64,000 nucleotides of DNA, from the IMG/VR virus record IMGVR_UViG_3300032280_000594; one strand, given 5' to 3'. The DNA comes from a virus (Duplodnaviria; Heunggongvirae; Uroviricota; Caudoviricetes). Shown here one piece after another: positions 1-64,000 of this stretch (within the stretch, counting starts at the first letter, position 1; every line of letters starts with the position of its first letter). The notes beneath the pieces were generated by a model, which was not told where the DNA came from, did no database searches, and saw only the letters and a list, made by a program, of their open reading frames with translations. The position numbers were made by a program, and so were the translations under genes.

Positions 1-119
1 TCTTGATATGCACTATCTAGTGTATTTTTAAGTTCAACTAAATCCCAGAAAGTTAATGTTTCTATTAGAGAAACTCTTTCAACTGGTGATAAACTAGAAA
101 AGTGTAATATATTCTTCAT
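1..119 (-). CDS. hypothetical protein, first 39 codons only (gene runs off the window start)
   Basis: RC of 1-119 opens with ATG at 119 (MKNILHFSSLSPVERVS...) and has no stop before the window edge; divergent from the + gene at 185. Confidence 0.3.
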   Translation of the reverse strand, partial: MKNILHFSSLSPVERVSLIETLTFWDLVELKNTLDSAYQ

Positions 120-184
120 AATTATTATATGCAAATATATGTAAAAATATTTAAAGATTAAAATTATTTTATTATATTTGCTAT

Positions 185-520
185 ATGAAAACATTTACTC
201 ACACATTTGAAATTTCTGATGAAGCTTATGCGCTTTTACTTTCTATTCAAAAAGAAGGTTACGCAGAGTATAGAGATACTCGTTGGGAATCATTAGAAGA
301 TTTTCGTGCAGATGATGAAACAGGGTTTCGTTCAGAAGATAGTTTTTTAAAACGCAATCACGGTGGTACTTACTACCTAACTTCAGAACTATTAAAATAT
401 AATCTAATAGATCATGTTGAAGATTCTTGGCACATAACTTATGAGCTAACTGATTTTGCCAAAGAAATGTTATCTTTACAAAATATTAGAAATGAGAAAC
501 TTATAGAAATATTAAAATAA
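185..520 (+). CDS. hypothetical acidic protein with FamB-like tail (IRNEKLIEILK)
   Basis: ORF track 111 aa; C-terminus resembles FamB tail. Confidence 0.5.
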   Translation: MKTFTHTFEISDEAYALLLSIQKEGYAEYRDTRWESLEDFRADDETGFRSEDSFLKRNHGGTYYLTSELLKYNLIDHVEDSWHITYELTDFAKEMLSLQNIRNEKLIEILK

Positions 521-525
521 TATAT

Positions 526-726
526 ATGAAACTAAACATTGGTGACTTAGTTATCTTGAAATCAAATCCATTTGAAGTAGGAGAATTTCTTATGTGTGGT
601 GAGAAGTTGATTGTAGATATAAAAGATACTTCTGATCTAACTGGAGCAACTTCGAGCTTATGGGTTATGATAGAAGGTTATAATGATTGGATAGATAGTA
701 CTTGGTTTACAAAAAAAAATAATTAA
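526..726 (+). CDS. hypothetical small protein
   Basis: ORF track 66 aa, tightly packed after previous gene. Confidence 0.4.
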   Translation: MKLNIGDLVILKSNPFEVGEFLMCGEKLIVDIKDTSDLTGATSSLWVMIEGYNDWIDSTWFTKKNN

Positions 727-727
727 T

Positions 728-1069
728 ATGGGATTAACAAAGGCATTAAATAATAGAATACTTTATCATTTACATTTAGAACCAGATGGTAACACCAACT
801 TTAAACATTGTTACGAAGGCTTCATAAGTAAAACACAACCTTGTTATGAAGAAATAATACGTTATCATAAAGAACAAACTGGTAATGATCGATTAGATGC
901 AGTCGTTAGATTGGCAACACCACTTTATATTAAAATACATACGGATAACAATATTATGTTTACTTTATCATTAAATGATAGAGAATTATGTTTCTTAGGT
1001 GAATTAGACTTGAATGCAATATTCAGAACAGAAATTAGAGAATATAATATCGATTATATTTTTGGATAA
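728..1069 (+). CDS. hypothetical protein
   Basis: ORF track 113 aa, 1-nt spacing from upstream gene. Confidence 0.45.
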   Translation: MGLTKALNNRILYHLHLEPDGNTNFKHCYEGFISKTQPCYEEIIRYHKEQTGNDRLDAVVRLATPLYIKIHTDNNIMFTLSLNDRELCFLGELDLNAIFRTEIREYNIDYIFG

Positions 1070-1116
1070 TTTTTAAATAAGTCGTAAATTTGTATTAGAA
1101 ATTTAATATATAATTT

Positions 1117-1419
1117 ATGATGATTGATTTTACTGATTATAAGTATGGAACTAAGTTAAATATGACTTTATCTGATAATATTTCAGATGTTCAAGTTGCG
1201 GCAATTGTTGAAGAAATAGAGTTCGCACCTAATAGAACTCCCTTCTTAGTACATCTTATGTTAGATGAAAGTGAAGATCCTACTAAATGGCCTAATAAAT
1301 CTAAAATTACTTTAGAGGTGAAGTGTGATGAAGAAAAAGAACAAATGTTTATTTTAGATTGTCCCTCAACATTAGGAAGAAAAACACTTCGTTGTAAAGC
1401 AAAAATACATTTAAACTAA
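1117..1419 (+). CDS. hypothetical protein
   Basis: ORF track 100 aa. Confidence 0.45.
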   Translation: MMIDFTDYKYGTKLNMTLSDNISDVQVAAIVEEIEFAPNRTPFLVHLMLDESEDPTKWPNKSKITLEVKCDEEKEQMFILDCPSTLGRKTLRCKAKIHLN

Positions 1420-1489
1420 AATAAGTTCTAAATAGGATAACAACTCTGAGAGGTCGAAAGACAGGAGATATATCTGGTACAGTTTAGAC

Positions 1490-1520
1490 AAAAAAAGAGA
1501 GCTATAGCTCTCTTTTTTTA
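1490..1520. terminator. bidirectional intrinsic terminator between convergent genes
   Basis: A-run, perfect hairpin gagagc-tata-gctctc, then T-run; lies between + gene ending 1419 and - gene ending 1518. Confidence 0.6.
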
Positions 1521-1883
1521 TTTATTTAATCCTTCTGATAATGCTTCATCTACCTTACTCGATAAGTAAACGTGTCCTAAAATACCAAAACCAATTGTTT
1601 TACTTTTTCCTTCAATTGTAATCTCAGTTGTTGAGAATAATATCCAGTTGTTTCTCGTAACAGTTTTATCAACCATGTTAGCAATAATAGCTGTTGCTAT
1701 TGTTATACCAAATGTTTCTCCAATTTCAGATGTAGTTTCTGGTTGGCTTGCTAATTTTTCTTGAATACTTTCAATAAATTTACCTTTTAATACTTGTCTA
1801 TGATCTTCTTGTGAAGGATTACTTAAAAATAATAATAAAGATACTATTGCAGATATAGTAATAATCCAATGTTTTCTTGTCAT
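1518..1883 (-). CDS. membrane-anchored hypothetical protein (N-terminal TM helix)
   Basis: ORF track 121 aa; hydrophobic segment ITISAIVSLLLFL near N-terminus. Confidence 0.5.
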   Translation of the reverse strand: MTRKHWIITISAIVSLLLFLSNPSQEDHRQVLKGKFIESIQEKLASQPETTSEIGETFGITIATAIIANMVDKTVTRNNWILFSTTEITIEGKSKTIGFGILGHVYLSSKVDEALSEGLNK

Positions 1884-1945
1884 AATTTATGTTTTCTTTT
1901 TATATTAAAAAATCATTTTTTGTTTATAAAACTTAATATATACAA

Positions 1946-3242
1946 TATGAAATTAAATGAAGCTAAATTTAGAAGCCCTAAGTGGCTAAGAAACTATGTT
2001 GACTTTGAAGTCAATACTGGTGACGACATTAGTGGTGAACCGTCGAAAAGAAAAGTCGATAAACTTGAAAAAGAAAGACAAGACAAACTTAGAGCAGAAG
2101 CAGCAGCTAAGGCAGCAGCTAAGGCAGCCGCCGATAGAAAAGCTAGAAAAGCTAGAGAAGATCAAGCTAGATATGAAGAGTGGAAGAAACAAGCTAAAAA
2201 ACAGAATGAACAACAGCAGATTGAAAGAGAACTTAATACTCTTTATCAATCAATTATTTCAGACTTTAGTGCTAATCGCTACTCAGATAAAATCAGTACA
2301 CCACAAAGAAATGGAAAAACTGCTTTTTACTATACATTTGAAAATGGTAAGATACTAAAGATTTATAAAAATGCAACAGATAATAGATATTGTTTAGAAT
2401 GGGAGACTACTATTTATACATTAGGAGTTGAATGGTCTTCAAAATTCATATCTTTGGCAAATGAAATTGTTAAAAAAGGTGGTCCTAGACCTCAAAGATC
2501 TGGTTATGATAGATATGATAGCTATGGTAAAGGTTCTTCATCAGGTAGTTCAGGATATAAACAAAGTTCAGGCTCTTCTTCTGGACAAAGAAAAGCAGAT
2601 AATACACCACCGAAATGGAAAGACCATCCGAAAGGAGGAATGTATCAAACTTTAAAAGATACAGTTAAGTTAAGAGAGGAACAATTGAAAAAAGCAACTG
2701 GATCTGACAAAGAAGCTTTAAAGAATGAGTTAGATGCTGCTAAAAGAATGTTAGACAATCTTAATAAAAAATATAACTTTGAAAGTAATATACAAAACTT
2801 TATTCAATTCCATCAAATCTTTGAGAAAAGTAAATTTGTTGAAGTTGATGAGTTTAATGAACTCTTAGACAAGATAAATGACGGTGGTATAACATCTTTA
2901 ACTGATGTAGAAAAGAAAAGATTAGACCTATTCTCAATGGATGATGAACCTATTTTAGATGTAATAGATAGAATGGGAGATTTAACAGCTCAATTTAAAA
3001 TTGTAAATAAAAAGCTAAAAGACTTACAAAGTCAAGGTAAAATAGTAGATGCAAAAAACTTATTTAGAGATGAATGGGGACCTTTAAATGATGAGATGAT
3101 GAAACTTGAGAAAATAATTCTAGAGTATGGAATTGATTTAGGTGATGAAACATTTATGTCAATGATGAATAAACACAGAGCTGATGTTTATGGATATGAT
3201 CCTGATAATGAAGGTAATGACGAATTAGAAATGGATATATAA
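1946..3242 (+). CDS. coiled-coil / low-complexity protein (KAAAKAAA and SSGSSG runs)
   Basis: ORF track 1869..3242; first ATG with plausible N-terminus MKLNEAKF at 1946; Lys/Ala/Glu-rich heptad-like segment and Ser/Gly-rich linker. Confidence 0.5.
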
Positions 3243-3243
3243 T

Positions 3244-3726
3244 ATGAGATACTTAAAAACACTTGAATCATTAAAAGAAGATAAAGAAGAACTTGATCAA
3301 TTTAGAGAAACAATTAAAATGATTTTTGTTGATTTGATTGATGAAGGTTTTTCACCACAAATTCTATTACAACAAAGAGTTAAGTCACGTATAAATGATT
3401 ATACAACTGCTATGGCAAGTAGTTATAATAAATGTAATGTTGTTTATATTAGACTTGTAAGACATAAAGACCAAGATGAAGATGTAGTAGATTTCCAGAG
3501 AACAGTACAGAACAATAAATCAGAAGAGTTTAAACATAAAATAACTGATTGTTTTGAAACACTTCTAGCTTTGTTAGACAGAAGATGGAATGGTGCAAAA
3601 ATTGAAAAGATTGTTAGACAAGACGCAGTTACTGCAAATGATACTTACTTTCATGTGTTAGATGAAAGAGTATGGAGTAGAGACTTTATATCAGTGGCAA
3701 TTACAATTGTTAAAAGCGAAATATAA
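3244..3726 (+). CDS. FamA protein
   Basis: starts MRYLKTLESL; DLIDEGF core variant; TAATATG junction with upstream gene. Confidence 0.6.
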   Translation: MRYLKTLESLKEDKEELDQFRETIKMIFVDLIDEGFSPQILLQQRVKSRINDYTTAMASSYNKCNVVYIRLVRHKDQDEDVVDFQRTVQNNKSEEFKHKITDCFETLLALLDRRWNGAKIEKIVRQDAVTANDTYFHVLDERVWSRDFISVAITIVKSEI

Positions 3727-3727
3727 T

Positions 3728-4120
3728 ATGAGATACTTAAAATTATTTGAAAATAACGAAGATATAAATATTGACAAAGATTACATTGAAATGTGTTTTG
3801 TTGATTTTATTGATGAGAATAACTTTAAACTAATGTTTCATGGGCGACAAAGTAGTCTAACTTGTGAGATCACTATCGATATGTCAGATAGTTCTTTACC
3901 TTCTCCTAGTTCAATAAAGGAATTTACTAAGAGAACCGAAATGAGAAATTATCTATTTAATAGAATTGAAGAGAGTTTATCTAAAGTAAAAATTGAATAC
4001 CCTACAATAAAACATAAAGTAATGGATATGACTGGTGCTGATCAAACAGAAGTTAAAATTATACTATCAGTATCAGAATCATATATATCATATAATCCAT
4101 CAGGATGGTTTCCCATTTAA
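3728..4120 (+). CDS. FamA protein
   Basis: track ORF 3662..4120 trimmed to the internal ATG encoding MRYLKLFENN; same TATAATATGAGATAC junction as 3244. Confidence 0.55.
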   Translation: MRYLKLFENNEDINIDKDYIEMCFVDFIDENNFKLMFHGRQSSLTCEITIDMSDSSLPSPSSIKEFTKRTEMRNYLFNRIEESLSKVKIEYPTIKHKVMDMTGADQTEVKIILSVSESYISYNPSGWFPI

Positions 4121-4166
4121 TTTGTATTTTATTAAACTTTTATCTATTTTTGTATAAAATTCATAT

Positions 4167-4631
4167 ATGAGAGTAGCATTTTTCCACGGCTTAGAGTCGA
4201 AACCCCACAGTGAGAAGAACATAGAATTAGTAAAACATTTTGGTGAATCAAATGTTTATGCACCCGCTATGGACTATCGAGACTCAACTTTATTTGAGAA
4301 AGTCTTAAAAGAAATTAAAGAAAGAGATATACAATTACTTATTGGTTCTTCAATGGGTGGATATTTCGCTTATTTTTTATCCACAATGACTGGTATACCC
4401 ACTTTATTATTCAATCCAGCTATAATAGGTCGATCTTTTGATCCTTATCCTTTACAGAGATTAGGTAATCTACCAGCAAAACACACGGTTGTATTAGGTA
4501 TAAATGATGATGTAATCGATCCAATTGAATCAACTGCTTATTTCATGAATAAAGGTATAGGTGAGTTTGAGTACAATAAGGAAGATATAGGACATAGAAT
4601 TCCTATTGAAATATTTACTAAATACTTATAA
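4167..4631 (+). CDS. alpha/beta hydrolase, YqiA-like esterase
   Basis: N-terminal FFHGLESKP and nucleophile elbow GSSMGG typical of small alpha/beta-fold esterases. Confidence 0.55.
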   Translation: MRVAFFHGLESKPHSEKNIELVKHFGESNVYAPAMDYRDSTLFEKVLKEIKERDIQLLIGSSMGGYFAYFLSTMTGIPTLLFNPAIIGRSFDPYPLQRLGNLPAKHTVVLGINDDVIDPIESTAYFMNKGIGEFEYNKEDIGHRIPIEIFTKYL

Positions 4632-4683
4632 TCGTTTTTATTTCTGAAAAGTATTCCTTATCTTTGTAAAACAAATAAGAGAT

Positions 4684-5397
4684 ATGACAAAAGAGACAAA
4701 AACTGTAGCGACAACCAATTTTACAATCAATCAAAAATTTAATTTTTTAGATAGTTTAACTACAATGGTAGTTGAAAATGTCACTCCATCTATCTTGGTT
4801 TTAGGATCTGGTGGCCTAGGAAAAACTCACTCTGTTACTACAACAATACAAGACAACAACTTAGAAGAGAAAGATTATATATTCATCAAAGGTTATTCAA
4901 CCGCGAGAGGACTTTATAATACTTTATACGATAATAATGGTAAACTAATCATCTTTGACGACTGTGACTCAGTTTTAGATGATAGAGTAGCAATAAACAT
5001 CTTAAAGTCAGCACTTGACTCATACGAAACAAGAACAATCACTTGGTCTGCACGTATGAATAAAGCAGATGTTTATCCACAATCTTTTAACTTTACTGGC
5101 AGAATAATCTTTATCTCTAACAAAGATAAGGCAAAAATTGACGGAGCAATCTTATCAAGAAGTTTAACTGTTGATTTAAGTATGACACCAGACGAGAAAA
5201 TACAAAGAATGGAATACATCTTACCTAACATCTTACCTGACTACGAGTTAGAAGTAAAGAAAGATGCACTTGGTTTCTTGGCAAAGAATAAAGAAAGTGA
5301 TAACTTGAACCTTAGAACATTAATAATGATTTCTAAAATCAGACATTCTTACGAAGATAGTTGGGAAAACTTGGCAACTTATATGATTAATTCATAA
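4684..5397 (+). CDS. P-loop NTPase (AAA-like ATPase)
   Basis: Walker A VLGSGGLGKTHS and Walker B LIIFDDCD. Confidence 0.6.
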   Translation: MTKETKTVATTNFTINQKFNFLDSLTTMVVENVTPSILVLGSGGLGKTHSVTTTIQDNNLEEKDYIFIKGYSTARGLYNTLYDNNGKLIIFDDCDSVLDDRVAINILKSALDSYETRTITWSARMNKADVYPQSFNFTGRIIFISNKDKAKIDGAILSRSLTVDLSMTPDEKIQRMEYILPNILPDYELEVKKDALGFLAKNKESDNLNLRTLIMISKIRHSYEDSWENLATYMINS

Positions 5398-5401
5398 TAA
5401 T

Positions 5402-5647
5402 ATGACAAAACGAGAGGCATATAAAACCTTTACCGTTGAATGTATCGACAACTTTTATGATACGCTTACCGTAGGTAAGTTGTATCAAGTCGGTATTTAT
5501 AATATAATCGAACAAGGTTCTCTAGAAGAAAGTTATCTAATTGAAAATGATTTAGGTTACACAGAATGTTTTTATAGTGATAGCTTTAAAATTATAAACA
5601 AAGCAGAAGAACGTGATATAAAGTTAAAGGAATTATTCAATGAATAG
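5402..5647 (+). CDS. FamB-like small protein
   Basis: 81 aa, C-terminus ERDIKLKELFNE. Confidence 0.5.
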   Translation: MTKREAYKTFTVECIDNFYDTLTVGKLYQVGIYNIIEQGSLEESYLIENDLGYTECFYSDSFKIINKAEERDIKLKELFNE

Positions 5648-5652
5648 AAACT

Positions 5653-6027
5653 ATGATAAATTTTAAATGGAAAACTAAAAAGTCAGACTCTAGAGCAACA
5701 TTCCCTTTAGATGTAATCTATACTCGTAATATAAAATTACTGTTTGGTATTCAAATCGCGGAATATATTCGTGTAGTTACTTATCCTGGTTGTACCAATA
5801 AAAGATTTACATACTCACGAAGAGTACTAACTGATGAAAATCCGTGGAGTCACTTAAAAGATCCAAAGTGGAAAACTGAAATAGCTAGGTCTTTACATTT
5901 ACTTCTTCATAAAGATATAGAAGCAAATGAGATTTTAGAAACAAAATATATTAAAAAGTATTCTTTTTTACAGAAAAACTTCATAGAATTAGAAAGAGAA
6001 AGAAAACTTAAACAATTAGGTATATGA
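5653..6027 (+). CDS. FamB protein
   Basis: ends ERERKLKQLGI; ATGA overlap with next gene. Confidence 0.6.
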   Translation: MINFKWKTKKSDSRATFPLDVIYTRNIKLLFGIQIAEYIRVVTYPGCTNKRFTYSRRVLTDENPWSHLKDPKWKTEIARSLHLLLHKDIEANEILETKYIKKYSFLQKNFIELERERKLKQLGI

Positions 6028-6548
6028 TTTTAACTAAAGAGCAAATATCTGAGAAGAGATTAATTAGTAAAATAATTACTCTTAATAAGGATAATGCAAA
6101 AAAACACCAAAAGTATGACTTTCTAAAAGCTAAGGTAAATACCGGTAAATTCTTTTTATATGAAATTACCGAATCAATAAAAACGGTTGAAGAAGGTTAT
6201 ATAGAACGACTTTACTATCCTAAACTTGGATTACATATTGATGATTATATAGTCGATATGGCAGTTGAAGTTGAATGGGTTGATGTAAGAAGAACTTGGG
6301 AAAACAATACTCAGTATGAGTATATAAGTGAATATGATGGTAAAACATATAAAAGTTGGGCAGATGATGAAAGAACTGAACTAAGAAGCTGTATTTGTTG
6401 GGACGATTCAATGTATGTTTATGGAGTTTGGGATGTTAAACCTACTTGGAAAGAACTAAAACTAGCTTATCAACAAACTCTTTGGTTTGGAAGAACAGAA
6501 CAAGAAATAAGAGATATAAAGTTAAGTAGTATTCTAGGGAAAGTATGA
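6024..6548 (+). CDS. hypothetical protein
   Basis: ORF track 174 aa; ATGA overlaps on both sides. Confidence 0.5.
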   Translation: MILTKEQISEKRLISKIITLNKDNAKKHQKYDFLKAKVNTGKFFLYEITESIKTVEEGYIERLYYPKLGLHIDDYIVDMAVEVEWVDVRRTWENNTQYEYISEYDGKTYKSWADDERTELRSCICWDDSMYVYGVWDVKPTWKELKLAYQQTLWFGRTEQEIRDIKLSSILGKV

Positions 6549-6769
6549 GAGTAAAATGTATAAAAGATTATGATACCGTTGATAAATTAAAAGGATTAAC
6601 CTTAGATACTTATTATCAACTAACTGATATAGATAATATTGGTTATCGAATAATTGACGACTTAGGCAGAAATTTCTGGTATACTAAAGAATGTTTTTAA
6701 CCAATCGAAGAAGCAAGAGATAACATATTAAATAAATTACTAAATGAATTACTAAATGATATTTTTTAA
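6545..6769 (+). pseudogene. FamB member interrupted by an in-frame TAA (6698-6700)
   Basis: ATG at 6545 gives MRVKCIKDYD...GRNFWYTKECF then TAA; same frame continues PIEEARDNILNKLLNELLNDIF, i.e. the FamB tail downstream of the stop. Confidence 0.45.
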
Positions 6770-6782
6770 TAATACCGGAGAA

Positions 6783-7100
6783 ATGATTGACGTTCTTATA
6801 GAGGAAACGGCTTTTAAACCATCAATCTATACTAAAGTTGGTGAGTTCTTAGCTCAAGATATATTTGATGTACTTATAGAAGAAAAACCGGGTTTGAATG
6901 ATTATGATACCGTAAAGATAACAAGAATTATTGAAAAGGTATCATCTATGACTTGGAACTCTTCAGTTTATGAAGAGAAATATCATCAGGTACATATATC
7001 TTGTACTCATGATGGCTTTATGGTAGGTGGATCAGAATATATTGAAGATTTACCTCAAAAGATTAGACAAAGAAAATTAGAAAAGATTTTAAACAATTAA
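6783..7100 (+). CDS. hypothetical protein with FamB-like tail (IRQRKLEKILNN)
   Basis: track ORF 6756..7100; internal ATG at 6783 avoids overlap with the upstream pseudogene. Confidence 0.45.
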   Translation: MIDVLIEETAFKPSIYTKVGEFLAQDIFDVLIEEKPGLNDYDTVKITRIIEKVSSMTWNSSVYEEKYHQVHISCTHDGFMVGGSEYIEDLPQKIRQRKLEKILNN

Positions 7101-7170
7101 AATTATTAAACAACAACTGATAAACCATTGATTTTACCGATACTACCAGAATCGAAACAACAATAAAATC

Positions 7171-7200
7171 AAAATGTCGATGGCCGACATTTATATATTT
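7171..7200 (+). terminator. putative intrinsic terminator
   Basis: hairpin atgtcg-atggc-cgacat followed by T-rich run, 70 nt after stop of 6783..7100. Confidence 0.35.
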
Positions 7201-7318
7201 ATTAGTTATATATCATGATGTTACATGTTTTTGAAATTACTAAACTTATTTAAAATATTAAATTATTACTTTGATAAATCTATTTTTATTGATACATTTG
7301 TATTTTAATATATAAATT

Positions 7319-7735
7319 ATGCGTGTCCTATTCACAGACATAGACGGAGTTCTAAATCCACATTGGAAAACAAAGTGGAGTAAGATAGCTATCAATCAAT
7401 ATAACAAGGTTTGTAAAGACTTTAACCTAACTCCTGTAATAACTTCTACCTGGCGATTAAATCACACCTTAGAAGAGCTACAAGAGATTTTTACTAAACA
7501 AGGTATAACAACTCCAATCTATGATTTTACACCTCATATCGACCAAGCTGATAGAGGAATAGAAATAAAAGAATGGTTGAATAATAATGTTGTTGATAAC
7601 TTTGTTATAATAGATGATAAAACTTCCGATATAGAACGACATATAAATAATGTGGTGAAGTGTCGAAGCTGGATAGGTTTATCACCAGACGAATATAATG
7701 AAATTAAAAATATATTAGATGAAAGTAATTTGTAA
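7319..7735 (+). CDS. HAD-superfamily hydrolase
   Basis: N-terminal motif I FTDIDGVL, motif III-like IIDDK. Confidence 0.55.
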   Translation: MRVLFTDIDGVLNPHWKTKWSKIAINQYNKVCKDFNLTPVITSTWRLNHTLEELQEIFTKQGITTPIYDFTPHIDQADRGIEIKEWLNNNVVDNFVIIDDKTSDIERHINNVVKCRSWIGLSPDEYNEIKNILDESNL

Positions 7736-7946
7736 CATAGGATATGAAGCTACTCACAAATGTGAGACTGGACCCGTTAGAATTATCTTTGAGAAAGGTA
7801 AAGTTTATAATACCTTATCAGAGTATGATAATTGTTATCTATTCTTAATAAATCACGACATTTATATTATAAAGAAACTTTACTTTTTGACATTAGAAGA
7901 AACTTTTAAGAGAAAGAAGTTCTCATTTAATAAACAGTTTAGATAG
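7719..7946 (+). CDS. hypothetical small protein, FamB-like N-terminus (MKVICNIGYE)
   Basis: ORF track 75 aa; lacks canonical tail. Confidence 0.3.
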   Translation: MKVICNIGYEATHKCETGPVRIIFEKGKVYNTLSEYDNCYLFLINHDIYIIKKLYFLTLEETFKRKKFSFNKQFR

Positions 7947-8838
7947 ACTTTTGTCCAGATAAAAATATATCTATATAAGATACTCTACGAATTGGTTGAC
8001 TATCTAATTCCTGTTCAAAGTCATCCTTGATATAGTGAAAAGTATCTTCACCTAGAAATCTAATCTTTTCAATGTCATATTTTCTTTCTAATCTAATAAC
8101 AAAAGGAATGATTTGATCTTTAACTTCACTCCAAAAGAAATCTTCTCTTTCCTTTTTAGTCATACATATATTTATATTATGAAATGATGGGTTAGGTACT
8201 AAAGTCTTACCACCCTTACCAACCGTATTTTCTCCAAGATTTTGACCAATTCTTATTTTGAAACCTTCATCCATAAGATAAGCTAAGTTAGTCTCACAAT
8301 ACTCTTTGAGCTCATTCTTTTGATCTCTCGACCATCTATCAAAACCTTCTTCTACCTTTGAAATAGGTAATCTCATTATCTTTATACGTATTTCCTCAAA
8401 AATCTGGCTACGTGGATTATTATAAGAATTCCAATTATAATAATGAGGATCTCTTTTCTCATCTAATAAATCCTTTATTCTTGCAGCACCTTCTCTAGTG
8501 TATGACAAACTACTGCCTAAACGTTCAGTAAAAAATGTAACCACCGCAATAGTATACCTTCTATCTAACATAATCAAATAAGGTAACATATAATCTTTTA
8601 TTTGATTCCAAGTAAACTGTTCTTTATCTAAATTAGGATCACGACCAGTATAAAAAGGTGTATCACCTTTTCTAATTCTAATTACTTCATAAACATCAGA
8701 TGTAAAATCACCGGAGTTGACCTGGAATTTAAAACCATCATCCGTAAGATAAGCCAAATAATCATTAGTAAAATCCAATAACTCTTCAGTCCTATCTGGT
8801 TGTTCCCACTTCTCTTCAAATAACTTTATATACTTCAT
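7939..8838 (-). CDS. FamA protein, tandem two-domain member
   Basis: MKYIKLFEE leader; two copies of the core (NDYLAYLTDDGF...WNQIKDYMLPYL and YCETNLAYLMDEGF...WSEVKDQIIPFV). Confidence 0.65.
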   Translation of the reverse strand: MKYIKLFEEKWEQPDRTEELLDFTNDYLAYLTDDGFKFQVNSGDFTSDVYEVIRIRKGDTPFYTGRDPNLDKEQFTWNQIKDYMLPYLIMLDRRYTIAVVTFFTERLGSSLSYTREGAARIKDLLDEKRDPHYYNWNSYNNPRSQIFEEIRIKIMRLPISKVEEGFDRWSRDQKNELKEYCETNLAYLMDEGFKIRIGQNLGENTVGKGGKTLVPNPSFHNINICMTKKEREDFFWSEVKDQIIPFVIRLERKYDIEKIRFLGEDTFHYIKDDFEQELDSQPIRRVSYIDIFLSGQKSI

Positions 8839-9254
8839 TTCTTCTTATCATTTATTGTTATAGAGATTTTATCGATCATCAAATATTTCAAATCTTCTTC
8901 ATCAAATAAATCTTGTAATGAATAACAAATACCACTCATACTTTCATCATATATTACATACGGTTTATTTGACCTATTACGTGATGAATCCTCTAATTCA
9001 TAACGTCTTTCCAATAGTTGTAAAAATGGTAAAACCTTATCCTTTATTAAATCCCAAGAAACATTCTCATCATTTTCGATACTTATGTTTATACATTTAC
9101 TATATCCTTTGTGCCAAATTTTAAAATCTATTTCCCAACCTTCATCAACTAAATAAGCTAACGATTGTTCAGTAAAATCTTTTACTTCATCTAAAAGATT
9201 ATCGTAATACAATTCAACATCTTTCCAACCTTCAAATAAATTTATATATCTCAT
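8835..9254 (-). CDS. FamA protein
   Basis: MRYINLFEG; QSLAYLVDEGW; WDLIKDKVLPFL; ATGA overlaps. Confidence 0.65.
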   Translation of the reverse strand: MRYINLFEGWKDVELYYDNLLDEVKDFTEQSLAYLVDEGWEIDFKIWHKGYSKCINISIENDENVSWDLIKDKVLPFLQLLERRYELEDSSRNRSNKPYVIYDESMSGICYSLQDLFDEEDLKYLMIDKISITINDKKK

Positions 9255-9643
9255 TCTTTAACTATTATTGTTATCATAAGGATCATATTATTGGTAAGAT
9301 ACTGATCTGCTTCACCACTTAAAAGTTCTTCTATATCTTTTCTAGTATCATATTGGTATTGTCTTCCACCATTTTGATGAAATACTATTTCTAAAATTCT
9401 ATACTGTTTATTCAACATATAAATAAATGGTGAGAACTTATCCTCAATCTCTTCCCAAGTGAAATTCCATTGAGACATCCTACCCGAACGCTTAACTATT
9501 GCAATCTTTGTACAACCACCACCGTAATTATGTGAATCATATGTACTAATCTCAAACCCATCATCCATAAGATAAGCTAAGTGGTCCTCAGTAAATTCAA
9601 GTACATTGTCTTTAAATGCTTCAAATAACTTTATATATCTCAT
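9251..9643 (-). CDS. FamA protein
   Basis: MRYIKLFEAF; DHLAYLMDDGF; WEEIEDKFSPFI. Confidence 0.65.
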   Translation of the reverse strand: MRYIKLFEAFKDNVLEFTEDHLAYLMDDGFEISTYDSHNYGGGCTKIAIVKRSGRMSQWNFTWEEIEDKFSPFIYMLNKQYRILEIVFHQNGGRQYQYDTRKDIEELLSGEADQYLTNNMILMITIIVKE

Positions 9644-10104
9644 AAATAAAATAATATATTTATTTGTGTTATGTATCTCTCATATTGAAAGTTATATGGA
9701 TTCTGTAATCCTCTATTTACTATGGTAATAACAACACGATCAACACTACCCTTAGTACTACTATAATGGCTCAATAGATTAGCAGCATCACTAACCTGAC
9801 TTATAAGTTTATTCTCTTTATCAGTAAAAGGTAAATTCCTATCTCTTTCTGTCGTAATAACATGATCAAAATTCCTACCTGATATAGTTATCGTACCCTG
9901 TCTATAATTCTTTGAATGTTCATCAAATACTGCTATATATTGATCGTCTGATAATGAAGAAGTAATATCTTTCACTAACTGAATTATTGTCTTACCAGTC
10001 TCATTGTAACCTCTCAATTCAAATCCATCATCAAATAAATCAACACAACATAATTCAATGTTGTCTTGTGTTATTGATTCGTTAAATGGTTTTAGGTATT
10101 TCAT
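9640..10104 (-). CDS. FamA protein
   Basis: track ORF 9640..10170 trimmed to internal start MKYLKPFNES (ATG at 10104). Confidence 0.55.
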   Translation of the reverse strand: MKYLKPFNESITQDNIELCCVDLFDDGFELRGYNETGKTIIQLVKDITSSLSDDQYIAVFDEHSKNYRQGTITISGRNFDHVITTERDRNLPFTDKENKLISQVSDAANLLSHYSSTKGSVDRVVITIVNRGLQNPYNFQYERYITQINILFYL

Positions 10105-10120
10105 AAAACTATATATTATT

Positions 10121-10609
10121 TTAGTAAAATTGTATTTGTAATTGATAGAATTGCTCAGGAACTTCCTCATCCTTTATCACATTTCTTATATCCATATAAT
10201 AAAAATCCGATCTATAATCCTCTGGTAAATACCTATTAAACTTAATCGTTCTGTTTCTAGGATTATCATCTATATAAACATGTTTTTGTGTTTGTAAATT
10301 CTTGTTGTATGTCAAAACTGATTCTTCTACAAGTGCAGCTGGCTCAATACTATACTCTCTTATCAACATATGTAAAAATGGTATAACCTGATCCTTAATG
10401 TTATCCCACTTAATTATATCATAAGCACCATTACCTACTTTATATAAACTAAAATAATACGATGGTGATACTCTATAACCAGACATTTGCGATGTTACAT
10501 TAAACTGATAAGAATAATCATCTAAAAGATTTGCTAAGTAACCCACACAGAATTCCTCAACATCTTCTAAACCACCAAGTGCTTCATTATATTTTTTTAA
10601 GTATCTCAT
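10121..10609 (-). CDS. FamA protein
   Basis: MRYLKKYNEA; FCVGYLANLLDD; WDNIKDQVIPFL. Confidence 0.65.
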   Translation of the reverse strand: MRYLKKYNEALGGLEDVEEFCVGYLANLLDDYSYQFNVTSQMSGYRVSPSYYFSLYKVGNGAYDIIKWDNIKDQVIPFLHMLIREYSIEPAALVEESVLTYNKNLQTQKHVYIDDNPRNRTIKFNRYLPEDYRSDFYYMDIRNVIKDEEVPEQFYQLQIQFY

Positions 10610-11473
10610 CTATTCAATCAATATAATTTGTAGTCTAATCGAAATATCTCCGAAGTTATATTGCTGAACATGACCCGGCCCAACCTTAAAAGACATTATA
10701 ATCTTTGTACTAGAAAACTGATCCGATAAACTTAGTAAAAGTTTATCCGCACAATCCTGTGCCAAAGACTCAATCTGATCCAACATCTCACACTTATAAT
10801 TAGATAAAGTAACAGCCGGTTTAAACCTATCTGAATAATAAACTCTCATCGGTGCCGATTTAACACCAATTATTACACTCTTAGTAGTTAAACCCGTCAT
10901 TAATATATCTCTCCACTCTTCTTGAGTAAGCTTTCTCTCCATAGAAATTGATTGTTGTGGTTGAACACCTGAAAAACCACCACCTTTTATTATTGACTTA
11001 ACTTCAAAATCCTCATCAATCAAATAAGCTAAATAATGTTCTATATCATCTGTTTTCAATTCAACAGACTCTTTAATAGGTTTATCAAAAGTGACCCAAA
11101 CTAAAATCTCTATTAAACTTTCATTATCAAATGGTAAAGGATTACCAGATAAAATTGTTTCAATACCAAACTCAGTATCATCATTATAATCATAAATCAT
11201 TATAGACTGATCTACTATATTGTAGTCTCTATTTAACATATGTAAAAATGGAATATATGACTCTTTAACATCTAACCAAGTAAAATCAATGTCATTACTC
11301 AATTTTATCAAAAATGCATTTGGTGGCAAACCACCACCTCCTGAATGATCACTTGCTTGTGTAATATTTACCGTATAACCATCATCTAACAAATATGCTA
11401 GATAAGACTCACTAAAATCACGTAGTTGTGACTCTAAATCAACTGACTCATTAAATCTTTTTAAATATCTCAT
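10610..11473 (-). CDS. FamA protein, tandem two-domain member
   Basis: MRYLKRFNES; SESYLAYLLDDGY...WLDVKESYIPFL then a second HYLAYLIDEDF core. Confidence 0.65.
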   Translation of the reverse strand: MRYLKRFNESVDLESQLRDFSESYLAYLLDDGYTVNITQASDHSGGGGLPPNAFLIKLSNDIDFTWLDVKESYIPFLHMLNRDYNIVDQSIMIYDYNDDTEFGIETILSGNPLPFDNESLIEILVWVTFDKPIKESVELKTDDIEHYLAYLIDEDFEVKSIIKGGGFSGVQPQQSISMERKLTQEEWRDILMTGLTTKSVIIGVKSAPMRVYYSDRFKPAVTLSNYKCEMLDQIESLAQDCADKLLLSLSDQFSSTKIIMSFKVGPGHVQQYNFGDISIRLQIILIE

Positions 11474-11913
11474 TGCTTAACCGTGTTTTTTACTACAATA
11501 CCAATCTCTTTGATACCATTACCGTTAAAACCATCTCTTTTTATTTTACCACCCCAATCTTCAATCTCTGAATCTTTCACAAATAATTGATTTCCTGAAA
11601 CAAAATTGATAATAATACTAGAACTTCTCTGATCTAAGTCTTTATCATTCAAATCATATTCTCTGGATAACATCGTAACAAATGGAATATAATAATCTTT
11701 AATCTCATCCCAACGAAAAGGTTGAATACGAGGATTTAAAGTTTTTCCTAACCATATAATATATGAATCCCACTTTTCAGTATCAACAACTTCTATCTTA
11801 AAACTAGTATCATCCAATAAATAAGCCAAATAAGTCTCACAGAAATCTTTTAACTCTGCTTCATCAACCTGACTATATAAATCATTCTCAAAAATCCTTT
11901 TCAAATACCTCAT
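11470..11913 (-). CDS. FamA protein
   Basis: MRYLKRIFEN; FCETYLAYLLDD; WDEIKDYYIPFV. Confidence 0.65.
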   Translation of the reverse strand: MRYLKRIFENDLYSQVDEAELKDFCETYLAYLLDDTSFKIEVVDTEKWDSYIIWLGKTLNPRIQPFRWDEIKDYYIPFVTMLSREYDLNDKDLDQRSSSIIINFVSGNQLFVKDSEIEDWGGKIKRDGFNGNGIKEIGIVVKNTVKQ

Positions 11914-11927
11914 TATCTATATATTAT

Positions 11928-12365
11928 TTAAAAATTTCTAAACCAAGCTTTCTTGACTTCTTTATCCTCTTTTTTAACAACCCTAATAAATAAAGTAGCA
12001 ATCTCCTTATTATCCGGTAAATCATCTAACTGATTTAGTTTTAACTCTTCCTGTTTATTCCATGTTTCCCCATATAGGTTTTTACCATGATAAATAATAC
12101 CCATCGCTGGCTCTGAACCATTATCATAATACAATTCGTAATCCTTTAATAAAAAATGTAAGAAAGGTAAAATCTGATCCTTCATCTGTGACCATAAACT
12201 ATTACTCGACTCAGGAGTTCCTATCATTATTTGATGATAGTAATCTCCTTCAAACTTTGAAATCCTTACCTTAAAACCCTCATCAATCAAATAAGCTAAG
12301 TGAGTATCACAGAAATCCTGCAACTCATCCTTTAAACTCTCATTAAACCTTCTCAAATGTTTCAT
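11928..12365 (-). CDS. FamA protein
   Basis: MKHLRRFNES; FCDTHLAYLIDEGF; WSQMKDQILPFL. Confidence 0.65.
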   Translation of the reverse strand: MKHLRRFNESLKDELQDFCDTHLAYLIDEGFKVRISKFEGDYYHQIMIGTPESSNSLWSQMKDQILPFLHFLLKDYELYYDNGSEPAMGIIYHGKNLYGETWNKQEELKLNQLDDLPDNKEIATLFIRVVKKEDKEVKKAWFRNF

Positions 12366-12584
12366 ACCTCTTTCTTATTTTTAACATTAAATGAAATACG
12401 GTCATTTACTACCTCATCCCAACTACTATTGGTAACCCTGCGTAAAGATAAAATCACAGGAAAGTAATGTTTATCCTGTTGATAATCATCAATAATAACA
12501 TTCAACCCCTCATCCAAAATCTTTTATCTCTTGCTCATCTAAAACCTCTGAATTACTTTCGTTATACTTCTTTATGTATCTCAT
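12362..12584 (-). pseudogene. FamA pseudogene with two frameshifts
   Basis: frame 1 MRYIKKYNESNSEVLDEQEIKDFG-stop; frame 2 DEGLNVIIDDYQQDKHYFPVILSLRRVTNSSGMR-stop; frame 3 WDEVVNDRISFNVKNKKEV-stop ending in the ATGA of the 12365 gene; the three pieces match leader, DEGF core and W-D-KD-IPF motif. Confidence 0.5.
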
Positions 12585-12700
12585 CACTGCAATTTATTTT
12601 AAAACCCCACGTGCGTCAGCACGTTTACGACTCCGACGACCCCCAAACTCCTTGCCGTAGGCAACGGCTCCCCGAACCCCTGATTGGTCCCACCACAATC

Positions 12701-13120
12701 CTAATCCTTCTTAAAACCCTTAACCATCAACTTAACCGTAGTAACCAAAAAATCCGGCGACTCATCATTCATTATCTGATCCACAGTAAATAACTTCTTT
12801 GAAGCATCCCACTGCTCTGTACTATAAAAATAAACCAATTGAGCCAACTCAAACCTCCTCGACAAAACACGAACCAACGGAATAAACCTATCCATCACCA
12901 AAGAATAATCATATAAATTATTTACCATAGAACCATCAGTGAAAGATAACCTTATATCAAACTCACCACCCCAAGCCGGTCTTACCTCATAAGTAAACCC
13001 ATCATCCTCCAATGGTGCCAAAAATGGCTCACAAATATCATCCAACTGATCCTGTAAATCATCACCTTTTAACCTAACATAGAAATCAGACTCCATAAAA
13101 CTTTTTAAATACCTCATCAT
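12701..13120 (-). CDS. FamA protein inside the compositionally atypical island
   Basis: MMRYLKSFMES; ICEPFLAPLEDDGF; GC-richer codons (R,P,A,G,V rich) than other members. Confidence 0.6.
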   Translation of the reverse strand: MMRYLKSFMESDFYVRLKGDDLQDQLDDICEPFLAPLEDDGFTYEVRPAWGGEFDIRLSFTDGSMVNNLYDYSLVMDRFIPLVRVLSRRFELAQLVYFYSTEQWDASKKLFTVDQIMNDESPDFLVTTVKLMVKGFKKD

Positions 13121-13144
13121 ATACTTATATATAAAATCACCACA

Positions 13145-13432
13145 ATGAAATTACCAAAATCAAAGTATTATATCAAAAATATAATCGAAACAATACAACT
13201 AGACCCCTACACAACCATCGAAATCGATGCCTTCTACGATACCACACACAAAGGTAACCGATACTCCTGCACCGTAACACACCAACTAGGAACAGCCATA
13301 TGCGGCGGCTACGGCACAAATAACGAAATAACACTCAAAACATACGAAAGCGCACTACTATACGCACTAGAACTAGCCAACGCAGATAAACAAACAATAA
13401 GAAACTTTAGACTAAAACTACTACTATCATGA
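13145..13432 (+). CDS. hypothetical protein
   Basis: ORF track 95 aa; A+C-rich coding strand like the adjacent ung. Confidence 0.45.
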   Translation: MKLPKSKYYIKNIIETIQLDPYTTIEIDAFYDTTHKGNRYSCTVTHQLGTAICGGYGTNNEITLKTYESALLYALELANADKQTIRNFRLKLLLS

Positions 13433-14067
13433 TACAATTACCCCAAGAACTACTGCCTTGCAGAGTGTCAGAGACACTACAACAATTCATAGATAAAGAA
13501 TACTCGCAACACCAATGCTTTCCACCAAAACACCTTATACTACACGCACTAACCAACCTTAATAACACCAAAGTTGTTATAATAGGTCAAGACCCATACC
13601 ACGGTGAAAACCAAGCACACGGTCTAGCTTTCTCCACCCTAGACAAAACTATCCCACCATCACTGAAAAATATCTTTAAAGAGCTTAAAAATGATTTAAA
13701 CATCGAAACACCTAACCACGGTAACCTAACCAATTGGCATAACCAAGGTGTACTTCTTCTTAATACAATACTAACAGTAAGAAAAAATCAACCACTATCT
13801 CATAAGAATAAAGGTTGGGAACAATTTACCAATAACATCATATCAGAACTAAATAATAATAAGAATAATCTCGTATTCATTCTATGGGGTGCCCAAGCAC
13901 ATAAAACAGAGAAACTAATCGATAACACAAAACACCTTATACTAAAGTCTGGCCATCCATCACCACTATCTGCGAACCAAGGGAAATGGTTCAACAATAA
14001 ACACTTTAGTAAAACTAATCAATACCTTATAGATAATATGATAACTCCTATAGATTGGACATTATAA
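13429..14067 (+). CDS. ung: uracil-DNA glycosylase, family 1
   Basis: water-activating motif VVIIGQDPYHGENQAHGLAFS, LLLNTILTV, C-terminal HPSPLSANQG; ATGA overlap with upstream ORF. Confidence 0.85.
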   Translation: MIQLPQELLPCRVSETLQQFIDKEYSQHQCFPPKHLILHALTNLNNTKVVIIGQDPYHGENQAHGLAFSTLDKTIPPSLKNIFKELKNDLNIETPNHGNLTNWHNQGVLLLNTILTVRKNQPLSHKNKGWEQFTNNIISELNNNKNNLVFILWGAQAHKTEKLIDNTKHLILKSGHPSPLSANQGKWFNNKHFSKTNQYLIDNMITPIDWTL

Positions 14068-14070
14068 AAG

Positions 14071-14241
14071 ATGGAAGAAATAACAATACAATGCCAATCA
14101 TGTTATGAACCATTCGACACTTTATATGTGGTGAACGATGGTCGACCTTACGACTTTTGCTGTTCGATGAGATGCTATAACGAGTATCATACAATAGAGA
14201 ATATAAGAGATAGAAAACTTAAAAATCTATTAGACCAGTAA
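14071..14241 (+). CDS. small Cys-rich (zinc-ribbon-like) protein with FamB tail
   Basis: 56 aa MEEITIQCQSCYEPF...DFCCSMRCYNEYHTIENIRDRKLKNLLDQ; not in ORF track (<60 aa); starts 3 nt after ung stop. Confidence 0.4.
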   Translation: MEEITIQCQSCYEPFDTLYVVNDGRPYDFCCSMRCYNEYHTIENIRDRKLKNLLDQ

Positions 14242-14277
14242 ATATACAATAAAAAGTGTGAACTACCAAGTATGTAG

Positions 14278-14297
14278 AAAAAACGACCGTTTTTTAC
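14278..14297. promoter_or_regulatory. A/T-stem palindrome, variant copy A (gaaaaaacgaccgttttttac)
   Basis: palindromic AAAACG-AC-CGTTTT; related to motif copies B-I. Confidence 0.3.
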
Positions 14298-14431
14298 TCA
14301 AATTTTAAGTTGATCCTATACGCACTTGTAAGGTTGTCACCAAAACCCTTTCCAAGGTTATTACATTTATTTGCAGACGCACGTAACTTTTCGCATTATT
14401 TTGAATATATATAGAAAGAAAAAGTTTGACT

Positions 14432-14620
14432 ATGTTTGATAGAGCGAAGAGGGGTTACAAGCCACCTAAACCACAGAGAAGCAGAATAAATTTCTTTATG
14501 GACAAAACCATTTATGACCGGTTAGAAGAGTTCTGTGAGAAGAATGATTATAAGAGAAACGAATTGATCGAATGTATCTTAGAGGAGTTTTTGAATAAGT
14601 ATGGAACCAAGAAGAAGTAA
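14432..14620 (+). CDS. ribbon-helix-helix (CopG/Arc-like) DNA-binding protein
   Basis: track ORF starts at TTG 14426; first ATG 14432; RINFFMDKTIYDRL (beta strand) followed by EEFCEKNDYKRNELIECILEEFL (two helices) is the RHH layout. Confidence 0.55.
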   Translation: MFDRAKRGYKPPKPQRSRINFFMDKTIYDRLEEFCEKNDYKRNELIECILEEFLNKYGTKKK

Positions 14621-15160
14621 ATGATGAAAAAGATAGATGTCTAAGAAGTATAGTTAGTTGTCGTTACCAATAGTTCTTTATGGAATGGGTTATAATGAAT
14701 GGTCTAGTGCGAAGCACTCTCTGCATTCGCAGAGTAAACGAGTTCATAGACCGACGAATTTGAGGTGGATAAGAAAGAACTCACGTATGAAAAAGATTAA
14801 AAGGATATATGGATAATAAGTGGTATGAAGATTATATGAGATCACACTCTCATCTACCTGGTTGGGAACAGAGAAGGTGTATAATAAGAAAGATGAAGAT
14901 AATACATATCTTTTCAGGATCGATATATTCCAGATACATTGGTTTGGAGAAATTAGTACGAAGCATATTTTAGAAAATGAAAAGAGAAAATTTGAACACA
15001 CCAATCAATTACTTGCATTCGCAAAGTAGACCTAATAGAACACCTAGACAGCATAGGATTTTAATGAATCGTATGGGAAAGATTTTCAGGTTATTTAGAC
15101 CTGGTGGGATGACTAATGCTGATTGGTATTATAAACTAACAAATAATAGGAATTTATTAA

Positions 15161-15192
15161 GGTGTGTAAAATCCGTTCGTTTTTTACACACC
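15161..15192. promoter_or_regulatory. perfect 11-bp A/T-stem palindrome with CCGTTCG loop (motif copy B)
   Basis: ggtgtgtaaaa-tccgttcgtt-ttttacacacc. Confidence 0.4.
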
Positions 15193-15396
15193 TTTATAAT
15201 TAAAATGCATTACCGACATAACGAACTTCGTTTGTATTAGGATCTGATAAGGTATAAATGTAGTGTATCATAAATTATATTTATATTTTATAGTATATAT
15301 TAAAATATAAGTACGTGAAAGTCTACTCTTCTGATCTTATCAGCCCGTCATCCAGAACAAATATAAGGAGGTTATTTGGTATAACCAAGGATAAAT

Positions 15397-15424
15397 GCAA
15401 AAATCCGTGCGTTTTTTACACACT
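15397..15424. promoter_or_regulatory. motif copy C (gcaaaaatccgtgcgttttttacacac)
   Basis: near-identical to copy B, 230 bp downstream. Confidence 0.4.
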
Positions 15425-15708
15425 TTATAATAAAACTTATCATTAGTGGTTCTATATAATTATATGGGTTGGGTAAATAAGAATGTTTGGTTGGATGAAC
15501 CAGAGGATGATGGGATAACTCATTTCAAGTTTTTGAGAAGGATTAGAAGGAAGACTAGGATAAAGAGAATTTTTGGGATTGGATATGGATTTAAAAAGAA
15601 GGATAGTTGAATCTATACTCTGCAAGATTGAATTAAAGAATGAGGGTTTATTGGAACCTTATTCTTTATTTAATACTATACGTAGGATGAAGATAATAGA
15701 AAGGTTGT

Positions 15709-15975
15709 TTGGTGGTGGAGAAAGGTGATATATTGGTTTGTACGAAGACTTATTGTAGGTATGTTTTATACAATCGTAGTTGGTCCAGAAATATAAAGGA
15801 TAGTAGTTATATTATAATGGCGATAAAGGAAGGTGTAAATGTTTATGTTTCTAATGAAGAGGGAGGTTTGATGTTATTTTCTTTATATGATGATGGTAAG
15901 TTACCGTATTTAGTGGATTATTTTGTTTCGTTGGTGGATTTTCGTGAGGAAAAATTAGAACAATTGGGTTTATGA
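15709..15975 (+). CDS. FamB protein
   Basis: 88 aa, N-term MVVEKGDILVCTKTY, ends FREEKLEQLGL; sits within the repeat-rich low-coding region. Confidence 0.4.
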   Translation: MVVEKGDILVCTKTYCRYVLYNRSWSRNIKDSSYIIMAIKEGVNVYVSNEEGGLMLFSLYDDGKLPYLVDYFVSLVDFREEKLEQLGL

Positions 15976-16216
15976 GAGAGGATAGTGGTTTGACACGGGT
16001 TGATACACCGTTGGATTGGTTAGAAGCAAGGAGAATGCTGATGTCATTTTTTATTGTTCCTAATCGTTTGGTTAAGATAAAACGTTTGGTTGACACATTG
16101 TATAGTAAAGGTGGAAATAATGTCTAAGGTAGAGGATATGAGTGTTTGGGAATTTAATTGGCGTGTACCTATGGGTGTTCGTAGGTTATTAAGGATTACA
16201 AAGATAAAAAAGTTAT

Positions 16217-16247
16217 TTGCAAAAAAATGAACGGATTTTTGACAAAA
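16217..16247. promoter_or_regulatory. motif copy D (ttgcaaaaaaatgaacggatttttgacaa)
   Basis: A/T stem with ATGAACGG loop; shares ATGAACGGATTTTTGACA with copy E. Confidence 0.35.
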
Positions 16248-16504
16248 TGAAAAGGAAGGTGGTTATAAAGGGGGTCTTTAATGATTACTTTACGGGTTAT
16301 AAGGATAAGGAAAGTTCTGTAGTTGTTATAGGATGGTTATAAAGTTATTGAGCAAAGAATGTTAAAGATAAAAAGATTGTTTAGTAATGACGAGTACTAA
16401 CCGTGGTGATATGGCTAAGATCTTTCGTAGGTATGGTAGGATGCGAAAGATAGCTAGTTTATTTGGTTTTGAAAAGGTATGGTTCTTTAAAGGTGTAAAC
16501 AAGT

Positions 16505-16532
16505 AAAACACACTATTAAGTGTGTTTTTATT
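16505..16532 (+). terminator. putative intrinsic terminator
   Basis: aaacacac-tattaa-gtgtgttt followed by TTTTTA. Confidence 0.45.
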
Positions 16533-16648
16533 TGACTGTTATTATTTATTAAATATGAATATAAAAAAATCTAGAGAGTAAAAAAAATGTGAGTTTCACA
16601 AAAAATGGCTTTTTTAAATAAATATATAATAAAAAATAAAATAATAAA

Positions 16649-17374
16649 ATGACAAAATTTAAACACATAAAATTATTTGAATCGTTTGTGAACGAGGAAT
16701 TAAACCAAGGTACTAAACTTTCTCAGGCGTTAATTCTACATATGATGAAACAACCATCAGAAAAAGGACCTGAGATGGATAGTTGGGAAAAAGATAAAAA
16801 GGTTTATGAAAAAGCTCTAAAAGATTATCTTAAACAATATGATGTTGATGTGAAATTCATTTACGCTTACGGATCTGAATTAACAAAACATTTGTCTCTT
16901 TCTTTAAATTTACCGGAATCATTCATGTCTGGTGTAAAAAGATTTTTTGGTTTTGGAAAATCTAAAGTCTCTCTGAACTATAGGGTGGAAAATCTAACTG
17001 ATTTAAAAGACAATGATTATAGAACGGAAAATTTGAAAGAGGAAGTTTCAGTATCAATTGGATTGGATAGAACAAATACACCTTCAACTCGCTTCAAATC
17101 TAATGAACCTGGTAATTTTGATAAAGAAATTGATATAAGTGGTGTTGATCCTAATAAAGAAGGAAAAGAATATATTGATTTAGATAAAGAAGATGCACAG
17201 ATGATGTGTAAACTATTACAAGATATTAATCCTTACACTAAATTCAAGACTCCAGAGATTTTGGTTGATGCTTTAAATGAGTACTTAGAGGGAGATTTTA
17301 AATTAGATGTGAAGAGATCTCAAACAGAACCTGGTTACAAATTCGTAGTTCTAAATAGAATCATACTAAAATAA
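16649..17374 (+). CDS. hypothetical protein with FamA-like leader (MTKFKHIKLFESF) on an unrelated body
   Basis: ORF track 241 aa; no LAYL-DEGF core. Confidence 0.55.
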   Translation: MTKFKHIKLFESFVNEELNQGTKLSQALILHMMKQPSEKGPEMDSWEKDKKVYEKALKDYLKQYDVDVKFIYAYGSELTKHLSLSLNLPESFMSGVKRFFGFGKSKVSLNYRVENLTDLKDNDYRTENLKEEVSVSIGLDRTNTPSTRFKSNEPGNFDKEIDISGVDPNKEGKEYIDLDKEDAQMMCKLLQDINPYTKFKTPEILVDALNEYLEGDFKLDVKRSQTEPGYKFVVLNRIILK

Positions 17375-17393
17375 TAAATTATACAAACAAAAT

Positions 17394-17425
17394 AAAAAAA
17401 CCAGTTATTAAGACTGGTTTTTTTA
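17394..17425. terminator. bidirectional intrinsic terminator
   Basis: aaaaaaa-ccagt-tattaag-actgg-ttttttt between convergent genes ending 17374 and 17614. Confidence 0.55.
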
Positions 17426-17546
17426 TTTTACCTTCTTTTCTATTCTATTTTAACCAATTTTTTATTTTTTGTTTATATTGTATATAAACCGTACTCACTT
17501 GTGAGAGTCATATAAAATGACTATCTTTGTTATAAATTATATTTAT

Positions 17547-17625
17547 ATGGCAAAGGTGGTTAGAAAAGTTACTCCGAGAGTTTTCTGTGAGGATGGTTCT
17601 TCTTTACTTAAAACTACTTTAAGAA
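17547..17625 (+). repeat. about 75-bp duplicated element, copy 1 (encodes MAKVVRKVTPRVFCEDGSSLLKT...)
   Basis: near-identical to 18752..18830 (3-4 mismatches); opens a 39-codon ORF 17547..17666 that overlaps the convergent gene 17614..17823. Confidence 0.4.
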
Positions 17626-17823
17626 GTATGGTGCTAAAACTAGTTCCATTGCATTATGTATATTAGATTCTAGTAGTTTAGCTTCTTCTTCTGTTAAATC
17701 TAACTCCATAGGTAATTCAACCTCAACTGATACTTTATCATCACTTATCTCAATATTATAGTTTGCCTCAGGTGTCTGACACTCTGTTTTAACTGCTTCG
17801 TTGAACTTTCTTATATGTCTCAT
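17614..17823 (-). CDS. small acidic protein with FamA-like leader (MRHIRKFNEA)
   Basis: ORF track 69 aa. Confidence 0.5.
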   Translation of the reverse strand: MRHIRKFNEAVKTECQTPEANYNIEISDDKVSVEVELPMELDLTEEEAKLLESNIHNAMELVLAPYFLK

Positions 17824-17873
17824 ACTTGTATATATTAATTTTTTTTGTATATTTGTTTATTATTAAACATAAT

Positions 17874-18752
17874 ATGAAACAAGATATGACTGATTGGATG
17901 AAAGATTATGCAGCTAAGCAAGATAAAGAAAAACAAACCATAGATGAAGCCACTAAAACAATCCTTGCTGCCATTAAAGGTGTCGATAGAGTTGGTTGTT
18001 TACCTTCAATCCTAGCTAACTTATTTGAAGCTATTGAGTATGAAGATGCCGACATGGATATGAATAACCAAATGGTTAAATGGGGTAATGAAACTTATGT
18101 AGGTAGAAAACTAAATAAACTAATACCTAATCTTGAAATCCTTTATAACTTCTGTAAAGAAAAAGAATATACAGAAGATAATACTTGGGAGTGGGGTTCT
18201 GGTGATAGAACTATTTGTTATATTCCTAATGAAACCAAACAAATCCTACTATTTGAAAATCAGAACATTCAATTTGTTGTAGTGTTTGATGGTTTTCAAA
18301 TACATGTAAGAGAAGTATTCAGATCTCTTATCAATGATAATGACCAATACTTCTATGGATATGATGGAACTTTTTATAGTTCTGTAGATGAACTAAGACA
18401 AGCTCTTAAACAAGATAATGGTTTAGAAATCGCTATATGCAATCTAACGGGTAACTGGTCTAGATTTTCTAATTCAATTGAAGGTAATAAGTATCCGGAT
18501 AAAATTGATTTAGATAATATGAAACAGAATAACTTTGGTGAGAAGTGTATGGCTTTTAGATATGGTGATAATAGAGATTGTGGTTATGTTTTCTCAACCT
18601 ATAAGCTTATGTTATCAGAAAAGTGTGAAATAAATGATATGAATAAAGCTTCTTATGTATTTTGGGATATGGTGGGAGCTACTAAGGAAATACCTAAGAA
18701 ATATATCAAATCTTTTAAAAGAGATGCTAAACTTACTAATCTTGGTGTATAA
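17874..18752 (+). CDS. hypothetical protein
   Basis: track ORF 17826..18752; first ATG after the hydrophobic false N-terminus is 17874 (MKQDMTDWMKDY). Confidence 0.5.
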   Translation: MKQDMTDWMKDYAAKQDKEKQTIDEATKTILAAIKGVDRVGCLPSILANLFEAIEYEDADMDMNNQMVKWGNETYVGRKLNKLIPNLEILYNFCKEKEYTEDNTWEWGSGDRTICYIPNETKQILLFENQNIQFVVVFDGFQIHVREVFRSLINDNDQYFYGYDGTFYSSVDELRQALKQDNGLEIAICNLTGNWSRFSNSIEGNKYPDKIDLDNMKQNNFGEKCMAFRYGDNRDCGYVFSTYKLMLSEKCEINDMNKASYVFWDMVGATKEIPKKYIKSFKRDAKLTNLGV

Positions 18753-18847
18753 TGTCAAAGGTGGTTAGAAAAGTTCCTCCGAGAGTTTTCTGTGAGGATG
18801 GCACTACCTTACTTAAAACTATACGTTCTCATAAGGATCAAAGGTAA
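18752..18847 (+). CDS. micro-ORF / gene remnant (copy 2 of the 75-bp element)
   Basis: TAATG overlap with stop of 17874..18752; MSKVVRKVPPRVFCEDGTTLLKTIRSHKDQR; probably the N-terminal remnant of a decayed FamB-like gene. Confidence 0.25.
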   Translation: MSKVVRKVPPRVFCEDGTTLLKTIRSHKDQR

Positions 18848-18855
18848 AGGTTATA

Positions 18856-18912
18856 GATAGTAATTTTATGACCTTACAGAAATGGAGAGATAACCAAATA
18901 GAAAGTGTATTA
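18856..18912 (+). repeat. 57-bp duplicate of the 3' end of FamB gene 21360..21632 (1 mismatch to 21568..21624)
   Basis: gatagtaattttatgaccttacagaaatggagaGataaccaaatagaaagtgtattac versus the same with A; encodes NFMTLQKWRDNQIESVL without an N-terminal part. Confidence 0.6.
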
Positions 18913-18921
18913 CTACAAATT

Positions 18922-18950
18922 GGTAAAAATATGAACGGATTTTTGACATT
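18922..18950. promoter_or_regulatory. motif copy E (ggtaaaaatatgaacggatttttgacatt)
   Basis: A/T stem gtaaaaat/atttttgac with loop ATGAACGG. Confidence 0.35.
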
Positions 18951-19258
18951 TAATCTTTAAATAGACTGTCTAATTTCTTATCTCTAATTATAGCTAATAT
19001 TTCAGGACAATCAGAAAAGTTCAAACTATTTTTCAATTCAATATCATCAAATATATTACCTATTAATTTAACTTCATCAAAATCATCTTCTAACACAGTT
19101 TTAGTTAGTTCATTTTGATCATAATTGTATGCAAATACAATTAACCTTGTATAATTGGCCACCAATCGATAAAGAGAATACCATTTATTGTTTATATAAA
19201 GAAATCTAGAAACACCATTTATCGTTTGACCTATATCATAAATGTTACCTTCTTTCAT
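18950..19258 (-). CDS. hypothetical protein
   Basis: ORF track 102 aa. Confidence 0.5.
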   Translation of the reverse strand: MKEGNIYDIGQTINGVSRFLYINNKWYSLYRLVANYTRLIVFAYNYDQNELTKTVLEDDFDEVKLIGNIFDDIELKNSLNFSDCPEILAIIRDKKLDSLFKD

Positions 19259-19437
19259 TATCTTTCCTCAGGCATTAAAATCCATAATATAATATAAGTC
19301 CAGAATATTGGGAATGGTGTAAATAATAAAAAAAAGAATACTATTTTCATTAAATCTTCATCTAGATCAAAATAATTGGCTAGACCACTACAAACTCCGG
19401 CAATACTACCGTTTTTCTTTCTTTCTAATTTTTTCAT
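19258..19437 (-). CDS. PspC-domain small membrane protein
   Basis: 59 aa, not in track; MKKLERKKNGSIAGVCSGLANYFDLDEDLMKIVFFFLLFTPFPIFWTYIILWILMPEER matches the PspC N-terminal domain signature (R-x-x-x-G-V-C-G-G-L-A-x-Y-F then a TM helix); stop overlaps the ATG of the downstream gene. Confidence 0.5.
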   Translation of the reverse strand: MKKLERKKNGSIAGVCSGLANYFDLDEDLMKIVFFFLLFTPFPIFWTYIILWILMPEER

Positions 19438-19521
19438 ATTTGGTCAGGATCAAGTTTAGTTTATCATATTGTTAAATAATTTATACAAAGATAGTGAATA
19501 TATTAAATATAAACCGTATTT

Positions 19522-19980
19522 TTGTATAAAATAAATATTGGTGGTTTGAAATATAACTCAGTAATTTCTAAAGAAGTTGAATGCTGGGTTGATGAAGATG
19601 CTACAAAATATATGTTTGAAGATCATACACAGACGAAAACATTAAATAATGGAATATGCAATCATAATATGCTTTCTGATAGTACCTATTCTATCAGATG
19701 TACTGGCCAAAATTATAAAAAAATAATGAAGAAAGGTGATTGGTTAGTATTTGTAGGTAGTGGTTCCAAATTTAGTCCTTATAAAACTGGTCAAAAGTAC
19801 CAATTATTTGAGGATTATGATGGAAGCAATTCTCTATGTCTAAGTAATATACCTATTAAACAATGGGAAAGACATACTTATTACAGAAATAAAAATAATA
19901 AGAAATATGGTAAAAGACAATACTTCTTTGTAACATTACAAGAGTATAGAGAAAAACAATTAGATAAAATTTTAATATAA
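19522..19980 (+). CDS. hypothetical protein
   Basis: ORF track 152 aa. Confidence 0.45.
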   Translation: MYKINIGGLKYNSVISKEVECWVDEDATKYMFEDHTQTKTLNNGICNHNMLSDSTYSIRCTGQNYKKIMKKGDWLVFVGSGSKFSPYKTGQKYQLFEDYDGSNSLCLSNIPIKQWERHTYYRNKNNKKYGKRQYFFVTLQEYREKQLDKILI

Positions 19981-20108
19981 AATATATGGGAGTAGATAGA
20001 AGCAGAGGACTTAATAGACGATTTAAAAATGGTTGGAGAAGTTAGTAAAATCCCCACACAAGAAGAAATATTAAAAGTATATAAAAGATTTAAAAATAAA
20101 TAAAAATT

Positions 20109-20933
20109 ATGAAAAACATACACATATTACCAACAGATAAATCAAGTAGGTTATATTTAGGAAATAATGGAAACTTTGTATTTGGAATGATGCAAACTTC
20201 AATTCAAAGTAGAAATGATGATTTTACAAACCAAAACATCTACATCACTTCTGATGAAGAAATTAAAGAGGGCGATTGGTTACTCAATCTAAATGGCATA
20301 TTTAAGGTAAAACCTAATTATATAAATTGTAACCCCACTTACAAAAAAATCATTCTCACAACAGATACAGACTTAATCAAAGATGGTGTACAAGCTATTG
20401 ATATTGAGTTTTTAGAATGGTTTGTTAAGAATCCAAGTTGTGAAGTGGTTGAGGTAACACAATTATGTAAAATAGGTTGTGAAAAATTAATTCTTAATGG
20501 AATTAATTCAATATGTTGTGGAGATAAAGAATACAAAATAATCATTCCAAAAGAAGAACCTAAAAAAAATTGGTATTGTGCTAAATGTGAAAGTTATGTA
20601 AGTTCAAAAAACGTAACATTTGAAGAAACACATCAAATATGTAATACAGGAGTTATTATTGAAAAAACTAAACAAGAAACCCTTGAAGAAGTTGCTGATA
20701 GATTAACAAAAGATTTTCCGCATTATTCAGTTAGAGATAGTATGGATGATACCGATATAAAAGGATGGCTTTTAGAATCTTTACAAAAAGGTGCTGAATG
20801 GCAACAAGAACAAATATTAGATTTTCTATATTCAGAAATAACAGAACGTAGAGATTACTCCGCATCTAAAATGAGTCTTGAATTACTTCAACGTTTGCAA
20901 TTGTTTCTTTATCAGGATTTTTGGAAAAAGTAA
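20109..20933 (+). CDS. hypothetical protein with Cys cluster (CCGDK...CAKCESY)
   Basis: ORF track 274 aa. Confidence 0.5.
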   Translation: MKNIHILPTDKSSRLYLGNNGNFVFGMMQTSIQSRNDDFTNQNIYITSDEEIKEGDWLLNLNGIFKVKPNYINCNPTYKKIILTTDTDLIKDGVQAIDIEFLEWFVKNPSCEVVEVTQLCKIGCEKLILNGINSICCGDKEYKIIIPKEEPKKNWYCAKCESYVSSKNVTFEETHQICNTGVIIEKTKQETLEEVADRLTKDFPHYSVRDSMDDTDIKGWLLESLQKGAEWQQEQILDFLYSEITERRDYSASKMSLELLQRLQLFLYQDFWKK

Positions 20934-21085
20934 TAGAATTTATTGAAAAATTGGAAATTACCATACAAACTAAAAGATAACCAAGGTAATGAAATTGAGT
21001 AATTCCTATTGGTTTCTGATGGAATGTGGTGACATTGTAAATCACCATTTTGATTAAAATTACTGAATAGAATAGAAAAGTTATT

Positions 21086-21367
21086 ATGATAGTTAAGTGT
21101 ATAAAGAAAATGAGATGGAATTTTTTATTAGATGGATTATGTTCAACTGATTCAGTATTCACTAGTATTAAAGTAGGTGATTGGATTGAAGTATATGAGA
21201 AATCTATATATGATATGACTAATAAGGATCCCAATAGTTCATCAAGTTACTTTTATAACCCACCACACTCTGCTAAACATATTGAGTATGCTTTTAATAA
21301 GAGTAACTTCATTACACTAGACCAGTGGAGGGATAAACAACTTAATACTCTTTTAGATAATGAATAA
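21086..21367 (+). CDS. FamB protein
   Basis: MIVKCIKK...FITLDQWRDKQLNTLLDNE. Confidence 0.55.
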   Translation: MIVKCIKKMRWNFLLDGLCSTDSVFTSIKVGDWIEVYEKSIYDMTNKDPNSSSSYFYNPPHSAKHIEYAFNKSNFITLDQWRDKQLNTLLDNE

Positions 21368-21632
21368 GATAGTTTATACGGGACCAACCTGTTACTTAGG
21401 TCAATGCCATTTCACCAGCGGTAAAACATATGATATTCATTCAAATAAGGCATTGAGGTATGAAGGAAGTGTGTATTACATTATAGCAGATAATGATATA
21501 TGGTATTATATAAATATGGGTAATTCACGTTCTCCATATAACTCTTTGGAAATTGTAGATAGTTTAGATAGTAATTTTATGACCTTACAGAAATGGAGAA
21601 ATAACCAAATAGAAAGTGTATTACAATGTTAG
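21360..21632 (+). CDS. FamB protein
   Basis: ends FMTLQKWRNNQIESVLQC; source of the 57-bp duplicate at 18856. Confidence 0.55.
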   Translation: MNKIVYTGPTCYLGQCHFTSGKTYDIHSNKALRYEGSVYYIIADNDIWYYINMGNSRSPYNSLEIVDSLDSNFMTLQKWRNNQIESVLQC

Positions 21633-21943
21633 TTAAGTGTATATCAACTAGTTCATCTGCGGATAGACCAGAAGCTCTTCATTTTAGGTGGTTGACATTG
21701 GATAAGATTTACAATGTGGAGGAGATACGTATCTTAAATTCGAATTCGGATAAGGTGTATTATTATATAATAGATGATTGTGGTGAGATTTCACCACACC
21801 CTAAACATTGTTTTATGGATTTAATGCTATGGAGACAACAACAGATAGAAAAAGTGCTAAATGATTCAGTAGTAAATCCGTTACCTCCGGTTTTAGAAGG
21901 TAAAAAAAATGTTAAGTGGGATGATGAAACATATTTAGAGTAA
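21626..21943 (+). CDS. FamB protein
   Basis: MLVKCIS...LMLWRQQQIEKVLND. Confidence 0.55.
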   Translation: MLVKCISTSSSADRPEALHFRWLTLDKIYNVEEIRILNSNSDKVYYYIIDDCGEISPHPKHCFMDLMLWRQQQIEKVLNDSVVNPLPPVLEGKKNVKWDDETYLE

Positions 21944-21965
21944 AATCCGTGTAGATTTTTACAAA
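21939..21965. promoter_or_regulatory. motif copy F (gtaaaatccgtgtagatttttacaaat)
   Basis: palindrome 20 nt upstream of the 21987 ATG. Confidence 0.4.
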
Positions 21966-21986
21966 TAATTTTTTTATATATACTTT

Positions 21987-22367
21987 ATGAGATATATAAA
22001 ATTATTTAAAGAATCAGCACAGAGTGGTGATAAAATCAATTGGAACACTTGGAATAACCAATTAAAACGTGATTGTGTTGACTTTACAGAGGATGAATTA
22101 AAGTTCTTGGAAAAGTTCAAACAGCATTGTACGAAGCATAACTATGAGGTAACTATAAGGGATTCTCATATAGTTATTATGCCTATTAAGTATAATGAAA
22201 CTATGGAACCTAAGAGTGAGATATGGAAACATGAGGGTTTCTTTGTAATTCAAAGGTCTAGAATGTGGAGAAGGTATGGTAATTCATATGAAGAAGGTAG
22301 TAGAGAAGCTTTTAGATGTGATGAGCAAAAGATTTATGATATAATAGGGAAATACGACTTATTTTAA
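21987..22367 (+). CDS. FamA-like protein (MRYIKLFKES), flanked by motif copies F and G
   Basis: ORF track 126 aa. Confidence 0.55.
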   Translation: MRYIKLFKESAQSGDKINWNTWNNQLKRDCVDFTEDELKFLEKFKQHCTKHNYEVTIRDSHIVIMPIKYNETMEPKSEIWKHEGFFVIQRSRMWRRYGNSYEEGSREAFRCDEQKIYDIIGKYDLF

Positions 22368-22372
22368 TAAAT

Positions 22373-22400
22373 GAGTAAAATACGTACGGATTTTTACAAA
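22373..22400. promoter_or_regulatory. motif copy G (gagtaaaatacgtacggatttttacaaa)
   Basis: palindrome between convergent genes. Confidence 0.4.
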
Positions 22401-22421
22401 TAATTATATTTTATCTACTTT

Positions 22422-22702
22422 CTATTTCTCATCAACTATTCGTATAAAAATACGTCTAATTAAATTTTCTGAAGGCAATACCGTACCAATATCATTATTG
22501 ATTAATGATTCAACTCGGGTTTCGTTTATCCCAGTTCCTTGAAAAGAAATCATAATTCTATCAATAATCACATATTTATTAGATAACCTTTGTAAAAATG
22601 GTATGAAATGATCTTTAATCTCATCCCAAGTAAATCCTGATTCTCTTTTAAGATTAAATGATACATTACCTGTTGTACAAAACCCTAGAATCAATATTTC
22701 AT
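22422..22702 (-). pseudogene. FamA pseudogene with internal deletion: MKY leader fused out of frame to the C-terminal half
   Basis: ATG AAA TAT TGA at 22702-22691 (ATGA overlap with upstream stop) then +1 frame encodes ...GFTWDEIKDHFIPFLQRLSNKY...; track ORF 22422..22694 starts at TTG. Confidence 0.45.
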
Positions 22703-23136
22703 ATCTTATCTACTATCTTTATATTTATTCCCCAAATAGGATAATCTAAACCGGTTTTATCATTTATCACTTGGTCTAATGATAAATATCTTAATCCACT
22801 TGTAGTATTAAAACAAACGTAAATGTGAGCAGTATCATCTAAATAAGGTATCAACTCATATCTTCTTTGTAACATCTGTAAAAATGGTATGTAGTAATCT
22901 TTTACATCATTCCAATTGAATTTTTGATAACCTATTGCATCATAGTTTTCATTGGGTAAACCTAAACTTACGATTATATGATTCTTTCCTGGATATTTCA
23001 CTTGATCTCTTACAGATAAACTAACATTATAACCTTCATCGTATAGGTAAGCAAATGAGGTATCACAGAACTCTTGTAGTTCTTCTTCAAAATTAAAAGA
23101 GGTTATATCTTCGTTGAATGGTTTAAGGTGTTTCAT
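22699..23136 (-). CDS. FamA protein
   Basis: MKHLKPFNED; FCDTSFAYLYDEGY; WNDVKDYYIPFL. Confidence 0.65.
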   Translation of the reverse strand: MKHLKPFNEDITSFNFEEELQEFCDTSFAYLYDEGYNVSLSVRDQVKYPGKNHIIVSLGLPNENYDAIGYQKFNWNDVKDYYIPFLQMLQRRYELIPYLDDTAHIYVCFNTTSGLRYLSLDQVINDKTGLDYPIWGINIKIVDKI

Positions 23137-23137
23137 A

Positions 23138-23602
23138 TTATCTTTTTATTTTGATCCAATTTACGTCTGTCATAACGTTTCTTCCTATTTTTAACATAGT
23201 ATCATTTAATACATCATCTAGTTTAAATGTTCTAGGTGTAACTGTACGATTGCCAAATCCATCATAACTCAATCCCATTTCGACTTCTATATTAGATAAT
23301 AAACCAAATTGATTTACAAATCTTGTTAAAAATGGTATAAAGTAATCCTTTATTTCAGACCAAGGTTTTGGTATAGATCTATTCGTACCTTCTACATTGA
23401 TAATTCTAATATACGATCTATCACTTAACAAGTCGTTATCATCGTGAGGACCATTTGATGGTCTTCTAACATCGATTGTATATCCTTCGTCTAGTAGGTA
23501 AGCTAAATGAGAGTTATTAGCGAAATCTAATACGTCACCTGCTTTTATATTGAACCAATTATCTCTGGCTTCATTGAATGGTTTAATATGTTTCATTATC
23601 AT
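23138..23602 (-). CDS. FamA protein
   Basis: MIMKHIKPFNEA; NSHLAYLLDEGY; WSEIKDYFIPFL. Confidence 0.65.
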   Translation of the reverse strand: MIMKHIKPFNEARDNWFNIKAGDVLDFANNSHLAYLLDEGYTIDVRRPSNGPHDDNDLLSDRSYIRIINVEGTNRSIPKPWSEIKDYFIPFLTRFVNQFGLLSNIEVEMGLSYDGFGNRTVTPRTFKLDDVLNDTMLKIGRNVMTDVNWIKIKR

Positions 23603-24002
23603 CTTTTAATTCTATATGTATTTTACACCAATAATCATTTCTGGTTAGTTTATCATTTACTAGTTCGTCAAAACTAACTTTCTCCCAAAGTCTTTTGTCT
23701 GAGGGTCCTTTTACTTGTATGAATACTAATTTTTCATCACCTATTTTAATTTGATGACCTCTTATTTTATTAAGTTGTATTAAGAATGGAATGAAATAAT
23801 CTTTTATATCATTCCATTTAAACCATTGATTACTTTCAAGTCTTATTTGACCACGGTATGTTCCACCTTGAGTATGATCATGAAAGGATTCTACATTAAG
23901 TTCAAAGTTATAATCATCTAGTAGATAAGCTAGATGTGTTTCACAGAAGTCTTTTAAATCTTCTTCGTTATTATCTTCGTTGAATCGTTTAATATATCTC
24001 AT
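23583..24002 (-). CDS. FamA protein
   Basis: MRYIKRFNED; FCETHLAYLLDD; WNDIKDYFIPFL. Confidence 0.65.
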   Translation of the reverse strand: MRYIKRFNEDNNEEDLKDFCETHLAYLLDDYNFELNVESFHDHTQGGTYRGQIRLESNQWFKWNDIKDYFIPFLIQLNKIRGHQIKIGDEKLVFIQVKGPSDKRLWEKVSFDELVNDKLTRNDYWCKIHIELKDDNETY

Positions 24003-24511
24003 TATTTAAAGTAATTTTTTATTTTGGTTAGAATAGATTTCTTTGGTTGTTTATAACCATCAATTAGAAACTCCATCTCTGTTATATAGGATTCTAAAAC
24101 ATCATCAGTATCATTATCAAATAAAAGACCTGACTTTGTATCATCATTGATTAGTTTATCTACTTCATAGTATAACTCTGTTTTACGATGAGGAAATCTG
24201 TTTCTAGCTGCTTCTAAGTCACGTGTTACTTCTATTTTGACATCACCATGGTTACGAACTTTAAGTTCATATTGATTAGATAATCTAGTTAAGAAAGGAA
24301 TCATATGATCTTTTATATCATTCCATAATCTAGGATTGTCATCTAATACTAATGTAAGTTTGAAACTTAAGCCTAAACCACCTCTAACTAACATTATAGA
24401 AATATCTAACTCTTCATCGATTAGATAAGCTAGATTCATTTCACAGAAATCTTTTAAGTCTTGAGCGAAGGTGTCACCTACTGCTTCATTGAATGGTTTT
24501 AAATGTTTCAT
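24002..24511 (-). CDS. FamA protein
   Basis: MKHLKPFNEA; FCEMNLAYLIDE; WNDIKDHMIPFL. Confidence 0.65.
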   Translation of the reverse strand: MKHLKPFNEAVGDTFAQDLKDFCEMNLAYLIDEELDISIMLVRGGLGLSFKLTLVLDDNPRLWNDIKDHMIPFLTRLSNQYELKVRNHGDVKIEVTRDLEAARNRFPHRKTELYYEVDKLINDDTKSGLLFDNDTDDVLESYITEMEFLIDGYKQPKKSILTKIKNYFK

Positions 24512-24513
24512 AT

Positions 24514-25746
24514 TTAGAGAATGAATTTATTTACAATACCAGATATTTGACTGGCACCATTTTGACATATATCATGGTGTTCTACTCCTGGTATAACTTC
24601 TAAAGATGTTTTATCATTTGGAAAATTACCTTTGTCGTCTTTTTCAGCTTGTTCCTTAGTAAGTTTACCTGAGTCGGTTTTACCCGCCCTAATAATTAAA
24701 CACTCAACACTATTATCTAACTTTTCTATTTCTTTTGGATCTCTCTGTAATGATCCAACCATACCAATCGCTTGACTGTGTAAGAAATCAATATTTGATT
24801 TTCTATCACCATTTTTTAAATCACAGTAGTAGTTCTTTTTATCTGGTGAATCATATTTATCTTGTACTATCCAAACATTATTAGGATTTTTAATACCTGA
24901 TAAAGTAATAATTGATTTGATGTATTCAATAGTTGTTTTACCATCATTTGGTATTTCTTCTTGCTTCACACCTTTTTTCCAAACAGAGGATGGATTATTT
25001 TTACTAGGATAGTGTTCACCTACTCCTTCTGTGAATGGTTCATCTATGAATTCAATTACAAGTTCTTTTGTTGCTCTCCATGTTTCATAATCTGATTGAT
25101 TGAAATCAAAATCTGATAGTTGGGCTTTACCAAAATCAAAATCAGATGGATTTTTTTTATGAACTTCTGGTTTATATGTATATTTGAATTGAATAATTTC
25201 GTCTTTTGTTGGATTAGTTGATTCTTGAGAATCTTTTTCATAAAAAGTAAAGGTAACACAATTATACCTTCTCATTGTGTTATTTTTCATTGTTGTACTT
25301 ACATATTTATCAGGTGCTATTGCATTAGGAGCAGCGGCATCTATACATATAAATTTACCTTTGAAATCTGATCCTAATTCTTTAATTATCCAAAATCCAA
25401 AAGTTGTACCCATTGAAAATCCTAGAATAGATAAATTAGGATATGATTTTAATTGTTCCGCGATTTCCTTACATTTATCTTTACCATTATCTTTAACGTT
25501 CTCATCATATGAAAATGTTATTAGGTTAAATGTTTTTTTTAACAGAGGAGCAAGTGCAGAATAGTCAGAAATAGGATTACCGCCACCACCTGGAATTAAA
25601 AGAAGTGTTGGTTTATTTTTATCATCATCTGATTTATCATCTATTGGATAAGGTTGAATAATAAATTTCTCAGGTGATAATTTTTCTTTATTATCTTCTA
25701 ATATAAGTCTAAATTGTTTATATAACTTTAAGTGTTTCATAATCAT
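24514..25746 (-). CDS. alpha/beta hydrolase (lipase/esterase-like) carrying a FamA-type leader
   Basis: MIMKHLKLYKQF leader; LLLIPGGGGNP oxyanion-region and nucleophile elbow GFSMG; 410 aa. Confidence 0.6.
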   Translation of the reverse strand: MIMKHLKLYKQFRLILEDNKEKLSPEKFIIQPYPIDDKSDDDKNKPTLLLIPGGGGNPISDYSALAPLLKKTFNLITFSYDENVKDNGKDKCKEIAEQLKSYPNLSILGFSMGTTFGFWIIKELGSDFKGKFICIDAAAPNAIAPDKYVSTTMKNNTMRRYNCVTFTFYEKDSQESTNPTKDEIIQFKYTYKPEVHKKNPSDFDFGKAQLSDFDFNQSDYETWRATKELVIEFIDEPFTEGVGEHYPSKNNPSSVWKKGVKQEEIPNDGKTTIEYIKSIITLSGIKNPNNVWIVQDKYDSPDKKNYYCDLKNGDRKSNIDFLHSQAIGMVGSLQRDPKEIEKLDNSVECLIIRAGKTDSGKLTKEQAEKDDKGNFPNDKTSLEVIPGVEHHDICQNGASQISGIVNKFIL

Positions 25747-25807
25747 TAAATTTTTTATTCATCTTCGACGTTGATTAACAATATTGCGGAATGGCTACAA
25801 AGTTTCA

Positions 25808-26353
25808 TTATTTAAAGTAATTTTTTATTTTGGTTAGAATAGATTTCTTCTCTTGTTTATATCCTTTAACATATAAACGTATATCACTTATTCTAGCATT
25901 CGGCCATGTGCTCTTATCTTCTATTAAATCTTTTATTTGACATTTCATATAAGATGATGGAGATATTGATGCAGTGTCTGGACGATGATTACCATCAAAA
26001 GATATATGAAGTCTTATATCTTCCACTTTTGATTTTATAGTTTTACCAGGAAATGCCTGACTAGTTATGTAACTAGAGTAAGATGCTTCTTTAAAAGGTT
26101 TATTATTTATTTCATATTTATTATCTAATCTAGTTAGGAATGGTATCATATGATCTTTTATTTCATTCCAACGTTTAGGTTCGTTTAGAAGTATTCTAAT
26201 CAGATGTAGTTCAGACCAACCACCAGGACTTTCTATAACTTGTAATTCGGCTTCATCTAATAGATAAGCTAGATTCATTTCACAGAAGTCTTGTAGTTCA
26301 TCTTCAAAACTAAAAGAGGTTATATCTTCGTTAAATGATTTTAAATGTTTCAT
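25808..26353 (-). CDS. FamA protein
   Basis: MKHLKSFNED; FCEMNLAYLLDE; WNEIKDHMIPFL. Confidence 0.6.
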   Translation of the reverse strand: MKHLKSFNEDITSFSFEDELQDFCEMNLAYLLDEAELQVIESPGGWSELHLIRILLNEPKRWNEIKDHMIPFLTRLDNKYEINNKPFKEASYSSYITSQAFPGKTIKSKVEDIRLHISFDGNHRPDTASISPSSYMKCQIKDLIEDKSTWPNARISDIRLYVKGYKQEKKSILTKIKNYFK

Positions 26354-26408
26354 AGTGTATATATAAAAATGAAAATATATAAAAGAAGATTATGTAATAG
26401 GTATCAAT

Positions 26409-26441
26409 AAAAAAGTCTTAGATTTCTCTAAGACTTTTTTT
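26409..26441. terminator. bidirectional intrinsic terminator
   Basis: aaaaaa-gtcttaga-tttc-tctaagac-ttttttt (perfect 8-bp stem). Confidence 0.6.
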
Positions 26442-26480
26442 ATGGTTCAATTTACGCTATGGCAAGAAAGATGAATAGAA

Positions 26481-26510
26481 AAAAGGAGACGTTAGAAGTC
26501 TCCTTTTTTA
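26481..26510. terminator. intrinsic terminator
   Basis: aa-ggagac-gttagaa-gtctcc-ttttttatt just downstream of the - gene ending 26530. Confidence 0.6.
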
Positions 26511-26529
26511 TTTCTCATTTTTATAAAAA

Positions 26530-26724
26530 TTACCTTTGATAAATGTATTTATTTTGATTGTGGTCATATTTAATACTACCAATATCACCACCATCATCTG
26601 TCATAAACATATCATCAGTTGTTTCTATAATAATATCATATTTTTTTGATATTATAGTAAGTTCATCAAGAAATTTATCTATTTTAGATTTATTTCTTTC
26701 ATTAAATTTCATTAAGTGTTCCAT
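26530..26724 (-). CDS. small acidic protein with FamA-like leader (MEHLMKFNERN)
   Basis: ORF track 64 aa. Confidence 0.45.
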   Translation of the reverse strand: MEHLMKFNERNKSKIDKFLDELTIISKKYDIIIETTDDMFMTDDGGDIGSIKYDHNQNKYIYQR

Positions 26725-26812
26725 ATTAAATTTTATTTTTATATATTATTTTTTCTGATTGTCCGTATTTTTTATATATTATTTTATATCCTATACAAAA
26801 AAAACATAATTT

Positions 26813-27100
26813 CTATTCTTTTACTGAAAGTAATAGTTTTAATTTAATTTCTCTTAATTCCTCTGTTGAGAAAAAGTAATCATTCCATGTATAAAGTCCT
26901 TTACCTTTATTATCAATAATATTTATAAAGAATTCCGGTTCTTTAGGAATAAATGAACCATCAATAGGTCCAGTATATGTTTCTCGTGTCCATCCAATTG
27001 AAAGAATCTCATATGCTTTACCTATAGTTAAATCGACATCTCCTAAACATTTTAAACTCGGGTATTTTTTAGCAATAACAAACCTTTTCATAGTTTGCAT
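26813..27100 (-). CDS. hypothetical protein
   Basis: ORF track 95 aa. Confidence 0.45.
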   Translation of the reverse strand: MQTMKRFVIAKKYPSLKCLGDVDLTIGKAYEILSIGWTRETYTGPIDGSFIPKEPEFFINIIDNKGKGLYTWNDYFFSTEELREIKLKLLLSVKE

Positions 27101-27244
27101 TTAGGTAATAGTAAACTCAATTCCACTTCCACCTTTAATAAAATTTCTAAACTTCTCAAGTTCAGTATTTCCTTTCTCTCTAGAAAAGTCTGCAATGTTT
27201 TGACCATGTTTATTCTCTATTTCATCAAATCTGTATATATTCAT
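27101..27244 (-). CDS. small hypothetical protein (47 aa)
   Basis: MNIYRFDEIENKHGQNIADFSREKGNTELEKFRNFIKGGSGIEFTIT; start overlaps upstream stop (TAATG) and its stop abuts the next ATG; not in track. Confidence 0.3.
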   Translation of the reverse strand: MNIYRFDEIENKHGQNIADFSREKGNTELEKFRNFIKGGSGIEFTIT

Positions 27245-27483
27245 TAATCTGCTAGTTGTTTAAGTTCGTTAGCTAATTTAGTAAGTGATTGTTCATCACC
27301 TTTAAGATCAAGATAAACAGTTTCTCTATTGATACCACATAGTTTATCAACCCAGTCTTTATTTAAAGGTTCTGATTTGACTTCACCATCAATACCATAA
27401 GAAATACATCTTTGTTTGATAAAGGTTACAAGGTTAACACTCATAGGTGCTTCGATAAATGTTTTAAGTGTTGCTTGTGCCAT
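27244..27483 (-). CDS. hypothetical protein
   Basis: ORF track 79 aa. Confidence 0.45.
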   Translation of the reverse strand: MAQATLKTFIEAPMSVNLVTFIKQRCISYGIDGEVKSEPLNKDWVDKLCGINRETVYLDLKGDEQSLTKLANELKQLAD

Positions 27484-27636
27484 ATATGTATATTTTAGGT
27501 GTTTGTGATTAACATTTAGGTAATAGTATATTATGAAAATTATAGTTATACAATATCTTTTCTCATGTTATTTACTTATTTTATACAAAGATATATAATA
27601 AAAAAAGACTAAACAAATTATTTAGTCTTTCTTTTA

Positions 27637-27915
27637 TTATTTATTTTCTTGAATATGGTGTTTCCAAATTAGAAAATCTTGCCACATTCCATCTACTACA
27701 TCAGTTATTTCATCATTGTAATCTTCACTATCTAATTTTTGTTTATAGTCTTGTAGAAATTCTATAAGTTGATCTATCCTAAAGTATAAATGTTTATTTG
27801 GATTCGAAGAATCTGAATTTTTTTCCCAACCTGCTAATGATCCAGGATGATCCATCCCAGATAAAGTACCCATTCCATGACTATCAAAATTTTCAAACTT
27901 TTTAATTTGTATCAT
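27637..27915 (-). CDS. hypothetical protein
   Basis: ORF track 92 aa. Confidence 0.45.
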   Translation of the reverse strand: MIQIKKFENFDSHGMGTLSGMDHPGSLAGWEKNSDSSNPNKHLYFRIDQLIEFLQDYKQKLDSEDYNDEITDVVDGMWQDFLIWKHHIQENK

Positions 27916-28048
27916 AATATTATTTTTTATTTTTATATATTAAATGAAAAAAATCATTTTTTAACATTTTTAATTAAATATATTATCTAGTATTGAAATT
28001 AGTTCATTTTTAGTCAATAAACCATTGTAGGTAAAAAATCCATCAATT

Positions 28049-28444
28049 TTATAATGTTTCTCCTTCAATTAATCTTGATGCTGTTGCATAGTTTGTTGCT
28101 AGAGGTATATCATATACATTACATAACCTCATCAACATATGTATATCTACTGAGTGTGGGTGTGAAAACATAGGGTCTATAAAGAAAATGACCATATCAA
28201 TCTTTCCTTCTACTATCAGTGAAGCGATTTGAGCGTCTCCACCTAATGGTCCAGACTTTAGACATTCTACTTCTAAACCTCCGGCATGTATGATATGAGT
28301 GCCGGTTGTACCAGTGGCATAAAGTTTCACTGATTTATCTTTAAAGTAGTTTAAACGTTTCATAACGAAAGCGACCATATCGGCTTTCTTGTTGTCGTGG
28401 GCAATGAGTGCTATGTTCATAGGTAAATTATTTTTACAGTACAA
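28049..28444 (-). CDS. mgsA: methylglyoxal synthase
   Basis: NIALIAHDNKK, ATGTTG, SGPLGGDAQI, VIFFIDP motifs of the MGS family. Confidence 0.8.
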   Translation of the reverse strand: MYCKNNLPMNIALIAHDNKKADMVAFVMKRLNYFKDKSVKLYATGTTGTHIIHAGGLEVECLKSGPLGGDAQIASLIVEGKIDMVIFFIDPMFSHPHSVDIHMLMRLCNVYDIPLATNYATASRLIEGETL

Positions 28445-28464
28445 AGGTAAGGATAATAACTGAT

Positions 28465-28497
28465 TTTGTCAAAAATCCGTGCAGATTTTTGCTTTTT
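28465..28497. promoter_or_regulatory. motif copy H (gtcaaaaatccgtgcagatttttgc), about 55 nt upstream of the mgsA start
   Basis: A/T stem caaaaat/atttttg with loop CCGTGCAG. Confidence 0.4.
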
Positions 28498-28518
28498 CTA
28501 CTCTACGGTGTAATACTA

Positions 28519-28692
28519 TCAGTCTGCTGCGCAGTAATAACCTTTGAAACTATGTTCTTTTATCAAGTTCTCACTTATCAATCGGTCTATCTGAGCTTTC
28601 GTAGTTTGTATATCTTCTTTGGTTATATACTGACATATATAATTGATATGGGTTGGTAGATTCAATTTCTTTAATAATTCGGTATCTTTCAT
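28519..28692 (-). CDS. hypothetical small protein
   Basis: track ORF 28519..28758 trimmed to the internal start MKDTELLKK, which gives an ATGA overlap with the upstream gene. Confidence 0.35.
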   Translation of the reverse strand: MKDTELLKKLNLPTHINYICQYITKEDIQTTKAQIDRLISENLIKEHSFKGYYCAAD

Positions 28693-29021
28693 TTTATTGA
28701 TTCGATAAATATATAAAAATTTAATAACATATAGAATATGGCAGGTAAACTTACCCATAATGTATCTTTTGATTTCAATCTAAATAGTATAGCTATAAAC
28801 ATAAGTAACGCTAATCCACCAGATGAGATAATGAGTATTGGATTATATAACATACCTACTAATAATCCTATAGAACCCATTAACTCTAATGTAATGGTTA
28901 GTAAACCAATCTTTTCTAAATTAAGTCTTTTAAACTCATCCTTCATGAAAGGTGAAATAAAATAAGATATGAAATAGATAAAGAATGATAAACTGGATAG
29001 GTAGATTGCTATATTATACAT
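28689..29021 (-). CDS. DoxX-like integral membrane protein
   Basis: 4 predicted TM segments; FKRLNLEKIGLLTITLELMGSIGLLVG pattern. Confidence 0.5.
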   Translation of the reverse strand: MYNIAIYLSSLSFFIYFISYFISPFMKDEFKRLNLEKIGLLTITLELMGSIGLLVGMLYNPILIISSGGLALLMFIAILFRLKSKDTLWVSLPAIFYMLLNFYIFIESIK

Positions 29022-29353
29022 TAAGTAAATAATGTTATATAAACACTTAATACCAATAGAATAAATGATGGTACTCTTTTCAATAAAGTACTGTTTACTC
29101 TAAAATGGAAGTATTGTGCCATAAACATCATTGTAGCCATACCTACTGCTGCAGGTTGAGTAAGTTCATTAAACCATATACCGGTAATTAGTAAGGTAGC
29201 TAAAACTATTTTAGTTGTACCTACTAGATTTCTGGTAGTACCGTTTAGATTGAATTTTATGAATTCAGCTACTACGTTATCATATCGGAAAATCCAAACC
29301 CAAAGGACAGATATTGTGACTATTATTTGAGAGATTGTAATGTAATTTATCAT
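29021..29353 (-). CDS. DoxX-like integral membrane protein (paralog of the previous gene)
   Basis: similar length and hydropathy; TKIVLATLLITGIWF. Confidence 0.5.
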   Translation of the reverse strand: MINYITISQIIVTISVLWVWIFRYDNVVAEFIKFNLNGTTRNLVGTTKIVLATLLITGIWFNELTQPAAVGMATMMFMAQYFHFRVNSTLLKRVPSFILLVLSVYITLFT

Positions 29354-29355
29354 TG

Positions 29356-29772
29356 TTATATTATATTTTTTATGATGGGAAAACTTCTATATCTAGTTCT
29401 TTTTTGTCTATCATTTTTTTTGTTTCTTTTTATAAAGTCTTCAATATCATTTTGGTGATAACTAAGAAGTTGTCCTATTCTTCTGGTATCATTTTCAGTG
29501 GCCCAGTATGCAAAGTACCCATTATACTTTTCGGCAATATCTTTTAGTTCTTGGGCTTGTGTTTCAGAACCAGGTCTAAAGTAGATATAAACTTCTTGTG
29601 GATTAGATGGTATTTTAAGTACTTTCAAGTTATTTGTTTTTATAATATCCCAGAAGTTACCTGTTAATGAGTTATGTATTAAACCTATGGTTCCTATGTT
29701 TCTTTTACCATTGATAACAGTTTCTATGGCATTATTATCATTGTGTGCTTCATGAGCTCTTATGTTCTTCAT
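29356..29772 (-). CDS. hypothetical protein
   Basis: ORF track 138 aa. Confidence 0.45.
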   Translation of the reverse strand: MKNIRAHEAHNDNNAIETVINGKRNIGTIGLIHNSLTGNFWDIIKTNNLKVLKIPSNPQEVYIYFRPGSETQAQELKDIAEKYNGYFAYWATENDTRRIGQLLSYHQNDIEDFIKRNKKNDRQKRTRYRSFPIIKNII

Positions 29773-29931
29773 ATATTACAATTGTTTAGGTGTTCTCTTT
29801 GATAAACTAACTAAGTTGTTAAAAAATGATGTTTTATTTCTTTTTAAATATTTTTGATAATATTGGTATTAGTATTAAACACAATATTAGTATAAATCCT
29901 TGATATTCTTCCATATTTTTAAATATTTTTA

Positions 29932-30360
29932 TTAAGATGGAAATACTTCTATTGTTCTTTCTTCTTTAACCAGATCACTCCATACACCTTCATATCTAGT
30001 TCCTTTTACTATATGGTTATCCACCCAGTGGTAGTTACCACCTCTTGGTTTATTCATAAGTAATCCGTGATACTTATAACCCCATTTATCTAACCAAGCT
30101 TCAGTTATTTCTCTATGTTCTTCTGTTCTAGAAGTAAAGAATGTTATTACGTGACCTTCATCATACCATTTGTTTAGCGTTTCAATAGAACCGGCATAAG
30201 GTTGAACCACGGCCATTCTTTGAGGTTCTTCGTTGGGTACATCATCGGTGATAGTACCGTCTATATCGATTAGATAGTTTTTGATGTCTTGTGGTAGTTG
30301 AGGACTCGCTAGGTGTCCTTCATCATCTAGTATTGAGATTAGGTTTATTTCTTTTTTCAT
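29932..30360 (-). CDS. HAD-superfamily phosphatase/nucleotidase-like
   Basis: motif I LIDIDGTIT; TFFTSR (motif II-like). Confidence 0.55.
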   Translation of the reverse strand: MKKEINLISILDDEGHLASPQLPQDIKNYLIDIDGTITDDVPNEEPQRMAVVQPYAGSIETLNKWYDEGHVITFFTSRTEEHREITEAWLDKWGYKYHGLLMNKPRGGNYHWVDNHIVKGTRYEGVWSDLVKEERTIEVFPS

Positions 30361-30401
30361 ATGTGTTATATGAATTTTATAGTGATTGGTTTACCAATCT
30401 T

Positions 30402-30794
30402 CTATAGTTCTCCCTTATTTTTTAATTCTCTATATGTTTCGTGATCTATAAACTTACCCTCAACGTCATAACCCCACTGTCTCTTTGGTTTTGAAGCAAA
30501 GAAAAGTGTATAAACAACAGGTGTCTCCATTTGTAGTATCTTATGATAGTCTTCACCGTCTCTTACATTGATTTTACCAGGTCTTTGAAATTTAATACCC
30601 CTTTGTGTTTGTTCGATATAAGAACCTTTTAAAACGACTGACGTGAAGTCCCAAGGGTGGTTATGAAGATGTTTATCTGCATCGGCTTTATAAATAGCGT
30701 GTAGCCAGATAGAACCGAAGGGTGTTTTAAGAATTTCCCATCGTTTGAAGTGGACATCACCGGCTTTCGATTTGATTTCTTTGATAAGTTTCAT
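30402..30794 (-). CDS. hypothetical protein (His-rich HLHNHPWDF segment, possibly cupin-like)
   Basis: ORF track 130 aa. Confidence 0.45.
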   Translation of the reverse strand: MKLIKEIKSKAGDVHFKRWEILKTPFGSIWLHAIYKADADKHLHNHPWDFTSVVLKGSYIEQTQRGIKFQRPGKINVRDGEDYHKILQMETPVVYTLFFASKPKRQWGYDVEGKFIDHETYRELKNKGEL

Positions 30795-30796
30795 AT

Positions 30797-30821
30797 TACA
30801 AATATACGGATTTTTTTAATG
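30797..30821. promoter_or_regulatory. partial motif copy I (tacaaatatacggatttttttaatg)
   Basis: half-site ACGGATTTTT in the 21-nt gap between two - genes. Confidence 0.25.
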
Positions 30822-31193
30822 TTTATTAGCTTTTATCTCTGCTAGGTATTCTTGGTACAAATCTTCTAATTCAGTTTCATCATCATCTACTGACTGCAAC
30901 CACATTTTAAAATCTTGTGATGTAATACTATGGTCTACGTATGGCATTGGAAAGTATTCAGTTCCTTTTTCATCAATCAACATACTATTGGGTCTACCTT
31001 TTAAATCAATTTCTTCATAGGTAAGTTTATTATCATAGTATCTAGACATATAAAGTTTTTCACCGTCTCCGTGTCGACATTCAACCATATCGGTATTATC
31101 ATCCCATAGAAGTATTCTAACTGTGTGGTGACAATTAGGAAATCTGGTAAGTAGGTCTTGTTTGACTAAATCTATTTTTTCTTGTAGGATCAT
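30816..31193 (-). CDS. hypothetical protein
   Basis: ORF track 125 aa. Confidence 0.45.
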   Translation of the reverse strand: MILQEKIDLVKQDLLTRFPNCHHTVRILLWDDNTDMVECRHGDGEKLYMSRYYDNKLTYEEIDLKGRPNSMLIDEKGTEYFPMPYVDHSITSQDFKMWLQSVDDDETELEDLYQEYLAEIKANKH

Positions 31194-31194
31194 A

Positions 31195-31518
31195 TTACTT
31201 AGATTTTTTGATAACTAAGATAGAGTCATTCTCGGATATAATTGATTCTACATTGATAGTTCTTTCAGTTTCTTTATTGACAAGGATTACTGATTGTTGG
31301 TGTTTACCTGATTTATAAGTTGTAGAAATGGCTTGGTTATTTAGAACAGCTACTTTTACATAATCACCTTCACCACAAGATACTCTATAAACTTTAAGGC
31401 CTTTTAGTTCGGCGGGTAAGGTTGATTCGTCACCGGTTAGGGTTTGACGTGTTAAACCTTTATCTTCACAAGAAGTAAGTGTTAGTAATAGAATAAGTGC
31501 TAATAGTATTTTTTTCAT
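31195..31518 (-). CDS. lipoprotein
   Basis: signal peptide plus lipobox MKKILLALILLLTLTSC. Confidence 0.55.
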   Translation of the reverse strand: MKKILLALILLLTLTSCEDKGLTRQTLTGDESTLPAELKGLKVYRVSCGEGDYVKVAVLNNQAISTTYKSGKHQQSVILVNKETERTINVESIISENDSILVIKKSK

Positions 31519-31551
31519 AATTTATAAGTTTTATAATTGTTATTTAACTAA

Positions 31552-31580
31552 AGAGAGGGTCATAAGACCCTCTTTTATTA
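31552..31580 (+). terminator. hairpin plus T-run (agagggtc-ataa-gaccctct-tttatt)
   Basis: perfect 8-bp stem; oriented for + strand although flanking genes are on -. Confidence 0.4.
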
Positions 31581-32408
31581 TTTTAATCCTTTAATCACAG
31601 TTGTTCCTGCACCAAAGACGTTGTTATTACCATATCGAGAGACACCTTTATCTGCCCACTTCTCTTCAATTTCAAGTTCTTTCAATCTCAAGATTGCTGG
31701 TTGAGACATAAGTGCTTTAGCTTTAGTATCATATTCAGCCGTTTCAAAACGTCCTCTAGCTGCTTCTACAGTAGATGCTGCAATATTTGTCTCATAAGCT
31801 TTTAATTTCTCTGCTTTCAAGTTAAGTTGTTCTTGTTCTTGTTTAGCAATAATAGCGGAAGCAATGGCAGATGGTAAATCTACATCGGTAACCTCGGCAA
31901 ATGCAACGTGAATATTTTCTTTAGCTAGTGAGGTTCTAACACTTGTTTCGATTTCACTTTCAACGTTTTCACGTTTAGCTCCATATATTTGTTCGTATCC
32001 ATATCTACCAATAGCATCTTTAATAGCACCAGATGATTGTACATCAATTACACTAGCTTCATAGCCGGGTCCGTGTTTAAGGTGTACGAATGGTGATTTG
32101 CCTCTTAGTAAAGCAGCTGACACGGTTACGGATACGGTTACTTCGGTTCCATCTTTATCGAGTACTTTGGCGGTATACTTATATGATTTATACTGCACGT
32201 TGTAGGTAATCATTTCTTTCCAAGGAAGGTATGGTGTATACCCTTCACTATAGGTCATAGTTTTATCGATACCACCACCAAAGCTATCGAAGAGGAAACC
32301 TTCTTCTCCGGGTTTGATTGTTTTACCACTAAAGGCAAAGATACCAAGTGTAATTACAAGACCGAGTCCTGCTAAAATTTTTAAAATTCCTGTAAATGTT
32401 AAGTTCAT
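31578..32408 (-). CDS. SPFH / band-7 (stomatin-prohibitin-HflK/C) domain protein
   Basis: N-terminal TM helix then SPFH core (TKDGTEVTVSVTVSA..., IDVQSSGAIKDAIG...) and C-terminal coiled coil EQEQLNLKAEKLKA. Confidence 0.75.
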   Translation of the reverse strand: MNLTFTGILKILAGLGLVITLGIFAFSGKTIKPGEEGFLFDSFGGGIDKTMTYSEGYTPYLPWKEMITYNVQYKSYKYTAKVLDKDGTEVTVSVTVSAALLRGKSPFVHLKHGPGYEASVIDVQSSGAIKDAIGRYGYEQIYGAKRENVESEIETSVRTSLAKENIHVAFAEVTDVDLPSAIASAIIAKQEQEQLNLKAEKLKAYETNIAASTVEAARGRFETAEYDTKAKALMSQPAILRLKELEIEEKWADKGVSRYGNNNVFGAGTTVIKGLK

Positions 32409-32623
32409 TATTTTTTTGTTTTATTTGTTGTTAAGTATTTTTGAAAGTCTGGATATTTGAAGATTGCCCATATTGAAGCTATTGTACCTAGAATTCCTAT
32501 AATTTTAAGGGGTCTAGCTAGTCTTAGCATTTCAATTGAGATAAATAATAAAAAAGCGATAATAGCCATATAAGCTATATAGACAAAGATGTTATCGCGA
32601 ACTGATTTAAAGTAGTTACTCAT
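32408..32623 (-). CDS. small 2-TM membrane protein, likely partner of the SPFH protein
   Basis: 71 aa, ATGA overlap with SPFH start; arrangement resembles NfeD/YbbJ-SPFH operons. Confidence 0.45.
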   Translation of the reverse strand: MSNYFKSVRDNIFVYIAYMAIIAFLLFISIEMLRLARPLKIIGILGTIASIWAIFKYPDFQKYLTTNKTKK

Positions 32624-32672
32624 ATTTTGATTTTGTTTTACAAAGATAGGTATAAAAATTGAATAACCTAAT

Positions 32673-32903
32673 TTATATTCCTAAATCGTTTAATTTATCG
32701 TTTCTTGTTTCTTGTAGGTCTAATTTGATTGATTCATTACTAATTTCAAATATATTACAAGTTCTTCCACCTGAGTTGGTTGTAGCTTCTATAAGTTCAA
32801 CTCTATAGAACTTTAATGTTTCATTTATGCCGGTGATAATAGCTTTTTGGTTATAAACCCCCGCGATGTATTTTGTTACGATTACTTTGTCACCTACTTT
32901 CAT
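32673..32903 (-). CDS. FamB protein
   Basis: ends ETRNDKLNDLGI. Confidence 0.55.
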   Translation of the reverse strand: MKVGDKVIVTKYIAGVYNQKAIITGINETLKFYRVELIEATTNSGGRTCNIFEISNESIKLDLQETRNDKLNDLGI

Positions 32904-33205
32904 TAGAAGAGGATTCTTTTATAACCTTGATTTTCTCTAGTTTCGTTATCAAGTATGGTTATCTCGGTGGTAAAGAATCCATTAGTTATCTTTACTTCTT
33001 TCTTGAGGATACTAAACTTTATATCGGATAGGTAGATAAATCCATCTGGTATATGAATAGGATAATCACTTATAAGAGACATATCTACTTCATTGTTTAA
33101 TAGAGTCAGTTTTATATCTCTGATTAGATCAGTGGGAATTTGTTTATCTAATATGAATTGTATTTTATACTTCATAATTGTTTTTAATTTTTCTTTATCA
33201 GTCAT
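32903..33205 (-). CDS. hypothetical protein
   Basis: ORF track 100 aa. Confidence 0.45.
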   Translation of the reverse strand: MTDKEKLKTIMKYKIQFILDKQIPTDLIRDIKLTLLNNEVDMSLISDYPIHIPDGFIYLSDIKFSILKKEVKITNGFFTTEITILDNETRENQGYKRILF

Positions 33206-33758
33206 TTAGTAATTCTTTTAGTTTTGTATCTCTATTATAAATAGTATAGTGATCATTTATTATTTTGTTTACATCATTGGGTTCTACCAATCTACACTCT
33301 GTTTTCTTTATTAACTTATCTAATCTATGGTATCTATACCAATAAAAAGGAGCTGGTGCATCAGTAATATTAATTATATGTTCCTTAAAATCATTATTGA
33401 TTTTTTTATATGTTGATAATGTATAACCAAATTGGTATGAACTTTTAGTTATGAGAAGTACATTATCTACATCAATTATTTTCATATAATATGAAATAGA
33501 ATTTAGTATATAACCACCATTAATTCTTGTGTGAACTTCAAATGAATCATCAAACTCTTTAATATTAATAAGTTTGATGGCCTTATAAAAATTAATAAAA
33601 CTTTGTTTAAAGTTCATATTGTTTTTGAATTTTGTAATTTCTTTACCATTTTGTTGACCAAATGTTAAAATACTAGCAAATTCTAATATAATATACATAA
33701 TTATTAGAGCTCCTATTACCATTGGTATTATAATTGATAATATTGATGTGTTTGTCAT
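33198..33758 (-). CDS. membrane-anchored hypothetical protein
   Basis: N-terminal TM SILSIIIPMVIGALIIMYIILEF. Confidence 0.45.
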   Translation of the reverse strand: MTNTSILSIIIPMVIGALIIMYIILEFASILTFGQQNGKEITKFKNNMNFKQSFINFYKAIKLINIKEFDDSFEVHTRINGGYILNSISYYMKIIDVDNVLLITKSSYQFGYTLSTYKKINNDFKEHIINITDAPAPFYWYRYHRLDKLIKKTECRLVEPNDVNKIINDHYTIYNRDTKLKELLND

Positions 33759-33896
33759 TTTTTACCTCTATTTTTTGATGAGACATATGGATATAACTTT
33801 TTATGTTTTTTTATTGGAATGATTGTTAGGATAGTATAACTTTATACCATTCTCCTTTGATTAGGAATCTGGAACTTCTAACACAAAGCACTTACA

Positions 33897-34283
33897 TTAC
33901 ATGAATTTGCTAAACATATCAAACATACTTCCCATAATTTTACCTTGACTGGCAAGTTTCTTATCATATCTTGGATGGTCTTTAGAAATCAATCTAATAT
34001 TCCATATAGGAGTATCATCTTCTCTAAATGTATATTCTCCTGCTGTGGTAGAACTAATTCCCCATTCCTTAATCATTTCACTACCGGTATCACCTAATTC
34101 ATCGGCATAATGAGCGACTCTATCTTTGAAGTACAGTTTTCTACCGGACTTTTCAGAGATAGGGTATTTATAAGTGTCTATGATTGTAGAAACAATGGCT
34201 AGGTCGTCTTTAGTCATTGGGTTATCGATAAGTACTAGGTCACCTGCTTTTAGCTCGGTGAATGATTTAATTTGTGTTTCCAT
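33897..34283 (-). CDS. hypothetical protein
   Basis: ORF track 128 aa. Confidence 0.45.
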   Translation of the reverse strand: METQIKSFTELKAGDLVLIDNPMTKDDLAIVSTIIDTYKYPISEKSGRKLYFKDRVAHYADELGDTGSEMIKEWGISSTTAGEYTFREDDTPIWNIRLISKDHPRYDKKLASQGKIMGSMFDMFSKFM

Positions 34284-34534
34284 TATAATTCTATTCTATT
34301 AATATTTTCTTTAGGTTGTTCGTTTGTTTCTTGTTCTGGTTCTACACCAGGGAATTCCCAACACTTTAATGCTGCAGCCACTGCACATGGTTGTGATAAG
34401 AACAATAGGAATAACCAACTTTCATTATTTGTGATAAGGTATGGTATAATAGGTAAAATACCGATTACGATTGGTGTAAAAGCCATAAATAGTAATAGGT
34501 AGATTGTTTTTAGTTCTTTGATAAAATTCTTCAT
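34283..34534 (-). CDS. small membrane protein
   Basis: two hydrophobic helices; ATGA overlap with 34531..34764; preferred over the antisense track ORF 34272..34502. Confidence 0.4.
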   Translation of the reverse strand: MKNFIKELKTIYLLLFMAFTPIVIGILPIIPYLITNNESWLFLLFLSQPCAVAAALKCWEFPGVEPEQETNEQPKENINRIEL

Positions 34535-34764
34535 ATAAGTTTATTTAATTGTTTATCTCTCCATTGTTCTAATAGCATAAAGTCTTTCATAAAGTAAGCA
34601 TGGTACTGGTTATTATCATCAGTAATCCATACCGCTACATCATCATCTATTCTTTCATAGCTTTCTGCTGTATAAACTTTCTGTAGAGTTAGACCATCTA
34701 TTTTCACACCATTTGGATAATGTTGGTTAATAGCTATATTATTAATACAAATAATTTGATCCAT
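34531..34764 (-). CDS. FamB protein
   Basis: ends FMLLEQWRDKQLNKLI. Confidence 0.5.
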   Translation of the reverse strand: MDQIICINNIAINQHYPNGVKIDGLTLQKVYTAESYERIDDDVAVWITDDNNQYHAYFMKDFMLLEQWRDKQLNKLI

Positions 34765-35105
34765 TATTTTGCAGAGTATCTAGTATCTACAAGTTTTTTA
34801 TTTTCATCAAATACTGATGTTTTGATTACTTGTATTGTATCACCTACTTTATGATTAGTTTGACCAATAGTAATCGTATCTTTCTCTACAACGAATTCGG
34901 TTGTATATTTTGCAGCATGATGGTTGTTACCCCAGTGCCAACAGAAGCCGCCTTTCCAAGCAGAGTATCCATAATGGTATTCATACTTATCGTAAGCTTC
35001 TACAGAGTCTTTATAGGTTATAACTCCTTTTACTTCGGTATCTTTATAGGTAAAGTTTTGACAAGCGGTTAAACTTAGTAATAGTACTAGTATTATTTTT
35101 CTCAT
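34764..35105 (-). CDS. lipoprotein
   Basis: MRKIILVLLLSLTAC lipobox. Confidence 0.55.
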   Translation of the reverse strand: MRKIILVLLLSLTACQNFTYKDTEVKGVITYKDSVEAYDKYEYHYGYSAWKGGFCWHWGNNHHAAKYTTEFVVEKDTITIGQTNHKVGDTIQVIKTSVFDENKKLVDTRYSAK

Positions 35106-35341
35106 AGTATTTTATTTAATTGTTGTTCTCTCCATTGTTCTAATGTAATAAAGTTCTCTATTAATTCCCAGCTTTTAAACCCGGCATCGTTGGTGATAAA
35201 GTAATCTTTATTTGAGAAGGATTCAACACATTCATATATTTTCCCAGGTGTTATAGGTGAAATGGAACCTTCTTCTAAGCTGAGATTATTTACACACATT
35301 AATTTCATTGTAGAATTATATTTAGTTGTTTCTGTCTCCAT
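35102..35341 (-). CDS. FamB protein
   Basis: MKLMCVNN...FITLEQWREQQLNKIL. Confidence 0.55.
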   Translation of the reverse strand: METETTKYNSTMKLMCVNNLSLEEGSISPITPGKIYECVESFSNKDYFITNDAGFKSWELIENFITLEQWREQQLNKIL

Positions 35342-35517
35342 TGTTGGACTGTAATGAATTTATATTTCTCAACAAACCATTCACTACCATTTCTCTCAAA
35401 TGTATATGAAATTATATCTGTGGTATTATCATAAACTTCTAACCAGTCACCAGGTTCAATAGTAAATCCAGACATTTTGAAATTGCATTGATCTATACAC
35501 ATCACTCTCATATTCAC
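35305..35517 (-). CDS. FamB protein
   Basis: MRVMCIDQ...FITVQQWRQKQLNIILQ. Confidence 0.5.
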   Translation of the reverse strand: MNMRVMCIDQCNFKMSGFTIEPGDWLEVYDNTTDIISYTFERNGSEWFVEKYKFITVQQWRQKQLNIILQ

Positions 35518-35750
35518 AGTTGTTCTAGTTTATCATTTCTTATTTCGGATGTGGCATCTTCAAACCATCTACCATCAGTATCTATTAGATAGTAATTTCT
35601 CAATTCATTTTTGTCAGTAATAATATCAATTGATTCGTTATTATGAGGTTTAGTATCTGAATTATGATTTACAACCTCATAAATCTTACCTACGGTTAAA
35701 TCACTACTACCTGAAAATTCACCTTTATAAATACATTTAGCATATTTCAT
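35514..35750 (-). CDS. FamB protein
   Basis: MKYAKCIY...EIRNDKLEQL. Confidence 0.5.
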   Translation of the reverse strand: MKYAKCIYKGEFSGSSDLTVGKIYEVVNHNSDTKPHNNESIDIITDKNELRNYYLIDTDGRWFEDATSEIRNDKLEQL

Positions 35751-35984
35751 ATTCCAACCTTGTTTAATTGATTATCTCTCCATTTTTCTAAGGTAATGAA
35801 GTCTTTATCATTATCAAAGTAAAGTAGTTCAGAACCATCATCTGCTATAAACCAATTTACAGTATCAACAAATGCTCTCCCGTTCCACCAAGTGTAAACG
35901 AAGCAGTATGTGAGAATATATCATATATCTTACCTATAGTTAATGTATCTTTATTGATGTCTATTTTCTTAACACATATCACTT

Positions 35985-36290
35985 TCATATACCTAATTTA
36001 TTTAGTTGATTATCTCTCCATTTATCTAATTCCACAAGTATAAAATTATTATCTGGTATATCATCTAATGATGATAAAATTGTAGGCAAAGATTTATCTA
36101 GTATCTTTACTGGTTTATAATGTTCTACAGCATAAGTATTTAGATAATATCGTTCATTATTATCAGATACTATGAAGAATACATCTTTAGAGATATATGG
36201 ATGTATATCATATAATTTATTTTTGGTGAAGTTCCATGTTCTAGCAATTCCAATCGTACAAGTTGGTCCAGTATAAAGTATTTTATTCAT
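35985..36290 (-). CDS. FamB protein
   Basis: ends LDKWRDNQLNKLGI. Confidence 0.55.
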   Translation of the reverse strand: MNKILYTGPTCTIGIARTWNFTKNKLYDIHPYISKDVFFIVSDNNERYYLNTYAVEHYKPVKILDKSLPTILSSLDDIPDNNFILVELDKWRDNQLNKLGI

Positions 36291-36507
36291 TTTCTATAAT
36301 AGTATTTATTTTTTGTTCTCTTGCTTCTTGTATAGATATAAATCTCTCTGGACTATAAAGAGCATAATTGTCTTTATCATCTAGTATATATACTGCTCCA
36401 TCATATCTTACGTCAAATACTTCATATTGTTTCCATATGGTAAGAGCGGGCATATAATTCTTATCATAATTTTTAATACAAACTATTATATCTCCTTTGT
36501 CGAACAT
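36283..36507 (-). CDS. FamB-like protein
   Basis: ends FISIQEAREQKINTIIENE. Confidence 0.45.
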   Translation of the reverse strand: MFDKGDIIVCIKNYDKNYMPALTIWKQYEVFDVRYDGAVYILDDKDNYALYSPERFISIQEAREQKINTIIENE

Positions 36508-36761
36508 TATTTTAATTGTATCATAGCGATTCCTTTGGAATCATTATAAAGAAGTATTTCTTTACCATCTTGTAGGGTTATTTTATACAAACCGATTGCA
36601 GAACCTGTTGTCTTTAAGGAACCGGTGATATATTCAATACTTTTAGCGTTATAGTTTTCTGTAGTTGGTACAGGATCTTGTTCGTTTTTTTGTGGTGTCA
36701 TATCAAGTTGACCACAAGAAACTAGTGTTGTTAATGTAAGTAATGTTATTATTTTTTTCAT
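36507..36761 (-). CDS. lipoprotein
   Basis: track ORF 36507..36824 trimmed to MKKIITLLTLTTLVSC (lipobox). Confidence 0.5.
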   Translation of the reverse strand: MKKIITLLTLTTLVSCGQLDMTPQKNEQDPVPTTENYNAKSIEYITGSLKTTGSAIGLYKITLQDGKEILLYNDSKGIAMIQLK

Positions 36762-36815
36762 ATTGTTGATTTTTATATTTACAAATATATAAATTATTTT
36801 TAATATATACAACAT

Positions 36816-37304
36816 ATGAGACATTTAAAAAGATTTAATGAGGGTTTACAACTTAAAGAGGTTGAAGAGTTAATGGATTTTGCTGAGAACTGTTTAGCTT
36901 TCCTATTGGATGAAGGTTTTCAACTTGAGTTGGTGGACAGATATTCACATGATCCAAATGATCCTTCATTTGATGAAAATACAGAATATTATTGGATTGG
37001 TCTTTATGGTCCAATTAATGATGAAGATAATACTAGAAACTTTAGTTGGGATGAAGTAAAGGATTATTATATCCCATTTATTAGTTTAATAAATAATAGA
37101 TATAGGTTAGTAGAAGGGGTCTATAAAGGAGATCTATTGACATACTTTAAGGTTCAAACAGGTCGTAGATTTGATGAACATTCATTTTTTAGCTTTACTG
37201 CTAAAGAAATTATGAATGATAAGGTTACTATAGTAAAGAACGACTTTAACTCTTATGAAGATAATATCTTTTCAATCTCAATAAAAATAAGTGGTAAGTT
37301 ATAA
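36816..37304 (+). CDS. FamA protein
   Basis: MRHLKRFNEG; FAENCLAFLLDEGF; WDEVKDYYIPFI. Confidence 0.65.
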   Translation: MRHLKRFNEGLQLKEVEELMDFAENCLAFLLDEGFQLELVDRYSHDPNDPSFDENTEYYWIGLYGPINDEDNTRNFSWDEVKDYYIPFISLINNRYRLVEGVYKGDLLTYFKVQTGRRFDEHSFFSFTAKEIMNDKVTIVKNDFNSYEDNIFSISIKISGKL

Positions 37305-37340
37305 AACAAAAAGAGAGACATAAGTCTCTCTTTTTGTTTT
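37303..37340. terminator. bidirectional intrinsic terminator, 17-bp perfect palindrome
   Basis: aaaacaaaaagagagac-ataa-gtctctctttttgtttt immediately after the stop of 36816..37304. Confidence 0.65.
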
Positions 37341-37420
37341 AGTTATGTACATATCTTTAAAAAGTTATTTCTATTAATTATATATTAAACTCTTAAATCA
37401 ATAATTAGAAAGTTATAATA

Positions 37421-37455
37421 AAAAATAAACCACCTATTGGTGGTTTATTTTTATT
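37421..37455. terminator. bidirectional intrinsic terminator
   Basis: ataaaccacc-tatt-ggtggtttat with T-runs on both sides; adjacent to the end of - gene 37454..37666. Confidence 0.6.
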
Positions 37456-37666
37456 ATTGTTTGAAGTGTTTCTCAATCATTTCTAATCTATCTTCGGCAG
37501 AAGCTAATAATTCTAATGATTCGGTTGCATCTTTTAGAAAATCATTTGCGGTATGGTCTCCGATACCTACACCATGTTTTGTTAATAATTCTAAAGACAT
37601 AAGAGCTTTCTCTTTGTCAGCGATTGCTTGTGCTTTTAAAGCAGATATTAATCTTGTTTGTTCCAT
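37454..37666 (-). CDS. small alpha-helical hypothetical protein
   Basis: 70 aa with a plausible globular helical sequence; preferred over the low-complexity antisense ORF 37437..37739. Confidence 0.5.
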   Translation of the reverse strand: MEQTRLISALKAQAIADKEKALMSLELLTKHGVGIGDHTANDFLKDATESLELLASAEDRLEMIEKHFKQ

Positions 37667-37692
37667 ATTGTTATTATTTTTGATTTATATAA

Positions 37693-37920
37693 TTATATTC
37701 CTAATTGTTTTAATTTTTCGTCTCTTATTTCTGGTTTAGTATGAAAGTTTTCATACGGGAAGGTATATAAACCACCAGAATCATCTTTAATAGTATATCC
37801 ATTTTCATTATTAATAACTTGATAATCTCTTTGGTGTGTTAAGTATTTCCACATTGCACTACCTTTATCTTGAATATACTCGGTTGTTATACAAGTAATT
37901 ATTTCTCCTTTTTGTTTCAT
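37693..37920 (-). CDS. FamB protein
   Basis: ends EIRDEKLKQLGI. Confidence 0.6.
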   Translation of the reverse strand: MKQKGEIITCITTEYIQDKGSAMWKYLTHQRDYQVINNENGYTIKDDSGGLYTFPYENFHTKPEIRDEKLKQLGI

Positions 37921-38008
37921 TGTTCGCCTACTTTAAAATACTTTTGTTCTATACCAACTGGATGTCCATTAGTGGAAACACTTTTAGTATTTTTAATACA
38001 TACTACTC

Positions 38009-38242
38009 TCATATTCCTAATTGTTCTAATCTTATTTCTCTCATAATTGCTATACTTTCTAAATAATCTATGGGTTCCATTATATCAAATAATATTTTTT
38101 TATGTTCACGTGTAACTAAGTTTTTCCAAGTAGCCTCTTTTCCAAATGGTGTTATATTATCATCTATATCTACTAGTGTATAGATTTCTTTATTGAACCA
38201 AGGTTGTCTTGAGTAAGACATTTTCATTCTATATAAAATCAT
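38009..38242 (-). CDS. FamB protein
   Basis: ends MREIRLEQLGI. Confidence 0.55.
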   Translation of the reverse strand: MILYRMKMSYSRQPWFNKEIYTLVDIDDNITPFGKEATWKNLVTREHKKILFDIMEPIDYLESIAIMREIRLEQLGI

Positions 38243-38451
38243 AGTCCCAATTGTTTTAATTTTTCTTCTCTATACTCTTCTAGGGTAATAAAGTTTTCTT
38301 TTATTTCCCAGCTTTTAAATCCATGATCATTCGTTATTAAATAGTTTAAATTAATGTAATTATTAAGTTCACTTTCATAAATCTTTCCCGGTGTTATTGG
38401 AGCAATGCTTCCTATTTCTGCTGAAGAGTTATTTATACATATTAATTTCAT
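38239..38451 (-). CDS. FamB protein
   Basis: MKLICINN...FITLEEYREEKLKQLGL. Confidence 0.6.
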   Translation of the reverse strand: MKLICINNSSAEIGSIAPITPGKIYESELNNYINLNYLITNDHGFKSWEIKENFITLEEYREEKLKQLGL

Positions 38452-38669
38452 ATACCAAGTTTTTTAAACTGTTCTTCTCGCCACATATCTATTTGAATAA
38501 AGTATTTTGTTTCATACCAATTCATTTCACTTTGTCCTTCAATATTTAACATATTTTTATTCCACGCTGCAAATCCCTCACCTTCTATAACGAAGATAAA
38601 ACTAGCACTATAAGGTTTATTTACTTCTAGTTCTGGATACTTTTGGTTATCTACACATACTACTTTCAT
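38448..38669 (-). CDS. FamB protein
   Basis: MKVVCVDN...MWREEQFKKLGI. Confidence 0.55.
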   Translation of the reverse strand: MKVVCVDNQKYPELEVNKPYSASFIFVIEGEGFAAWNKNMLNIEGQSEMNWYETKYFIQIDMWREEQFKKLGI

Positions 38670-38673
38670 ATTC

Positions 38674-38925
38674 TTATTTTATTCCTAATTGTTTTAATTT
38701 TTCTTCTCTCATATCTTGTAAGCTTTGAAATCTTTCACTAGAGAAAGAATTATTAGTTCCTTGGTCGGTTATCACTCTAATAGAAGGATTCATATGGTGA
38801 GAATAAACTTTATATCTTTTACCTTTGGTAAGCCAAGTTTCTACTTTGTAGTTATCTATGCAAAGTGTTTCTCGACCAGTATCAACTACTTGATTTATCA
38901 TCATTATGTATTCATCGTCTGTCAT
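38674..38925 (-). CDS. FamB protein
   Basis: ends LQDMREEKLKQLGIK. Confidence 0.6.
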   Translation of the reverse strand: MTDDEYIMMINQVVDTGRETLCIDNYKVETWLTKGKRYKVYSHHMNPSIRVITDQGTNNSFSSERFQSLQDMREEKLKQLGIK

Positions 38926-39158
38926 ATTCCAAGTTCTTTTAATTTATTATCTCTTTCATTTACCATCACTTCCGCGGTGGCATCTTCAAACCATATCACA
39001 TCATTTATAGTAGGTGTTACTTGACTGGTTATACCACCATCGTTTATAATACTGATATAATGATCATATTTTTGTTCAACCACTTGATAAATTTTACCTA
39101 GTGTTATATTATCATAGTAGAAATCTTGGCCATTATAAATACACTTTACCCATTTCAT
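38922..39158 (-). CDS. FamB protein
   Basis: MKWVKCIY...WFEDATAEVMVNERDNKLKELGI. Confidence 0.6.
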   Translation of the reverse strand: MKWVKCIYNGQDFYYDNITLGKIYQVVEQKYDHYISIINDGGITSQVTPTINDVIWFEDATAEVMVNERDNKLKELGI

Positions 39159-39469
39159 ATTCCTAGTTCTTTAAGTTTATTATCTCTAAACATTGATGTT
39201 ATTATACCATAATCAAAATCCATATCTGTTCTGATTGAACCAAGTTTTCTTGAGAAGAATTGTGGTATCGCTTCTTCTATTAACCACTCTTTTATTTGAT
39301 CTTTTATTGGTATAAAGGATTCTGCTGGTGCGATATAATACTTATCACCTTTTTGTTTAAGAATAAAAAATGTTGTATGTACTTTATTTTGTTCACTATA
39401 TGAAGAACGTGATTTGTTTAAACTTAGAGACCATTCAGAGTTATTTATTTTAGTTAGTGTCATTTTCAT
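39155..39469 (-). CDS. FamB protein
   Basis: ends MFRDNKLKELGI. Confidence 0.6.
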   Translation of the reverse strand: MKMTLTKINNSEWSLSLNKSRSSYSEQNKVHTTFFILKQKGDKYYIAPAESFIPIKDQIKEWLIEEAIPQFFSRKLGSIRTDMDFDYGIITSMFRDNKLKELGI

Positions 39470-39696
39470 ATTCCCAGTTCTTTAAGTTTATTATCTCTTA
39501 TATCAGCGGTGGCATCTTCAAACCATATTCTATTATTAGGATGTGATTGAAACATATCATATGTGGTTATTCTATCATCATCATCTATTAGTTCTAAGAA
39601 TTTTTGACCATTCCAATCATAGTAATTTACTACTTCGTATATTTTTCCATAGGTTACACCATGACCTAATTTATTGACACATCTAACCCACTTCAT
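39466..39696 (-). CDS. FamB protein
   Basis: MKWVRCVN...IWFEDATADIRDNKLKELGI. Confidence 0.6.
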   Translation of the reverse strand: MKWVRCVNKLGHGVTYGKIYEVVNYYDWNGQKFLELIDDDDRITTYDMFQSHPNNRIWFEDATADIRDNKLKELGI

Positions 39697-39961
39697 CTAA
39701 TAGTTGATTTAATTTATTATCTCTTATATCAGCGGTGGCATCTTCGAACCATATTCTATCATAACCGGATTCGTCTTTACCTGCAGTAATTGCATATGTC
39801 ATTATATTACCATTGTTCTGTAGTATTCGAATATACTCTTCTCCCATTTCTACAAAGTAATCTTTCACTTCATATATTTTCCCGGTGGTAATAGTTGGTT
39901 TTGCTATTTCACCTTTTTGATATAAATCATACCCGTCATATAAACATCTAACCCATTTCAT
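39683..39961 (-). CDS. FamB protein (extended tail variant)
   Basis: MKWVRCLY...IWFEDATADIRDNKLNQLLDEVG. Confidence 0.55.
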   Translation of the reverse strand: MKWVRCLYDGYDLYQKGEIAKPTITTGKIYEVKDYFVEMGEEYIRILQNNGNIMTYAITAGKDESGYDRIWFEDATADIRDNKLNQLLDEVG

Positions 39962-39966
39962 ATTTT

Positions 39967-40686
39967 TTACTTTTTAAATTCAAATTGAATCAAACCCCAA
40001 TCAACTTCAAGTCCATTTGTGGTATATTTAATTCCTAGTATATCACAAATTCCATCATAAATAATATTTTCATTAGCTTTATCTAGTCCAAAGAAATAAG
40101 AAAAGAAAGAAAGCATTTCAGGTTTATCTTTAAACACGAAAGGATACTGGTTATATTGAGTTCTTACAATTTTTTGTTGTAATAATGGAAGATCATTAAA
40201 TGAATCTTCTGTAAAGAAAATTCCATTGTGTCCTAATGAATTATATTGATTAACAAATTCATTTAAAAAAATATCAACTGTAGTACCTTTTTTAACATCT
40301 GAAAAGATAAATGAACCATTTTCTTTCAAAACTCTCAAGCATTCGTTCACAAATTTAGGAACATCATTCAAATGGTGCATTCCACTTAAAGAAAGAACTA
40401 AATCAAATGAATTATCTGAATATGGAAAGTGTGTAGGATTTGCAAGCTGTATTCTTTCATTTGTAAAACCTTCTGAAAAGTCAGCAGAGATAAGTTCAAT
40501 ATTATTGGAAAGATATTTTTTTAAATAACCTCCACCAGATGGAATATCTAAAACTTTGTTTATACTTGAGAAATCGGTACTAGAAATTAAACTTTCAAAT
40601 TCATAAGAGCGAACATCTGGATATTTCTGCATTGCCCAATGATAATCATTAGCTCTTTTTTCAAAAATTTTTTGGTAGTCGTTCAT
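39967..40686 (-). CDS. class I SAM-dependent methyltransferase
   Basis: motif I VLDIPSGGGY, post-I ELISADFSE, motif II FDLVLSL; substrate not inferable. Confidence 0.65.
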   Translation of the reverse strand: MNDYQKIFEKRANDYHWAMQKYPDVRSYEFESLISSTDFSSINKVLDIPSGGGYLKKYLSNNIELISADFSEGFTNERIQLANPTHFPYSDNSFDLVLSLSGMHHLNDVPKFVNECLRVLKENGSFIFSDVKKGTTVDIFLNEFVNQYNSLGHNGIFFTEDSFNDLPLLQQKIVRTQYNQYPFVFKDKPEMLSFFSYFFGLDKANENIIYDGICDILGIKYTTNGLEVDWGLIQFEFKK

Positions 40687-40687
40687 T

Positions 40688-41575
40688 TTAATGTATAAAG
40701 TTTTTCATCTTCCAAGCTTCAACTGTATTTAGAATCAACCCAGATATAGTCATTGGTCCAACACCTCCTGGTACAGGAGTGATTCTTGCTTTCTTTACAA
40801 TTTCATTATAGTCACAATCACCTACTAGTTTACCGTTATCTAATTTATTAATACCAACATCAATAATAACTGCACCTTCTTTAATCATATCTGCGGTTAC
40901 TAGATTAGGTTTACCAACTGCTACAATAACAATATCTGCTTTTAAACACTCTTCTTTTAGAAGTGATTTAGGTGTATTAATATCACAGGTGGTTACTGTT
41001 GATCTTCCTATATTAAAATCATTGGCAAGCATAATTGATATAGGTTTACCAACGTGATTTGATTTCCCTATAACAACAACATGTTTGCCTTTAGTTTCAA
41101 TTTGGTAGTACTCTAGAAGTTTCAGAATACCATAAGCGGTTGCGGGTCTCATTGATTTTTGACCTAACGCCATTTTACCAAAGTTAAGAGGATGGAAACC
41201 ATCAATATCTTTGTAAGCACTTATCTCATTGATAATTGGTTCAGGTCGGATATGATTAGGTAAAGGTAGTTGAACTATGAATCCATCGTGGTGAGATTTG
41301 TTTAGGTTTTTAACTTCTAGTAATAAATCATATTCGGATATAGTTTCATCAAATCTAATTAGGTTATAATTTATGTTAGCGGATTCACAAGCTTTTAGTT
41401 TAGCTTTGACATACGATTCAGATGCAGGGTTATTACCAACAAGGATGATAGCTATACTAGGTTTGGCTATGGTATATCCTAATCTTTGTTTAGATTCGTT
41501 TATATGTTCGTCAACTCTTTCTTTAACTTGGTTGATAATTTTTTCCGATACTTCTTTACCGTTTAATGTATTCAT
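40688..41575 (-). CDS. folD: bifunctional 5,10-methylene-tetrahydrofolate dehydrogenase / methenyl-THF cyclohydrolase
   Basis: ILVGNNPASESYVKAK, QLPLP, YKDIDGFHPLN, GKSNHVGKP, TPVPGGVGPMT signature segments. Confidence 0.85.
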   Translation of the reverse strand: MNTLNGKEVSEKIINQVKERVDEHINESKQRLGYTIAKPSIAIILVGNNPASESYVKAKLKACESANINYNLIRFDETISEYDLLLEVKNLNKSHHDGFIVQLPLPNHIRPEPIINEISAYKDIDGFHPLNFGKMALGQKSMRPATAYGILKLLEYYQIETKGKHVVVIGKSNHVGKPISIMLANDFNIGRSTVTTCDINTPKSLLKEECLKADIVIVAVGKPNLVTADMIKEGAVIIDVGINKLDNGKLVGDCDYNEIVKKARITPVPGGVGPMTISGLILNTVEAWKMKNFIH

Positions 41576-41584
41576 AATTTTTGT

Positions 41585-42142
41585 TTAGTATGTTCTTATT
41601 CTAGTCCAGTTATTTCTATAGTTTTTATTATTAACACAGAATGTGGCATATGAGTTTACAATTGGTCTACCAGTATTATAAGCACCACAAACAAGTTTCC
41701 AGTTTGAATACTGTTTGTGTAGTTTATGTAGTAGTTTCATACTTGTTTGTATGTTTAGTTCTACGTTATTTCTTAGGTTATTTTTAGATATTTTTTTATT
41801 TTGTATATACGTAGCAGTTGCTGGCATAACTTGCATAGGTCCTACAGCACCTGCGGATGATGATTGATTAGGTTTATACGTCCAATCAAAAGGTCCTTTA
41901 TATTTAGTTTCTAGATAAGCTACATTAAATGCGATATGTTTAGGTATGTCATATACATTAGAGTAGTGATCTATTAACTCATACATTTTCAATGGAGTTG
42001 GATAGTTTAAATCAGAGCTACCCAACTTATCTAAATTAACTTCTTTGTTTTTTTCTACTTTGGTAATAATATTAAAAGAACTGGTTAAGATTACTGCAGA
42101 TAAACAAAGTGTCATAAATAGTAATATTGATTTTATATTCAT
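41585..42142 (-). CDS. lytic transglycosylase (SLT domain) with signal peptide
   Basis: N-terminal signal MNIKSILLFMTLCLSAVIL; catalytic-region motif AGAVGPMQVMPATA. Confidence 0.7.
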   Translation of the reverse strand: MNIKSILLFMTLCLSAVILTSSFNIITKVEKNKEVNLDKLGSSDLNYPTPLKMYELIDHYSNVYDIPKHIAFNVAYLETKYKGPFDWTYKPNQSSSAGAVGPMQVMPATATYIQNKKISKNNLRNNVELNIQTSMKLLHKLHKQYSNWKLVCGAYNTGRPIVNSYATFCVNNKNYRNNWTRIRTY

Positions 42143-42148
42143 GTGTGT

Positions 42149-42475
42149 TTATTCTATTTTTGTATTATTTTGACCCCATACATTTTTTGCATAAAGTTTG
42201 AATATGGTTTTACCAATTGAATCTTGGTAGATGGTATAGTTACCGGTTTTCTTTTCAATAACAATTAGGTGATTGTTTTCATCAATTCCTAAGTTTACTT
42301 CTGATTTGTTGATAGTTTTTACTTCAATTTTAGTAGTTGGTTTACTAGTCATTCTATTATAGAAAACTCCAACAAAGAAAGAAGCTACTACTGAACAAAT
42401 TATGATGCTATAAATAGTAATATTTTTAAATATTGGCATCATTTTCTCTTTTAATTTTTTTAATCTTTCACTCAT
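42149..42475 (-). CDS. membrane-anchored hypothetical protein
   Basis: TM helix ITIYSIIICSVVASFFVGVFY. Confidence 0.45.
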   Translation of the reverse strand: MSERLKKLKEKMMPIFKNITIYSIIICSVVASFFVGVFYNRMTSKPTTKIEVKTINKSEVNLGIDENNHLIVIEKKTGNYTIYQDSIGKTIFKLYAKNVWGQNNTKIE

Positions 42476-42582
42476 AATTTCTATTTTTTAATTGTTTTTA
42501 ATTATTTATATTCAAATTTTTACATAAAGTTTATCATTGTACTATATGTCAGTTATTTATATATTTAATAACTCGTACCATT

Positions 42583-42891
42583 TCATATTCCCAATTCATT
42601 AAGTTTAGCATCTCTGATATAAGATTTATTACCTGGATATAAAATCATCAACTCTTTAAGGTTATTACCTTCTTTAGTTTGTTTATATTCGTGTGCTACT
42701 TCTGTTTGTTCATTATCGGTTAAACTATCCCACCAGAATTTATTTGGTATTTTTATTCTAAATTCTTTAAGAAAACGTTCTCTCATTCTTTGTTTTTGTC
42801 TATTAGTCATATTTTGACCATAGTAAATACTTTCAGGTTTATTTTGGTGATTAGTTACTTGTTTTATTGTAGCTTTATCTTTATATCTCAT
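42583..42891 (-). CDS. FamB protein
   Basis: ends YIRDAKLNELGI. Confidence 0.55.
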   Translation of the reverse strand: MRYKDKATIKQVTNHQNKPESIYYGQNMTNRQKQRMRERFLKEFRIKIPNKFWWDSLTDNEQTEVAHEYKQTKEGNNLKELMILYPGNKSYIRDAKLNELGI

Positions 42892-43145
42892 ATTCCTAAT
42901 TTTTTTAGATTTTGTTCTCTTTTATATATCGTTACCAAGTCAGCACATTCTTTTATTGATGATTTTTTACCATTTATCTGAAATTCCATATGGTATTTTC
43001 TACCTTTAGATATGTGAGGGAAATTTGTATAATTTGAGTTATATGGTGTTAGATGGATATCTTTTTGTATAAAATCATCGCCGAATTGAAATTGTACGTG
43101 TGTACCATAAGGTGCCATATAATCGATAAATTCTTGTTCTGTCAT
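42888..43145 (-). CDS. FamB protein
   Basis: ends YKREQNLKKLGI. Confidence 0.55.
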   Translation of the reverse strand: MTEQEFIDYMAPYGTHVQFQFGDDFIQKDIHLTPYNSNYTNFPHISKGRKYHMEFQINGKKSSIKECADLVTIYKREQNLKKLGI

Positions 43146-43177
43146 ATTCCTAATTCATTTAATTGTTCTCTGTATTA

Positions 43178-43444
43178 CTAATACATATTACTTTCATTTA
43201 ATAATCGTTCTAACTGTCTTTGTCTCCACTCTTGTAAGGTAACAAATCGTTCTGATCTATACGAAGCTTTTTGACCTTCATCATTGATAATATAAACTAT
43301 TTGTATTTCCTTGTTTTTGTATGGTTCAGGGTCGTTTAAAACTTTATAAGCTTTGTTGATGGTTAAAGCGACTGGGTTGATAGTTTCGTTTATCTTACCT
43401 TTTGACGTGTTATCTATACAGAAAACCATATCGTATTGTTTCAT
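43178..43444 (-). CDS. FamB protein
   Basis: ends FVTLQEWRQRQLERLLNESNMY. Confidence 0.5.
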   Translation of the reverse strand: MKQYDMVFCIDNTSKGKINETINPVALTINKAYKVLNDPEPYKNKEIQIVYIINDEGQKASYRSERFVTLQEWRQRQLERLLNESNMY

Positions 43445-43446
43445 AC

Positions 43447-43869
43447 TTATTCTATATCTAATTGTTTCAGTTTTAAATCTCTAGCAAACGCTTTATCTTT
43501 CGATAGTACATCTACAACACTTTCTAATTTATGAGTAGATTCTTGTTTATTCTTATTTACTTTATCTCTTTTAATTCTTCTTTTAATTCTAGCGGATATA
43601 CCAAAGTAAGGGAATAACAATCTAAACTTGGATATACCAATATCCGAAAACGAAACTGCATCTGATCTTTTACTTAGCCAACTCTTATCATTATTATGAT
43701 GTGTAAATACTAGTTTATAATCTGGTACTACATCAATGGTGATGTTTCCTATTCTACAATGATATAATGTCCAGGTACTTTCACCAGCATCTTTTTTATC
43801 CATTGTCCATTTTGCTTCTTCATTATCGATTAAAGATAAGTAGAAATCTTTTATTTGTTTATTTGTCAT
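43447..43869 (-). CDS. FamB-like protein
   Basis: ends KAFARDLKLKQLDIE. Confidence 0.45.
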   Translation of the reverse strand: MTNKQIKDFYLSLIDNEEAKWTMDKKDAGESTWTLYHCRIGNITIDVVPDYKLVFTHHNNDKSWLSKRSDAVSFSDIGISKFRLLFPYFGISARIKRRIKRDKVNKNKQESTHKLESVVDVLSKDKAFARDLKLKQLDIE

Positions 43870-44480
43870 TATGCTATATTTAGTTCGTTAAATCTTAGTT
43901 CTCTTAGTACTTGTTTATTTATTTGTAGTGGTTCACCATTACCATATCTTTTAAAGTGTTTAGTAAGGTAAGCTTCGATTGTTGTTTCTTCATCACCCAT
44001 ATCAGAAGGAGATATACCATATGGAATTACAAGTTTATCACCTAACATATAAGAACTGATATAATTCATTTTAAGTTCATAGTCTTTTATCATGGTGTAA
44101 ATCTTTTGGTAGTTGATAAAAGCATTGAATAGTATTTCCCATTTACAAACAGGTTCTTTTCTGATAATACGCTCTGCAATATCATTGGTTATAGGATAAA
44201 TTTTATAAGCGAAACAACTATCATAATTCCATCTTCTTGGTGTATTGATGATGTCGTGTTCAAAGAAGTAGTACTGACCATTTTGTTTGGTTAAACCATT
44301 TTGTATTTGGTCGGAAGATTGTTTATATTCTTCTTTATGTTTTTCAAAAGCAATTGCCGTTTCATCACTGATTACATTGATGAATGGTTCGCATTTGGTT
44401 AGGGTTTTTATGGCTTTATCTCTGAGTACTATCATGTGAGTTCTTTTTACAAAAGTAGCAAGAATAATTTTATTGTACAA
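43869..44480 (-). CDS. hypothetical protein with FamB-like tail (LRELRFNELNIA)
   Basis: ORF track 203 aa. Confidence 0.45.
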   Translation of the reverse strand: MYNKIILATFVKRTHMIVLRDKAIKTLTKCEPFINVISDETAIAFEKHKEEYKQSSDQIQNGLTKQNGQYYFFEHDIINTPRRWNYDSCFAYKIYPITNDIAERIIRKEPVCKWEILFNAFINYQKIYTMIKDYELKMNYISSYMLGDKLVIPYGISPSDMGDEETTIEAYLTKHFKRYGNGEPLQINKQVLRELRFNELNIA

Positions 44481-44498
44481 GTTTTTTATATATAGTTT

Positions 44499-44996
44499 AT
44501 GAAGTATTTAAAAAGGTTCAATGAGAGTGTAAGTGAAGAAGATTTAAGAGACTTCTGTGAAAGTTCATTAGCTTATTTAATGGATGAAGGTTTCACTATT
44601 AAGATTTTTGGAGAAAGAGCATTACCTTATTCAAGTTTACCTAAAAGACAATTCAATATATGGCTACACAAAGATAATTCAAAAGAATTTTTTAAATGGG
44701 ATGATGTAAAAGATTATTATATTCCGTTCTTACAATTATTATCTAATAGATATGAAATATATCATTTCGATAGTAATCAACCAGAAATTAGATTTAGATA
44801 CCGTAAAAAGAGTGATTACTCGTTTGTCAATGTAAATAAAGACTTCAGTTATGGTAGAGTTATCAATGATGATGTATTTGATTCAGAAGGTTATTGGAAA
44901 GATAACATATTCTATAAATGGATACCAGATCCAGATATAGCTGGGATAGGAGTTATCATAAAAGAAAAAACTAATCAAATAAAATTAGAGATATGA
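44499..44996 (+). CDS. FamA protein
   Basis: MKYLKRFNES; FCESSLAYLMDEGF; WDDVKDYYIPFL. Confidence 0.65.
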   Translation: MKYLKRFNESVSEEDLRDFCESSLAYLMDEGFTIKIFGERALPYSSLPKRQFNIWLHKDNSKEFFKWDDVKDYYIPFLQLLSNRYEIYHFDSNQPEIRFRYRKKSDYSFVNVNKDFSYGRVINDDVFDSEGYWKDNIFYKWIPDPDIAGIGVIIKEKTNQIKLEI

Positions 44997-45400
44997 AACA
45001 TTTAAGAAAGTTCAATGAGAGACTTGAACACAGTGACATAAAAGATTTCTGTGAGATCAATCTAGCTTATTTGTTAGATGAGGGTGTTGATGTTCAAGTT
45101 AGTTATTATGATAGTTCCGAAGATGAGGTGGTTATTGATTTTCATGAGAAGATTTTTTGGAATGAGTGTAAGGATCATATTATTCCATTTTTAAGTAGAG
45201 TGGGTAATAAGTATGAGTTAGGTGAGTTTGGTATTATTAAAAATAATTTTATGTTTGCAGTTAAAGGAACACACGGTATTCGAGTAGATGTTAATATAAG
45301 TTATGATAATATAGATGATGTCGAACAAAGACTTTCTAAACACTGGGAAGGTAATTTGATTATGGATAGAATAATCTTTTATGTTAAAAATGAAAAATAG
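44993..45400 (+). CDS. FamA protein
   Basis: MKHLRKFNER; FCEINLAYLLDEGV; WNECKDHIIPFL. Confidence 0.65.
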   Translation: MKHLRKFNERLEHSDIKDFCEINLAYLLDEGVDVQVSYYDSSEDEVVIDFHEKIFWNECKDHIIPFLSRVGNKYELGEFGIIKNNFMFAVKGTHGIRVDVNISYDNIDDVEQRLSKHWEGNLIMDRIIFYVKNEK

Positions 45401-45401
45401 T

Positions 45402-45947
45402 ATGAAATATTTAGTACGAAGTACTCTTTACCGAGGTAAAGTAAGAAGATTTAACGAAAGTTTAGATGAAAATGAGTTACTTGATTTCTGTGAGGCAAAT
45501 CTAGCTTATCTATTAGATGAAGGATTTGATATAATGATTAGTGGTAATAATTTCAGTGGAGATTCTTTTAAAAGTATAAAAATAACTAATCCAAGATCTT
45601 TAGATGATCGTCAGGATGGTACGGTAAATTATTTTAAATGGAATGACATTAAAGATCATTTTATACCATTTTTGACACGTTTATTAAATGAGTATTCAAT
45701 TTATGGTAACTTTGTTATAACTGATGGTATATTGTTTCACTATGTGGCACCTATGTATGCTCATGATAGAAGTACTAATTGGTATAAATTCTCTGGGTTA
45801 AGGACTACAAAGTTGTATAGACCATCGGTAAGTCAGGTATTAAATGATGAGATATATAATGAGATAAGTACTATACATAATGATAAACATTGTATGGATT
45901 ACTTATTTAGTATTGAATTATTAGTAACAGAAAAGCAAAAATCTTAA
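45402..45947 (+). CDS. FamA protein with a 10-aa insertion inside the leader (MKYL-VRSTLYRGKV-RRFNES)
   Basis: track ORF 45381..45947 trimmed to ATG 45402 (TAGTATG junction); FCEANLAYLLDEGF; WNDIKDHFIPFL. Confidence 0.6.
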   Translation: MKYLVRSTLYRGKVRRFNESLDENELLDFCEANLAYLLDEGFDIMISGNNFSGDSFKSIKITNPRSLDDRQDGTVNYFKWNDIKDHFIPFLTRLLNEYSIYGNFVITDGILFHYVAPMYAHDRSTNWYKFSGLRTTKLYRPSVSQVLNDEIYNEISTIHNDKHCMDYLFSIELLVTEKQKS

Positions 45948-45965
45948 TTGATTTTTGCTTTATTA
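45933..45965. terminator. intrinsic terminator between convergent genes
   Basis: gcaaaaatc-ttaatt-gatttttgc then TTTATTATT; overlaps stop of 45402..45947. Confidence 0.5.
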
Positions 45966-46259
45966 TTATTTTGAATAGTTAGGTTTTCTACCTTCGCCTT
46001 GTTGGCCTTTTTTCTCTACTTTTCTTTTTCTAGCAACAGAAGCTTTCTTTTCTTTTTTAGACATTCTTGCAGCAACTCTTACTTTTCTACACTTTGGATA
46101 ACCACCTTTATCAGCATCATCACGACCACAAGGTGGATGTGATCCATCAGCATTGGTCTTGGATATGTCTACCCATTTTTCTTTAAACCACTTGTCAAGA
46201 CCACCCTTGGTTTTCTTTTCTTCTAAAATAAATTGTTCAAATAGTAGTATATGTTCCAT
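45966..46259 (-). CDS. small basic protein with FamA-like leader (MEHILLFEQF)
   Basis: Lys/Arg-rich C-terminal half; conserved Cys pair PPCGRD...YPKCRK. Confidence 0.5.
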   Translation of the reverse strand: MEHILLFEQFILEEKKTKGGLDKWFKEKWVDISKTNADGSHPPCGRDDADKGGYPKCRKVRVAARMSKKEKKASVARKRKVEKKGQQGEGRKPNYSK

Positions 46260-46468
46260 TATTTCTTTTTCTTTTTAGCTTTTTCCCATTTGCCACCTTT
46301 AGATTTATATCTTTTCGCAGCAGCTCCACATGCGTAAGCAGATGGCCATACATCGTATTTCGATTTGGCCCAAGCTTTACAACTATTCCATAGTTCGGAA
46401 TTTGTTGGTACATTCTTCTCTAAGATAAGAACTTCTTTAAAGTCTTCAAAAATTAATAAGTTTTTCAT
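46259..46468 (-). CDS. small basic protein with FamA-like leader (MKNLLIFEDF)
   Basis: ATGA overlap with previous gene; poly-Lys C-terminus; likely paralog of 45966..46259. Confidence 0.5.
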   Translation of the reverse strand: MKNLLIFEDFKEVLILEKNVPTNSELWNSCKAWAKSKYDVWPSAYACGAAAKRYKSKGGKWEKAKKKKK

Positions 46469-46529
46469 AATTGTATATATTAATTTTTTTTTATCTTTTT
46501 TTTACTTATCTTTGTAAAAAAGAAATTAT

Positions 46530-46625
46530 ATGGAAAACGCAGCAGCAGGTATCGCATTAATTGTATGTTTTTTAATCGTACCAATTTTATCAGACATTTT
46601 AGCTTTAATCTTTAAACGAAAATAA
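46530..46625 (+). CDS. 31-aa single-TM peptide
   Basis: MENAAAGIALIVCFLIVPILSDILALIFKRK; its stop forms a TAATATG junction with the next gene; not in track. Confidence 0.3.
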   Translation: MENAAAGIALIVCFLIVPILSDILALIFKRK

Positions 46626-46626
46626 T

Positions 46627-46824
46627 ATGTGTAAGAAACCTTGTTCCGAATGTCCCTGGACTATTAGAAATAAGTTCAATGATATGATTATCGAACACTC
46701 TAAGAAATATGATAAGGCACACAATTGTCATATGATACCTCAACAAAAGAGAGGTCCGTTATGGGATGTAAAAGAAGAAACAAAGTGTGTAGGTAGAAAA
46801 CAATTTGAAAAAGAAAGATGTTAG
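46627..46824 (+). CDS. small Cys/His-rich protein
   Basis: MCKKPCSECPW...HNCHM...CVGRK. Confidence 0.45.
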   Translation: MCKKPCSECPWTIRNKFNDMIIEHSKKYDKAHNCHMIPQQKRGPLWDVKEETKCVGRKQFEKERC

Positions 46825-47045
46825 TAGTTTGTTCGCGTAATGATTTACGTGGTTTCACATATGGTAGAATATATATTATCGGTTATAAAGCTGATATGAC
46901 TGAAGGTGGATATATTTTTGCTACAAATGATAAGGGTATTATTGTTGGTGAACCAAAACGTTATTTTAAAACTATTGAAGATTGGAAGAAAGGTTTAAAG
47001 AATAGGAATACCATTTTATGGGCTTTAACAAGTGGAGTATTATGA
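46818..47045 (+). CDS. FamB-like protein (tail diverged)
   Basis: MLVVCSRNDLRGFTYGRIYII, ends IEDWKKGLKNRNTILWALTSGVL. Confidence 0.45.
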   Translation: MLVVCSRNDLRGFTYGRIYIIGYKADMTEGGYIFATNDKGIIVGEPKRYFKTIEDWKKGLKNRNTILWALTSGVL

Positions 47046-47296
47046 TAGTAAGAGTTGTTAAACATTTAATGGTTTGTAATAATAAAGATTTATATGGCTT
47101 TACGTATGGTCGTATTTATAAATTCATAGATGATCCTGATATATATGATACAGGTTATAATTGGGTTATCAATGATAAGGGAGTTATTAAAGCGGCACCG
47201 TTAAGTTCATTTGTAACTGTGGATCAATTTAAGAAAATAGTTCGTAATAGGAATATGGCGTTAGCTGCTTTATCGAGGTCTGAGTTTTATGATTAG
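47042..47296 (+). CDS. FamB-like protein, paralog of the previous gene
   Basis: track ORF 47018..47296 trimmed to MIVRVVKHLMVCNNKDLYGFTYGRIYKFI (ATGA overlap). Confidence 0.45.
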   Translation: MIVRVVKHLMVCNNKDLYGFTYGRIYKFIDDPDIYDTGYNWVINDKGVIKAAPLSSFVTVDQFKKIVRNRNMALAALSRSEFYD

Positions 47297-47397
47297 ATTA
47301 TTTCGTTAGTCTAAATTTTAGTAGGGGTTTATCATTTATTGTGATATCCCCTTTTTTATTTTTACCAATCATATATATTATTTTTTATATATACATT

Positions 47398-48012
47398 ATG
47401 AGATATTTAAGGTCATTCAATGAAAGTTCTACTACGACTGATGTAGATTATTATAAATCTGCAATACATTACTTCAATAACAATTTGAATAATGATAGAG
47501 CTTTAGAGTATATTAATAAAGCGATTGAGTTATCGGATAGAAAAAGTAATCCTTATTACTTAGCACTAAAGAAGATGATTGAAGAAAAAGGACCTGAACC
47601 AAAGTTCGATAGTAATGAAGAACAGATAGAAGCTTTAAAAGATTTATGTGATATTAACTTAGCTTACTTAAAAGATGAGAATTTTATTGTAAGGGTTGTT
47701 CAATCAAGACCCGATTCATTTTACATTTATATTGGATTAGAAGGATTTAATGAAAGAGGTATGAGAGATTATTTTAGTTGGGCTAGTGTAAAAGATCATT
47801 TAATACCATTTTTTCATTACTTAGTAAAAGATTTTAAAATACAAGATACTGCAAAGGGTCATAACCCAAGAGGCATCTCGTTTGTTTCTTATGATAGTAC
47901 TGGTACTGTAAATGAACATATTGATGTTGATGAAATCTTAAATGATGAAATTGCTAACGATACACAAATTGCTGGTTTATCTATTTATGTTAAGTCAGAA
48001 TACTTTATTTAG
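47398..48012 (+). CDS. FamA protein with an 80-90 aa helical insertion between leader and core
   Basis: track ORF 47341..48012 trimmed to MRYLRSFNES; LCDINLAYLKDENF; WASVKDHLIPFF. Confidence 0.6.
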   Translation: MRYLRSFNESSTTTDVDYYKSAIHYFNNNLNNDRALEYINKAIELSDRKSNPYYLALKKMIEEKGPEPKFDSNEEQIEALKDLCDINLAYLKDENFIVRVVQSRPDSFYIYIGLEGFNERGMRDYFSWASVKDHLIPFFHYLVKDFKIQDTAKGHNPRGISFVSYDSTGTVNEHIDVDEILNDEIANDTQIAGLSIYVKSEYFI

Positions 48013-48019
48013 TTTTCTC

Positions 48020-48244
48020 TTATAGTCGTCTTAGTTCAAAGATTTCACCTTCAAAGGTTCTATATAAATAATCTTGAGATTCTTGTTCAGAATCATCTTC
48101 TAATGATAATCCTATTAAAGTAAGTTGTTTTGGTTCATTATCAATGATTTCGTATATGGTAACAAGTTTGCTACCGGTACATTCTAAAACATCGTCTCCA
48201 TAATCATCGACTTCGATGTCGACTACATAGTAAAATTTTCTCAT
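48020..48244 (-). CDS. hypothetical acidic protein
   Basis: ORF track 74 aa. Confidence 0.4.
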   Translation of the reverse strand: MRKFYYVVDIEVDDYGDDVLECTGSKLVTIYEIIDNEPKQLTLIGLSLEDDSEQESQDYLYRTFEGEIFELRRL

Positions 48245-48247
48245 ATA

Positions 48248-48505
48248 TTAATTTGTTAATTGTATTAAAAGGATTGGTAAGCATCCTACCATTGTCCAGA
48301 TAAAGTCCATTATATCTGCATTGGCACCGGGTACATAGTGATCGTGCCATTCTTTTAAAGCAGCGATTAGTGCGACTATTAATAAGGATGGTATGATTGG
48401 AAAAATCAGTAATGAAAGAGCATAGATAACTGAACCATAAATGAAATGGTTTGCTTTATCTAGTTCTATAACTGGTAGTGGTAGTTTCTTCATATTTTTT
48501 ACCAT
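48248..48505 (-). CDS. small membrane protein
   Basis: two hydrophobic helices. Confidence 0.45.
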   Translation of the reverse strand: MVKNMKKLPLPVIELDKANHFIYGSVIYALSLLIFPIIPSLLIVALIAALKEWHDHYVPGANADIMDFIWTMVGCLPILLIQLTN

Positions 48506-48822
48506 CTGTATCTTACGTTTTCAATTTCAAATTTATCCCACACTTTATATACCGCTTCAACAAATGGAATTGCCCATTCATCACCTTCTTCAGTTATCCA
48601 TTCAATTTTCACATCCATTCTTTCATCACAATCATTACGGACTATTGTATCATTTGTTACATCTGATTGAAAGTACTCTAACCAAATATGCCATAGGTCT
48701 TTATATTCACCACCAACTAGTTTATGGTAGTCTCTAAAGTATTTTTCTTCGATATCCATTTCTTTACAGATTTCTTTTTGGATGTCGAACCAGTCAAAAA
48801 AATCTAATTTATGTTCTGTCAT
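48499..48822 (-). CDS. hypothetical protein
   Basis: ORF track 107 aa. Confidence 0.45.
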   Translation of the reverse strand: MTEHKLDFFDWFDIQKEICKEMDIEEKYFRDYHKLVGGEYKDLWHIWLEYFQSDVTNDTIVRNDCDERMDVKIEWITEEGDEWAIPFVEAVYKVWDKFEIENVRYRW

Positions 48823-49474
48823 TATTTATTGGTTTATAAACGGTATTCACAAATACCATTTGTTCGTTACTATTGTATATTAATTGTTTATAAGGTTCAT
48901 AATTTATGTATCTCATAAAGTTATTATAATCTACTGCTTTTGTATCAATCTCTAATACTATTAAAGGTTTATCTCTTTTGATTAGTTCTTTTGCTCCTTT
49001 TAAAGCTTCAAACTCATAACCTTCGAGGTCTAAATGTATTAAATCGATTTTTTCAACAATAAAATCATCTAATTTAATCATATCTATTCTAATACCTTCT
49101 CCGATTTCACTTCTTGGTCCCATTTCTAGTCCTGATTCGTCTATATTCTTTAAACTACTTTTACAATTACTTTCACCTAAAGCTTGTTTATATAAGCTAA
49201 CATTGGTTAAATTGTTTAGCATGATTGTTTGTAAAGTACATTTGTACATTAAAGGATTAGGCTCAAAAACAAATACTCGATTACAATCTTTTAGTGCTGG
49301 TAGAAAATCACCAAACCCTGCACCTGCATGTACAACATTTCCACCAACTGATTGTATGAACTCTATTGTAGTTGGTTCGTGTACATCACCGTTGATAATT
49401 GTTTGTGCGGTGTAGGTATAGCTTATTTCTTCGGGTATTACGTATACACCGTATTTATTATGAGCTTTTATCAT
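48809..49474 (-). CDS. FkbM-family methyltransferase
   Basis: VVHAGAGFGDF (SAM-binding), VFVFEPNP, IHLDLEGYE. Confidence 0.6.
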   Translation of the reverse strand: MIKAHNKYGVYVIPEEISYTYTAQTIINGDVHEPTTIEFIQSVGGNVVHAGAGFGDFLPALKDCNRVFVFEPNPLMYKCTLQTIMLNNLTNVSLYKQALGESNCKSSLKNIDESGLEMGPRSEIGEGIRIDMIKLDDFIVEKIDLIHLDLEGYEFEALKGAKELIKRDKPLIVLEIDTKAVDYNNFMRYINYEPYKQLIYNSNEQMVFVNTVYKPINNDRT

Positions 49475-49475
49475 A

Positions 49476-49697
49476 TTACAATTGTGGTGGATCTAAGTCT
49501 TCTAATTGTTCTACGATGGTACTGGCAACTGGATAGTATTTCCATTTATTTTTTTCATCAACAAATTGATAGTTAGTTCCACTTGAAGATGCAAGATGTG
49601 CAACAATAGTTTCTTCTAACCAACATTGTGTACCTGCTTGTAATATTATTCTAATTCTATATCTTTTCATATTTATATTGTTTCTAAATTCCAACAA
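49476..49697 (-). CDS. hypothetical protein
   Basis: ORF track 73 aa. Confidence 0.35.
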   Translation of the reverse strand: MLEFRNNINMKRYRIRIILQAGTQCWLEETIVAHLASSSGTNYQFVDEKNKWKYYPVASTIVEQLEDLDPPQL

Positions 49698-50041
49698 ACT
49701 TCTGTAAGTATGGTATCATTACCACTTACTTTCATTAGTTCATTTTTATGTTTTTGTGAGTTCTCTCCTTGTTCACCCCAAAAAGTTTCTTGGTCGAAAT
49801 GATTTAATCTGGCTGAGATAACAAATGAATTGTAATCTTTATCTTGTAGATAACCTTTTAGCGGTATTAAACCACCTACACACGTATTCCAAGTGAACTT
49901 ACGTCCATCATAAGTAATCCAGTAGTAATCTTGTTGGTCGTCACCTATTGCGACTAATCTTTCAATTTTGTGACTTTGAGTGATTACAAATTGTCCTTTA
50001 AGAGTTTCAAACTCTTGTTTTATTTTATCTATTGTTGTCAT
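49673..50041 (-). CDS. hypothetical protein
   Basis: ORF track 122 aa. Confidence 0.45.
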   Translation of the reverse strand: MTTIDKIKQEFETLKGQFVITQSHKIERLVAIGDDQQDYYWITYDGRKFTWNTCVGGLIPLKGYLQDKDYNSFVISARLNHFDQETFWGEQGENSQKHKNELMKVSGNDTILTEVCWNLETI

Positions 50042-50100
50042 ATTTCTTAATCCATCTTAACCAGATGCAGGTTGTCCAAGTTAATATAAAGGTCATTATT

Positions 50101-50556
50101 CTATTCTTCATCAATTAAGAAGTTTAATTTATTTTCTCTGTTGTATTGTAAAGATACATCATCGAACCATTGAGGTATAAATTGAGGAAGACCGTCTAGT
50201 AGTTCTGTGAAAGTATAAGGACCTCTAGTTGCACCATAAGGTACTCCTGGTGGTTGATGTGAGATTGTTATTAACATATCTACGTTATTACAATCTTCCC
50301 AAACCATTTCATGTTTAGCTTCAACGTTTTTACCTTTATATATTTCTGATATGTTTACTAATTTTTTATACTCGAACCCAGTTGTTAAATAACAATCTTT
50401 AGTTTCATATCGAGTAGGTTTATAAACTTCGGTTATGGCAATTGTTCTAACACCAATTTTTTGTAGAACGATCATATCACCTTCACGAAGAGACCAGTTG
50501 CCATCGTGTACTAATACTGAAATATTTTGTTTTATTCGTAAATATATTTTATCCAT
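50101..50556 (-). CDS. hypothetical protein with FamB-like tail (YNRENKLNFLIDEE)
   Basis: ORF track 151 aa. Confidence 0.45.
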   Translation of the reverse strand: MDKIYLRIKQNISVLVHDGNWSLREGDMIVLQKIGVRTIAITEVYKPTRYETKDCYLTTGFEYKKLVNISEIYKGKNVEAKHEMVWEDCNNVDMLITISHQPPGVPYGATRGPYTFTELLDGLPQFIPQWFDDVSLQYNRENKLNFLIDEE

Positions 50557-50570
50557 TTAGGTCATTTAGT

Positions 50571-50816
50571 TTACCAATAAAGTGAGTCCAACTTATTATA
50601 ATTGAATTTAACTTTTGAAAGTAACATTAGTTTAAGATTTTCTTTTTGTTGTTCTGTGGTAATAAACCGTTTATCTGAATAGTAGAATTTACCACCGGTT
50701 TCATCGATAATAGCAACCATATTGGTTGCTGTATCAACTACTTCATAGTGTTTACCTTTTCTAAGACCTGTGGTAACCATTACACAAACTACTTTATCTC
50801 CGTTATTAAACTTCAT
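50571..50816 (-). CDS. FamB-like protein (GLRKGKHYEVV N-terminal type)
   Basis: ORF track 81 aa. Confidence 0.45.
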   Translation of the reverse strand: MKFNNGDKVVCVMVTTGLRKGKHYEVVDTATNMVAIIDETGGKFYYSDKRFITTEQQKENLKLMLLSKVKFNYNKLDSLYW

Positions 50817-51034
50817 TAGTCAAGGATTGGGAAGCTACCATTAGCTTCAATCATTTGTGATTTTAACTTATTAAATTCTTCTACTAAATTACTTTGGATA
50901 TAAACGTCACCAATTCCAGAGAGTGATGATTCGTTTCTAAATTCTGATCCAGGAAATTGGTCAAGGAAACCTTGCTCTGAAATTTGTTCAAATGTTCCTT
51001 TCATTGTTCTACCTACTTTTACTAATTCACTCAT
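50816..51034 (-). CDS. hypothetical protein
   Basis: ORF track 72 aa. Confidence 0.4.
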   Translation of the reverse strand: MSELVKVGRTMKGTFEQISEQGFLDQFPGSEFRNESSLSGIGDVYIQSNLVEEFNKLKSQMIEANGSFPILD

Positions 51035-51046
51035 AATTTTATTTTT

Positions 51047-51307
51047 TTATTCGGAGTAACCAGCACTCCATAAATTTACTCTTTTTATTGTATTTCTTTT
51101 TAACATATTCTTTAAAGCTACTTTCCATTGTTCATAAGTAATGAAACGATTTCTGTAGTACATATATTCTGCACCAGTATCACAAACAATAGAAACTATA
51201 CTATTTTCTTCGGGGTAATCGTATATTTCATTAAGTATTTCATAGTGTTTACCTTTTGTTAAACCAAAACAAGGAGTTACACAAACCATTACTCTTCTTT
51301 TTTTCAT
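51047..51307 (-). CDS. FamB-like protein (GLTKGKHYEIL type)
   Basis: RFITYEQWKVALKNMLKRN. Confidence 0.45.
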   Translation of the reverse strand: MKKRRVMVCVTPCFGLTKGKHYEILNEIYDYPEENSIVSIVCDTGAEYMYYRNRFITYEQWKVALKNMLKRNTIKRVNLWSAGYSE

Positions 51308-51513
51308 CTTACCATATTTCTGTTAAGCATTCGTTTTAAACTTTCTTTCCATTCTTGTTCTGTGATAAATCTGTTTCGACTATAAAAGTAATTATCACCA
51401 AGATCATCTGTTACAAGTAACAAGTTATATTGGTGTGCTTCAGTTGCTTCAATTGCATTATATTTTTTTCCTTTGGTTAAACCTTCGGAAGGACGTTTGC
51501 AGATTACTATCAT
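51304..51513 (-). CDS. FamB-like protein (GLTKGKKYNAI type)
   Basis: RFITEQEWKESLKRMLNRN; ATGA overlap. Confidence 0.45.
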   Translation of the reverse strand: MIVICKRPSEGLTKGKKYNAIEATEAHQYNLLLVTDDLGDNYFYSRNRFITEQEWKESLKRMLNRNMVR

Positions 51514-51555
51514 TAGTAAGTATAGTTATTTATTTTAGTAAATTTAATTGGCTCA

Positions 51556-51786
51556 TTATTCTAATATTTGGTTTATTTTATTATCTCTTGATTTTGATTT
51601 TGTGATAAACATATTTTTTTTACTATACATTTTCATATCACCTAAATCGGTTCTAAGAAAGAAACTTTTATTACCTAATGTTTCTATCCCACATTCATAC
51701 TGTTTACCTTTGGTTAGTTCTCTTACTTTACCTTGACCAGGAATGTTTCGGTAAAAATCTCTTACGGGTATTACTATTTCTATCAT
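51556..51786 (-). CDS. FamB protein
   Basis: ends KSKSRDNKINQILE. Confidence 0.5.
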   Translation of the reverse strand: MIEIVIPVRDFYRNIPGQGKVRELTKGKQYECGIETLGNKSFFLRTDLGDMKMYSKKNMFITKSKSRDNKINQILE

Positions 51787-52007
51787 ATTAATAAATCTTT
51801 TAATCTATTATCTCTCGAAAGTACTTTGTCAAATTTTAACTCACTTTCCTTGTATTCAAGTCCATCATCTAACTTATATGTTATAGTAGTTGAATTAGTC
51901 TTAAATATTATTGTCTTTGTAATTTGAACAATTCTTCCAGTTTTAAATATGACTGTTCCTTTTTTGGAATCGAATTTGGTTATATGTACGGTGTCTCCTA
52001 GTTTCAT
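51783..52007 (-). CDS. FamB protein
   Basis: ends KVLSRDNRLKDLLI. Confidence 0.5.
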   Translation of the reverse strand: MKLGDTVHITKFDSKKGTVIFKTGRIVQITKTIIFKTNSTTITYKLDDGLEYKESELKFDKVLSRDNRLKDLLI

Positions 52008-52142
52008 TTATAAAAGTTCATTTAATTTATTACTTTTTAATATATTATCTTCTACCCATAATGGTTGAAAGTTAGTAAAATGGTTTAATTTAATAATTTC
52101 TTCTTCTGATTTTGCAATACTGACCGGAAATAATATTATTTT

Positions 52143-52499
52143 CTATAGAAGTTCATTTAATTTCTTCTCTCTTACTTTATCTATACGATTTAGAAAGTCA
52201 GGTATCTCAGGAACCTCCCGATATACCCACCATTCACTTCCATCGAACTCTTCCCTAGTTGTCCAAGTACCATCTTCATACCAAATTATTCCATCTAGTT
52301 CTTGACCACCATAACCGTTATTATAGTCCCTATCTAATATAGATAAGAACTCATTATATTCTTCTTGAGTATATCCGGTGGTTAAAAATGCCTTATCACC
52401 ATCTTCAAATTCGACGAACTCGATGTAAGCACATTTTACTATTTTTCTTCCAACATGATTTATAAATTCATCCTTTGCACTTATTCTAGCCATTATCAA
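52143..52499 (-). CDS. FamB-like protein
   Basis: ends LNRIDKVREKKLNELL. Confidence 0.5.
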   Translation of the reverse strand: MIMARISAKDEFINHVGRKIVKCAYIEFVEFEDGDKAFLTTGYTQEEYNEFLSILDRDYNNGYGGQELDGIIWYEDGTWTTREEFDGSEWWVYREVPEIPDFLNRIDKVREKKLNELL

Positions 52500-52511
52500 T
52501 CAATCATATTA

Positions 52512-52622
52512 TTATTGTTTATCAGCGATTTCTTTTAAATAAACTTCTGTATCAAAATCTTGTGGGATTTGACCATCAAATTTTTGTAAAAGTTCCATAT
52601 AAATATCTTTCATTCTAGACAT
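52512..52622 (-). CDS. small hypothetical protein (36 aa)
   Basis: MSRMKDIYMELLQKFDGQIPQDFDTEVYLKEIADKQ; not in track; coordinates approximate. Confidence 0.25.
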   Translation of the reverse strand: MSRMKDIYMELLQKFDGQIPQDFDTEVYLKEIADKQ

Positions 52623-52663
52623 AACGTTTTATTTTTAGGTTTAGACAAAGATAAGGATAAAAA

Positions 52664-52698
52664 TAAAAAAGACCTCAAAAAGGTCTTATTTTTTTTAT
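52664..52698. terminator. bidirectional intrinsic terminator
   Basis: aaaaa-aagacc-tcaaaaa-ggtctt-attttttttt at the end of - gene 52695..53321. Confidence 0.6.
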
Positions 52699-53321
52699 AC
52701 TACACCATTTATTTTAAATGGTGGTTCTATACCATTAACTTTTGCATAATTATTTATACCATTAACTTTATTTACTAGTGTATATTCTATGTAGGGGTAT
52801 AGTCCAGGTGTGTCGTAATATATATATCTACCTGATTCTTCTATTGATAAAGTTCCTGTACTATAATCATGCGTTTGCTCTATTAAGACAATATTAAGTT
52901 CACCGGTAACAGCATCATTGATTGCATCATTATTTAAAGTAATAGAACTAAAAGTTCCTGCTGGACTTATGTCAAAGTAGAATGAACCAAATGTTGTTTT
53001 GTCAAAGTGTGATGTATTTAAAGTTGTTGATAAAGATTTTGGTGATTCCAAACATGCGATTTTACCACCAGCTGGAAAAGGATCCCAATAAATATTTAAT
53101 GTTATATTGCTTACACTAGCTCCTATCAATATGCTAGTATCAAAAGAGATATAAGTCCTAAATATTTCGTATGTAGAACCATCATATGTAGCAGCTGCTT
53201 TTGCTTGAGGTGGAGAAACATCTACAAATGACGCAGTTGTTGAATTTTCTAATGTGGTCCAGTTACTTCCTGTCTTATATAAGTAACCACCTTTTGTTAA
53301 TTCTGCTGTAATTATACCCAT
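52695..53321 (-). CDS. Ser/Thr/Asn-rich beta-rich protein (possible virion or fibre-like component)
   Basis: ORF track 208 aa; composition only. Confidence 0.45.
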   Translation of the reverse strand: MGIITAELTKGGYLYKTGSNWTTLENSTTASFVDVSPPQAKAAATYDGSTYEIFRTYISFDTSILIGASVSNITLNIYWDPFPAGGKIACLESPKSLSTTLNTSHFDKTTFGSFYFDISPAGTFSSITLNNDAINDAVTGELNIVLIEQTHDYSTGTLSIEESGRYIYYDTPGLYPYIEYTLVNKVNGINNYAKVNGIEPPFKINGVV

Positions 53322-53618
53322 AGAGTATATATTAAATCTTAAAGCCAGTATTCTTTTTTGAATGTAATTTTTGATAAAGGTATTTTAAATAAACGTATTA
53401 TTTTAGATTTACGTTCTATAACTTTAAAATTAAAGAAGATTTGTTTTTCGTATTTCTTCTTTTTTGTAAATAAATTATTAAATATCATCTTGGTCCTGCA
53501 TTATAAGTACCTCGTTGACGAGGATTAAGAGCTTCTTTTCTTTCTTTTACTAACTCTTTTAAAAAACTATCAAACTTCTCTGGTTCAGTTTTTCTAAATA
53601 AACTTTTTATCCATTTAA

Positions 53619-53828
53619 TCATTTTATTATCTTTTCAATTTTCTTTTTACGTATTGCAGTTCTCCAACGAGAGGTTACTTTTCTATATTCTTCTATACTT
53701 ATTTCTGTTGATATAGAACCGCCACATATACCAGAAGTTCTATATGATGCTGGTAAAGTACAAGGTGCTTTATCATAGTTAGTTGCAAGTGAACCACCAC
53801 ATCTATTACATTGATAGTATCTATCCAT
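53619..53828 (-). CDS. zinc-ribbon small protein
   Basis: CNRCGG...C...CGG cysteine pairs. Confidence 0.45.
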   Translation of the reverse strand: MDRYYQCNRCGGSLATNYDKAPCTLPASYRTSGICGGSISTEISIEEYRKVTSRWRTAIRKKKIEKIIK

Positions 53829-54129
53829 TATGTAGTATATTTTCTAATTTATAGTCTCTCATTATTTGTACACACTTATCATGCTCAGAATCTAAAAGAT
53901 ATAATTGTTCTGTTACATTAACAGAGTAAACCAGTATGATACCATCAATTATAAGATTAGTTAAATTATTGATCATTGGTAGTTTATTTTTTACTAGATA
54001 TGGATTGATGTCACGTAGTGAATTACCTTGACAAACTTCATCAATTATCTCCCATCTATCTACTTCATTTATATCACCGGGTTGTGGGAAAGTTTTTGTG
54101 GTATCTGTATATCTAACGAGGTATGTCAT
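53821..54129 (-). CDS. hypothetical protein
   Basis: ORF track 102 aa. Confidence 0.45.
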   Translation of the reverse strand: MTYLVRYTDTTKTFPQPGDINEVDRWEIIDEVCQGNSLRDINPYLVKNKLPMINNLTNLIIDGIILVYSVNVTEQLYLLDSEHDKCVQIMRDYKLENILHNG

Positions 54130-54344
54130 ATTCCCAAATCATTTAATTTCTTATCTCTCATTTCAACAGTTGCATCTTCAAACCAATTTTTATATACTGA
54201 ATAAATAGCTTTATCACCAGTGTTATCTATAATTTCAACATAATTATCGTCACCATCAATAAAGTAATCAAGTACTTCATAGATTTTATTTAACGTTAGT
54301 CGTCTTGAATTAACTTCGGTATATAAACATTTTACATATTTCAT
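54126..54344 (-). CDS. FamB protein
   Basis: MKYVKCLY...WFEDATVEMRDKKLNDLGI. Confidence 0.6.
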   Translation of the reverse strand: MKYVKCLYTEVNSRRLTLNKIYEVLDYFIDGDDNYVEIIDNTGDKAIYSVYKNWFEDATVEMRDKKLNDLGI

Positions 54345-54721
54345 TATAGTAATCCTCTTTGTATTAGTAATTCTTCCATCTTTACCCAGTCAACATAAGG
54401 ATGTGTTGAAACACTCCTATTAAATAGAAGTGGTGTACCAAGTGCAGTATCATCAATTATAAAATCCGCATGAGACTTTGGAGAGTTAGTCCAACTACGT
54501 TGAGTTGGATTTGTATTAATTCCGTATAATGTAATGTCATTTTGTTTGAACCACTCAATAGCTTCTTTTAGATATGAGTTATCACCTCGCATAGTAAAAA
54601 GGATTAGTTGATGTCCATTTTCTACTAAACGTTTTAAAACAGGTACTGCACCAATGTCTTTCCCTACACGGGGGTATTCGTGGGTCACAACGGTCCCATC
54701 AAAATCACAATTGATTATCAT
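54344..54721 (-). CDS. HAD-superfamily phosphatase
   Basis: motif I IINCDFDGTVV; LFTMRGD; C-terminal FIIDDTALG. Confidence 0.55.
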   Translation of the reverse strand: MIINCDFDGTVVTHEYPRVGKDIGAVPVLKRLVENGHQLILFTMRGDNSYLKEAIEWFKQNDITLYGINTNPTQRSWTNSPKSHADFIIDDTALGTPLLFNRSVSTHPYVDWVKMEELLIQRGLL

Positions 54722-54736
54722 ATTATTTAATTTTTT

Positions 54737-55402
54737 TTATAGTTTATACTTCCAGATAAATCCTCCTGATGTTTTAATAATATTTTTTAAACACTGACTT
54801 ATAGAACTTCTTTTTATATTTAGAACTCTTTCAACCTCGGCACCACTTTCCCATTCTTTTATAAAAACCATATCTAAGGTATATTGTAATATTGCCTTTT
54901 TTACAGGATTTATATAACCATTTTCATATAATTTTTTTTGAGACTCGCTCATTTTATTTTTAGACTCTTGTGAGAACTTTTTCTTTTTTGTCCAGTGGTT
55001 ATCACCACCTTGTGCTTCACTTTTAATTTTATTTCTCCATTCTGGATGTTTTAATCCTAGGTTGGCAAGTCTAATTTTTTCTTTAGTTTCATCACTACGT
55101 TTTACACCTATACTTGAAGTCGCAATTAGGTTTATATTTATCTCCGGTTTGAAATAATTTATATAGTATTGTTCTCTCTCAATTAGACTTTCTTTAGTCT
55201 CAACAACTTCTATTATAGAGAAAGTAAATGATTCCTTACCATATAAATTATAAAGTTTTTGTAGTTTATAATTTTTATGTTTATTGTTTTTTAACTCACT
55301 AAAATGTCTATTTCTTCTTTTATAGACATGATATGATGATCCTATATAAGATTCATTATTTATTGTATTTTTTATACAATAAATTCCTTGTATTGATTCC
55401 AT
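54737..55402 (-). mobile_element. free-standing GIY-YIG homing endonuclease gene (I-TevI/Seg-like)
   Basis: GIYCIKN...SYIGSS...KRRNRHFSEL...N.KLQKLYN...F.FSIIE catalytic domain, NUMOD3-like repeats (TKEKIRLANLG) and C-terminal HTH-like tail; intergenic, not inside a host gene. Confidence 0.75.
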
Positions 55403-55465
55403 TTTGATTATTTATTTTTATTTATATATAAAAATATAAAATCTTCCTTTTATCAAAATCTATAT

Positions 55466-55774
55466 TTATATTCCTAAGTCGTTTAATTTATCTTCTCTAA
55501 TTCTTGCTAGAGATACTTGTTCATAAAATTTATAGAAACTTGTATTTTCAATTACTTCTACAAAATCATCTGGGATTTCTATATCGAAATCTTTTTCAAA
55601 GTCCATAATCATTTCAATGAAGTCTATGTCATCCATACCAGTAGAGTACCACTTAACATTATCAGGTGTAAGATCATCTAATTGTATACTGAACTTATCT
55701 TCTAACATATTATCGAAGTAACCAGGTCTAGACCTTAGCACCGTTATTAAGTCTTGTATATTATCTACTATCAT
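55466..55774 (-). CDS. FamB protein
   Basis: ends ARIREDKLNDLGI. Confidence 0.55.
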   Translation of the reverse strand: MIVDNIQDLITVLRSRPGYFDNMLEDKFSIQLDDLTPDNVKWYSTGMDDIDFIEMIMDFEKDFDIEIPDDFVEVIENTSFYKFYEQVSLARIREDKLNDLGI

Positions 55775-56031
55775 TATCTTATCATATTTAATAGATATGG
55801 TAAATCTTCTGGTTTGTTTATTTGACCAGAGAATTTAATGAATTTATTAGGATCATCTTTTCTCATGTTGCATTGTATCTTTTCAATAATAAGATAGTTG
55901 AGAGGTGACCAATCATTATTACTAAAATGACAAATTAGTTGAGTACGTTCATCAGTTTGTTTTGACCAACGTCCTGGTGAAATAAGTTTAAACCCTAATA
56001 ATTTGAATTGTTCTGTTAAATCTATTTTCAC
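55774..56031 (-). CDS. hypothetical protein
   Basis: ORF track 85 aa; ATGA overlaps. Confidence 0.45.
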   Translation of the reverse strand: MKIDLTEQFKLLGFKLISPGRWSKQTDERTQLICHFSNNDWSPLNYLIIEKIQCNMRKDDPNKFIKFSGQINKPEDLPYLLNMIR

Positions 56032-56252
56032 TATAGTTTATATTTTTTAATTATATGTCTAGCTGATAGGTTACCTAATATAGCTGATACACCAGCAATA
56101 GTAAGACATAACCAAGTAGGATAAACGATACCGATATATTCACCAGTATTTATATCCATAGTGAAGAAAGCTAGAAACATTGGAAATGTTAGTACAAAGT
56201 ATATTCCCATTGTAAGTAAGATTGTGAAATAAAATTTGTTTAAATTGTTCAT
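56031..56252 (-). CDS. small 2-TM membrane protein
   Basis: ORF track 73 aa, hydrophobic. Confidence 0.45.
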   Translation of the reverse strand: MNNLNKFYFTILLTMGIYFVLTFPMFLAFFTMDINTGEYIGIVYPTWLCLTIAGVSAILGNLSARHIIKKYKL

Positions 56253-56402
56253 ATTATTTTTTAGTTTTTAGAATTTCGTAATAGTGGTAAAACTTATCAT
56301 TATCTATTGCAAAGTGTGATAACTTTATTTCACCGTTAGTTATTCTTTTTGTTATTTCATTTCTTTTTTCTGCGTTTGCAGTACTTTCTAATCTTATAAA
56401 TC

Positions 56403-56657
56403 TCATTGTAATAATTTATTTATTTTTTTATCTCTAATCCAAGATTTGTAATCTTCTATTGGGTAGTCCCAATAATCGGTGTAATTATCTAGATCTAACC
56501 AAAATATTCTAACAAAGTAATCACCGTTTATATGTTGTATTTTTCTGGCCCACTTACCTTCTATCTGATACATATCTTTTATTTTAAAAGGTGTCGACCA
56601 GTATTTGTCGTGTTTTTCAGAAATCCAATCTTGTAAATCTTGTTTGTTAAACTCCAT
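56403..56657 (-). CDS. hypothetical Trp/Tyr-rich protein
   Basis: ORF track 84 aa. Confidence 0.45.
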   Translation of the reverse strand: MEFNKQDLQDWISEKHDKYWSTPFKIKDMYQIEGKWARKIQHINGDYFVRIFWLDLDNYTDYWDYPIEDYKSWIRDKKINKLLQ

Positions 56658-56727
56658 ATTTATACTTAGAACTACAAAGATAACAATAAAAATTGTAATT
56701 CCAAAATTAAGTTTTTATATATATGAT

Positions 56728-57216
56728 ATGAGATACCTAAAGAGTTTTAATGAAGGCACATCCTTTCTACCAGAAGATCTAAATGAACTACAATCTTTTT
56801 GTGAGACTTATTTAGCTTATTTACTGGATGAAGGATTTGGCATACGTGTTAGACATGGTTCTCGTAAAGACAGAGCCCGTATAGAATTTTATAAAGATGA
56901 ACATTGGCATCCAGCTCCTTTTAATTGGAATGATGTTAAAGATCATTACATTCCGTTTTATCAAATGTTATCTAAAGAATATGAAATTAGTAAAATGACG
57001 GATAGAACCTTAGTAGATTGTCAAATAAAATATGGTGCACCAGATTATAAATATGAGGTTAGAGATTGTTCTGTTAAGTTTGAATATAGAAAACCTGCTA
57101 AACAATTATGGGAGACTGAGGCAAAGTGGTTTACAGAAGAGGAGATAATAAATGATAAGGTAGGGGATTTAGGTAGATATGTCGGTGTCATTTCAATTTT
57201 CCTAGATAACAATTAA
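56728..57216 (+). CDS. FamA protein
   Basis: track ORF 56605..57216 trimmed to MRYLKSFNEG; FCETYLAYLLDEGF; WNDVKDHYIPFY. Confidence 0.6.
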   Translation: MRYLKSFNEGTSFLPEDLNELQSFCETYLAYLLDEGFGIRVRHGSRKDRARIEFYKDEHWHPAPFNWNDVKDHYIPFYQMLSKEYEISKMTDRTLVDCQIKYGAPDYKYEVRDCSVKFEYRKPAKQLWETEAKWFTEEEIINDKVGDLGRYVGVISIFLDNN

Positions 57217-57223
57217 ATGTTAA

Positions 57224-57607
57224 TTATCCTTCGTGGTTTTCTATGTTAGAGTTTCTAAAAATTAAAACACAAGCGATTACAATTAAAACTAGACTGATTA
57301 AGTCACCCCAAGTTTCACCTTTACCAAATCCACTTAAAACTTGTAGAAAAATTAGACCGATTGTATATTCGTTAGCACTTCTAGGATAAAGTGCATTAAA
57401 TCTTTTATATATGTTAGTAATTGATAGCCAACAAGCTGGTGCTAAAATTAGAAGTCCTAACATAATAATTCCTGTTGATTGTACTATTCCGTATCCGATT
57501 AAGAATCCACCAATAAAAGCTCCTACTCCTGCTATAATGTTTCTAAGTAAGTAATTTGATCCAGAAATTGTTCCAGAGAATTCAAAGTATTTTTTTAAAT
57601 CTTGCAT
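57224..57607 (-). CDS. DUF805-like inner-membrane protein
   Basis: N-terminal YFEFSGTISGSNYLLRNI then 3 TM helices. Confidence 0.5.
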   Translation of the reverse strand: MQDLKKYFEFSGTISGSNYLLRNIIAGVGAFIGGFLIGYGIVQSTGIIMLGLLILAPACWLSITNIYKRFNALYPRSANEYTIGLIFLQVLSGFGKGETWGDLISLVLIVIACVLIFRNSNIENHEG

Positions 57608-57678
57608 AATAATAATGTTTTCTTATTATATGTTATTTAATAAATAAGTTTCTATAAAAATTATTTAATATATAATTT

Positions 57679-59934
57679 ATGATTACAAAGTGGAATGATT
57701 ACCAAAGTATAAATGAAAATCTTCAAAAAGCAAGATCTATTCTTCGTAGAGCTGGTATTGCAGAGACGAATGATGATTTTCAAAAGTTAAGAAAATTATT
57801 GGCTACACATCCAGGTTACCTTGGAAAGTTTACTGAATGGTTAGTTATAAATAAAATTACTTATGACCGTTTAGAAGATTTATATGATCAGATCAAGGAT
57901 AGCCGTTTATCAAGACCTATTGATGAATTTAAGACACCCGAAGAGATTATTGATACAATCGTAAGAACTACTGCAGATACTGCGGTAAATCAAATGATAC
58001 ACGCTATTCCATCAAGAGCTAGAGAGTTTTTGAAAAATGCTGAGTATTGTGAGAATTGTGATAATGAACGAGAAGTAGATTGTGAACATTGTGATGGTGA
58101 TGGTACTATGTCTTGTGAGAAGTGTGAAGGTGAGGCAGAGGTTGAGTGTCCGGATTGCTCGGGTCATGGTGAGAAAGAATGTACCGATTGTAAAGGTGTA
58201 GGAGATAAGAACTGTAAAAAGTGTAAAGGTAAAGGAACTTATTATAGAAAAGAATGTCCTGATTGTGATGGTGAAGGAACTACTGAATGTGAAACTTGTA
58301 ATGGTGGAGGTGAAGTTGAGTGTAAGAGATGTGAAGGTGAAGCTGCAATTGAGTGTGATAAATGCAAAGGTGAAGGAGGTTTTCCTTGTACATATTGTAA
58401 GGAAAAAGGTAAGGTAAAATGTCATGAATGTTCAAAGGATTCCGATGAGTGGAAAGAATTTGTAAGATTCTTATCTCTTCAAGTACAACATAAAGATTTG
58501 ATTATAGATTTCCTTTCAAAGAAAGGTGGTCGTTATTCTAACGAAGATAATGAGTGGGACTACTCAGATCAAACTGCAGTAGAAGAACTAACTGAAACTA
58601 TAACAAGATTGATTGATTTACCATCAATTGATTCTATTATTGAAAGATTACCTAATGAGCCTAATCTTAGATTGATTCATAATGATGATAAGGTTTTAAT
58701 TGTCGCTGCAAATTACGAAGGTGTTCAGAAATATGGTTCTTCTTATTGGTGTATTCACCAAGATGAATCTACCTTTAATGATTATGTTTATGAACGTAGC
58801 GGTATCTGTGAGCAGTGGATAATGTATATTAAAGGTAAAACTCCTTTAGTTGATGAGAAATCTGTAATGGGTATTACTTATAATATAGAAGAAATGGGTA
58901 ATCCAAGTGGTGTTGAGTATGCACACTGGGAAGATGATGATGGTTGTGTAACAGAAGCTATGCAGATAATTAAGGGACTTAAAATAGATAAAACTTTAAT
59001 TACTAGAGCTTTGGATATATTTGATCACGAAGGTGATATAGTACTTAAATTCCCAGAAGCTTTTTTACCTAAGATTGAGAAAATGTTTGATGATACAAAA
59101 TTAGCCTCAGAAGAATTATCCTCTTTAAAACCATTAAGATCAAATGCTGCTTGGACTGAACGTAATAAGAGAAATTTGATAGAATCTAAAAAGTATCAAA
59201 TTATTGAAATGATTGGTAATTTCTTATTTGAAGAAGGTTATGAATGGACTCCTAAACTAACTAAGTTATTTACTAAGATATGTAAGGATAAGACAATGAA
59301 GATACCTATTAGAATTTCTGCTCAAAGTGATTTAGCGGCCTCAATAATTACTCAATTATATACTTATTTTGATTTTGATGCAAAAGATTTAAAACATGAT
59401 ATATTTGAGGTTTTATCGGATCATGACATTGAGTATAATGAAGGTAATAAAGTAATTACTTGGTTAGTTTCTAATGGTTATAACATAACACCTTATCTAA
59501 CTTCAAGTTACTTAGATGATGAATACTTATTAGCTTTATATAAGTTAAAGTTAGTATCATTTGATGATTTTATTCGTTCTGTTGACTTAAATAATGTTGT
59601 TGGATTTGAGAAGGATATTACTGTTGCAGTGTTAGATAATATAGATAATTTCATTAGTGATCGTAGATTTTCAAATTTTTTATACATAATATGTGATGTT
59701 TTATCTAAGGATATGGCTTTATTTACTAAATATAAACAAAATATGTTAGATTTAGTTTCAAAAGTAAACAAAAGAGACGATTTAGAAACGATTTTAGATA
59801 AGATTGACGATGATGATTTAGAAATGGCTTGTGCTAGAAAACTTCTACATAGAAAGATTTTAACTAAATATGATGTTGAAATGAAGAAGAAAATGTTAGA
59901 GAAAATAGTTTTATCATACAAAGATTTTAAATAG
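57679..59934 (+). CDS. large protein with about 11 tandem DnaJ-type CxxCxGxG zinc-finger repeats
   Basis: residues about 120-260: CENCDNEREVDCEHCDGDGTMSCEKCEGEAEVECPDCSGHGEKECTDCKGVGDKNCKKCKGKG...CPDCDGEGTTECETCNGGGEVECKRCEGEAAIECDKCKGEGGFPCTYCKEKGKVKCHEC; remainder (500 aa) has no recognised domain. Confidence 0.6.
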   Translation: MITKWNDYQSINENLQKARSILRRAGIAETNDDFQKLRKLLATHPGYLGKFTEWLVINKITYDRLEDLYDQIKDSRLSRPIDEFKTPEEIIDTIVRTTADTAVNQMIHAIPSRAREFLKNAEYCENCDNEREVDCEHCDGDGTMSCEKCEGEAEVECPDCSGHGEKECTDCKGVGDKNCKKCKGKGTYYRKECPDCDGEGTTECETCNGGGEVECKRCEGEAAIECDKCKGEGGFPCTYCKEKGKVKCHECSKDSDEWKEFVRFLSLQVQHKDLIIDFLSKKGGRYSNEDNEWDYSDQTAVEELTETITRLIDLPSIDSIIERLPNEPNLRLIHNDDKVLIVAANYEGVQKYGSSYWCIHQDESTFNDYVYERSGICEQWIMYIKGKTPLVDEKSVMGITYNIEEMGNPSGVEYAHWEDDDGCVTEAMQIIKGLKIDKTLITRALDIFDHEGDIVLKFPEAFLPKIEKMFDDTKLASEELSSLKPLRSNAAWTERNKRNLIESKKYQIIEMIGNFLFEEGYEWTPKLTKLFTKICKDKTMKIPIRISAQSDLAASIITQLYTYFDFDAKDLKHDIFEVLSDHDIEYNEGNKVITWLVSNGYNITPYLTSSYLDDEYLLALYKLKLVSFDDFIRSVDLNNVVGFEKDITVAVLDNIDNFISDRRFSNFLYIICDVLSKDMALFTKYKQNMLDLVSKVNKRDDLETILDKIDDDDLEMACARKLLHRKILTKYDVEMKKKMLEKIVLSYKDFK

Positions 59935-59936
59935 TC

Positions 59937-60359
59937 TTAACCTAAGATCTCATTTAGTTTTTCTTCTCTTTGTTCTATTATATTTCTATGTTTTTTTAGA
60001 AACTCTATTTTATTATTGATTTTATCAATTTTGGTTTTATAATACTTAAATGTACCTTTTAGGTGTTTATCTGTATGAAATACAAGATTGTGCATATCAG
60101 TTTCTACTTTAGCTAAAGGAGTTTCAAAGTATTTTATTGCATCAGTTATATCATAATGATAATCTTCGTCTAACTCTGCAAAATAACTAACTATGACTTT
60201 TAACTTTGAGTTTTTATCACCGTGTCCTGTTATTACTTCATATTGATCGTGTATTTCACCATTACTATCTTTAATTTCTGTAATGTTACCATAAATCATC
60301 TTTGGTGGATGATATGATGTTCTTGTTGATACTAAGTCGCCTACTTTAATTAAATCCAT
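59937..60359 (-). CDS. hypothetical protein with FamB-like tail (QREEKLNEILG)
   Basis: ORF track 140 aa. Confidence 0.45.
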   Translation of the reverse strand: MDLIKVGDLVSTRTSYHPPKMIYGNITEIKDSNGEIHDQYEVITGHGDKNSKLKVIVSYFAELDEDYHYDITDAIKYFETPLAKVETDMHNLVFHTDKHLKGTFKYYKTKIDKINNKIEFLKKHRNIIEQREEKLNEILG

Positions 60360-60416
60360 TATATTCCTAAATCGTTTAACTTTTTATTACGAAGTTCTGC
60401 TAAAGTTGTAAAATGA

Positions 60417-60797
60417 TCATTCTAATATGTCTTCTATTTTTCGGTCTCTTTTAAATTGAGTTATAAGTTCCGTAAAATCGTTATAAGTAGCCCAGATTAT
60501 ATTATACGAATAGGTAGCATAGCCTTCTTCATTTACTTCCCTTGTACATTTAGAGAATGTGTTTCTACCATCTTTGCTAAATATTGTTAGCAAAGGAATT
60601 GATTCTGTTTTATCTACCCATTCTTTAACTTTCTTGTGTTCGTAGGTAAATCGTATTTCTCTAATAATGTCTTTATTATTTTCAGTACCGGGTGCACCAG
60701 AAAACATAGAGTAACCTGTAAGTTCTCCTATGACAACATCTTCATCATCGATTTTTGTAATTAGATAAATCATAAATAATTTTTTGTAAATATACAA
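60417..60797 (-). CDS. hypothetical protein with FamB-like tail (KRDRKIEDILE)
   Basis: ORF track 126 aa. Confidence 0.45.
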   Translation of the reverse strand: MYIYKKLFMIYLITKIDDEDVVIGELTGYSMFSGAPGTENNKDIIREIRFTYEHKKVKEWVDKTESIPLLTIFSKDGRNTFSKCTREVNEEGYATYSYNIIWATYNDFTELITQFKRDRKIEDILE

Positions 60798-60839
60798 ATA
60801 GTAAATTGATTATCAAAATATAATTTTAATATATACTTA

Positions 60840-61415
60840 ATGAAGTATTTGAAAACGTTTAATGAATCATTAGATAGAAATGAACTAAGAGAATTTTGTG
60901 AGATGTATTTGGCTTATCTACTGGATCAGTCAGATTTTAATTTAGAGATTTTTTCTTCTACAAAAGACATTTCAATTATTGAGTTAAGAGATAATCCAGA
61001 AGGTACTACGTTTAGTGGTGATAAGATTTTTACTTGGTTAGATGTTAAAGATCACATAATTCCATTTTTAAAAATGTTAGATAAAAGTTATGACATTGAA
61101 ACTATTCGCATCTTTCAATATGGGAAAGATCGTGAAAGTACTGGTTTGGCATCACATTCAATAAGAAGTATGGAAAGATTATCTGATGATACAAAGATGA
61201 AATGGGTAACAATTTCAGTTTCTAATAAGAAATCTTTTATACAAAAAGTAAAGTCATTCTTTGTTAGTGAAGCTTATAATAAACCAAGAGCTGGTGGTAA
61301 GAAACGTTGGTCTGTTAAATATAAAAAGACAATAAATTGTTCTAATCCAAAAGGATTTTCACAAAAGCAGTATTGCAAAAGAAAAAGAAAAGGTGGTACT
61401 TATAAAAAAGATTAA
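60840..61415 (+). CDS. FamA protein with extra basic C-terminal extension
   Basis: MKYLKTFNES; FCEMYLAYLLDQ; WLDVKDHIIPFL; C-terminus KRWSVKYKKT...KRKRKGGTYKKD. Confidence 0.6.
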   Translation: MKYLKTFNESLDRNELREFCEMYLAYLLDQSDFNLEIFSSTKDISIIELRDNPEGTTFSGDKIFTWLDVKDHIIPFLKMLDKSYDIETIRIFQYGKDRESTGLASHSIRSMERLSDDTKMKWVTISVSNKKSFIQKVKSFFVSEAYNKPRAGGKKRWSVKYKKTINCSNPKGFSQKQYCKRKRKGGTYKKD

Positions 61416-61418
61416 TAT

Positions 61419-61868
61419 ATGAGATACTTAAAAAATTTTGAAAGTAAATGGTGGGAAAAGGTTGTTGATAAAGATGAATTAAAATCTTCAGCAGAATCTT
61501 ATTTGGCTTATTTAATGGATGAAGGTTTCCAGGTTGGAATAAATTTAGATCGTCATGAAGATGATCGTGGTGGTATTGATTTACATCTATTTAAAGAAGC
61601 TAGTTCATTTAGTGAGGTTGATACTTATGATGATGAACCGGTGTATGATTATTTTGAATGGAGTGATGTTAAAGAACATTTTATTCCATTTATTAAAATG
61701 TTTATGAGAGAATATACTTTTTCTACTTTAAAGTTGTATGCTTTTTATGGTAATAATGTAAGATTCCTTAGACTAAATACTGGAACATTTGAGGATTTAA
61801 TCGAAGGAAAATTTGAAGTTCCAGAAGAGTTAAGAGAAATAGTAATAAATGGTATAAGAAAAATATAA
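61419..61868 (+). CDS. FamA protein
   Basis: MRYLKNFESK; SAESYLAYLMDEGF; WSDVKEHFIPFI. Confidence 0.65.
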   Translation: MRYLKNFESKWWEKVVDKDELKSSAESYLAYLMDEGFQVGINLDRHEDDRGGIDLHLFKEASSFSEVDTYDDEPVYDYFEWSDVKEHFIPFIKMFMREYTFSTLKLYAFYGNNVRFLRLNTGTFEDLIEGKFEVPEELREIVINGIRKI

Positions 61869-62314
61869 TGAAATACTTAAAAAGAATTTTTGAAGAAGTA
61901 AATCGTAATGAGTATGTAGAGTTACAGGATTTCTGTGAAATGTATTTAGCATACTTATTGGATGATAGTGATTGGCAAATAGACATATCGATGATTACTC
62001 AGGTTTATCCACATACTGGTCATTATGATGTTTTGATTTGGAGAAAATATGTGATAAATCCAGATGGTTCACACACTTATCCTAATGTTGTTTGGGATGA
62101 TATATCGGATCATTTTATACCATTCTTTAAAGTTCTAACGAATAATTACGAATTAGTACCTAGTGTTGCTCGTAGTATGAAAGATGGAAGTCTTGTTGAT
62201 AATCTGGTAGAATTTTCTGGTGCAAATGTCACAAAGGAAAAGATACTTGGAGATTTGATACCGGGTAATCAACCAGTTAGAAAAATAAAGTTTAAAGTAA
62301 AACGTAAGATATGA
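61868..62314 (+). CDS. FamA protein
   Basis: MKYLKRIFEE; FCEMYLAYLLDD; WDDISDHFIPFF. Confidence 0.65.
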   Translation: MKYLKRIFEEVNRNEYVELQDFCEMYLAYLLDDSDWQIDISMITQVYPHTGHYDVLIWRKYVINPDGSHTYPNVVWDDISDHFIPFFKVLTNNYELVPSVARSMKDGSLVDNLVEFSGANVTKEKILGDLIPGNQPVRKIKFKVKRKI

Positions 62315-62727
62315 AATACTTAAAAGGAATTTTTGAAGCAGCAGGAGAAAAAGTAGAGTTACAAGATTTCTGTGAAATGTATTTAGCGTATCTTATTGAT
62401 GATGGATTTGAAGTTGAAGTTGAAAGAACTTTTGGATTTAAAGACACGTTGACAATTGTTATAAAACCAGAGAAAGGTACTACTACAAGTTGGAATGATA
62501 TAAAAGATAAACTGATTCCATTCTTTTCTATGTTAGTAAAGAATTATAACATTGGTGCAGATCGCGGAACAAACTGTCATCCAAGTTGGTTAGAAAGGAA
62601 GGTTTCATTTTATTCTACAGGTCTAAACTCAAGAACTTCTATAGATATAGATAAATTGATTGAGGATCAACCAGGACATCCAATAACAGGTATTAATTTA
62701 GTACAACTAAACGTACATAAAAAGTAA
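62311..62727 (+). CDS. FamA protein
   Basis: MKYLKGIFEA; FCEMYLAYLIDDGF; WNDIKDKLIPFF. Confidence 0.65.
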   Translation: MKYLKGIFEAAGEKVELQDFCEMYLAYLIDDGFEVEVERTFGFKDTLTIVIKPEKGTTTSWNDIKDKLIPFFSMLVKNYNIGADRGTNCHPSWLERKVSFYSTGLNSRTSIDIDKLIEDQPGHPITGINLVQLNVHKK

Positions 62728-62752
62728 GAATTGTTTAAACAATTCTTTTATT
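62727..62752 (+). terminator. intrinsic terminator closing the 4-gene FamA array
   Basis: palindrome aagaattgttt-aaacaattctt then TTTATT, starting at the stop codon. Confidence 0.55.
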
Positions 62753-62823
62753 AGAATTATATAGAAAACTAGAAGATTGGTATTTACAAGAAGTACATAT
62801 AGACTTAGGTCACATTCATATAG

Positions 62824-62872
62824 AAACCAATAATTATACGGCATATGTTTTCGTACCGACAATTATTGGTTT
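62824..62872. terminator. long hairpin (12-bp stem aaaccaataatt / aattattggttt) followed by T-run
   Basis: between convergent gene ends. Confidence 0.35.
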
Positions 62873-62893
62873 ATTATTTTTACTAACTCGTAT

Positions 62894-63247
62894 TTAATAG
62901 AAAAAGTTTTGTATCTCCTTTGATTTTTTATTATAATACTCTTTCTCTAATCTTTGTTGCTCTATCAACTGTTTTATTTTTTTCTCTTCAACTATAGCAG
63001 CAACTTTCTTACCACGAACCAATACGGTCGTCGTATAACAATCTTTACTAATGTTATGACTTCTTGATACAACTAAATAAGATTCTTCACCTAAAGTGAT
63101 TATTTCGTCTTTATTAGGTGTAGGTATTGGATAATCTGATTCAATTTCGGTAGTTATATCTTTAGAGACTAAATCTAATTTATAATCTCTAATTTCATCT
63201 TTCTCAAGACCTTCATAATCAAACTCTATTTTTAATTTATACTTCAT
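62894..63247 (-). CDS. hypothetical protein
   Basis: ORF track 117 aa. Confidence 0.45.
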   Translation of the reverse strand: MKYKLKIEFDYEGLEKDEIRDYKLDLVSKDITTEIESDYPIPTPNKDEIITLGEESYLVVSRSHNISKDCYTTTVLVRGKKVAAIVEEKKIKQLIEQQRLEKEYYNKKSKEIQNFFY

Positions 63248-63749
63248 ATAGTAGTTGTCTTAATTTTAATTCTCTTAATAGTTTTGTATCTCCTTTTCTT
63301 TTGATGTAAGAAACTATTTCTTTATTTATTCCTTGTTCAGTTTTTTCAACCTTAAGCCAGTCAGATTCTCTTTCATATTCGATACTTGTTTTAAATATAT
63401 CATCATGAAAACAATTTAGATTTACGGTAATTGATGGTAAATCCTTGCACACAAACTTATAGTCATTATGAAGAAAGTATCTTTTACTATCATAGTAGTT
63501 TTCATCGATTTCATATCCCCATCCTTGTAGAAATGAAAATACTCTTTCAAAGAATTGTGATCTTGTTCGGTTGTATTGTTTACTTACTTTTACTTCACCA
63601 TTTAAAAATTCCATACCATAGGTACGACATTTATCAAACTTAGAAAAACGGACATTTGGATCTTCTGCGGATAATGATTTATCAATCATATTTTTTATCC
63701 CCAGTTTATCATACATTTCTTTGATAGTAAGTATTCCTTTATCTTCCAT
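63237..63749 (-). CDS. hypothetical protein with FamB-like tail (LRELKLRQLLYEV)
   Basis: ORF track 170 aa. Confidence 0.45.
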   Translation of the reverse strand: MEDKGILTIKEMYDKLGIKNMIDKSLSAEDPNVRFSKFDKCRTYGMEFLNGEVKVSKQYNRTRSQFFERVFSFLQGWGYEIDENYYDSKRYFLHNDYKFVCKDLPSITVNLNCFHDDIFKTSIEYERESDWLKVEKTEQGINKEIVSYIKRKGDTKLLRELKLRQLLYEV

Positions 63750-64000
63750 TATCCTAATAGTTCTTTTAATTTTTCATTACGTTCGATCATTGTTTTAAAT
63801 TGTGGATCATTGAAAACCCATTCTCCAAAAACTTTTGAAGGTACACGTCTTACTCTACAGTTATCATTTTCTTGATAGTTGTAGGTTGCTGTAACTCTAT
63901 CCCAAGATTTACTGAATACTTTTACGGTAACTGACTTTTTATTTTTTCTAATAACTCGAATCTTATCTTTTGGATGTAGTCCACCTTGGTATCCAGTTTT
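63750..64000 (-). CDS. FamB protein, C-terminal part (gene starts beyond window end)
   Basis: RC of 63750-64000 is an open frame ending ...KTMIERNEKLKELLG-stop; TAATG junction with the 63749 start. Confidence 0.4.

What the first reader, a model, noticed from the sequence alone, without database searches (positions are those of the whole stretch)
3244..62727. About 35 genes share a near-invariant 9-10 aa N-terminal leader; it looks like a portable sorting tag, possibly a capsid-targeting signal on an injected-protein arsenal
The leader is M-[RK]-[YH]-[LI]-K-[RKP]-F-N-E-[SA] (MRYLKRFNES, MKHLKPFNEA, MKYLKTFNES ...). It heads about 27 intact genes of the LAYL-DEGF / W-DIKD-IPF family, starting at 3244, 3728, 7939-13120 (12 in a row), 21987-26353, 36816, 44499-45947, 47398, 56728 and 60840-62727. 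It also heads proteins with unrelated bodies: an alpha/beta hydrolase (24514..25746, MKHLKLYKQF), two Lys-rich basic proteins (45966..46259 MEHILLFEQF; 46259..46468 MKNLLIFEDF), 16649..17374 (HIKLFESF), 17614..17823 (MRHIRKFNEA) and 26530..26724 (MEHLMKFNERN). Codons vary synonymously (atgagatatttaaaaagattcaatgaa / atgaaacatttaagaaagttcaatgag / atgaagtatttgaaaacgtttaatgaa / atgagatacctaaagagttttaatgaa), so selection acts on the peptide rather than on a DNA site. One member tolerates a 10-aa insertion inside the tag (45402) and another an 85-aa insertion right after it (47398), as expected for a modular tag. The closest precedent is the T4 capsid-targeting sequence MKTYQEFIAE shared by internal proteins IPI-III/Alt and by hypervariable internal-protein loci; the prohead protease cuts it after a hydrophobic-x-Glu. 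Here F-N-E followed by S/A gives the same context. If that holds, this window encodes dozens of virion-packaged, co-injected effectors, a strong candidate anti-defence arsenal. Alternative: the leader is simply the first secondary-structure element of a common fold.
Basis: partly seen in the sequence, partly recalled or inferred. Interest (0 to 1): 0.85.

Follow-up and report, generated by a model that had tools for sequence, protein, structure and literature searches.

The report
Portable N-terminal tag in huge phages
About 30 genes in this stretch of a ~635-kb phage genome begin with the same 9-residue peptide (MKYLKRFNE), and related giant phages put that peptide on more than 100 unrelated proteins, so it is most likely an address label that loads proteins into the phage head, although this has not been shown.

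Summary
The window is syntenic with a 635,274-bp metagenomic phage contig of the Mahaphage group. It holds a 24-member acidic paralog family with no known domain or fold relative, 2-3 remote members and 2 pseudogenes. Nearly all start M-[KR]-[YH]-[LI]-K-x-F-N-E.

The same leader, or a second variant (M..Φ.[LI][FY]E.F), also heads non-family proteins: an α/β-hydrolase, two DUF5872-like proteins and two small ORFs.

With LR745206, 159 leader ORFs fall into 110 body clusters, including SET, GNAT, ART-PolyVal, NFACT-R, M15 peptidase and LRR proteins. In LR745206, 70 of 931 ORFs carry it.

AlphaFold leaves residues 1-8 disordered in the family model, and Pfam domains start after the leader. It is therefore a portable tag, not a fold element.

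The capsid-targeting reading is plausible but circumstantial (~0.5):
- Relatives have a T4-type portal, gp21-like protease-scaffold fusion and gp23 capsid module.
- Their capsid and scaffold proteins carry Φ-x-E motifs.
- Both leader variants end in Φ-x-E.
- The leader shares the M-K-x-Φ-[KQ]-x-F skeleton of the T4 signal.
- A structural-gene-type promoter box precedes the leader arrays.

No virion data exist.

The parts
7939..8838 (-). Family member with two domains. Leader MKYIKLFEE. The internal second domain has only a decayed leader (MRLPISKVEE).
8835..9254 (-). Family member, leader MRYINLFEG
9251..9643 (-). Family member, leader MRYIKLFEA
9640..10104 (-). Family member, leader MKYLKPFNES. 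The true start is at 10104, inside the longer ORF that runs to 10170.
10121..10609 (-). Family member, leader MRYLKKYNEA
10610..11473 (-). Family member, leader MRYLKRFNES, plus a partial second domain without the leader
11470..11913 (-). Family member, leader MRYLKRIFEN
11928..12365 (-). Family member, leader MKHLRRFNES
12362..12700 (-). Pseudogenised member. The leader MRYIKKYNES is intact and is followed by a stop or frameshift.
12701..13117 (-). Family member at the head of the array, leader MRYLKSFMES. A promoter-like box lies at 13126-13136.
22422..22694 (-). Truncated member that has lost its N-terminus and leader
22699..24511 (-). Four family members in a row: 22699-23136, 23138-23596, 23583-24002 and 24002-24511. 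Leaders are MKHLKPFNED, MKHIKPFNEA, MRYIKRFNED and MKHLKPFNEA.
24514..25740 (-). α/β-hydrolase/thioesterase-fold protein with the variant leader MKHLKLYKQF. It sits inside the family array.
25808..26353 (-). Family member at the head of the array, leader MKHLKSFNED. A promoter-like box lies at 26356-26368.
36816..37304 (+). Family member, leader MRHLKRFNEG. Box at 36801-36811.
44499..45947 (+). Three family members: 44499-44996, 44993-45400 and 45402-45947. The last has a 10-aa insertion that splits MKYL from RRFNES. Box at 44484-44494.
47398..48012 (+). Family member with an insertion of about 65-75 aa between the leader (MRYLRSFNES) and the domain. Box at 47383-47395.
56728..57216 (+). Family member, leader MRYLKSFNEG. 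Box at 56713-56723.
60840..62727 (+). Four family members: 60840-61415 (with a basic DUF5872-like C-terminal tail), 61419-61868, 61868-62314 and 62311-62727. Box at 60827-60837.
3244..4120 (+). Two remote members, 3244-3726 and 3728-4120, with leaders MRYLKTLES and MRYLKLFEN. Body HMM E~1e-3.
21987..22367 (+). Leader MRYIKLFKES on a body with no detectable homology to the family. Box at 21972-21984.
17614..17823 (-). 69-aa ORF with a canonical leader (MRHIRKFNEA, 23 bits) on an unrelated body. Box at 17827-17837.
26530..26724 (-). 64-aa ORF with leader MEHLMKFNER (10 bits) on an unrelated body
45966..46468 (-). Two Lys-rich DUF5872-like / PHROG 23735- and 27331-like proteins, 45966-46259 and 46259-46468. 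They carry the variant leaders MEHILLFEQF and MKNLLIFEDF. The library profiles start after the leader. Box at 46472-46482.
16649..17374 (+). 241-aa ORF with a weak, offset variant (MTKF-KHIKLFESF). Membership is doubtful.

Best explanation
The 9-residue leader M-[KR]-[YH]-[LI]-K-x-F-N-E, and its variant M-x-x-Φ-x-[LI]-[FY]-E, is a portable N-terminal address peptide. It is specific to one clade of huge, probably Bacteroidota-infecting, T4-related phages (Mahaphage group).

Proposed mechanism, inferred by analogy with the T4 capsid-targeting sequence:
1. Leader genes are transcribed from the promoter type used for structural genes.
2. The short amphipathic, basic leader binds the scaffold core of the assembling prohead, so the attached protein is enclosed.
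3. The gp21-family prohead protease cuts after the Glu of the terminal Φ-x-E, that is after E9, before S/G/N/E/D.
4. The mature proteins stay in the head and enter the host with the DNA.

On this view the window holds about 30 cargo genes. Most belong to one fast-evolving acidic family of about 140 aa whose biochemical function is unknown. Host-directed or anti-defence roles are a guess.

Shown: the peptide is real, under peptide-level selection, N-terminal only, portable across unrelated folds, outside the folded domains and clade-specific.
Inferred: head targeting, cleavage and injection.
For: **Portability**
- 131 of 141 matches have no upstream in-frame ATG, so they are ORF starts.
- 138 of 141 bodies do not match the window family HMM.
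- 159 leader ORFs fall into 110 clusters. Pfam finds SET, GNAT, ART-PolyVal, NFACT-R, Peptidase_M15_4, HNH, LRR, methyltransferase and cytidylyltransferase among them.

**Outside the fold**
- AF2 of 44499-44996 gives pLDDT <50 for residues 1-8 and coil up to residue 12.
- In the hydrolase the core starts at residue 45.
- Domains start at residue 24 (NFACT-R), 37 (SET) and 24 (ART). DUF5872 and PHROG profiles start at residues 13-29.

**Peptide-level selection**.

**Clade-specific and co-varying**
- 70 of 931 ORFs in LR745206 start this way, against 5 of 3,412 internal Met.
- 11 of 75 ORFs do so in a 50-kb sample of LR756502.
- LR756500 has a different variant, MKYIKEY.[DE]F[ILV]NE[SA].
- None were found in the samples of LR756501, Lak-A1 and PTm1.

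**T4-type head module in relatives**
- Portal_T4 E 2.7e-57; Gp23 E 1.8e-26; a protease-scaffold fusion between them with a weak Peptidase_S77 match. PTm1 is annotated the same way.
- A family member lies 5.6 kb from such a capsid gene on IMG/VR contig L220.
- Eight contigs carry both leader genes and this capsid gene.

**Φ-x-E sites**
- About 14 scaffold repeats of SEYIAEN.
- The capsid propeptide has a conserved HSINE|NAY in 80 loci, LTINE|NM in PTm1 and HELYE|NAY in LR756500. T4 gp23 has FLTE|AE at the matching place.
- Orthologous NFACT-R proteins next to the capsid gene have variable N-termini that end Φ-x-E-[SG] in every listed ortholog.

**Skeleton shared with the T4 signal**: IPII/III MKTYQEFIAE, IPI MKTFKEF.

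**Promoter**: a TATATATA box lies upstream of six structural genes in LR745206 and directly before 9 of about 11 leader transcription units in the window.

**Cargo type**: an ART, as in T4 Alt.
Against: - There is no proteomic, N-terminal sequencing or expression evidence of any kind.
- The head module was seen in relatives, not in the window's own genome. LR745206 shares only 13 ORFs with the window.
- The Peptidase_S77 match is below Pfam's cut-off (E 0.005).
- P3 is Phe in the main variant, not the Leu/Ile of T4 sites.
- The number of candidate cargoes is several times more than any characterised phage head: about 70 per genome in LR745206 and about 30 in this 64-kb window.
- The family is acidic (median pI 5.1), unlike the DNA-associated T4 internal proteins.
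- Promoter enrichment among leader genes in LR745206 is modest (odds ratio ~2, p~0.02), and leader genes are not enriched near head genes (57 of 1,759 ORFs in head loci).
- Some fused two-domain proteins (P0009-P0019) keep an intact internal leader. That fits internal initiation or a recent fusion, but it would also fit a structural role.
- Bacterial PpsA begins MKYIKFFNE. If that stretch is part of the PpsA fold, as I recall from the enzyme's structure (not tested here), the sequence itself is not diagnostic.
Confidence: 0.5

Rival explanations
1. The leader is a genuine portable recognition peptide, but for some other machinery. Candidates are a degradation tag for ClpXP- or Lon-type proteases that limits the lifetime of a gene class, a chaperone or hub-binding motif, or an import signal for a phage-built intracellular compartment.
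For: All the portability, disorder and clade-specificity evidence applies equally. The start Met-basic-hydrophobic-hydrophobic resembles published N-terminal ClpX recognition motifs (my own knowledge, not tested here). The large number of bearers, 5-8% of ORFs, is easier to accept for a cytoplasmic signal than for head cargo.
Against: It does not explain the sharply conserved C-terminal end of the tag (N-E followed by a small or polar residue), which matches the Φ-x-E motifs of the capsid and scaffold proteins. It also does not explain the skeleton shared with the T4 signal or the structural-gene-type promoter in front of the arrays. No compartment genes were sought or found.
Confidence: 0.25
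2. The conserved start reflects a requirement of translation initiation or transcription for near-leaderless, Shine-Dalgarno-free late mRNAs. On this view the peptide is a by-product of a favoured A/U-rich 5' coding sequence or acts as a nascent-chain element.
For: The promoter box sits only 3-4 nt from the ATG of array-head genes, so these mRNAs would be almost leaderless. SD-like sequences precede only 8 of 149 ORFs. The leader uses almost only A/U-rich codons.
Against: A control with the same codons in a different order gave 4 loci against at least 120, so order matters, not composition. 44% of same-residue codon pairs differ. Internal genes of arrays that overlap the upstream stop codon also carry the leader. 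About 80% of window genes lack it, including the other paralog families and, in LR745206, the structural genes driven by the same promoter box.
Confidence: 0.12
3. The leader is simply the conserved first structural element of one very divergent superfamily, and most 'unrelated' bodies are undetected homologues.
For: Some leader proteins outside the family share a loose helix + D-[DE]-G-F + strand pattern, for example 3244, 3728 and LR745206 37041. Some fusions keep an internal leader. PpsA begins with the same sequence, and in PpsA that stretch is, as I recall, part of the fold.
Against: The leader sits on proteins with clearly different known folds: α/β-hydrolase, SET, GNAT, ART, NFACT-R, LRR and M15. 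AF2 leaves it disordered. Iterative HMM search from the family does not recruit other bodies. Only 9 of 108 cluster representatives show the loose pattern.
Confidence: 0.05
4. The shared 5' end is a DNA-level handle for recombination that shuffles gene cassettes behind a common promoter.
For: The arrays are hypervariable, contain pseudogenes and fusions, and start with promoter plus leader. T4 internal-protein loci are thought to exchange in this way (my own knowledge).
Against: The conserved stretch is only 27 nt with frequent synonymous differences, which is too short and too variable for homologous recombination. Conservation follows the amino-acid sequence.
Confidence: 0.03

Closest known systems
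T4 capsid-targeting sequence (CTS) of internal proteins IPI/IPII/IPIII and Alt, removed by the gp21 prohead protease (Mullaney & Black 1996; reviewed in PMC3012670 and PMC5694885)
   Same: It is a short N-terminal peptide (about 10-20 aa in T4) shared by otherwise unrelated, fast-evolving proteins. The skeleton M-K-x-Φ-[KQ]-x-F matches T4 IPII/III MKTYQEFIAE and IPI MKTFKEF (read here). It ends in hydrophobic-x-Glu. The phage group has homologous portal, gp21-like protease-scaffold and gp23 genes. One cargo is an ADP-ribosyltransferase, like Alt.
   Different: The sequence is different, with Phe or Tyr where T4 has Leu/Ile at P3 in the main variant. There are two or more variants per genome. 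T4 has four such proteins (IPI, IPII, IPIII and Alt), whereas here there are about 70 bearers per genome and more than 100 body families. The dominant cargo family is acidic. The protease is fused to a repeat scaffold. No experimental evidence of targeting or cleavage exists.
Propeptides of ejection and inner-body proteins of phiKZ-like giant phages (phiKZ, 201phi2-1, SPN3US), cleaved at S/A/G-x-E (PMC5694885, PMC7411985, PMC10052503)
   Same: These are giant phages with paralogous families of head-internal proteins. They have N-terminal propeptides ending in x-E that are removed by a gp21-family protease. The N-termini of paralogs are more conserved than the bodies (SPN3US gp53/gp54).
   Different: Those propeptides are mostly 20 to more than 100 residues, have a small residue at P3, and are not one short peptide shared by dozens of unrelated proteins. 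The phage lineage is also different.
Other cargo-loading peptides: phage P1 Dar packaging signals (PMC9024508, PMC12810830) and encapsulin cargo-loading peptides (my own knowledge)
   Same: A short terminal peptide or region is sufficient to load diverse cargo into a protein shell.
   Different: The position (C-terminal in encapsulins), the sequence and the shell type differ, and there is no evidence of protease removal.
N-terminal ClpX recognition motifs (Flynn et al. 2003; my own knowledge)
   Same: Met-basic-hydrophobic-hydrophobic at the extreme N-terminus, portable.
   Different: Those motifs have no conserved F-N-E-S end and do not mark a phage-specific gene class.

Membership tests
T4-type capsid-targeting sequence | A short N-terminal peptide shared by proteins with unrelated bodies | tested here: met
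   110 body clusters and at least 10 known folds carry it. In the window it sits on the family, the hydrolase, DUF5872-like proteins and small ORFs.
T4-type capsid-targeting sequence | The phage assembles heads on a T4-type core: gp20 portal, gp21 protease, scaffold and gp23 capsid protein | tested here: inconclusive
   Met in relatives. LR745206 has Portal_T4 at 2.7e-57, Gp23 at 1.8e-26 and a protease-scaffold fusion with only a sub-threshold S77 match. LR756500 has the same gene order. IMG/VR contig L220 holds both this capsid gene and a family member. The window's own 635-kb genome could not be read outside ±10 kb.
T4-type capsid-targeting sequence | The peptide ends at a prohead-protease site (hydrophobic-x-Glu) | tested here: met
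   At sequence level only. The variants end F-N-E, [LI]-[FY]-E and [ILV]-N-E. The same motif type is conserved in the capsid propeptide and scaffold repeats.
T4-type capsid-targeting sequence | Sequence similarity to the T4 signal itself | tested here: inconclusive
   The skeleton M-K-x-Φ-[KQ]-x-F is shared with IPI, IPII and IPIII. T4 Alt (MELITELFDE) does not fit it. The peptide is too short for statistics.
T4-type capsid-targeting sequence | Bearers are present in virions with the peptide removed, and the peptide is sufficient to package a reporter | not testable with these tools
   There is no cultured member. The cultured relative PTm1 shows no leader in a 50-kb sample.
phiKZ-type ejection-protein propeptides | Long propeptide (mostly 20 to more than 100 aa) ending in S/A/G-x-E | tested here: not met
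   The leader is 8-13 aa and has F, Y, L or I at P3.
Sec/Tat/lipoprotein signal peptides | A hydrophobic core of about 10 or more residues after a basic N-region | tested here: not met
   The leader is 9 aa with three charged residues and is followed by acidic or polar linkers.
   AF2 gives residues 1-8 pLDDT <50 and coil. The hydrolase core starts at residue 45. Domains start after the leader. The bodies are not unified by iterative HMM search.
Any curated protein family for the 24-member paralog family | A significant match to Pfam, PHROGs, PDB or BFVD | tested here: not met

The most novel reading that the evidence does not exclude
The largest known phages mark 5-8% of their proteome with one short N-terminal peptide: about 70 proteins per genome and more than 100 unrelated families across the clade. 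This peptide loads the proteins into the giant capsid and is clipped off by the prohead protease. These phages would then deliver by far the largest and most diverse arsenal of pre-made proteins known for any virus of bacteria. The tag would give a sequence-only way to list that arsenal in uncultured phages.
Probability: 0.4. Interest if true: 0.9.

Novelty: new variant of a known kind. Interest (0 to 1): 0.8.

Why it matters
Huge phages of 0.5-0.7 Mb are known only from metagenomes, and most of their genes have no assigned function. A portable, clade-specific N-terminal tag sorts several percent of these 'dark' genes into one functional class from sequence alone.

If the tag is a head-loading signal, three things follow:
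- It identifies the proteins that enter the host before any phage gene is expressed. These are the prime candidates for anti-defence and host-takeover functions.
- It explains why such genes sit in hypervariable tandem arrays.
- It offers a 9-residue handle for packaging foreign proteins.

If the tag has another role, such as turnover or localisation, it would be a new kind of viral sorting signal. Either way the hypothesis can be tested directly with one cultured member, or with metaproteomics of the source samples.

Tried and rejected
- **Close relatives.** Megablast of window 1-25000 against GenBank phages found nothing. tblastn of a family member found nothing.
- **One superfamily?** An iterative HMM search meant to merge all leader-bearing bodies did not grow beyond the family. 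A loose helix-DEGF motif is not significantly enriched.
- **Literature.** A search for the peptide as text was spoiled by 'stiffness' matching 'fnes'. No paper found mentions the motif.
- **Promoter link.** It is strong in the window but only odds ratio ~2 in LR745206, so it carries limited weight.
- **The window's own capsid gene.** An attempt to find it through the protein database failed: the 635,274-bp contig is not among the 120 hits listed out of 2,115.
- **Cultured relative.** PTm1 lacks the leader in the 50 kb sampled, so no published virion proteome can be used.
- **tRNA array.** I considered a tRNA array for the low-coding stretch at 14-16.6 kb, but ARAGORN finds none.
- **Giant eukaryotic virus.** I considered this origin because of the DUF5872 hit. 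It is rejected by the T4-type structural genes of relatives and the phage-like gene density.

Full report
**What the window is.** The 64-kb window has 29% G+C and is densely coding, with 149 non-overlapping ORFs covering 89%. No GenBank phage is close at the DNA level. A family protein that is 96% identical to 44499-44996 lies on a 635,274-bp JGI contig with the same gene order. The FolD gene (40688-41575) is 72% identical to that of LR745206.1, a 634,780-bp uncultured phage. Al-Shayeb et al. 2020 (PMC7162821) place the genomes of 634 kb and above in the 'Mahaphage' clade and predict Bacteroidetes hosts. That agrees with the near absence of Shine-Dalgarno sequences here, which precede 8 of 149 ORFs.

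**Checking the observation.** All-vs-all BLASTP links 24 ORFs into one family.
- An HMM built from the bodies alone, without the leader, recovers the same 24 proteins as 26 domains. It finds 3244-3726 and 3728-4120 only at E~1e-3 and does not find 21987-22367.
- Two degraded copies exist: 12362-12700 and 22422-22694.
- A strict codon pattern for the leader matches 15 times, against none in 100 shuffles.
- Leader residues 1-9 are 60% identical between paralogs, against 26% for the bodies. Of codon pairs encoding the same leader residue, 44% differ. Selection is therefore on the peptide.
- With a leader PSSM, 17614-17823 (23 bits) and 26530-26724 (10 bits) are clear non-family bearers. The hydrolase is marginal. 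45966, 46259 and 16649 are at background.
- Those weaker cases fit a second variant, M..Φ.[LI][FY]E.F. Of the 37 database homologues of the hydrolase, which go down to 37% identity (one outlier at 26%), the full-length ones start M[KR]Y[LI]K[LI][YF]E.F while the next 30 residues vary. One full-length homologue is divergent (MLSFKEFTS).
- The realistic count is about 30-33 genes, and 'near-invariant' is an overstatement.

**Tag or fold element?** Five lines of evidence say tag.
1. In the AF2 model residues 1-8 have pLDDT below 50 and are coil up to residue 12, although they are the best-conserved part of the alignment. In the hydrolase model (pLDDT 85) the first 20 residues form a low-confidence helix and the α/β core starts at residue 45. 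The fold is confirmed as α/β-hydrolase/thioesterase by Foldseek (E 1e-7).
The same codons in a different order gave 4 loci. Of 141 matches, 131 have no upstream in-frame ATG, 122 of 125 complete ORFs have at least 60 aa, and 138 bodies do not match the family HMM.
3. Together with LR745206, 159 leader ORFs fall into 110 clusters. Pfam recognises NFACT-R, Peptidase_M15_4, SET, ART-PolyVal, GNAT, HNH, LRR, methyltransferase and cytidylyltransferase among them. Domains start at residues 24, 37 and 24 for NFACT-R, SET and ART. The DUF5872 and PHROG profiles for 45966 and 46259 also start after the leader.
4. An iterative HMM search does not merge the bodies into one superfamily.
5. In fused multi-domain members the internal copy of the leader has decayed in several lineages (P0001-7, 7939-8838, 10610-11473). 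It is retained in one lineage, P0009-19.

In 596 Gbp of bacterial and archaeal genomes the pattern is rare (114 matches). About half lie on low-GC contigs of one MAG that look like a mis-binned huge phage. About 17 are the N-terminus of PEP synthase, a chance look-alike.

**How widespread within a genome and across the clade.** I assembled all of LR745206 (931 ORFs).
- 70 ORFs start M[RK][YHF][LIVM][KR], against 5 of 3,412 internal Met. 24 have the strict FNE form.
- FNE and FES are each about 10-fold enriched at residues 4-14.
- In 50-kb samples, LR756502 (capsid protein 76% identical) has 11 of 75 ORFs, including eight different bodies in a row.
- LR756504 has the variant MKYLK.YKLFE. LR756500 has MKYIKEY.[DE]F[ILV]NE[SA].
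- LR756501, Lak-A1 and the cultured Tenacibaculum phage PTm1 have none in the sample.

The tag is thus lineage-specific and drifts with the lineage, as expected if its receptor is phage-encoded.

**Evidence bearing on the capsid-targeting idea.**
- LR745206 has a T4-type head module. The portal matches Portal_T4 at E 2.7e-57. A 707-aa protein follows whose N-terminus weakly matches the gp21 protease family (Peptidase_S77, E 0.005, below cut-off; phmmer against T4 gp21 E 0.08). The rest of that protein is about 14 tandem repeats of NIAYSEYIAENLDK. Then comes a Gp23-family capsid protein (E 1.8e-26).
- PTm1 is annotated with the same 'prohead core scaffolding protein and protease' between portal and capsid genes. 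LR756500 has the same order.
- 223 IMG/VR loci encode this capsid protein. Eight contigs carry both it and leader genes. One of them (L220) has a member of the window's family 5.6 kb from the capsid gene.
- The capsid propeptide is conserved as ...EYAEFHSINE|NAYVNASN in 80 loci, LTINE|NM in PTm1 and HELYE|NAY in LR756500. This aligns with the T4 gp23 site FLTE|AEIGG.
- The scaffold repeats carry [IL]-A-E. The clade's protease therefore probably keeps the hydrophobic-x-Glu specificity known for T4 gp21 (PMC5694885).
- Every leader variant ends in such a motif: F-N-E, [LI]-[FY]-E or [ILV]-N-E, followed mostly by S, E, N, G or D.
- Orthologues of an NFACT-R protein that sits just after the capsid gene have N-termini of different length and sequence. 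Every listed ortholog ends Φ-x-E-[SG]-KK[DE]KFP.
- The T4 signals, read from the T4 record, are MKTYQEFIAE (IPII, IPIII) and MKTFKEF... (IPI). They share the skeleton M-K-x-Φ-[KQ]-x-F with the leader.
- A TATATATA box lies 25-40 nt upstream of the capsid, protease, portal, terminase, sheath and tube genes of LR745206. It resembles the T4 late promoter TATAAATA (my own knowledge). It also lies 3-4 nt before the ATG of 9 of about 11 leader transcription units in the window.

**Why confidence stays near 0.5.**
- Nothing shows that any bearer is in a virion or is cleaved.
- The window's own head genes were not seen, and LR745206 shares only 13 ORFs with the window.
- The protease match is weak.
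- P3 is Phe in the main variant.
- Promoter enrichment in LR745206 is modest (odds ratio ~2, p~0.02).
- Leader genes are not concentrated near head genes.
- Seventy cargo species per genome would exceed the ~50 head proteins of SPN3US (PMC7411985).

The main rival is a different recognition function for the same portable peptide, such as turnover, a binding hub or a compartment. A translation-initiation explanation is weakened by the permuted-codon control, by synonymous variation and by the leader's absence from most genes. The 'first element of a common fold' alternative is essentially excluded.

**Verdict.** This is a clade-wide, portable N-terminal tag in the largest known phages, apparently undescribed. 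The capsid-targeting interpretation is the best available mechanism. It makes sharp, testable predictions but remains inferred. I rate it a new variant of a known kind (a T4-type capsid-targeting signal) at unprecedented scale, with interest 0.8.

Noticed in passing
window 13126-13136(-), 17827-17837(-), 21972-21984(+), 26356-26368(-), 36801-36811(+), 44484-44494(+), 46472-46482(-), 47383-47395(+), 56713-56723(+), 60827-60837(+): A promoter-like box, TTTTTATATATAC, lies only 3-4 nt before the ATG, so these mRNAs would be nearly leaderless. The same box lies 25-40 nt upstream of six structural genes in LR745206 and occurs upstream of 14% of its genes, against 1.3% of random 60-nt windows.
   Followed up: partly
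window, whole: Shine-Dalgarno-like sequences precede only 8 of 149 ORFs. This is consistent with a Bacteroidota host, as predicted for Mahaphages in PMC7162821.
   Followed up: partly
window 6545-6700, 21086-21943, 34531-38925, 43178-43444, 46818-47296, 50571-51786: A second paralog family of about 20 small proteins (50-120 aa, mostly ~75) with the motif C[IV].N...LT.GK.Y. None has the leader.
   Followed up: no
window 5402-5647, 35514-35750, 38922-39158, 39466-39961, 54126-54344, 55466-55774: A third paralog family of 7 members (~78 aa) starting MKWVKCIY...GKIYEV.
   Followed up: no
window 12362-12700(-) and 22422-22694(-): Pseudogenised family members. The first keeps an intact leader (MRYIKKYNES) followed by a stop or frameshift. 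The second has lost its N-terminus.
   Followed up: partly
window 60840-61415(+), residues ~140-191: This family member carries a Lys-rich C-terminal tail (KRWSVKYKKTINCSNPKGFSQKQYC...). It resembles the DUF5872-like proteins at 45966-46468 by eye, so it looks like a domain fusion.
   Followed up: no
window 39967-41575(-), 13429-14067(+), 31578-32408(-), 54737-55402(-): Auxiliary genes: FolD (THF dehydrogenase/cyclohydrolase), a SAM methyltransferase, a uracil-DNA glycosylase-family protein, an SPFH/Band-7 protein and a GIY-YIG/NUMOD homing endonuclease.
   Followed up: partly
window 1869-3242(+): A 457-aa protein with a DUF6576 match (E 2e-7). DUF6576 was also hit by one leader-bearing protein in the IMG/VR + LR745206 representative set.
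   Followed up: no
window 14000-16600: A stretch with only short ORFs on both strands and raised G+C nearby (0.36 at 12-14 kb). ARAGORN finds no tRNA or tmRNA anywhere in the window.
   Followed up: partly
LR745206.1 198546-200669 (L133:2546-4669): A prohead protease-scaffold fusion whose scaffold part is about 14 tandem 14-residue repeats, NIAYSEYIAENLDK. Each repeat holds an [IL]-A-E motif like T4 gp21 cleavage sites and echoes the T4 signal ...EFIAE.
   Followed up: partly
L230, L239, L248, L258, L272, L294 and others (GenBank JALOAD01, 'Ca. Muiribacterium halophilum' MAG): About 50 tandem paralogs of a leader + LRR-type protein (MKYLKxFNENINxSEIEAICxKYNI...) lie on contigs of 21-28% G+C. 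This looks like a huge phage mis-binned into a bacterial MAG.
   Followed up: partly
L231, L237, L238, L247, L262, L266 and others: Bacterial PEP synthase (PpsA) begins MKYIKFFNE... This is a chance look-alike of the leader in an orthologous bacterial enzyme.
   Followed up: partly
head loci L143-L222, ORF just downstream of the capsid gene: A ~129-aa NFACT-R-domain protein follows the capsid gene in about half of 78 loci. Elsewhere homing-endonuclease-like genes appear to be inserted at that spot.
   Followed up: partly

What the first reader, a model, noticed from the sequence alone, without database searches (positions are those of the whole stretch)
12590..14245. Compositionally foreign island carrying ung: plus strand A+C-rich and G/T-poor regardless of gene orientation, preceded by two G/C-rich hairpins
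From about 12590 to 14245 the top strand is dominated by A and C (e.g. ccacacacaaaggtaaccgatactcctgcaccgtaacacaccaactaggaacagcc). It spans the minus-strand FamA gene 12701..13120 (coding strand G+T-rich, residues R/P/A/G/V-rich) and the plus-strand genes 13145..14241 including the family-1 uracil-DNA glycosylase (coding strand A+C-rich). Elsewhere in the window coding strands are purine-rich and C-poor. The island starts with an unusual GC-rich segment (12598-12700) containing hairpins acgtgc-gtca-gcacgt and gccgt-aggca-acggc. This looks like a horizontally acquired block, which nevertheless contains a FamA paralog, so the donor was probably a related phage with a different base composition. 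A strand-specific mutational process is the alternative.
Basis: seen in the sequence. Interest (0 to 1): 0.6.

Follow-up and report, generated by a model that had tools for sequence, protein, structure and literature searches.

The report
Strand-bias peak beside a polarity switch
The odd A+C-rich stretch that carries the uracil-DNA glycosylase gene is probably not imported DNA: it is the strongest part of a strand-specific composition bias that changes sign at a conserved non-coding region next to it, which may be a replication origin of an uncultivated giant phage.

Summary
The top strand of 12590-14245 is 65% A+C, against a window mean of 48% (SD 5%). The 16 most A+C-rich 400-nt windows of the 64 kb all lie here. 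At third codon positions the minus-strand FamA gene is 85% G/T and the plus-strand ORF95 is 89% A/C.

The horizontal-transfer reading fails.
- Every relative recovered (11 further distinct loci, ung 80-93% aa identical, synonymous differences 32-54%) shows the same bias.
- The bias follows position, not genes. ORF95-family copies upstream of ung have 80-88% A/C at third positions; copies downstream of ung have 50-62%. One genome holds both (85% and 52%).
- ung loses the bias from 5' to 3' in most of the relatives tested and in the pooled data.

The island abuts a conserved ~190-nt non-coding region (14245-14430). There an orientation-independent strand asymmetry changes sign, in the window and in seven pooled relatives. 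The polarity is that of a bidirectional replication origin.

Best reading: an in-situ, strand-specific substitution bias, mitochondrial H-strand-like (A>G and C>T on the bottom strand), peaking next to a candidate origin of a ~0.6 Mb phage. The mechanism is inferred, not shown. It is a new variant of a known kind, of moderate interest.

The parts
12598..12700 (-). Conserved GC-rich non-coding element, immediately 3' of the hot-zone FamA gene. It contains the hairpins ACGTGC-TGAC-GCACGT and TTGCC-TWC-GGCAA (minus-strand sense). It marks the step-up of the bias on the left.
   Evidence: 81-97% nt identity in 8 of 9 relatives that have enough upstream sequence; absent in L115. The core is invariant and there are no compensatory changes. 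Fold z = -1.4. No Rfam family matches. Top-strand third-position A+C steps from .66-.71 to .77-.85 across it in the window, L029 and L033.
12701..13120 (-). FamA paralog inside the hot zone. It corresponds to the middle domain of a three-domain 445-473 aa FamA protein in relatives.
   Evidence: Third positions on the coding strand: A .14, C .01, G .38, T .47. Two-fold codons: C:T = 2:40 and A:G = 10:34, against 27:27 and 48:33 for A:G in other FamA genes. Homology.
13121..13144 (.). 24-nt divergent junction between the FamA and ORF95 start codons. The composition peak lies in the 400 nt to its right.
   Evidence: Meta-profile of 9 genomes aligned on this junction: A+C is .64-.72 in every genome at 0 to +400.
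13145..13432 (+). ORF95, a conserved small gene of unknown function. It is the upstream copy of a family that in other genomes lies downstream of ung.
   Evidence: Third-position A+C is .80-.88 for upstream copies (5 genomes) and .50-.62 for downstream copies (8 genomes). L114 has both, at .85 and .52. No Pfam, PHROG or NCBIfam hit.
13429..14067 (+). ung, an intact family-1 uracil-DNA glycosylase. Its coding strand is A+C-rich and its protein composition is shifted accordingly.
   Evidence: NCBIfam equivalog models are passed and PDB UDGs match at E = 1e-58. A+C is .64-.68 in all clade members, against .46-.55 elsewhere. Pooled third-position A+C falls 5' to 3' by quarters.77.63.65.56. K,N,T,P,H,Q make up 46% of residues, against 35% in bacterial homologs; G,V,F,W,C make up 13% against 21.5%.
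14071..14241 (+). ORF56, a small Cys-rich ORF at the fading right edge of the biased domain.
   Evidence: A+C .54, third-position A+C .58.
14245..14430 (.). Conserved non-coding region where the strand bias changes sign; the candidate replication origin or boundary. Its left part holds a terminator-like palindrome AAAAAACGACCGTTTTTT (14278-14295).
   Evidence: Many invariant columns across 8 genomes, although the flanking coding DNA is only 71-77% identical. Ten genomes anchored on its motif AGTTGATCCTAT (window 14308) show A+C of .64-.66 from -2100 to -750, falling to .53-.55 just left of the motif and .45-.50 to its right. The change-point scan puts the switch at 14.0-14.5 kb. The palindrome family occurs at 6 sites, several of which I read as gene ends.
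14426..14620 (+). Arc/CopG-like ribbon-helix-helix regulator gene, immediately right of the switch. It is present in all relatives.
   Evidence: phrog_3180 Arc-like repressor, E = 3e-8. Weak PF10723 hit. Synteny.
15450..16300 (+). Weaker mirror zone. It is the most G+T-rich top-strand stretch of the window and is filled with small plus-strand ORFs.
   Evidence: The lowest 400-nt A+C values in the window are .35-.37 at 15601-15801. Third positions: A .28, C .02, G .29, T .40. The same zone appears in L029, L115 and L120, with third-position A+C of .27-.39 in L115 and L120.

Best explanation
The 'island' is resident DNA. It is the peak of a strand-specific, position-dependent substitution bias that has been maintained in situ in a clade of megaphages.

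On the left flank of a conserved ~190-nt non-coding region (14245-14430), the bottom strand is driven towards G+T, so the top strand becomes A+C-rich whichever way the genes point. On the right flank the sign is reversed. Far from the switch the same asymmetry persists at about a third of the amplitude and is independent of gene orientation. On both sides the strand running 5'->3' away from the switch has G>C and T>A. That is the signature of the leading strands of a bidirectional replication origin.

The change in the hot zone is mainly A>G, plus C>T, on the bottom strand. Those are the two deamination transitions that shape the vertebrate mitochondrial H strand.

Most likely mechanism (inferred): near the initiation site the parental bottom strand on the left, and the top strand on the right, stay single-stranded for unusually long. 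This could be a displacement loop, R-loop or delayed lagging-strand priming. Deaminations accumulate there, and over evolutionary time they have dragged synonymous sites to 80-89% A/C and even shifted the amino-acid make-up of the UDG.

ung and ORF95 look foreign only because they are plus-strand genes in a zone whose bias otherwise matches that of the neighbouring minus-strand genes.

Shown: the composition, its independence of gene orientation, its conservation, its dependence on position, and the polarity switch. Inferred: the mutational cause, single-strandedness, and that the switch is an origin.
For: (1) The bias does not depend on coding orientation. Bottom-strand four-fold sites are T .60, G .23, A .17, C 0 in FamA(-) and T .68, G .29, A .02, C 0 in ORF95(+).

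(2) It is conserved. All 11 further distinct relative loci show it, although ung synonymous differences between them are 32-54%. Parsimony counts are close to balance: T>C 72 against C>T 68, and keto>amino 141 against amino>keto 170. Genome-typical pressure would predict roughly 3:1 in favour of C>T.

(3) It depends on position.
- ORF95-family copies upstream of ung have third-position A+C of .80-.88; copies downstream have .50-.62. Both kinds occur in L114.
- ung third-position A+C falls from the first to the last quarter in all nine relatives tested, monotonically in most, and from .77 to .56 in the pooled data.
- Extra minus-strand genes that lie between ung and the conserved region in L120 and L115 are also A+C-rich on the top strand (.79.61 and .69). 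The bias then flips to .27-.39 right of the region.
- The right edge of the domain tracks the conserved region, not the distance from ung.

(4) There is a polarity switch in top-strand third-position A+C.
- Window: plus genes .505 left against .415 right; minus genes .63 left against .458 right; p = 7e-5 and 1.5e-4.
- Best change point: 14.0-14.5 kb, or 12.5-14.5 kb when the hot-zone genes are left out.
- Seven relatives pooled.51 and .62 on the left.40 and .49 on the right.
- The left polarity continues 4.3 kb beyond the window in non-FamA genes.
- The cumulative GC skew of the window has its minimum at 14 kb.

(5) GC content rises from .29 to .36-.39, as expected if A>G dominates on an A-rich strand.

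(6) Synonymous divergence in the hot zone is not lower than in the flanks.
Against: - No replication initiator, iterons or DnaA-like boxes were found near the switch. The 52 larger ORFs of the window carry only accessory functions.
- About 75% of the genes right of the switch are on the minus strand. They would be head-on to forks leaving an origin at 14 kb.
- Only 13-17 kb of the left arm is available. The left-arm minus genes inside the window are almost all FamA paralogs, so a gene-class effect on codon choice could inflate the far-field contrast. In L116 the non-FamA minus genes shift by only +.085.
- Bacterial replichores do not usually show a several-fold rise of skew within 2-3 kb of the origin.
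- Mutation and selection on base composition both predict balanced substitution counts at equilibrium, so cannot separate them.
- The parsimony counts are biased by long terminal branches.
- The whole 611,835-nt relative contig could not be read, so a genome-wide V-shaped skew curve is untested.
Confidence: 0.55

Rival explanations
1. Transcription-associated asymmetry. Two strong divergent promoters in or near the conserved region drive a leftward unit (antisense through ung, sense through FamA) and a rightward unit (the small-ORF array). The non-template strand of the promoter-proximal 1-3 kb is exposed, possibly as R-loops, and becomes G+T-rich.
For: - Outside the hot zone the coding strands are on average keto-rich and G>C.
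- The FamA and ung/ORF95 start codons are only about 20-25 nt apart, so the FamA promoter must lie inside ung or ORF95.
- L115 and L120 have minus-strand genes directly left of the conserved region, and those need a leftward promoter there.
- An Arc-like repressor gene sits at the switch, which is reminiscent of phage early-control regions.
- The bias decays within 1-3 kb, like promoter-proximal GC skew in R-loop-prone human promoters (PMC3787257, title and abstract seen).
Against: - It cannot explain the far-field asymmetry that is independent of gene orientation over at least 50 kb.
- A bidirectional terminator-like palindrome (14278-14295) lies between the conserved region and ung in the window.
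- No conserved leftward promoter motif was found inside ung or ORF95.
- ung's own rightward transcription should counteract the effect.
Confidence: 0.2
2. Selection on nucleotide composition. One strand is kept nearly free of G and T, so neither strand can self-pair and palindromes are rare. This would serve a DNA- or RNA-level function, for example an unstructured single-strand loading zone, avoidance of restriction or promoter-like motifs, or a long unstructured RNA.
For: - The bias is maintained at equilibrium through large synonymous turnover.
- It is present at all three codon positions of ung and has reshaped the protein.
- The zone is more conserved in nucleotide sequence than its flanks for several relatives.
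Against: - Synonymous differences in the hot zone (.12-.54) are not lower than in the flanks (.22-.56), so there is no sign of purifying selection at silent sites.
- The smooth decay on both sides, and the same asymmetry at lower amplitude over tens of kb, fit a graded mutational exposure better than a bounded functional element.
- No function is known that needs 1.5-3 kb of two-letter strand composition.
Confidence: 0.12
3. Ancient horizontal acquisition. The block (FamA copy, ORF95, ung) entered the common ancestor of the clade from a donor with an extreme strand composition and has not yet ameliorated.
For: - ung's nearest cellular homologs are Flavobacteriia at no more than 62% identity, with a clear gap below the phage clade, so ung itself was probably captured from a host lineage at some time.
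- GC content is higher than the genome average.
Against: - None of the 36 cellular or other viral ung genes examined approaches this composition.
- Paralogs of resident families (FamA, ORF95) take on the bias only when they sit in the zone.
- There is a gradient inside ung.
- Substitution counts are near balance rather than decaying toward the genome norm, despite synonymous differences of .32-.54.
- No tRNA, integrase or flanking direct repeats were found.
- The block sits exactly at a genome-wide polarity switch.
Confidence: 0.06
4. Chance fluctuation or assembly artefact.
For: None.
Against: z is about 4.2 and the region is unique in 64 kb. Identical or related sequence is found in many independent assemblies from ENA, JGI and Logan.
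Confidence: 0.01

Closest known systems
Replication-associated strand compositional asymmetry (leading strand G>C and T>A; sign change at the origin; in Borrelia strong enough that codon usage depends on the replication strand). From my own knowledge: Lobry 1996; McInerney 1998.
   Same: The asymmetry is independent of gene orientation. It changes sign at one point, with origin polarity. Genes on the 'wrong' strand carry the complementary codon bias.
   Different: The amplitude rises about 3- to 6-fold within 2-3 kb of the switch, to 80-89% A/C at third positions. Bacterial replichores are roughly flat. The host here is an uncultivated ~0.6 Mb phage, and no initiator gene or boxes were identified.
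Vertebrate mitochondrial H/L-strand asymmetry, with gradients set by the time spent single-stranded (from my own knowledge: Reyes 1998; Faith and Pollock 2003).
   Same: One strand is A+C-rich and the other G+T-rich, irrespective of coding strand (the ND6 case). The dominant changes are A>G and C>T on the exposed strand. There is a gradient with distance. The magnitude is comparable or greater.
   Different: It is confined to a few kb of a very large double-stranded DNA phage genome. Strand-displacement replication has not been shown.
Promoter-proximal GC skew and R-loop zones of human CpG-island promoters (Ginno et al. 2013, PMC3787257).
   Same: A 1-2 kb zone of strand asymmetry that starts at a fixed regulatory region and decays with distance.
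   Different: There the skew follows the direction of transcription. Here ung and ORF95 carry the skew opposite to their own transcription, and the A/T asymmetry is as strong as the G/C asymmetry.
Horizontally acquired genomic island.
   Same: Locally atypical composition and raised GC content, and an auxiliary gene (ung) of probable cellular origin.
   Different: It is present with the same composition in all relatives. The composition follows position rather than genes. There are no mobility genes, tRNA or border repeats. The bias is complementary on the two coding orientations, which no donor codon usage can give.
Family-1 uracil-DNA glycosylase (Ung).
   Same: Passes the equivalog HMMs, aligns along its full length to solved UDGs, and keeps the motifs GQDPYH, PPS, GVLLLN and HPSPLS.
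   Different: The amino-acid composition is shifted towards N, T and H and away from V, F, G and A, following the nucleotide bias.

Membership tests
Horizontally acquired genomic island | Composition atypical for the recipient genome | tested here: met
   A+C .65 against .48, z about 4.2; GC .37 against .29.
Horizontally acquired genomic island | Patchy distribution: absent from, or compositionally different in, close relatives | tested here: not met
   Present with the same composition in all relatives recovered through ung. All relatives recovered through the neighbouring RHH gene that had enough upstream sequence also carry it.
Horizontally acquired genomic island | Composition travels with the genes (donor signature) | tested here: not met
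   ORF95-family copies have third-position A+C of .80-.88 upstream of ung and .50-.62 downstream. There is a gradient inside ung. Unrelated extra genes in the zone are also biased.
Horizontally acquired genomic island | Mobility hallmarks at the borders (tRNA, integrase or transposase, direct repeats) | tested here: not met
   No tRNA. No integrase, transposase or RT among 52 ORFs. No flanking direct repeats.
Replication-origin strand-skew switch | Strand asymmetry independent of gene orientation that changes sign at one locus | tested here: met
   A two-by-two comparison of side and orientation in the window and in seven relatives; change point at 14.0-14.5 kb.
Replication-origin strand-skew switch | Origin polarity: G>C and T>A on the strand running 5'->3' away from the switch on both sides | tested here: met
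   Right arm, top strand third positions: G .12-.13 > C .07-.08 and T .42-.45 > A .34-.37. Left arm and hot zone are the reverse. Cumulative GC-skew minimum at 14 kb.
Replication-origin strand-skew switch | Conserved non-coding region at the switch | tested here: met
   About 190 nt with many invariant columns in 8 genomes; the profile switches at it in 10 genomes.
Replication-origin strand-skew switch | Origin sequence features or an adjacent initiator (iterons, DnaA boxes, AT-rich unwinding element, Rep or primase gene) | tested here: inconclusive
   No initiator gene was found. The repeated palindromes look like terminators. An AT-rich stretch at 15240-15320 flanked by hairpins lies 0.8-1 kb to the right.
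Replication-origin strand-skew switch | Genome-wide V-shaped cumulative skew and a read-depth maximum at the locus | not testable with these tools
   Only 20 kb of the 611,835-nt contig and no read data could be obtained.
Single-strand deamination asymmetry (mitochondrial H-strand type) | Excess of A>G and C>T products on one strand at silent sites, in genes of both orientations | tested here: met
   Bottom-strand four-fold sites are T about .64, G about .26, A about .1, C 0 in both FamA(-) and ORF95(+). Background is T about .5, A about .37, G about .06, C about .05.
Single-strand deamination asymmetry (mitochondrial H-strand type) | Gradient of the asymmetry with distance from the initiation site | tested here: met
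   Meta-profiles and ung quarters.
Single-strand deamination asymmetry (mitochondrial H-strand type) | The strand is demonstrably single-stranded for long periods | not testable with these tools
   Needs experiments.
Transcription-associated strand asymmetry | The non-template (coding) strand of each gene is the G+T-rich one | tested here: not met
   The ung and ORF95 coding strands are A+C-rich. Right-arm minus genes have slightly A+C-rich coding strands.
Family-1 uracil-DNA glycosylase | Passes curated equivalog models and keeps the catalytic motifs | tested here: met
   NF003592 275.5 bits (cut-off 162); TIGR00628 239 bits (cut-off 185.75). PDB 1akz and others at E = 1e-58. The motifs are visible in the translation.

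The most novel reading that the evidence does not exclude
The conserved non-coding region is the replication origin of these megaphages, and initiation there uses a long-lived displacement loop or R-loop, analogous to the mitochondrial D-loop. This loop keeps 2-3 kb of one strand on each side single-stranded and creates a standing, strand-specific deamination zone. The phage's own uracil-DNA glycosylase gene, and a rapidly rearranging multi-domain FamA gene, sit in the most deamination-prone DNA of the genome. That placement may be functional, either as co-regulation of uracil repair with initiation or as locally accelerated diversification.
Probability: 0.2. Interest if true: 0.75.

Novelty: new variant of a known kind. 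Interest (0 to 1): 0.5.

Why it matters
It shows that an apparently 'foreign' island can be produced in place by strand-specific pressure. That is a caution for composition-based detection of horizontal transfer in phages.

It gives a concrete, testable candidate for the replication origin of an uncultivated clade of ~0.6 Mb phages, defined to about 200 nt and conserved in every relative.

It also provides a natural experiment. Paralogs of the same gene sit inside and outside the zone, and an enzyme (UDG) has had its amino-acid composition dragged by the bias. Together these show how strongly local mutation pressure can reshape codons and proteins.

If the amplitude really reflects prolonged single-strandedness at initiation, it says something about how these giant phages start replication.

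Tried and rejected
- Nucleotide searches of the island against GenBank phages found nothing, in both near and distant modes. IMG/VR holds no close member of the ung clade; the best hit is 54%.
- Rfam found nothing in 12000-15000.
- The GC-rich element shows no covariation and only a weak fold z-score, so a structured RNA could not be supported.
- Promoter scans gave no more sites than shuffles and nothing conserved among relatives. I scanned for sigma-70 sites and for the TAnnTTTG consensus.
- A 9-mer from the left element (GACGCACGT) recurs inverted at 14376, suggesting paired boundary sites. It is conserved only in L115, so I dropped it.
- Inversion of the block is rejected on logic: inversion does not change the composition of a coding strand.
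- Translational codon selection is rejected, because the two orientations prefer complementary codon sets.
- I considered an overlapping antisense gene inside ung. The long antisense ORFs are expected from the scarcity of A on that strand, and ung's silent sites are not unusually constrained.
- Local hypermutation, meaning an elevated rate, is not supported. Synonymous divergence in the zone is no higher than in the flanks.
- The repeated AAAAWHCGNNCGTTTTTT palindromes were considered as iterons. Several lie at gene ends as far as 22.4 kb, so they are more likely terminators.
- The search for relatives lacking ung through the RHH neighbour found none.
Full report
**1. The observation**

The stretch 12590-14245 has a top strand of A .399, C .252, G .117, T .232. 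That gives A+C = .651 and GC = .369, against .482 and .294 for the whole window. Among all 400-nt windows (mean A+C .482, SD .050) the 16 richest in A+C all start between 12401 and 13901. The maximum is .6925 (z about 4.2) and the next best anywhere is .5875.

Gene by gene the anomaly is sharper:

| Gene | Coding-strand A+C | A+C at third positions |
|---|---|---|
| FamA 12701-13120(-) | .33 | .15 |
| ORF95 13145-13432(+) | .70 | .89 |
| ung 13429-14067(+) | .65 | .64 |
| all 144 ORFs, mean (SD) | .515 (.055) | |

ung also has a GC skew of -.33.

At four-fold degenerate sites the ORF95 coding strand is A .68, C .29, G 0, T .02, and the FamA coding strand is A .17, C 0, G .23, T .60. Background genes have T .45-.62, A .31-.44, G .03-.09, C .03-.07. 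Read on the bottom strand, the two genes converge on the same composition, about T .64, G .26, A .1, C 0, although they are coded on opposite strands.

The two hairpins are there. ung is a bona fide family-1 UDG. The FamA copy is a true paralog. ORF56 (14071-14241) is only weakly affected, and the bias fades from about 13900.

**2. What the window is**

There is no nucleotide match among GenBank phages. A 751-aa protein of the window weakly matches a 642-kb uncultured phage.

The exact UDG protein occurs on several metagenome contigs. Two of them are identical to the window and one is 98.9% identical. A protein search shows a tight clade of about 76 UDG clusters at 80-93% identity, on contigs up to 611,835 nt. 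Below that there is a gap down to at most 62%, where the hits are Flavobacteriia. So the window belongs to an uncultivated megaphage clade. A relative encodes a Por_Secre_tail domain, which suggests a Bacteroidota host.

Synteny is conserved: a HAD gene, a leftward FamA array, ung, a non-coding gap, an Arc-like RHH gene, and then an array of small rightward ORFs.

**3. Test of the horizontal-transfer reading**

All 11 further distinct relative loci have the same ung composition: A+C .64-.68. In 36 cellular and other viral ung genes of similar GC, A+C is .46-.55, with one at .59. The profile around ung is the same in all relatives.

Between relatives, 32-54% of ung synonymous sites differ, so the bias has survived extensive silent turnover. 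Parsimony counts on 12 ung sequences are near balance: T>C 72 against C>T 68, G>A 16 against A>G 28, and keto>amino 141 against amino>keto 170. Decay towards the genome norm would predict about three C>T for each T>C. These counts are rough, because the terminal branches are long.

There are no tRNA genes, mobility genes or border repeats.

**4. The bias follows position, not genes**

(a) The ORF95 family occupies two positions. Between FamA and ung (window, L033, L034, L114, L115) its third-position A+C is .80-.88. Downstream of ung (L026, L029, L031, L035, L036, L112, L113, and a second copy in L114) it is .50-.62. L114 has both copies, at .85 and .52.

(b) Inside ung, third-position A+C is lower in the last quarter than in the first in all nine relatives tested, falling monotonically in most. 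The pooled quarters are .77.63.65 and .56.

(c) The window's hot-zone FamA gene is the middle domain of a three-domain 445-473 aa protein in L029, L031, L033 and L112. Where the gene is longer, the biased domain is longer: up to 2.2 kb between the GC-rich element and ung in L033.

(d) L120 and L115 carry additional, unrelated minus-strand genes between ung and the non-coding gap. These are also A+C-rich on the top strand (third-position A+C .79.61 and .69). Immediately right of the gap the value drops to .27-.39.

(e) Aligned on the FamA/ung junction, nine genomes all show A+C of .64-.72 in the first 400 nt to the right, whichever gene lies there.

**5. The bias acts at the DNA-strand level**

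The two orientations prefer complementary codon sets. Two-fold codons give C:T = 2:40 and A:G = 10:34 in FamA, against 17:8 and 18:1 in ORF95. That excludes translational selection.

The pressure has also reached the protein. In the phage clade's UDG, K,N,T,P,H,Q make up 46% of residues, against 35% in bacterial homologs. G,V,F,W,C make up 13% against 21.5%. The catalytic motifs are intact.

Relative to neighbouring minus-strand genes, the main change is A>G on the bottom strand. G/(A+G) at four-fold sites rises from about .15-.2 to about .6-.9, and the remaining C is lost. This also explains the raised GC content.

**6. The island lies at a strand-polarity switch**

Third-codon-position composition of the top strand was compared by side and by gene orientation. 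The table gives top-strand A+C at third positions.

| Data set | Left, plus genes | Left, minus genes | Right, plus genes | Right, minus genes |
|---|---|---|---|---|
| Window | .505 (n=13) | .63 (n=7-8) | .415 (n=25) | .458 (n=76) |
| Seven relatives pooled | .51 | .62 | .40 | .49 |

In the window, genes right of 14.3 kb have almost the same top-strand composition whichever way they point. Plus genes are A .34, C .07, G .13, T .45 and minus genes are A .37, C .08, G .12, T .42. The left-right differences within each orientation give Mann-Whitney p = 7e-5 (plus) and 1.5e-4 (minus).

A model with an orientation term (about .03-.05) and a side term (about .06-.07) fits all four classes. A change-point scan puts the switch at 14.0-14.5 kb, or anywhere in 12.5-14.5 kb when the hot-zone genes are left out.

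In the hot zone of the seven relatives the values are .65 (plus) and .73 (minus). A contig that extends the window 4.3 kb to the left shows non-FamA genes at .51 (plus) and .54 (minus), so the left polarity continues. The window's cumulative GC skew has its minimum at 14 kb.

The polarity (G>C and T>A on the strand leaving the switch on both sides) is that of a bidirectional origin rather than a terminus.

The window's most G+T-rich top-strand stretch is at 15.5-16.2 kb, with A+C of .35. It lies only 1.5 kb from the most A+C-rich one and is a weaker mirror image.

**7. The switch maps to a conserved non-coding region**

The gap between the ung operon and the RHH gene (window 14245-14430) contains about 190 nt with many invariant columns in eight genomes. 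The surrounding coding DNA is only 71-77% identical.

Ten genomes were anchored on its motif AGTTGATCCTAT. The mean A+C is .64-.66 from -2100 to -750.59 at -600 to -450.53-.55 at -300 to 0, and .45-.50 to the right.

Its left part holds a palindrome, AAAAAACGACCGTTTTTT. This belongs to a family of six sites between 14.2 and 22.4 kb, several at gene ends, so it is probably a terminator.

On the other side of the zone, the GC-rich element 12598-12700 is conserved in 8 of 9 relatives. Its hairpin cores are invariant and show no covariation. The bias steps up across it. L115 has the hot zone without it, so it is not required.

**8. Mechanism**

Shown: a conserved, position-dependent, orientation-independent strand bias that peaks next to a sign switch.

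Inferred: the cause is mutational. A>G and C>T on one strand are the products of deamination of adenine and cytosine. The vertebrate mitochondrial H strand shows the same pair of changes, the same independence from coding strand, and a gradient with the time spent single-stranded (established knowledge, not tested here).

I therefore propose that the conserved region is, or lies next to, an origin of bidirectional replication. The template of the lagging strand next to it, which is the bottom strand on the left and the top strand on the right, would stay single-stranded unusually long at initiation, through a displacement loop, R-loop priming or late priming of the first Okazaki fragment.

Weak points:
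- No initiator or origin motifs were found.
- Most right-arm genes would be head-on to forks leaving this origin.
- The left arm is short and rich in FamA genes.
- The genome-wide skew could not be computed.

**9. Rivals**

- Divergent strong transcription with R-loops could explain the near-field peaks and fits the Arc-like regulator. It cannot explain the orientation-independent far field, and it is hindered by the terminator-like palindrome.
- Selection for a two-letter strand would predict reduced silent divergence, which is not seen.
- Ancient transfer is contradicted by sections 3 and 4.
- Artefact is excluded by the independent assemblies.

**10. Comparison and novelty**

Strand asymmetry that changes sign at an origin is textbook, and mitochondrial-type gradients are known. 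What differs here is the several-fold local amplification over 2-3 kb in a giant double-stranded DNA phage. It is strong enough to drive third positions to 80-89% A/C, to give neighbouring genes complementary codon usage, and to reshape a UDG.

I found no report of such a feature in the full-text searches made. Those searches were narrow and cover only open-access literature.

Verdict: the finding is real, and the horizontal-transfer reading is rejected. It is a new variant of a known kind, of moderate interest, and its main value is a precise and testable origin candidate.

Noticed in passing
window 12362-12587 (-): A frameshifted FamA copy. MRYIKKYNESNSEVLDEQEIKDFG stops, and the family sequence continues in the next frame (LDEGLNVIIDDYQQDKHYFPVILSLRRVTNSSWDEV...). 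It is either a pseudogene or needs a frameshift.
   Followed up: partly
window 12701-13120 compared with L029 8565-9974, L033 4232-5569, L112 4529-5950, L031 8588-9982: The hot-zone FamA gene varies from one domain (131-147 aa) to three fused domains (445-473 aa) among close relatives. The window's copy is the middle domain with a rebuilt N-terminus. The zone is a hotspot of domain deletion and fusion.
   Followed up: partly
window 13145-13432; L114 5717-6004 and 6639-7004: The ORF95 family (motif NRYSC..H..GT.ICGGYG..NEI) lies upstream of ung in some genomes, downstream in others, and in both places in L114. This points to duplication and relocation. ung is 212-214 aa where ORF95 is upstream in most cases, and 200-202 aa where it is not.
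   Followed up: partly
window 14640-16500 (+): An array of about ten small ORFs (40-90 aa) sharing a C-terminal motif like R-x-x-K-I-x-R-L/I-F-G (RMKKIKRIYG, RKTRIKRIFGIG, RRMKIIERLFGGG, RITKIKKLFAKK and others). C is only 5-8% of the top strand here.
   Followed up: no
window 14278, 15168, 15400, 16222, 18926, 22377: The palindrome family AAAAWHCGNNCGTTTTTT occurs at six sites, against 0.7 matches expected. All are within 14.2-22.4 kb and none in the other 50 kb. Several sit at convergent or terminal gene ends, so they are probably bidirectional terminators. The copy at 15154-15199 is embedded in an 18-bp-stem hairpin.
   Followed up: partly
window 15210-15574; L026 14011-14264; L029 12381-12479 and 16404-16514; L031 14847-15067: A mostly non-coding segment, including a very AT-rich stretch at 15240-15320, is 82-91% identical in relatives. 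It lies at different distances from ung and occurs twice in L029. It may be a mobile or repeated regulatory element.
   Followed up: no
window 12609-12617 and 14376-14384: The 9-mer ACGTGCGTC of the left element recurs as its reverse complement GACGCACGT in the conserved region right of ung. The right copy is shared only with L115.
   Followed up: yes
window 13526-13542 and 13928-13944: An exact 17-nt direct repeat, CAAAACACCTTATACTA, occurs inside ung, 402 nt apart. Both copies encode K-H-L-I-L.
   Followed up: no
window 23-57 kb compared with 8-12.5, 45-47.3, 57.7-59.9 and 61.4-62.3 kb: There are two compositional classes of genes. Some blocks have strongly G>C, T-ending coding strands (GC skew +.3 to +.5). 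Long runs of small minus-strand genes have A-rich coding strands with almost no GC skew.
   Followed up: partly
L003 2213-2965 compared with window 15208 onward: A 98.9%-identical strain variant diverges completely from the window right of 15208 and carries a minus-strand 186-aa gene instead. This is a recombination breakpoint inside the small-ORF array.
   Followed up: no
L120 10156-11205: A relative encodes an Endonuclease_1 protein with a Por_Secre_tail (type IX secretion) domain. This hints at a Bacteroidota host for the clade.
   Followed up: no
window 22753-23136(-), 44496-44768(+), 56728-57168(+), 62311-62703(+): Further FamA-family members are scattered outside the main array. They have ordinary composition for their side of the switch.
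   Followed up: partly
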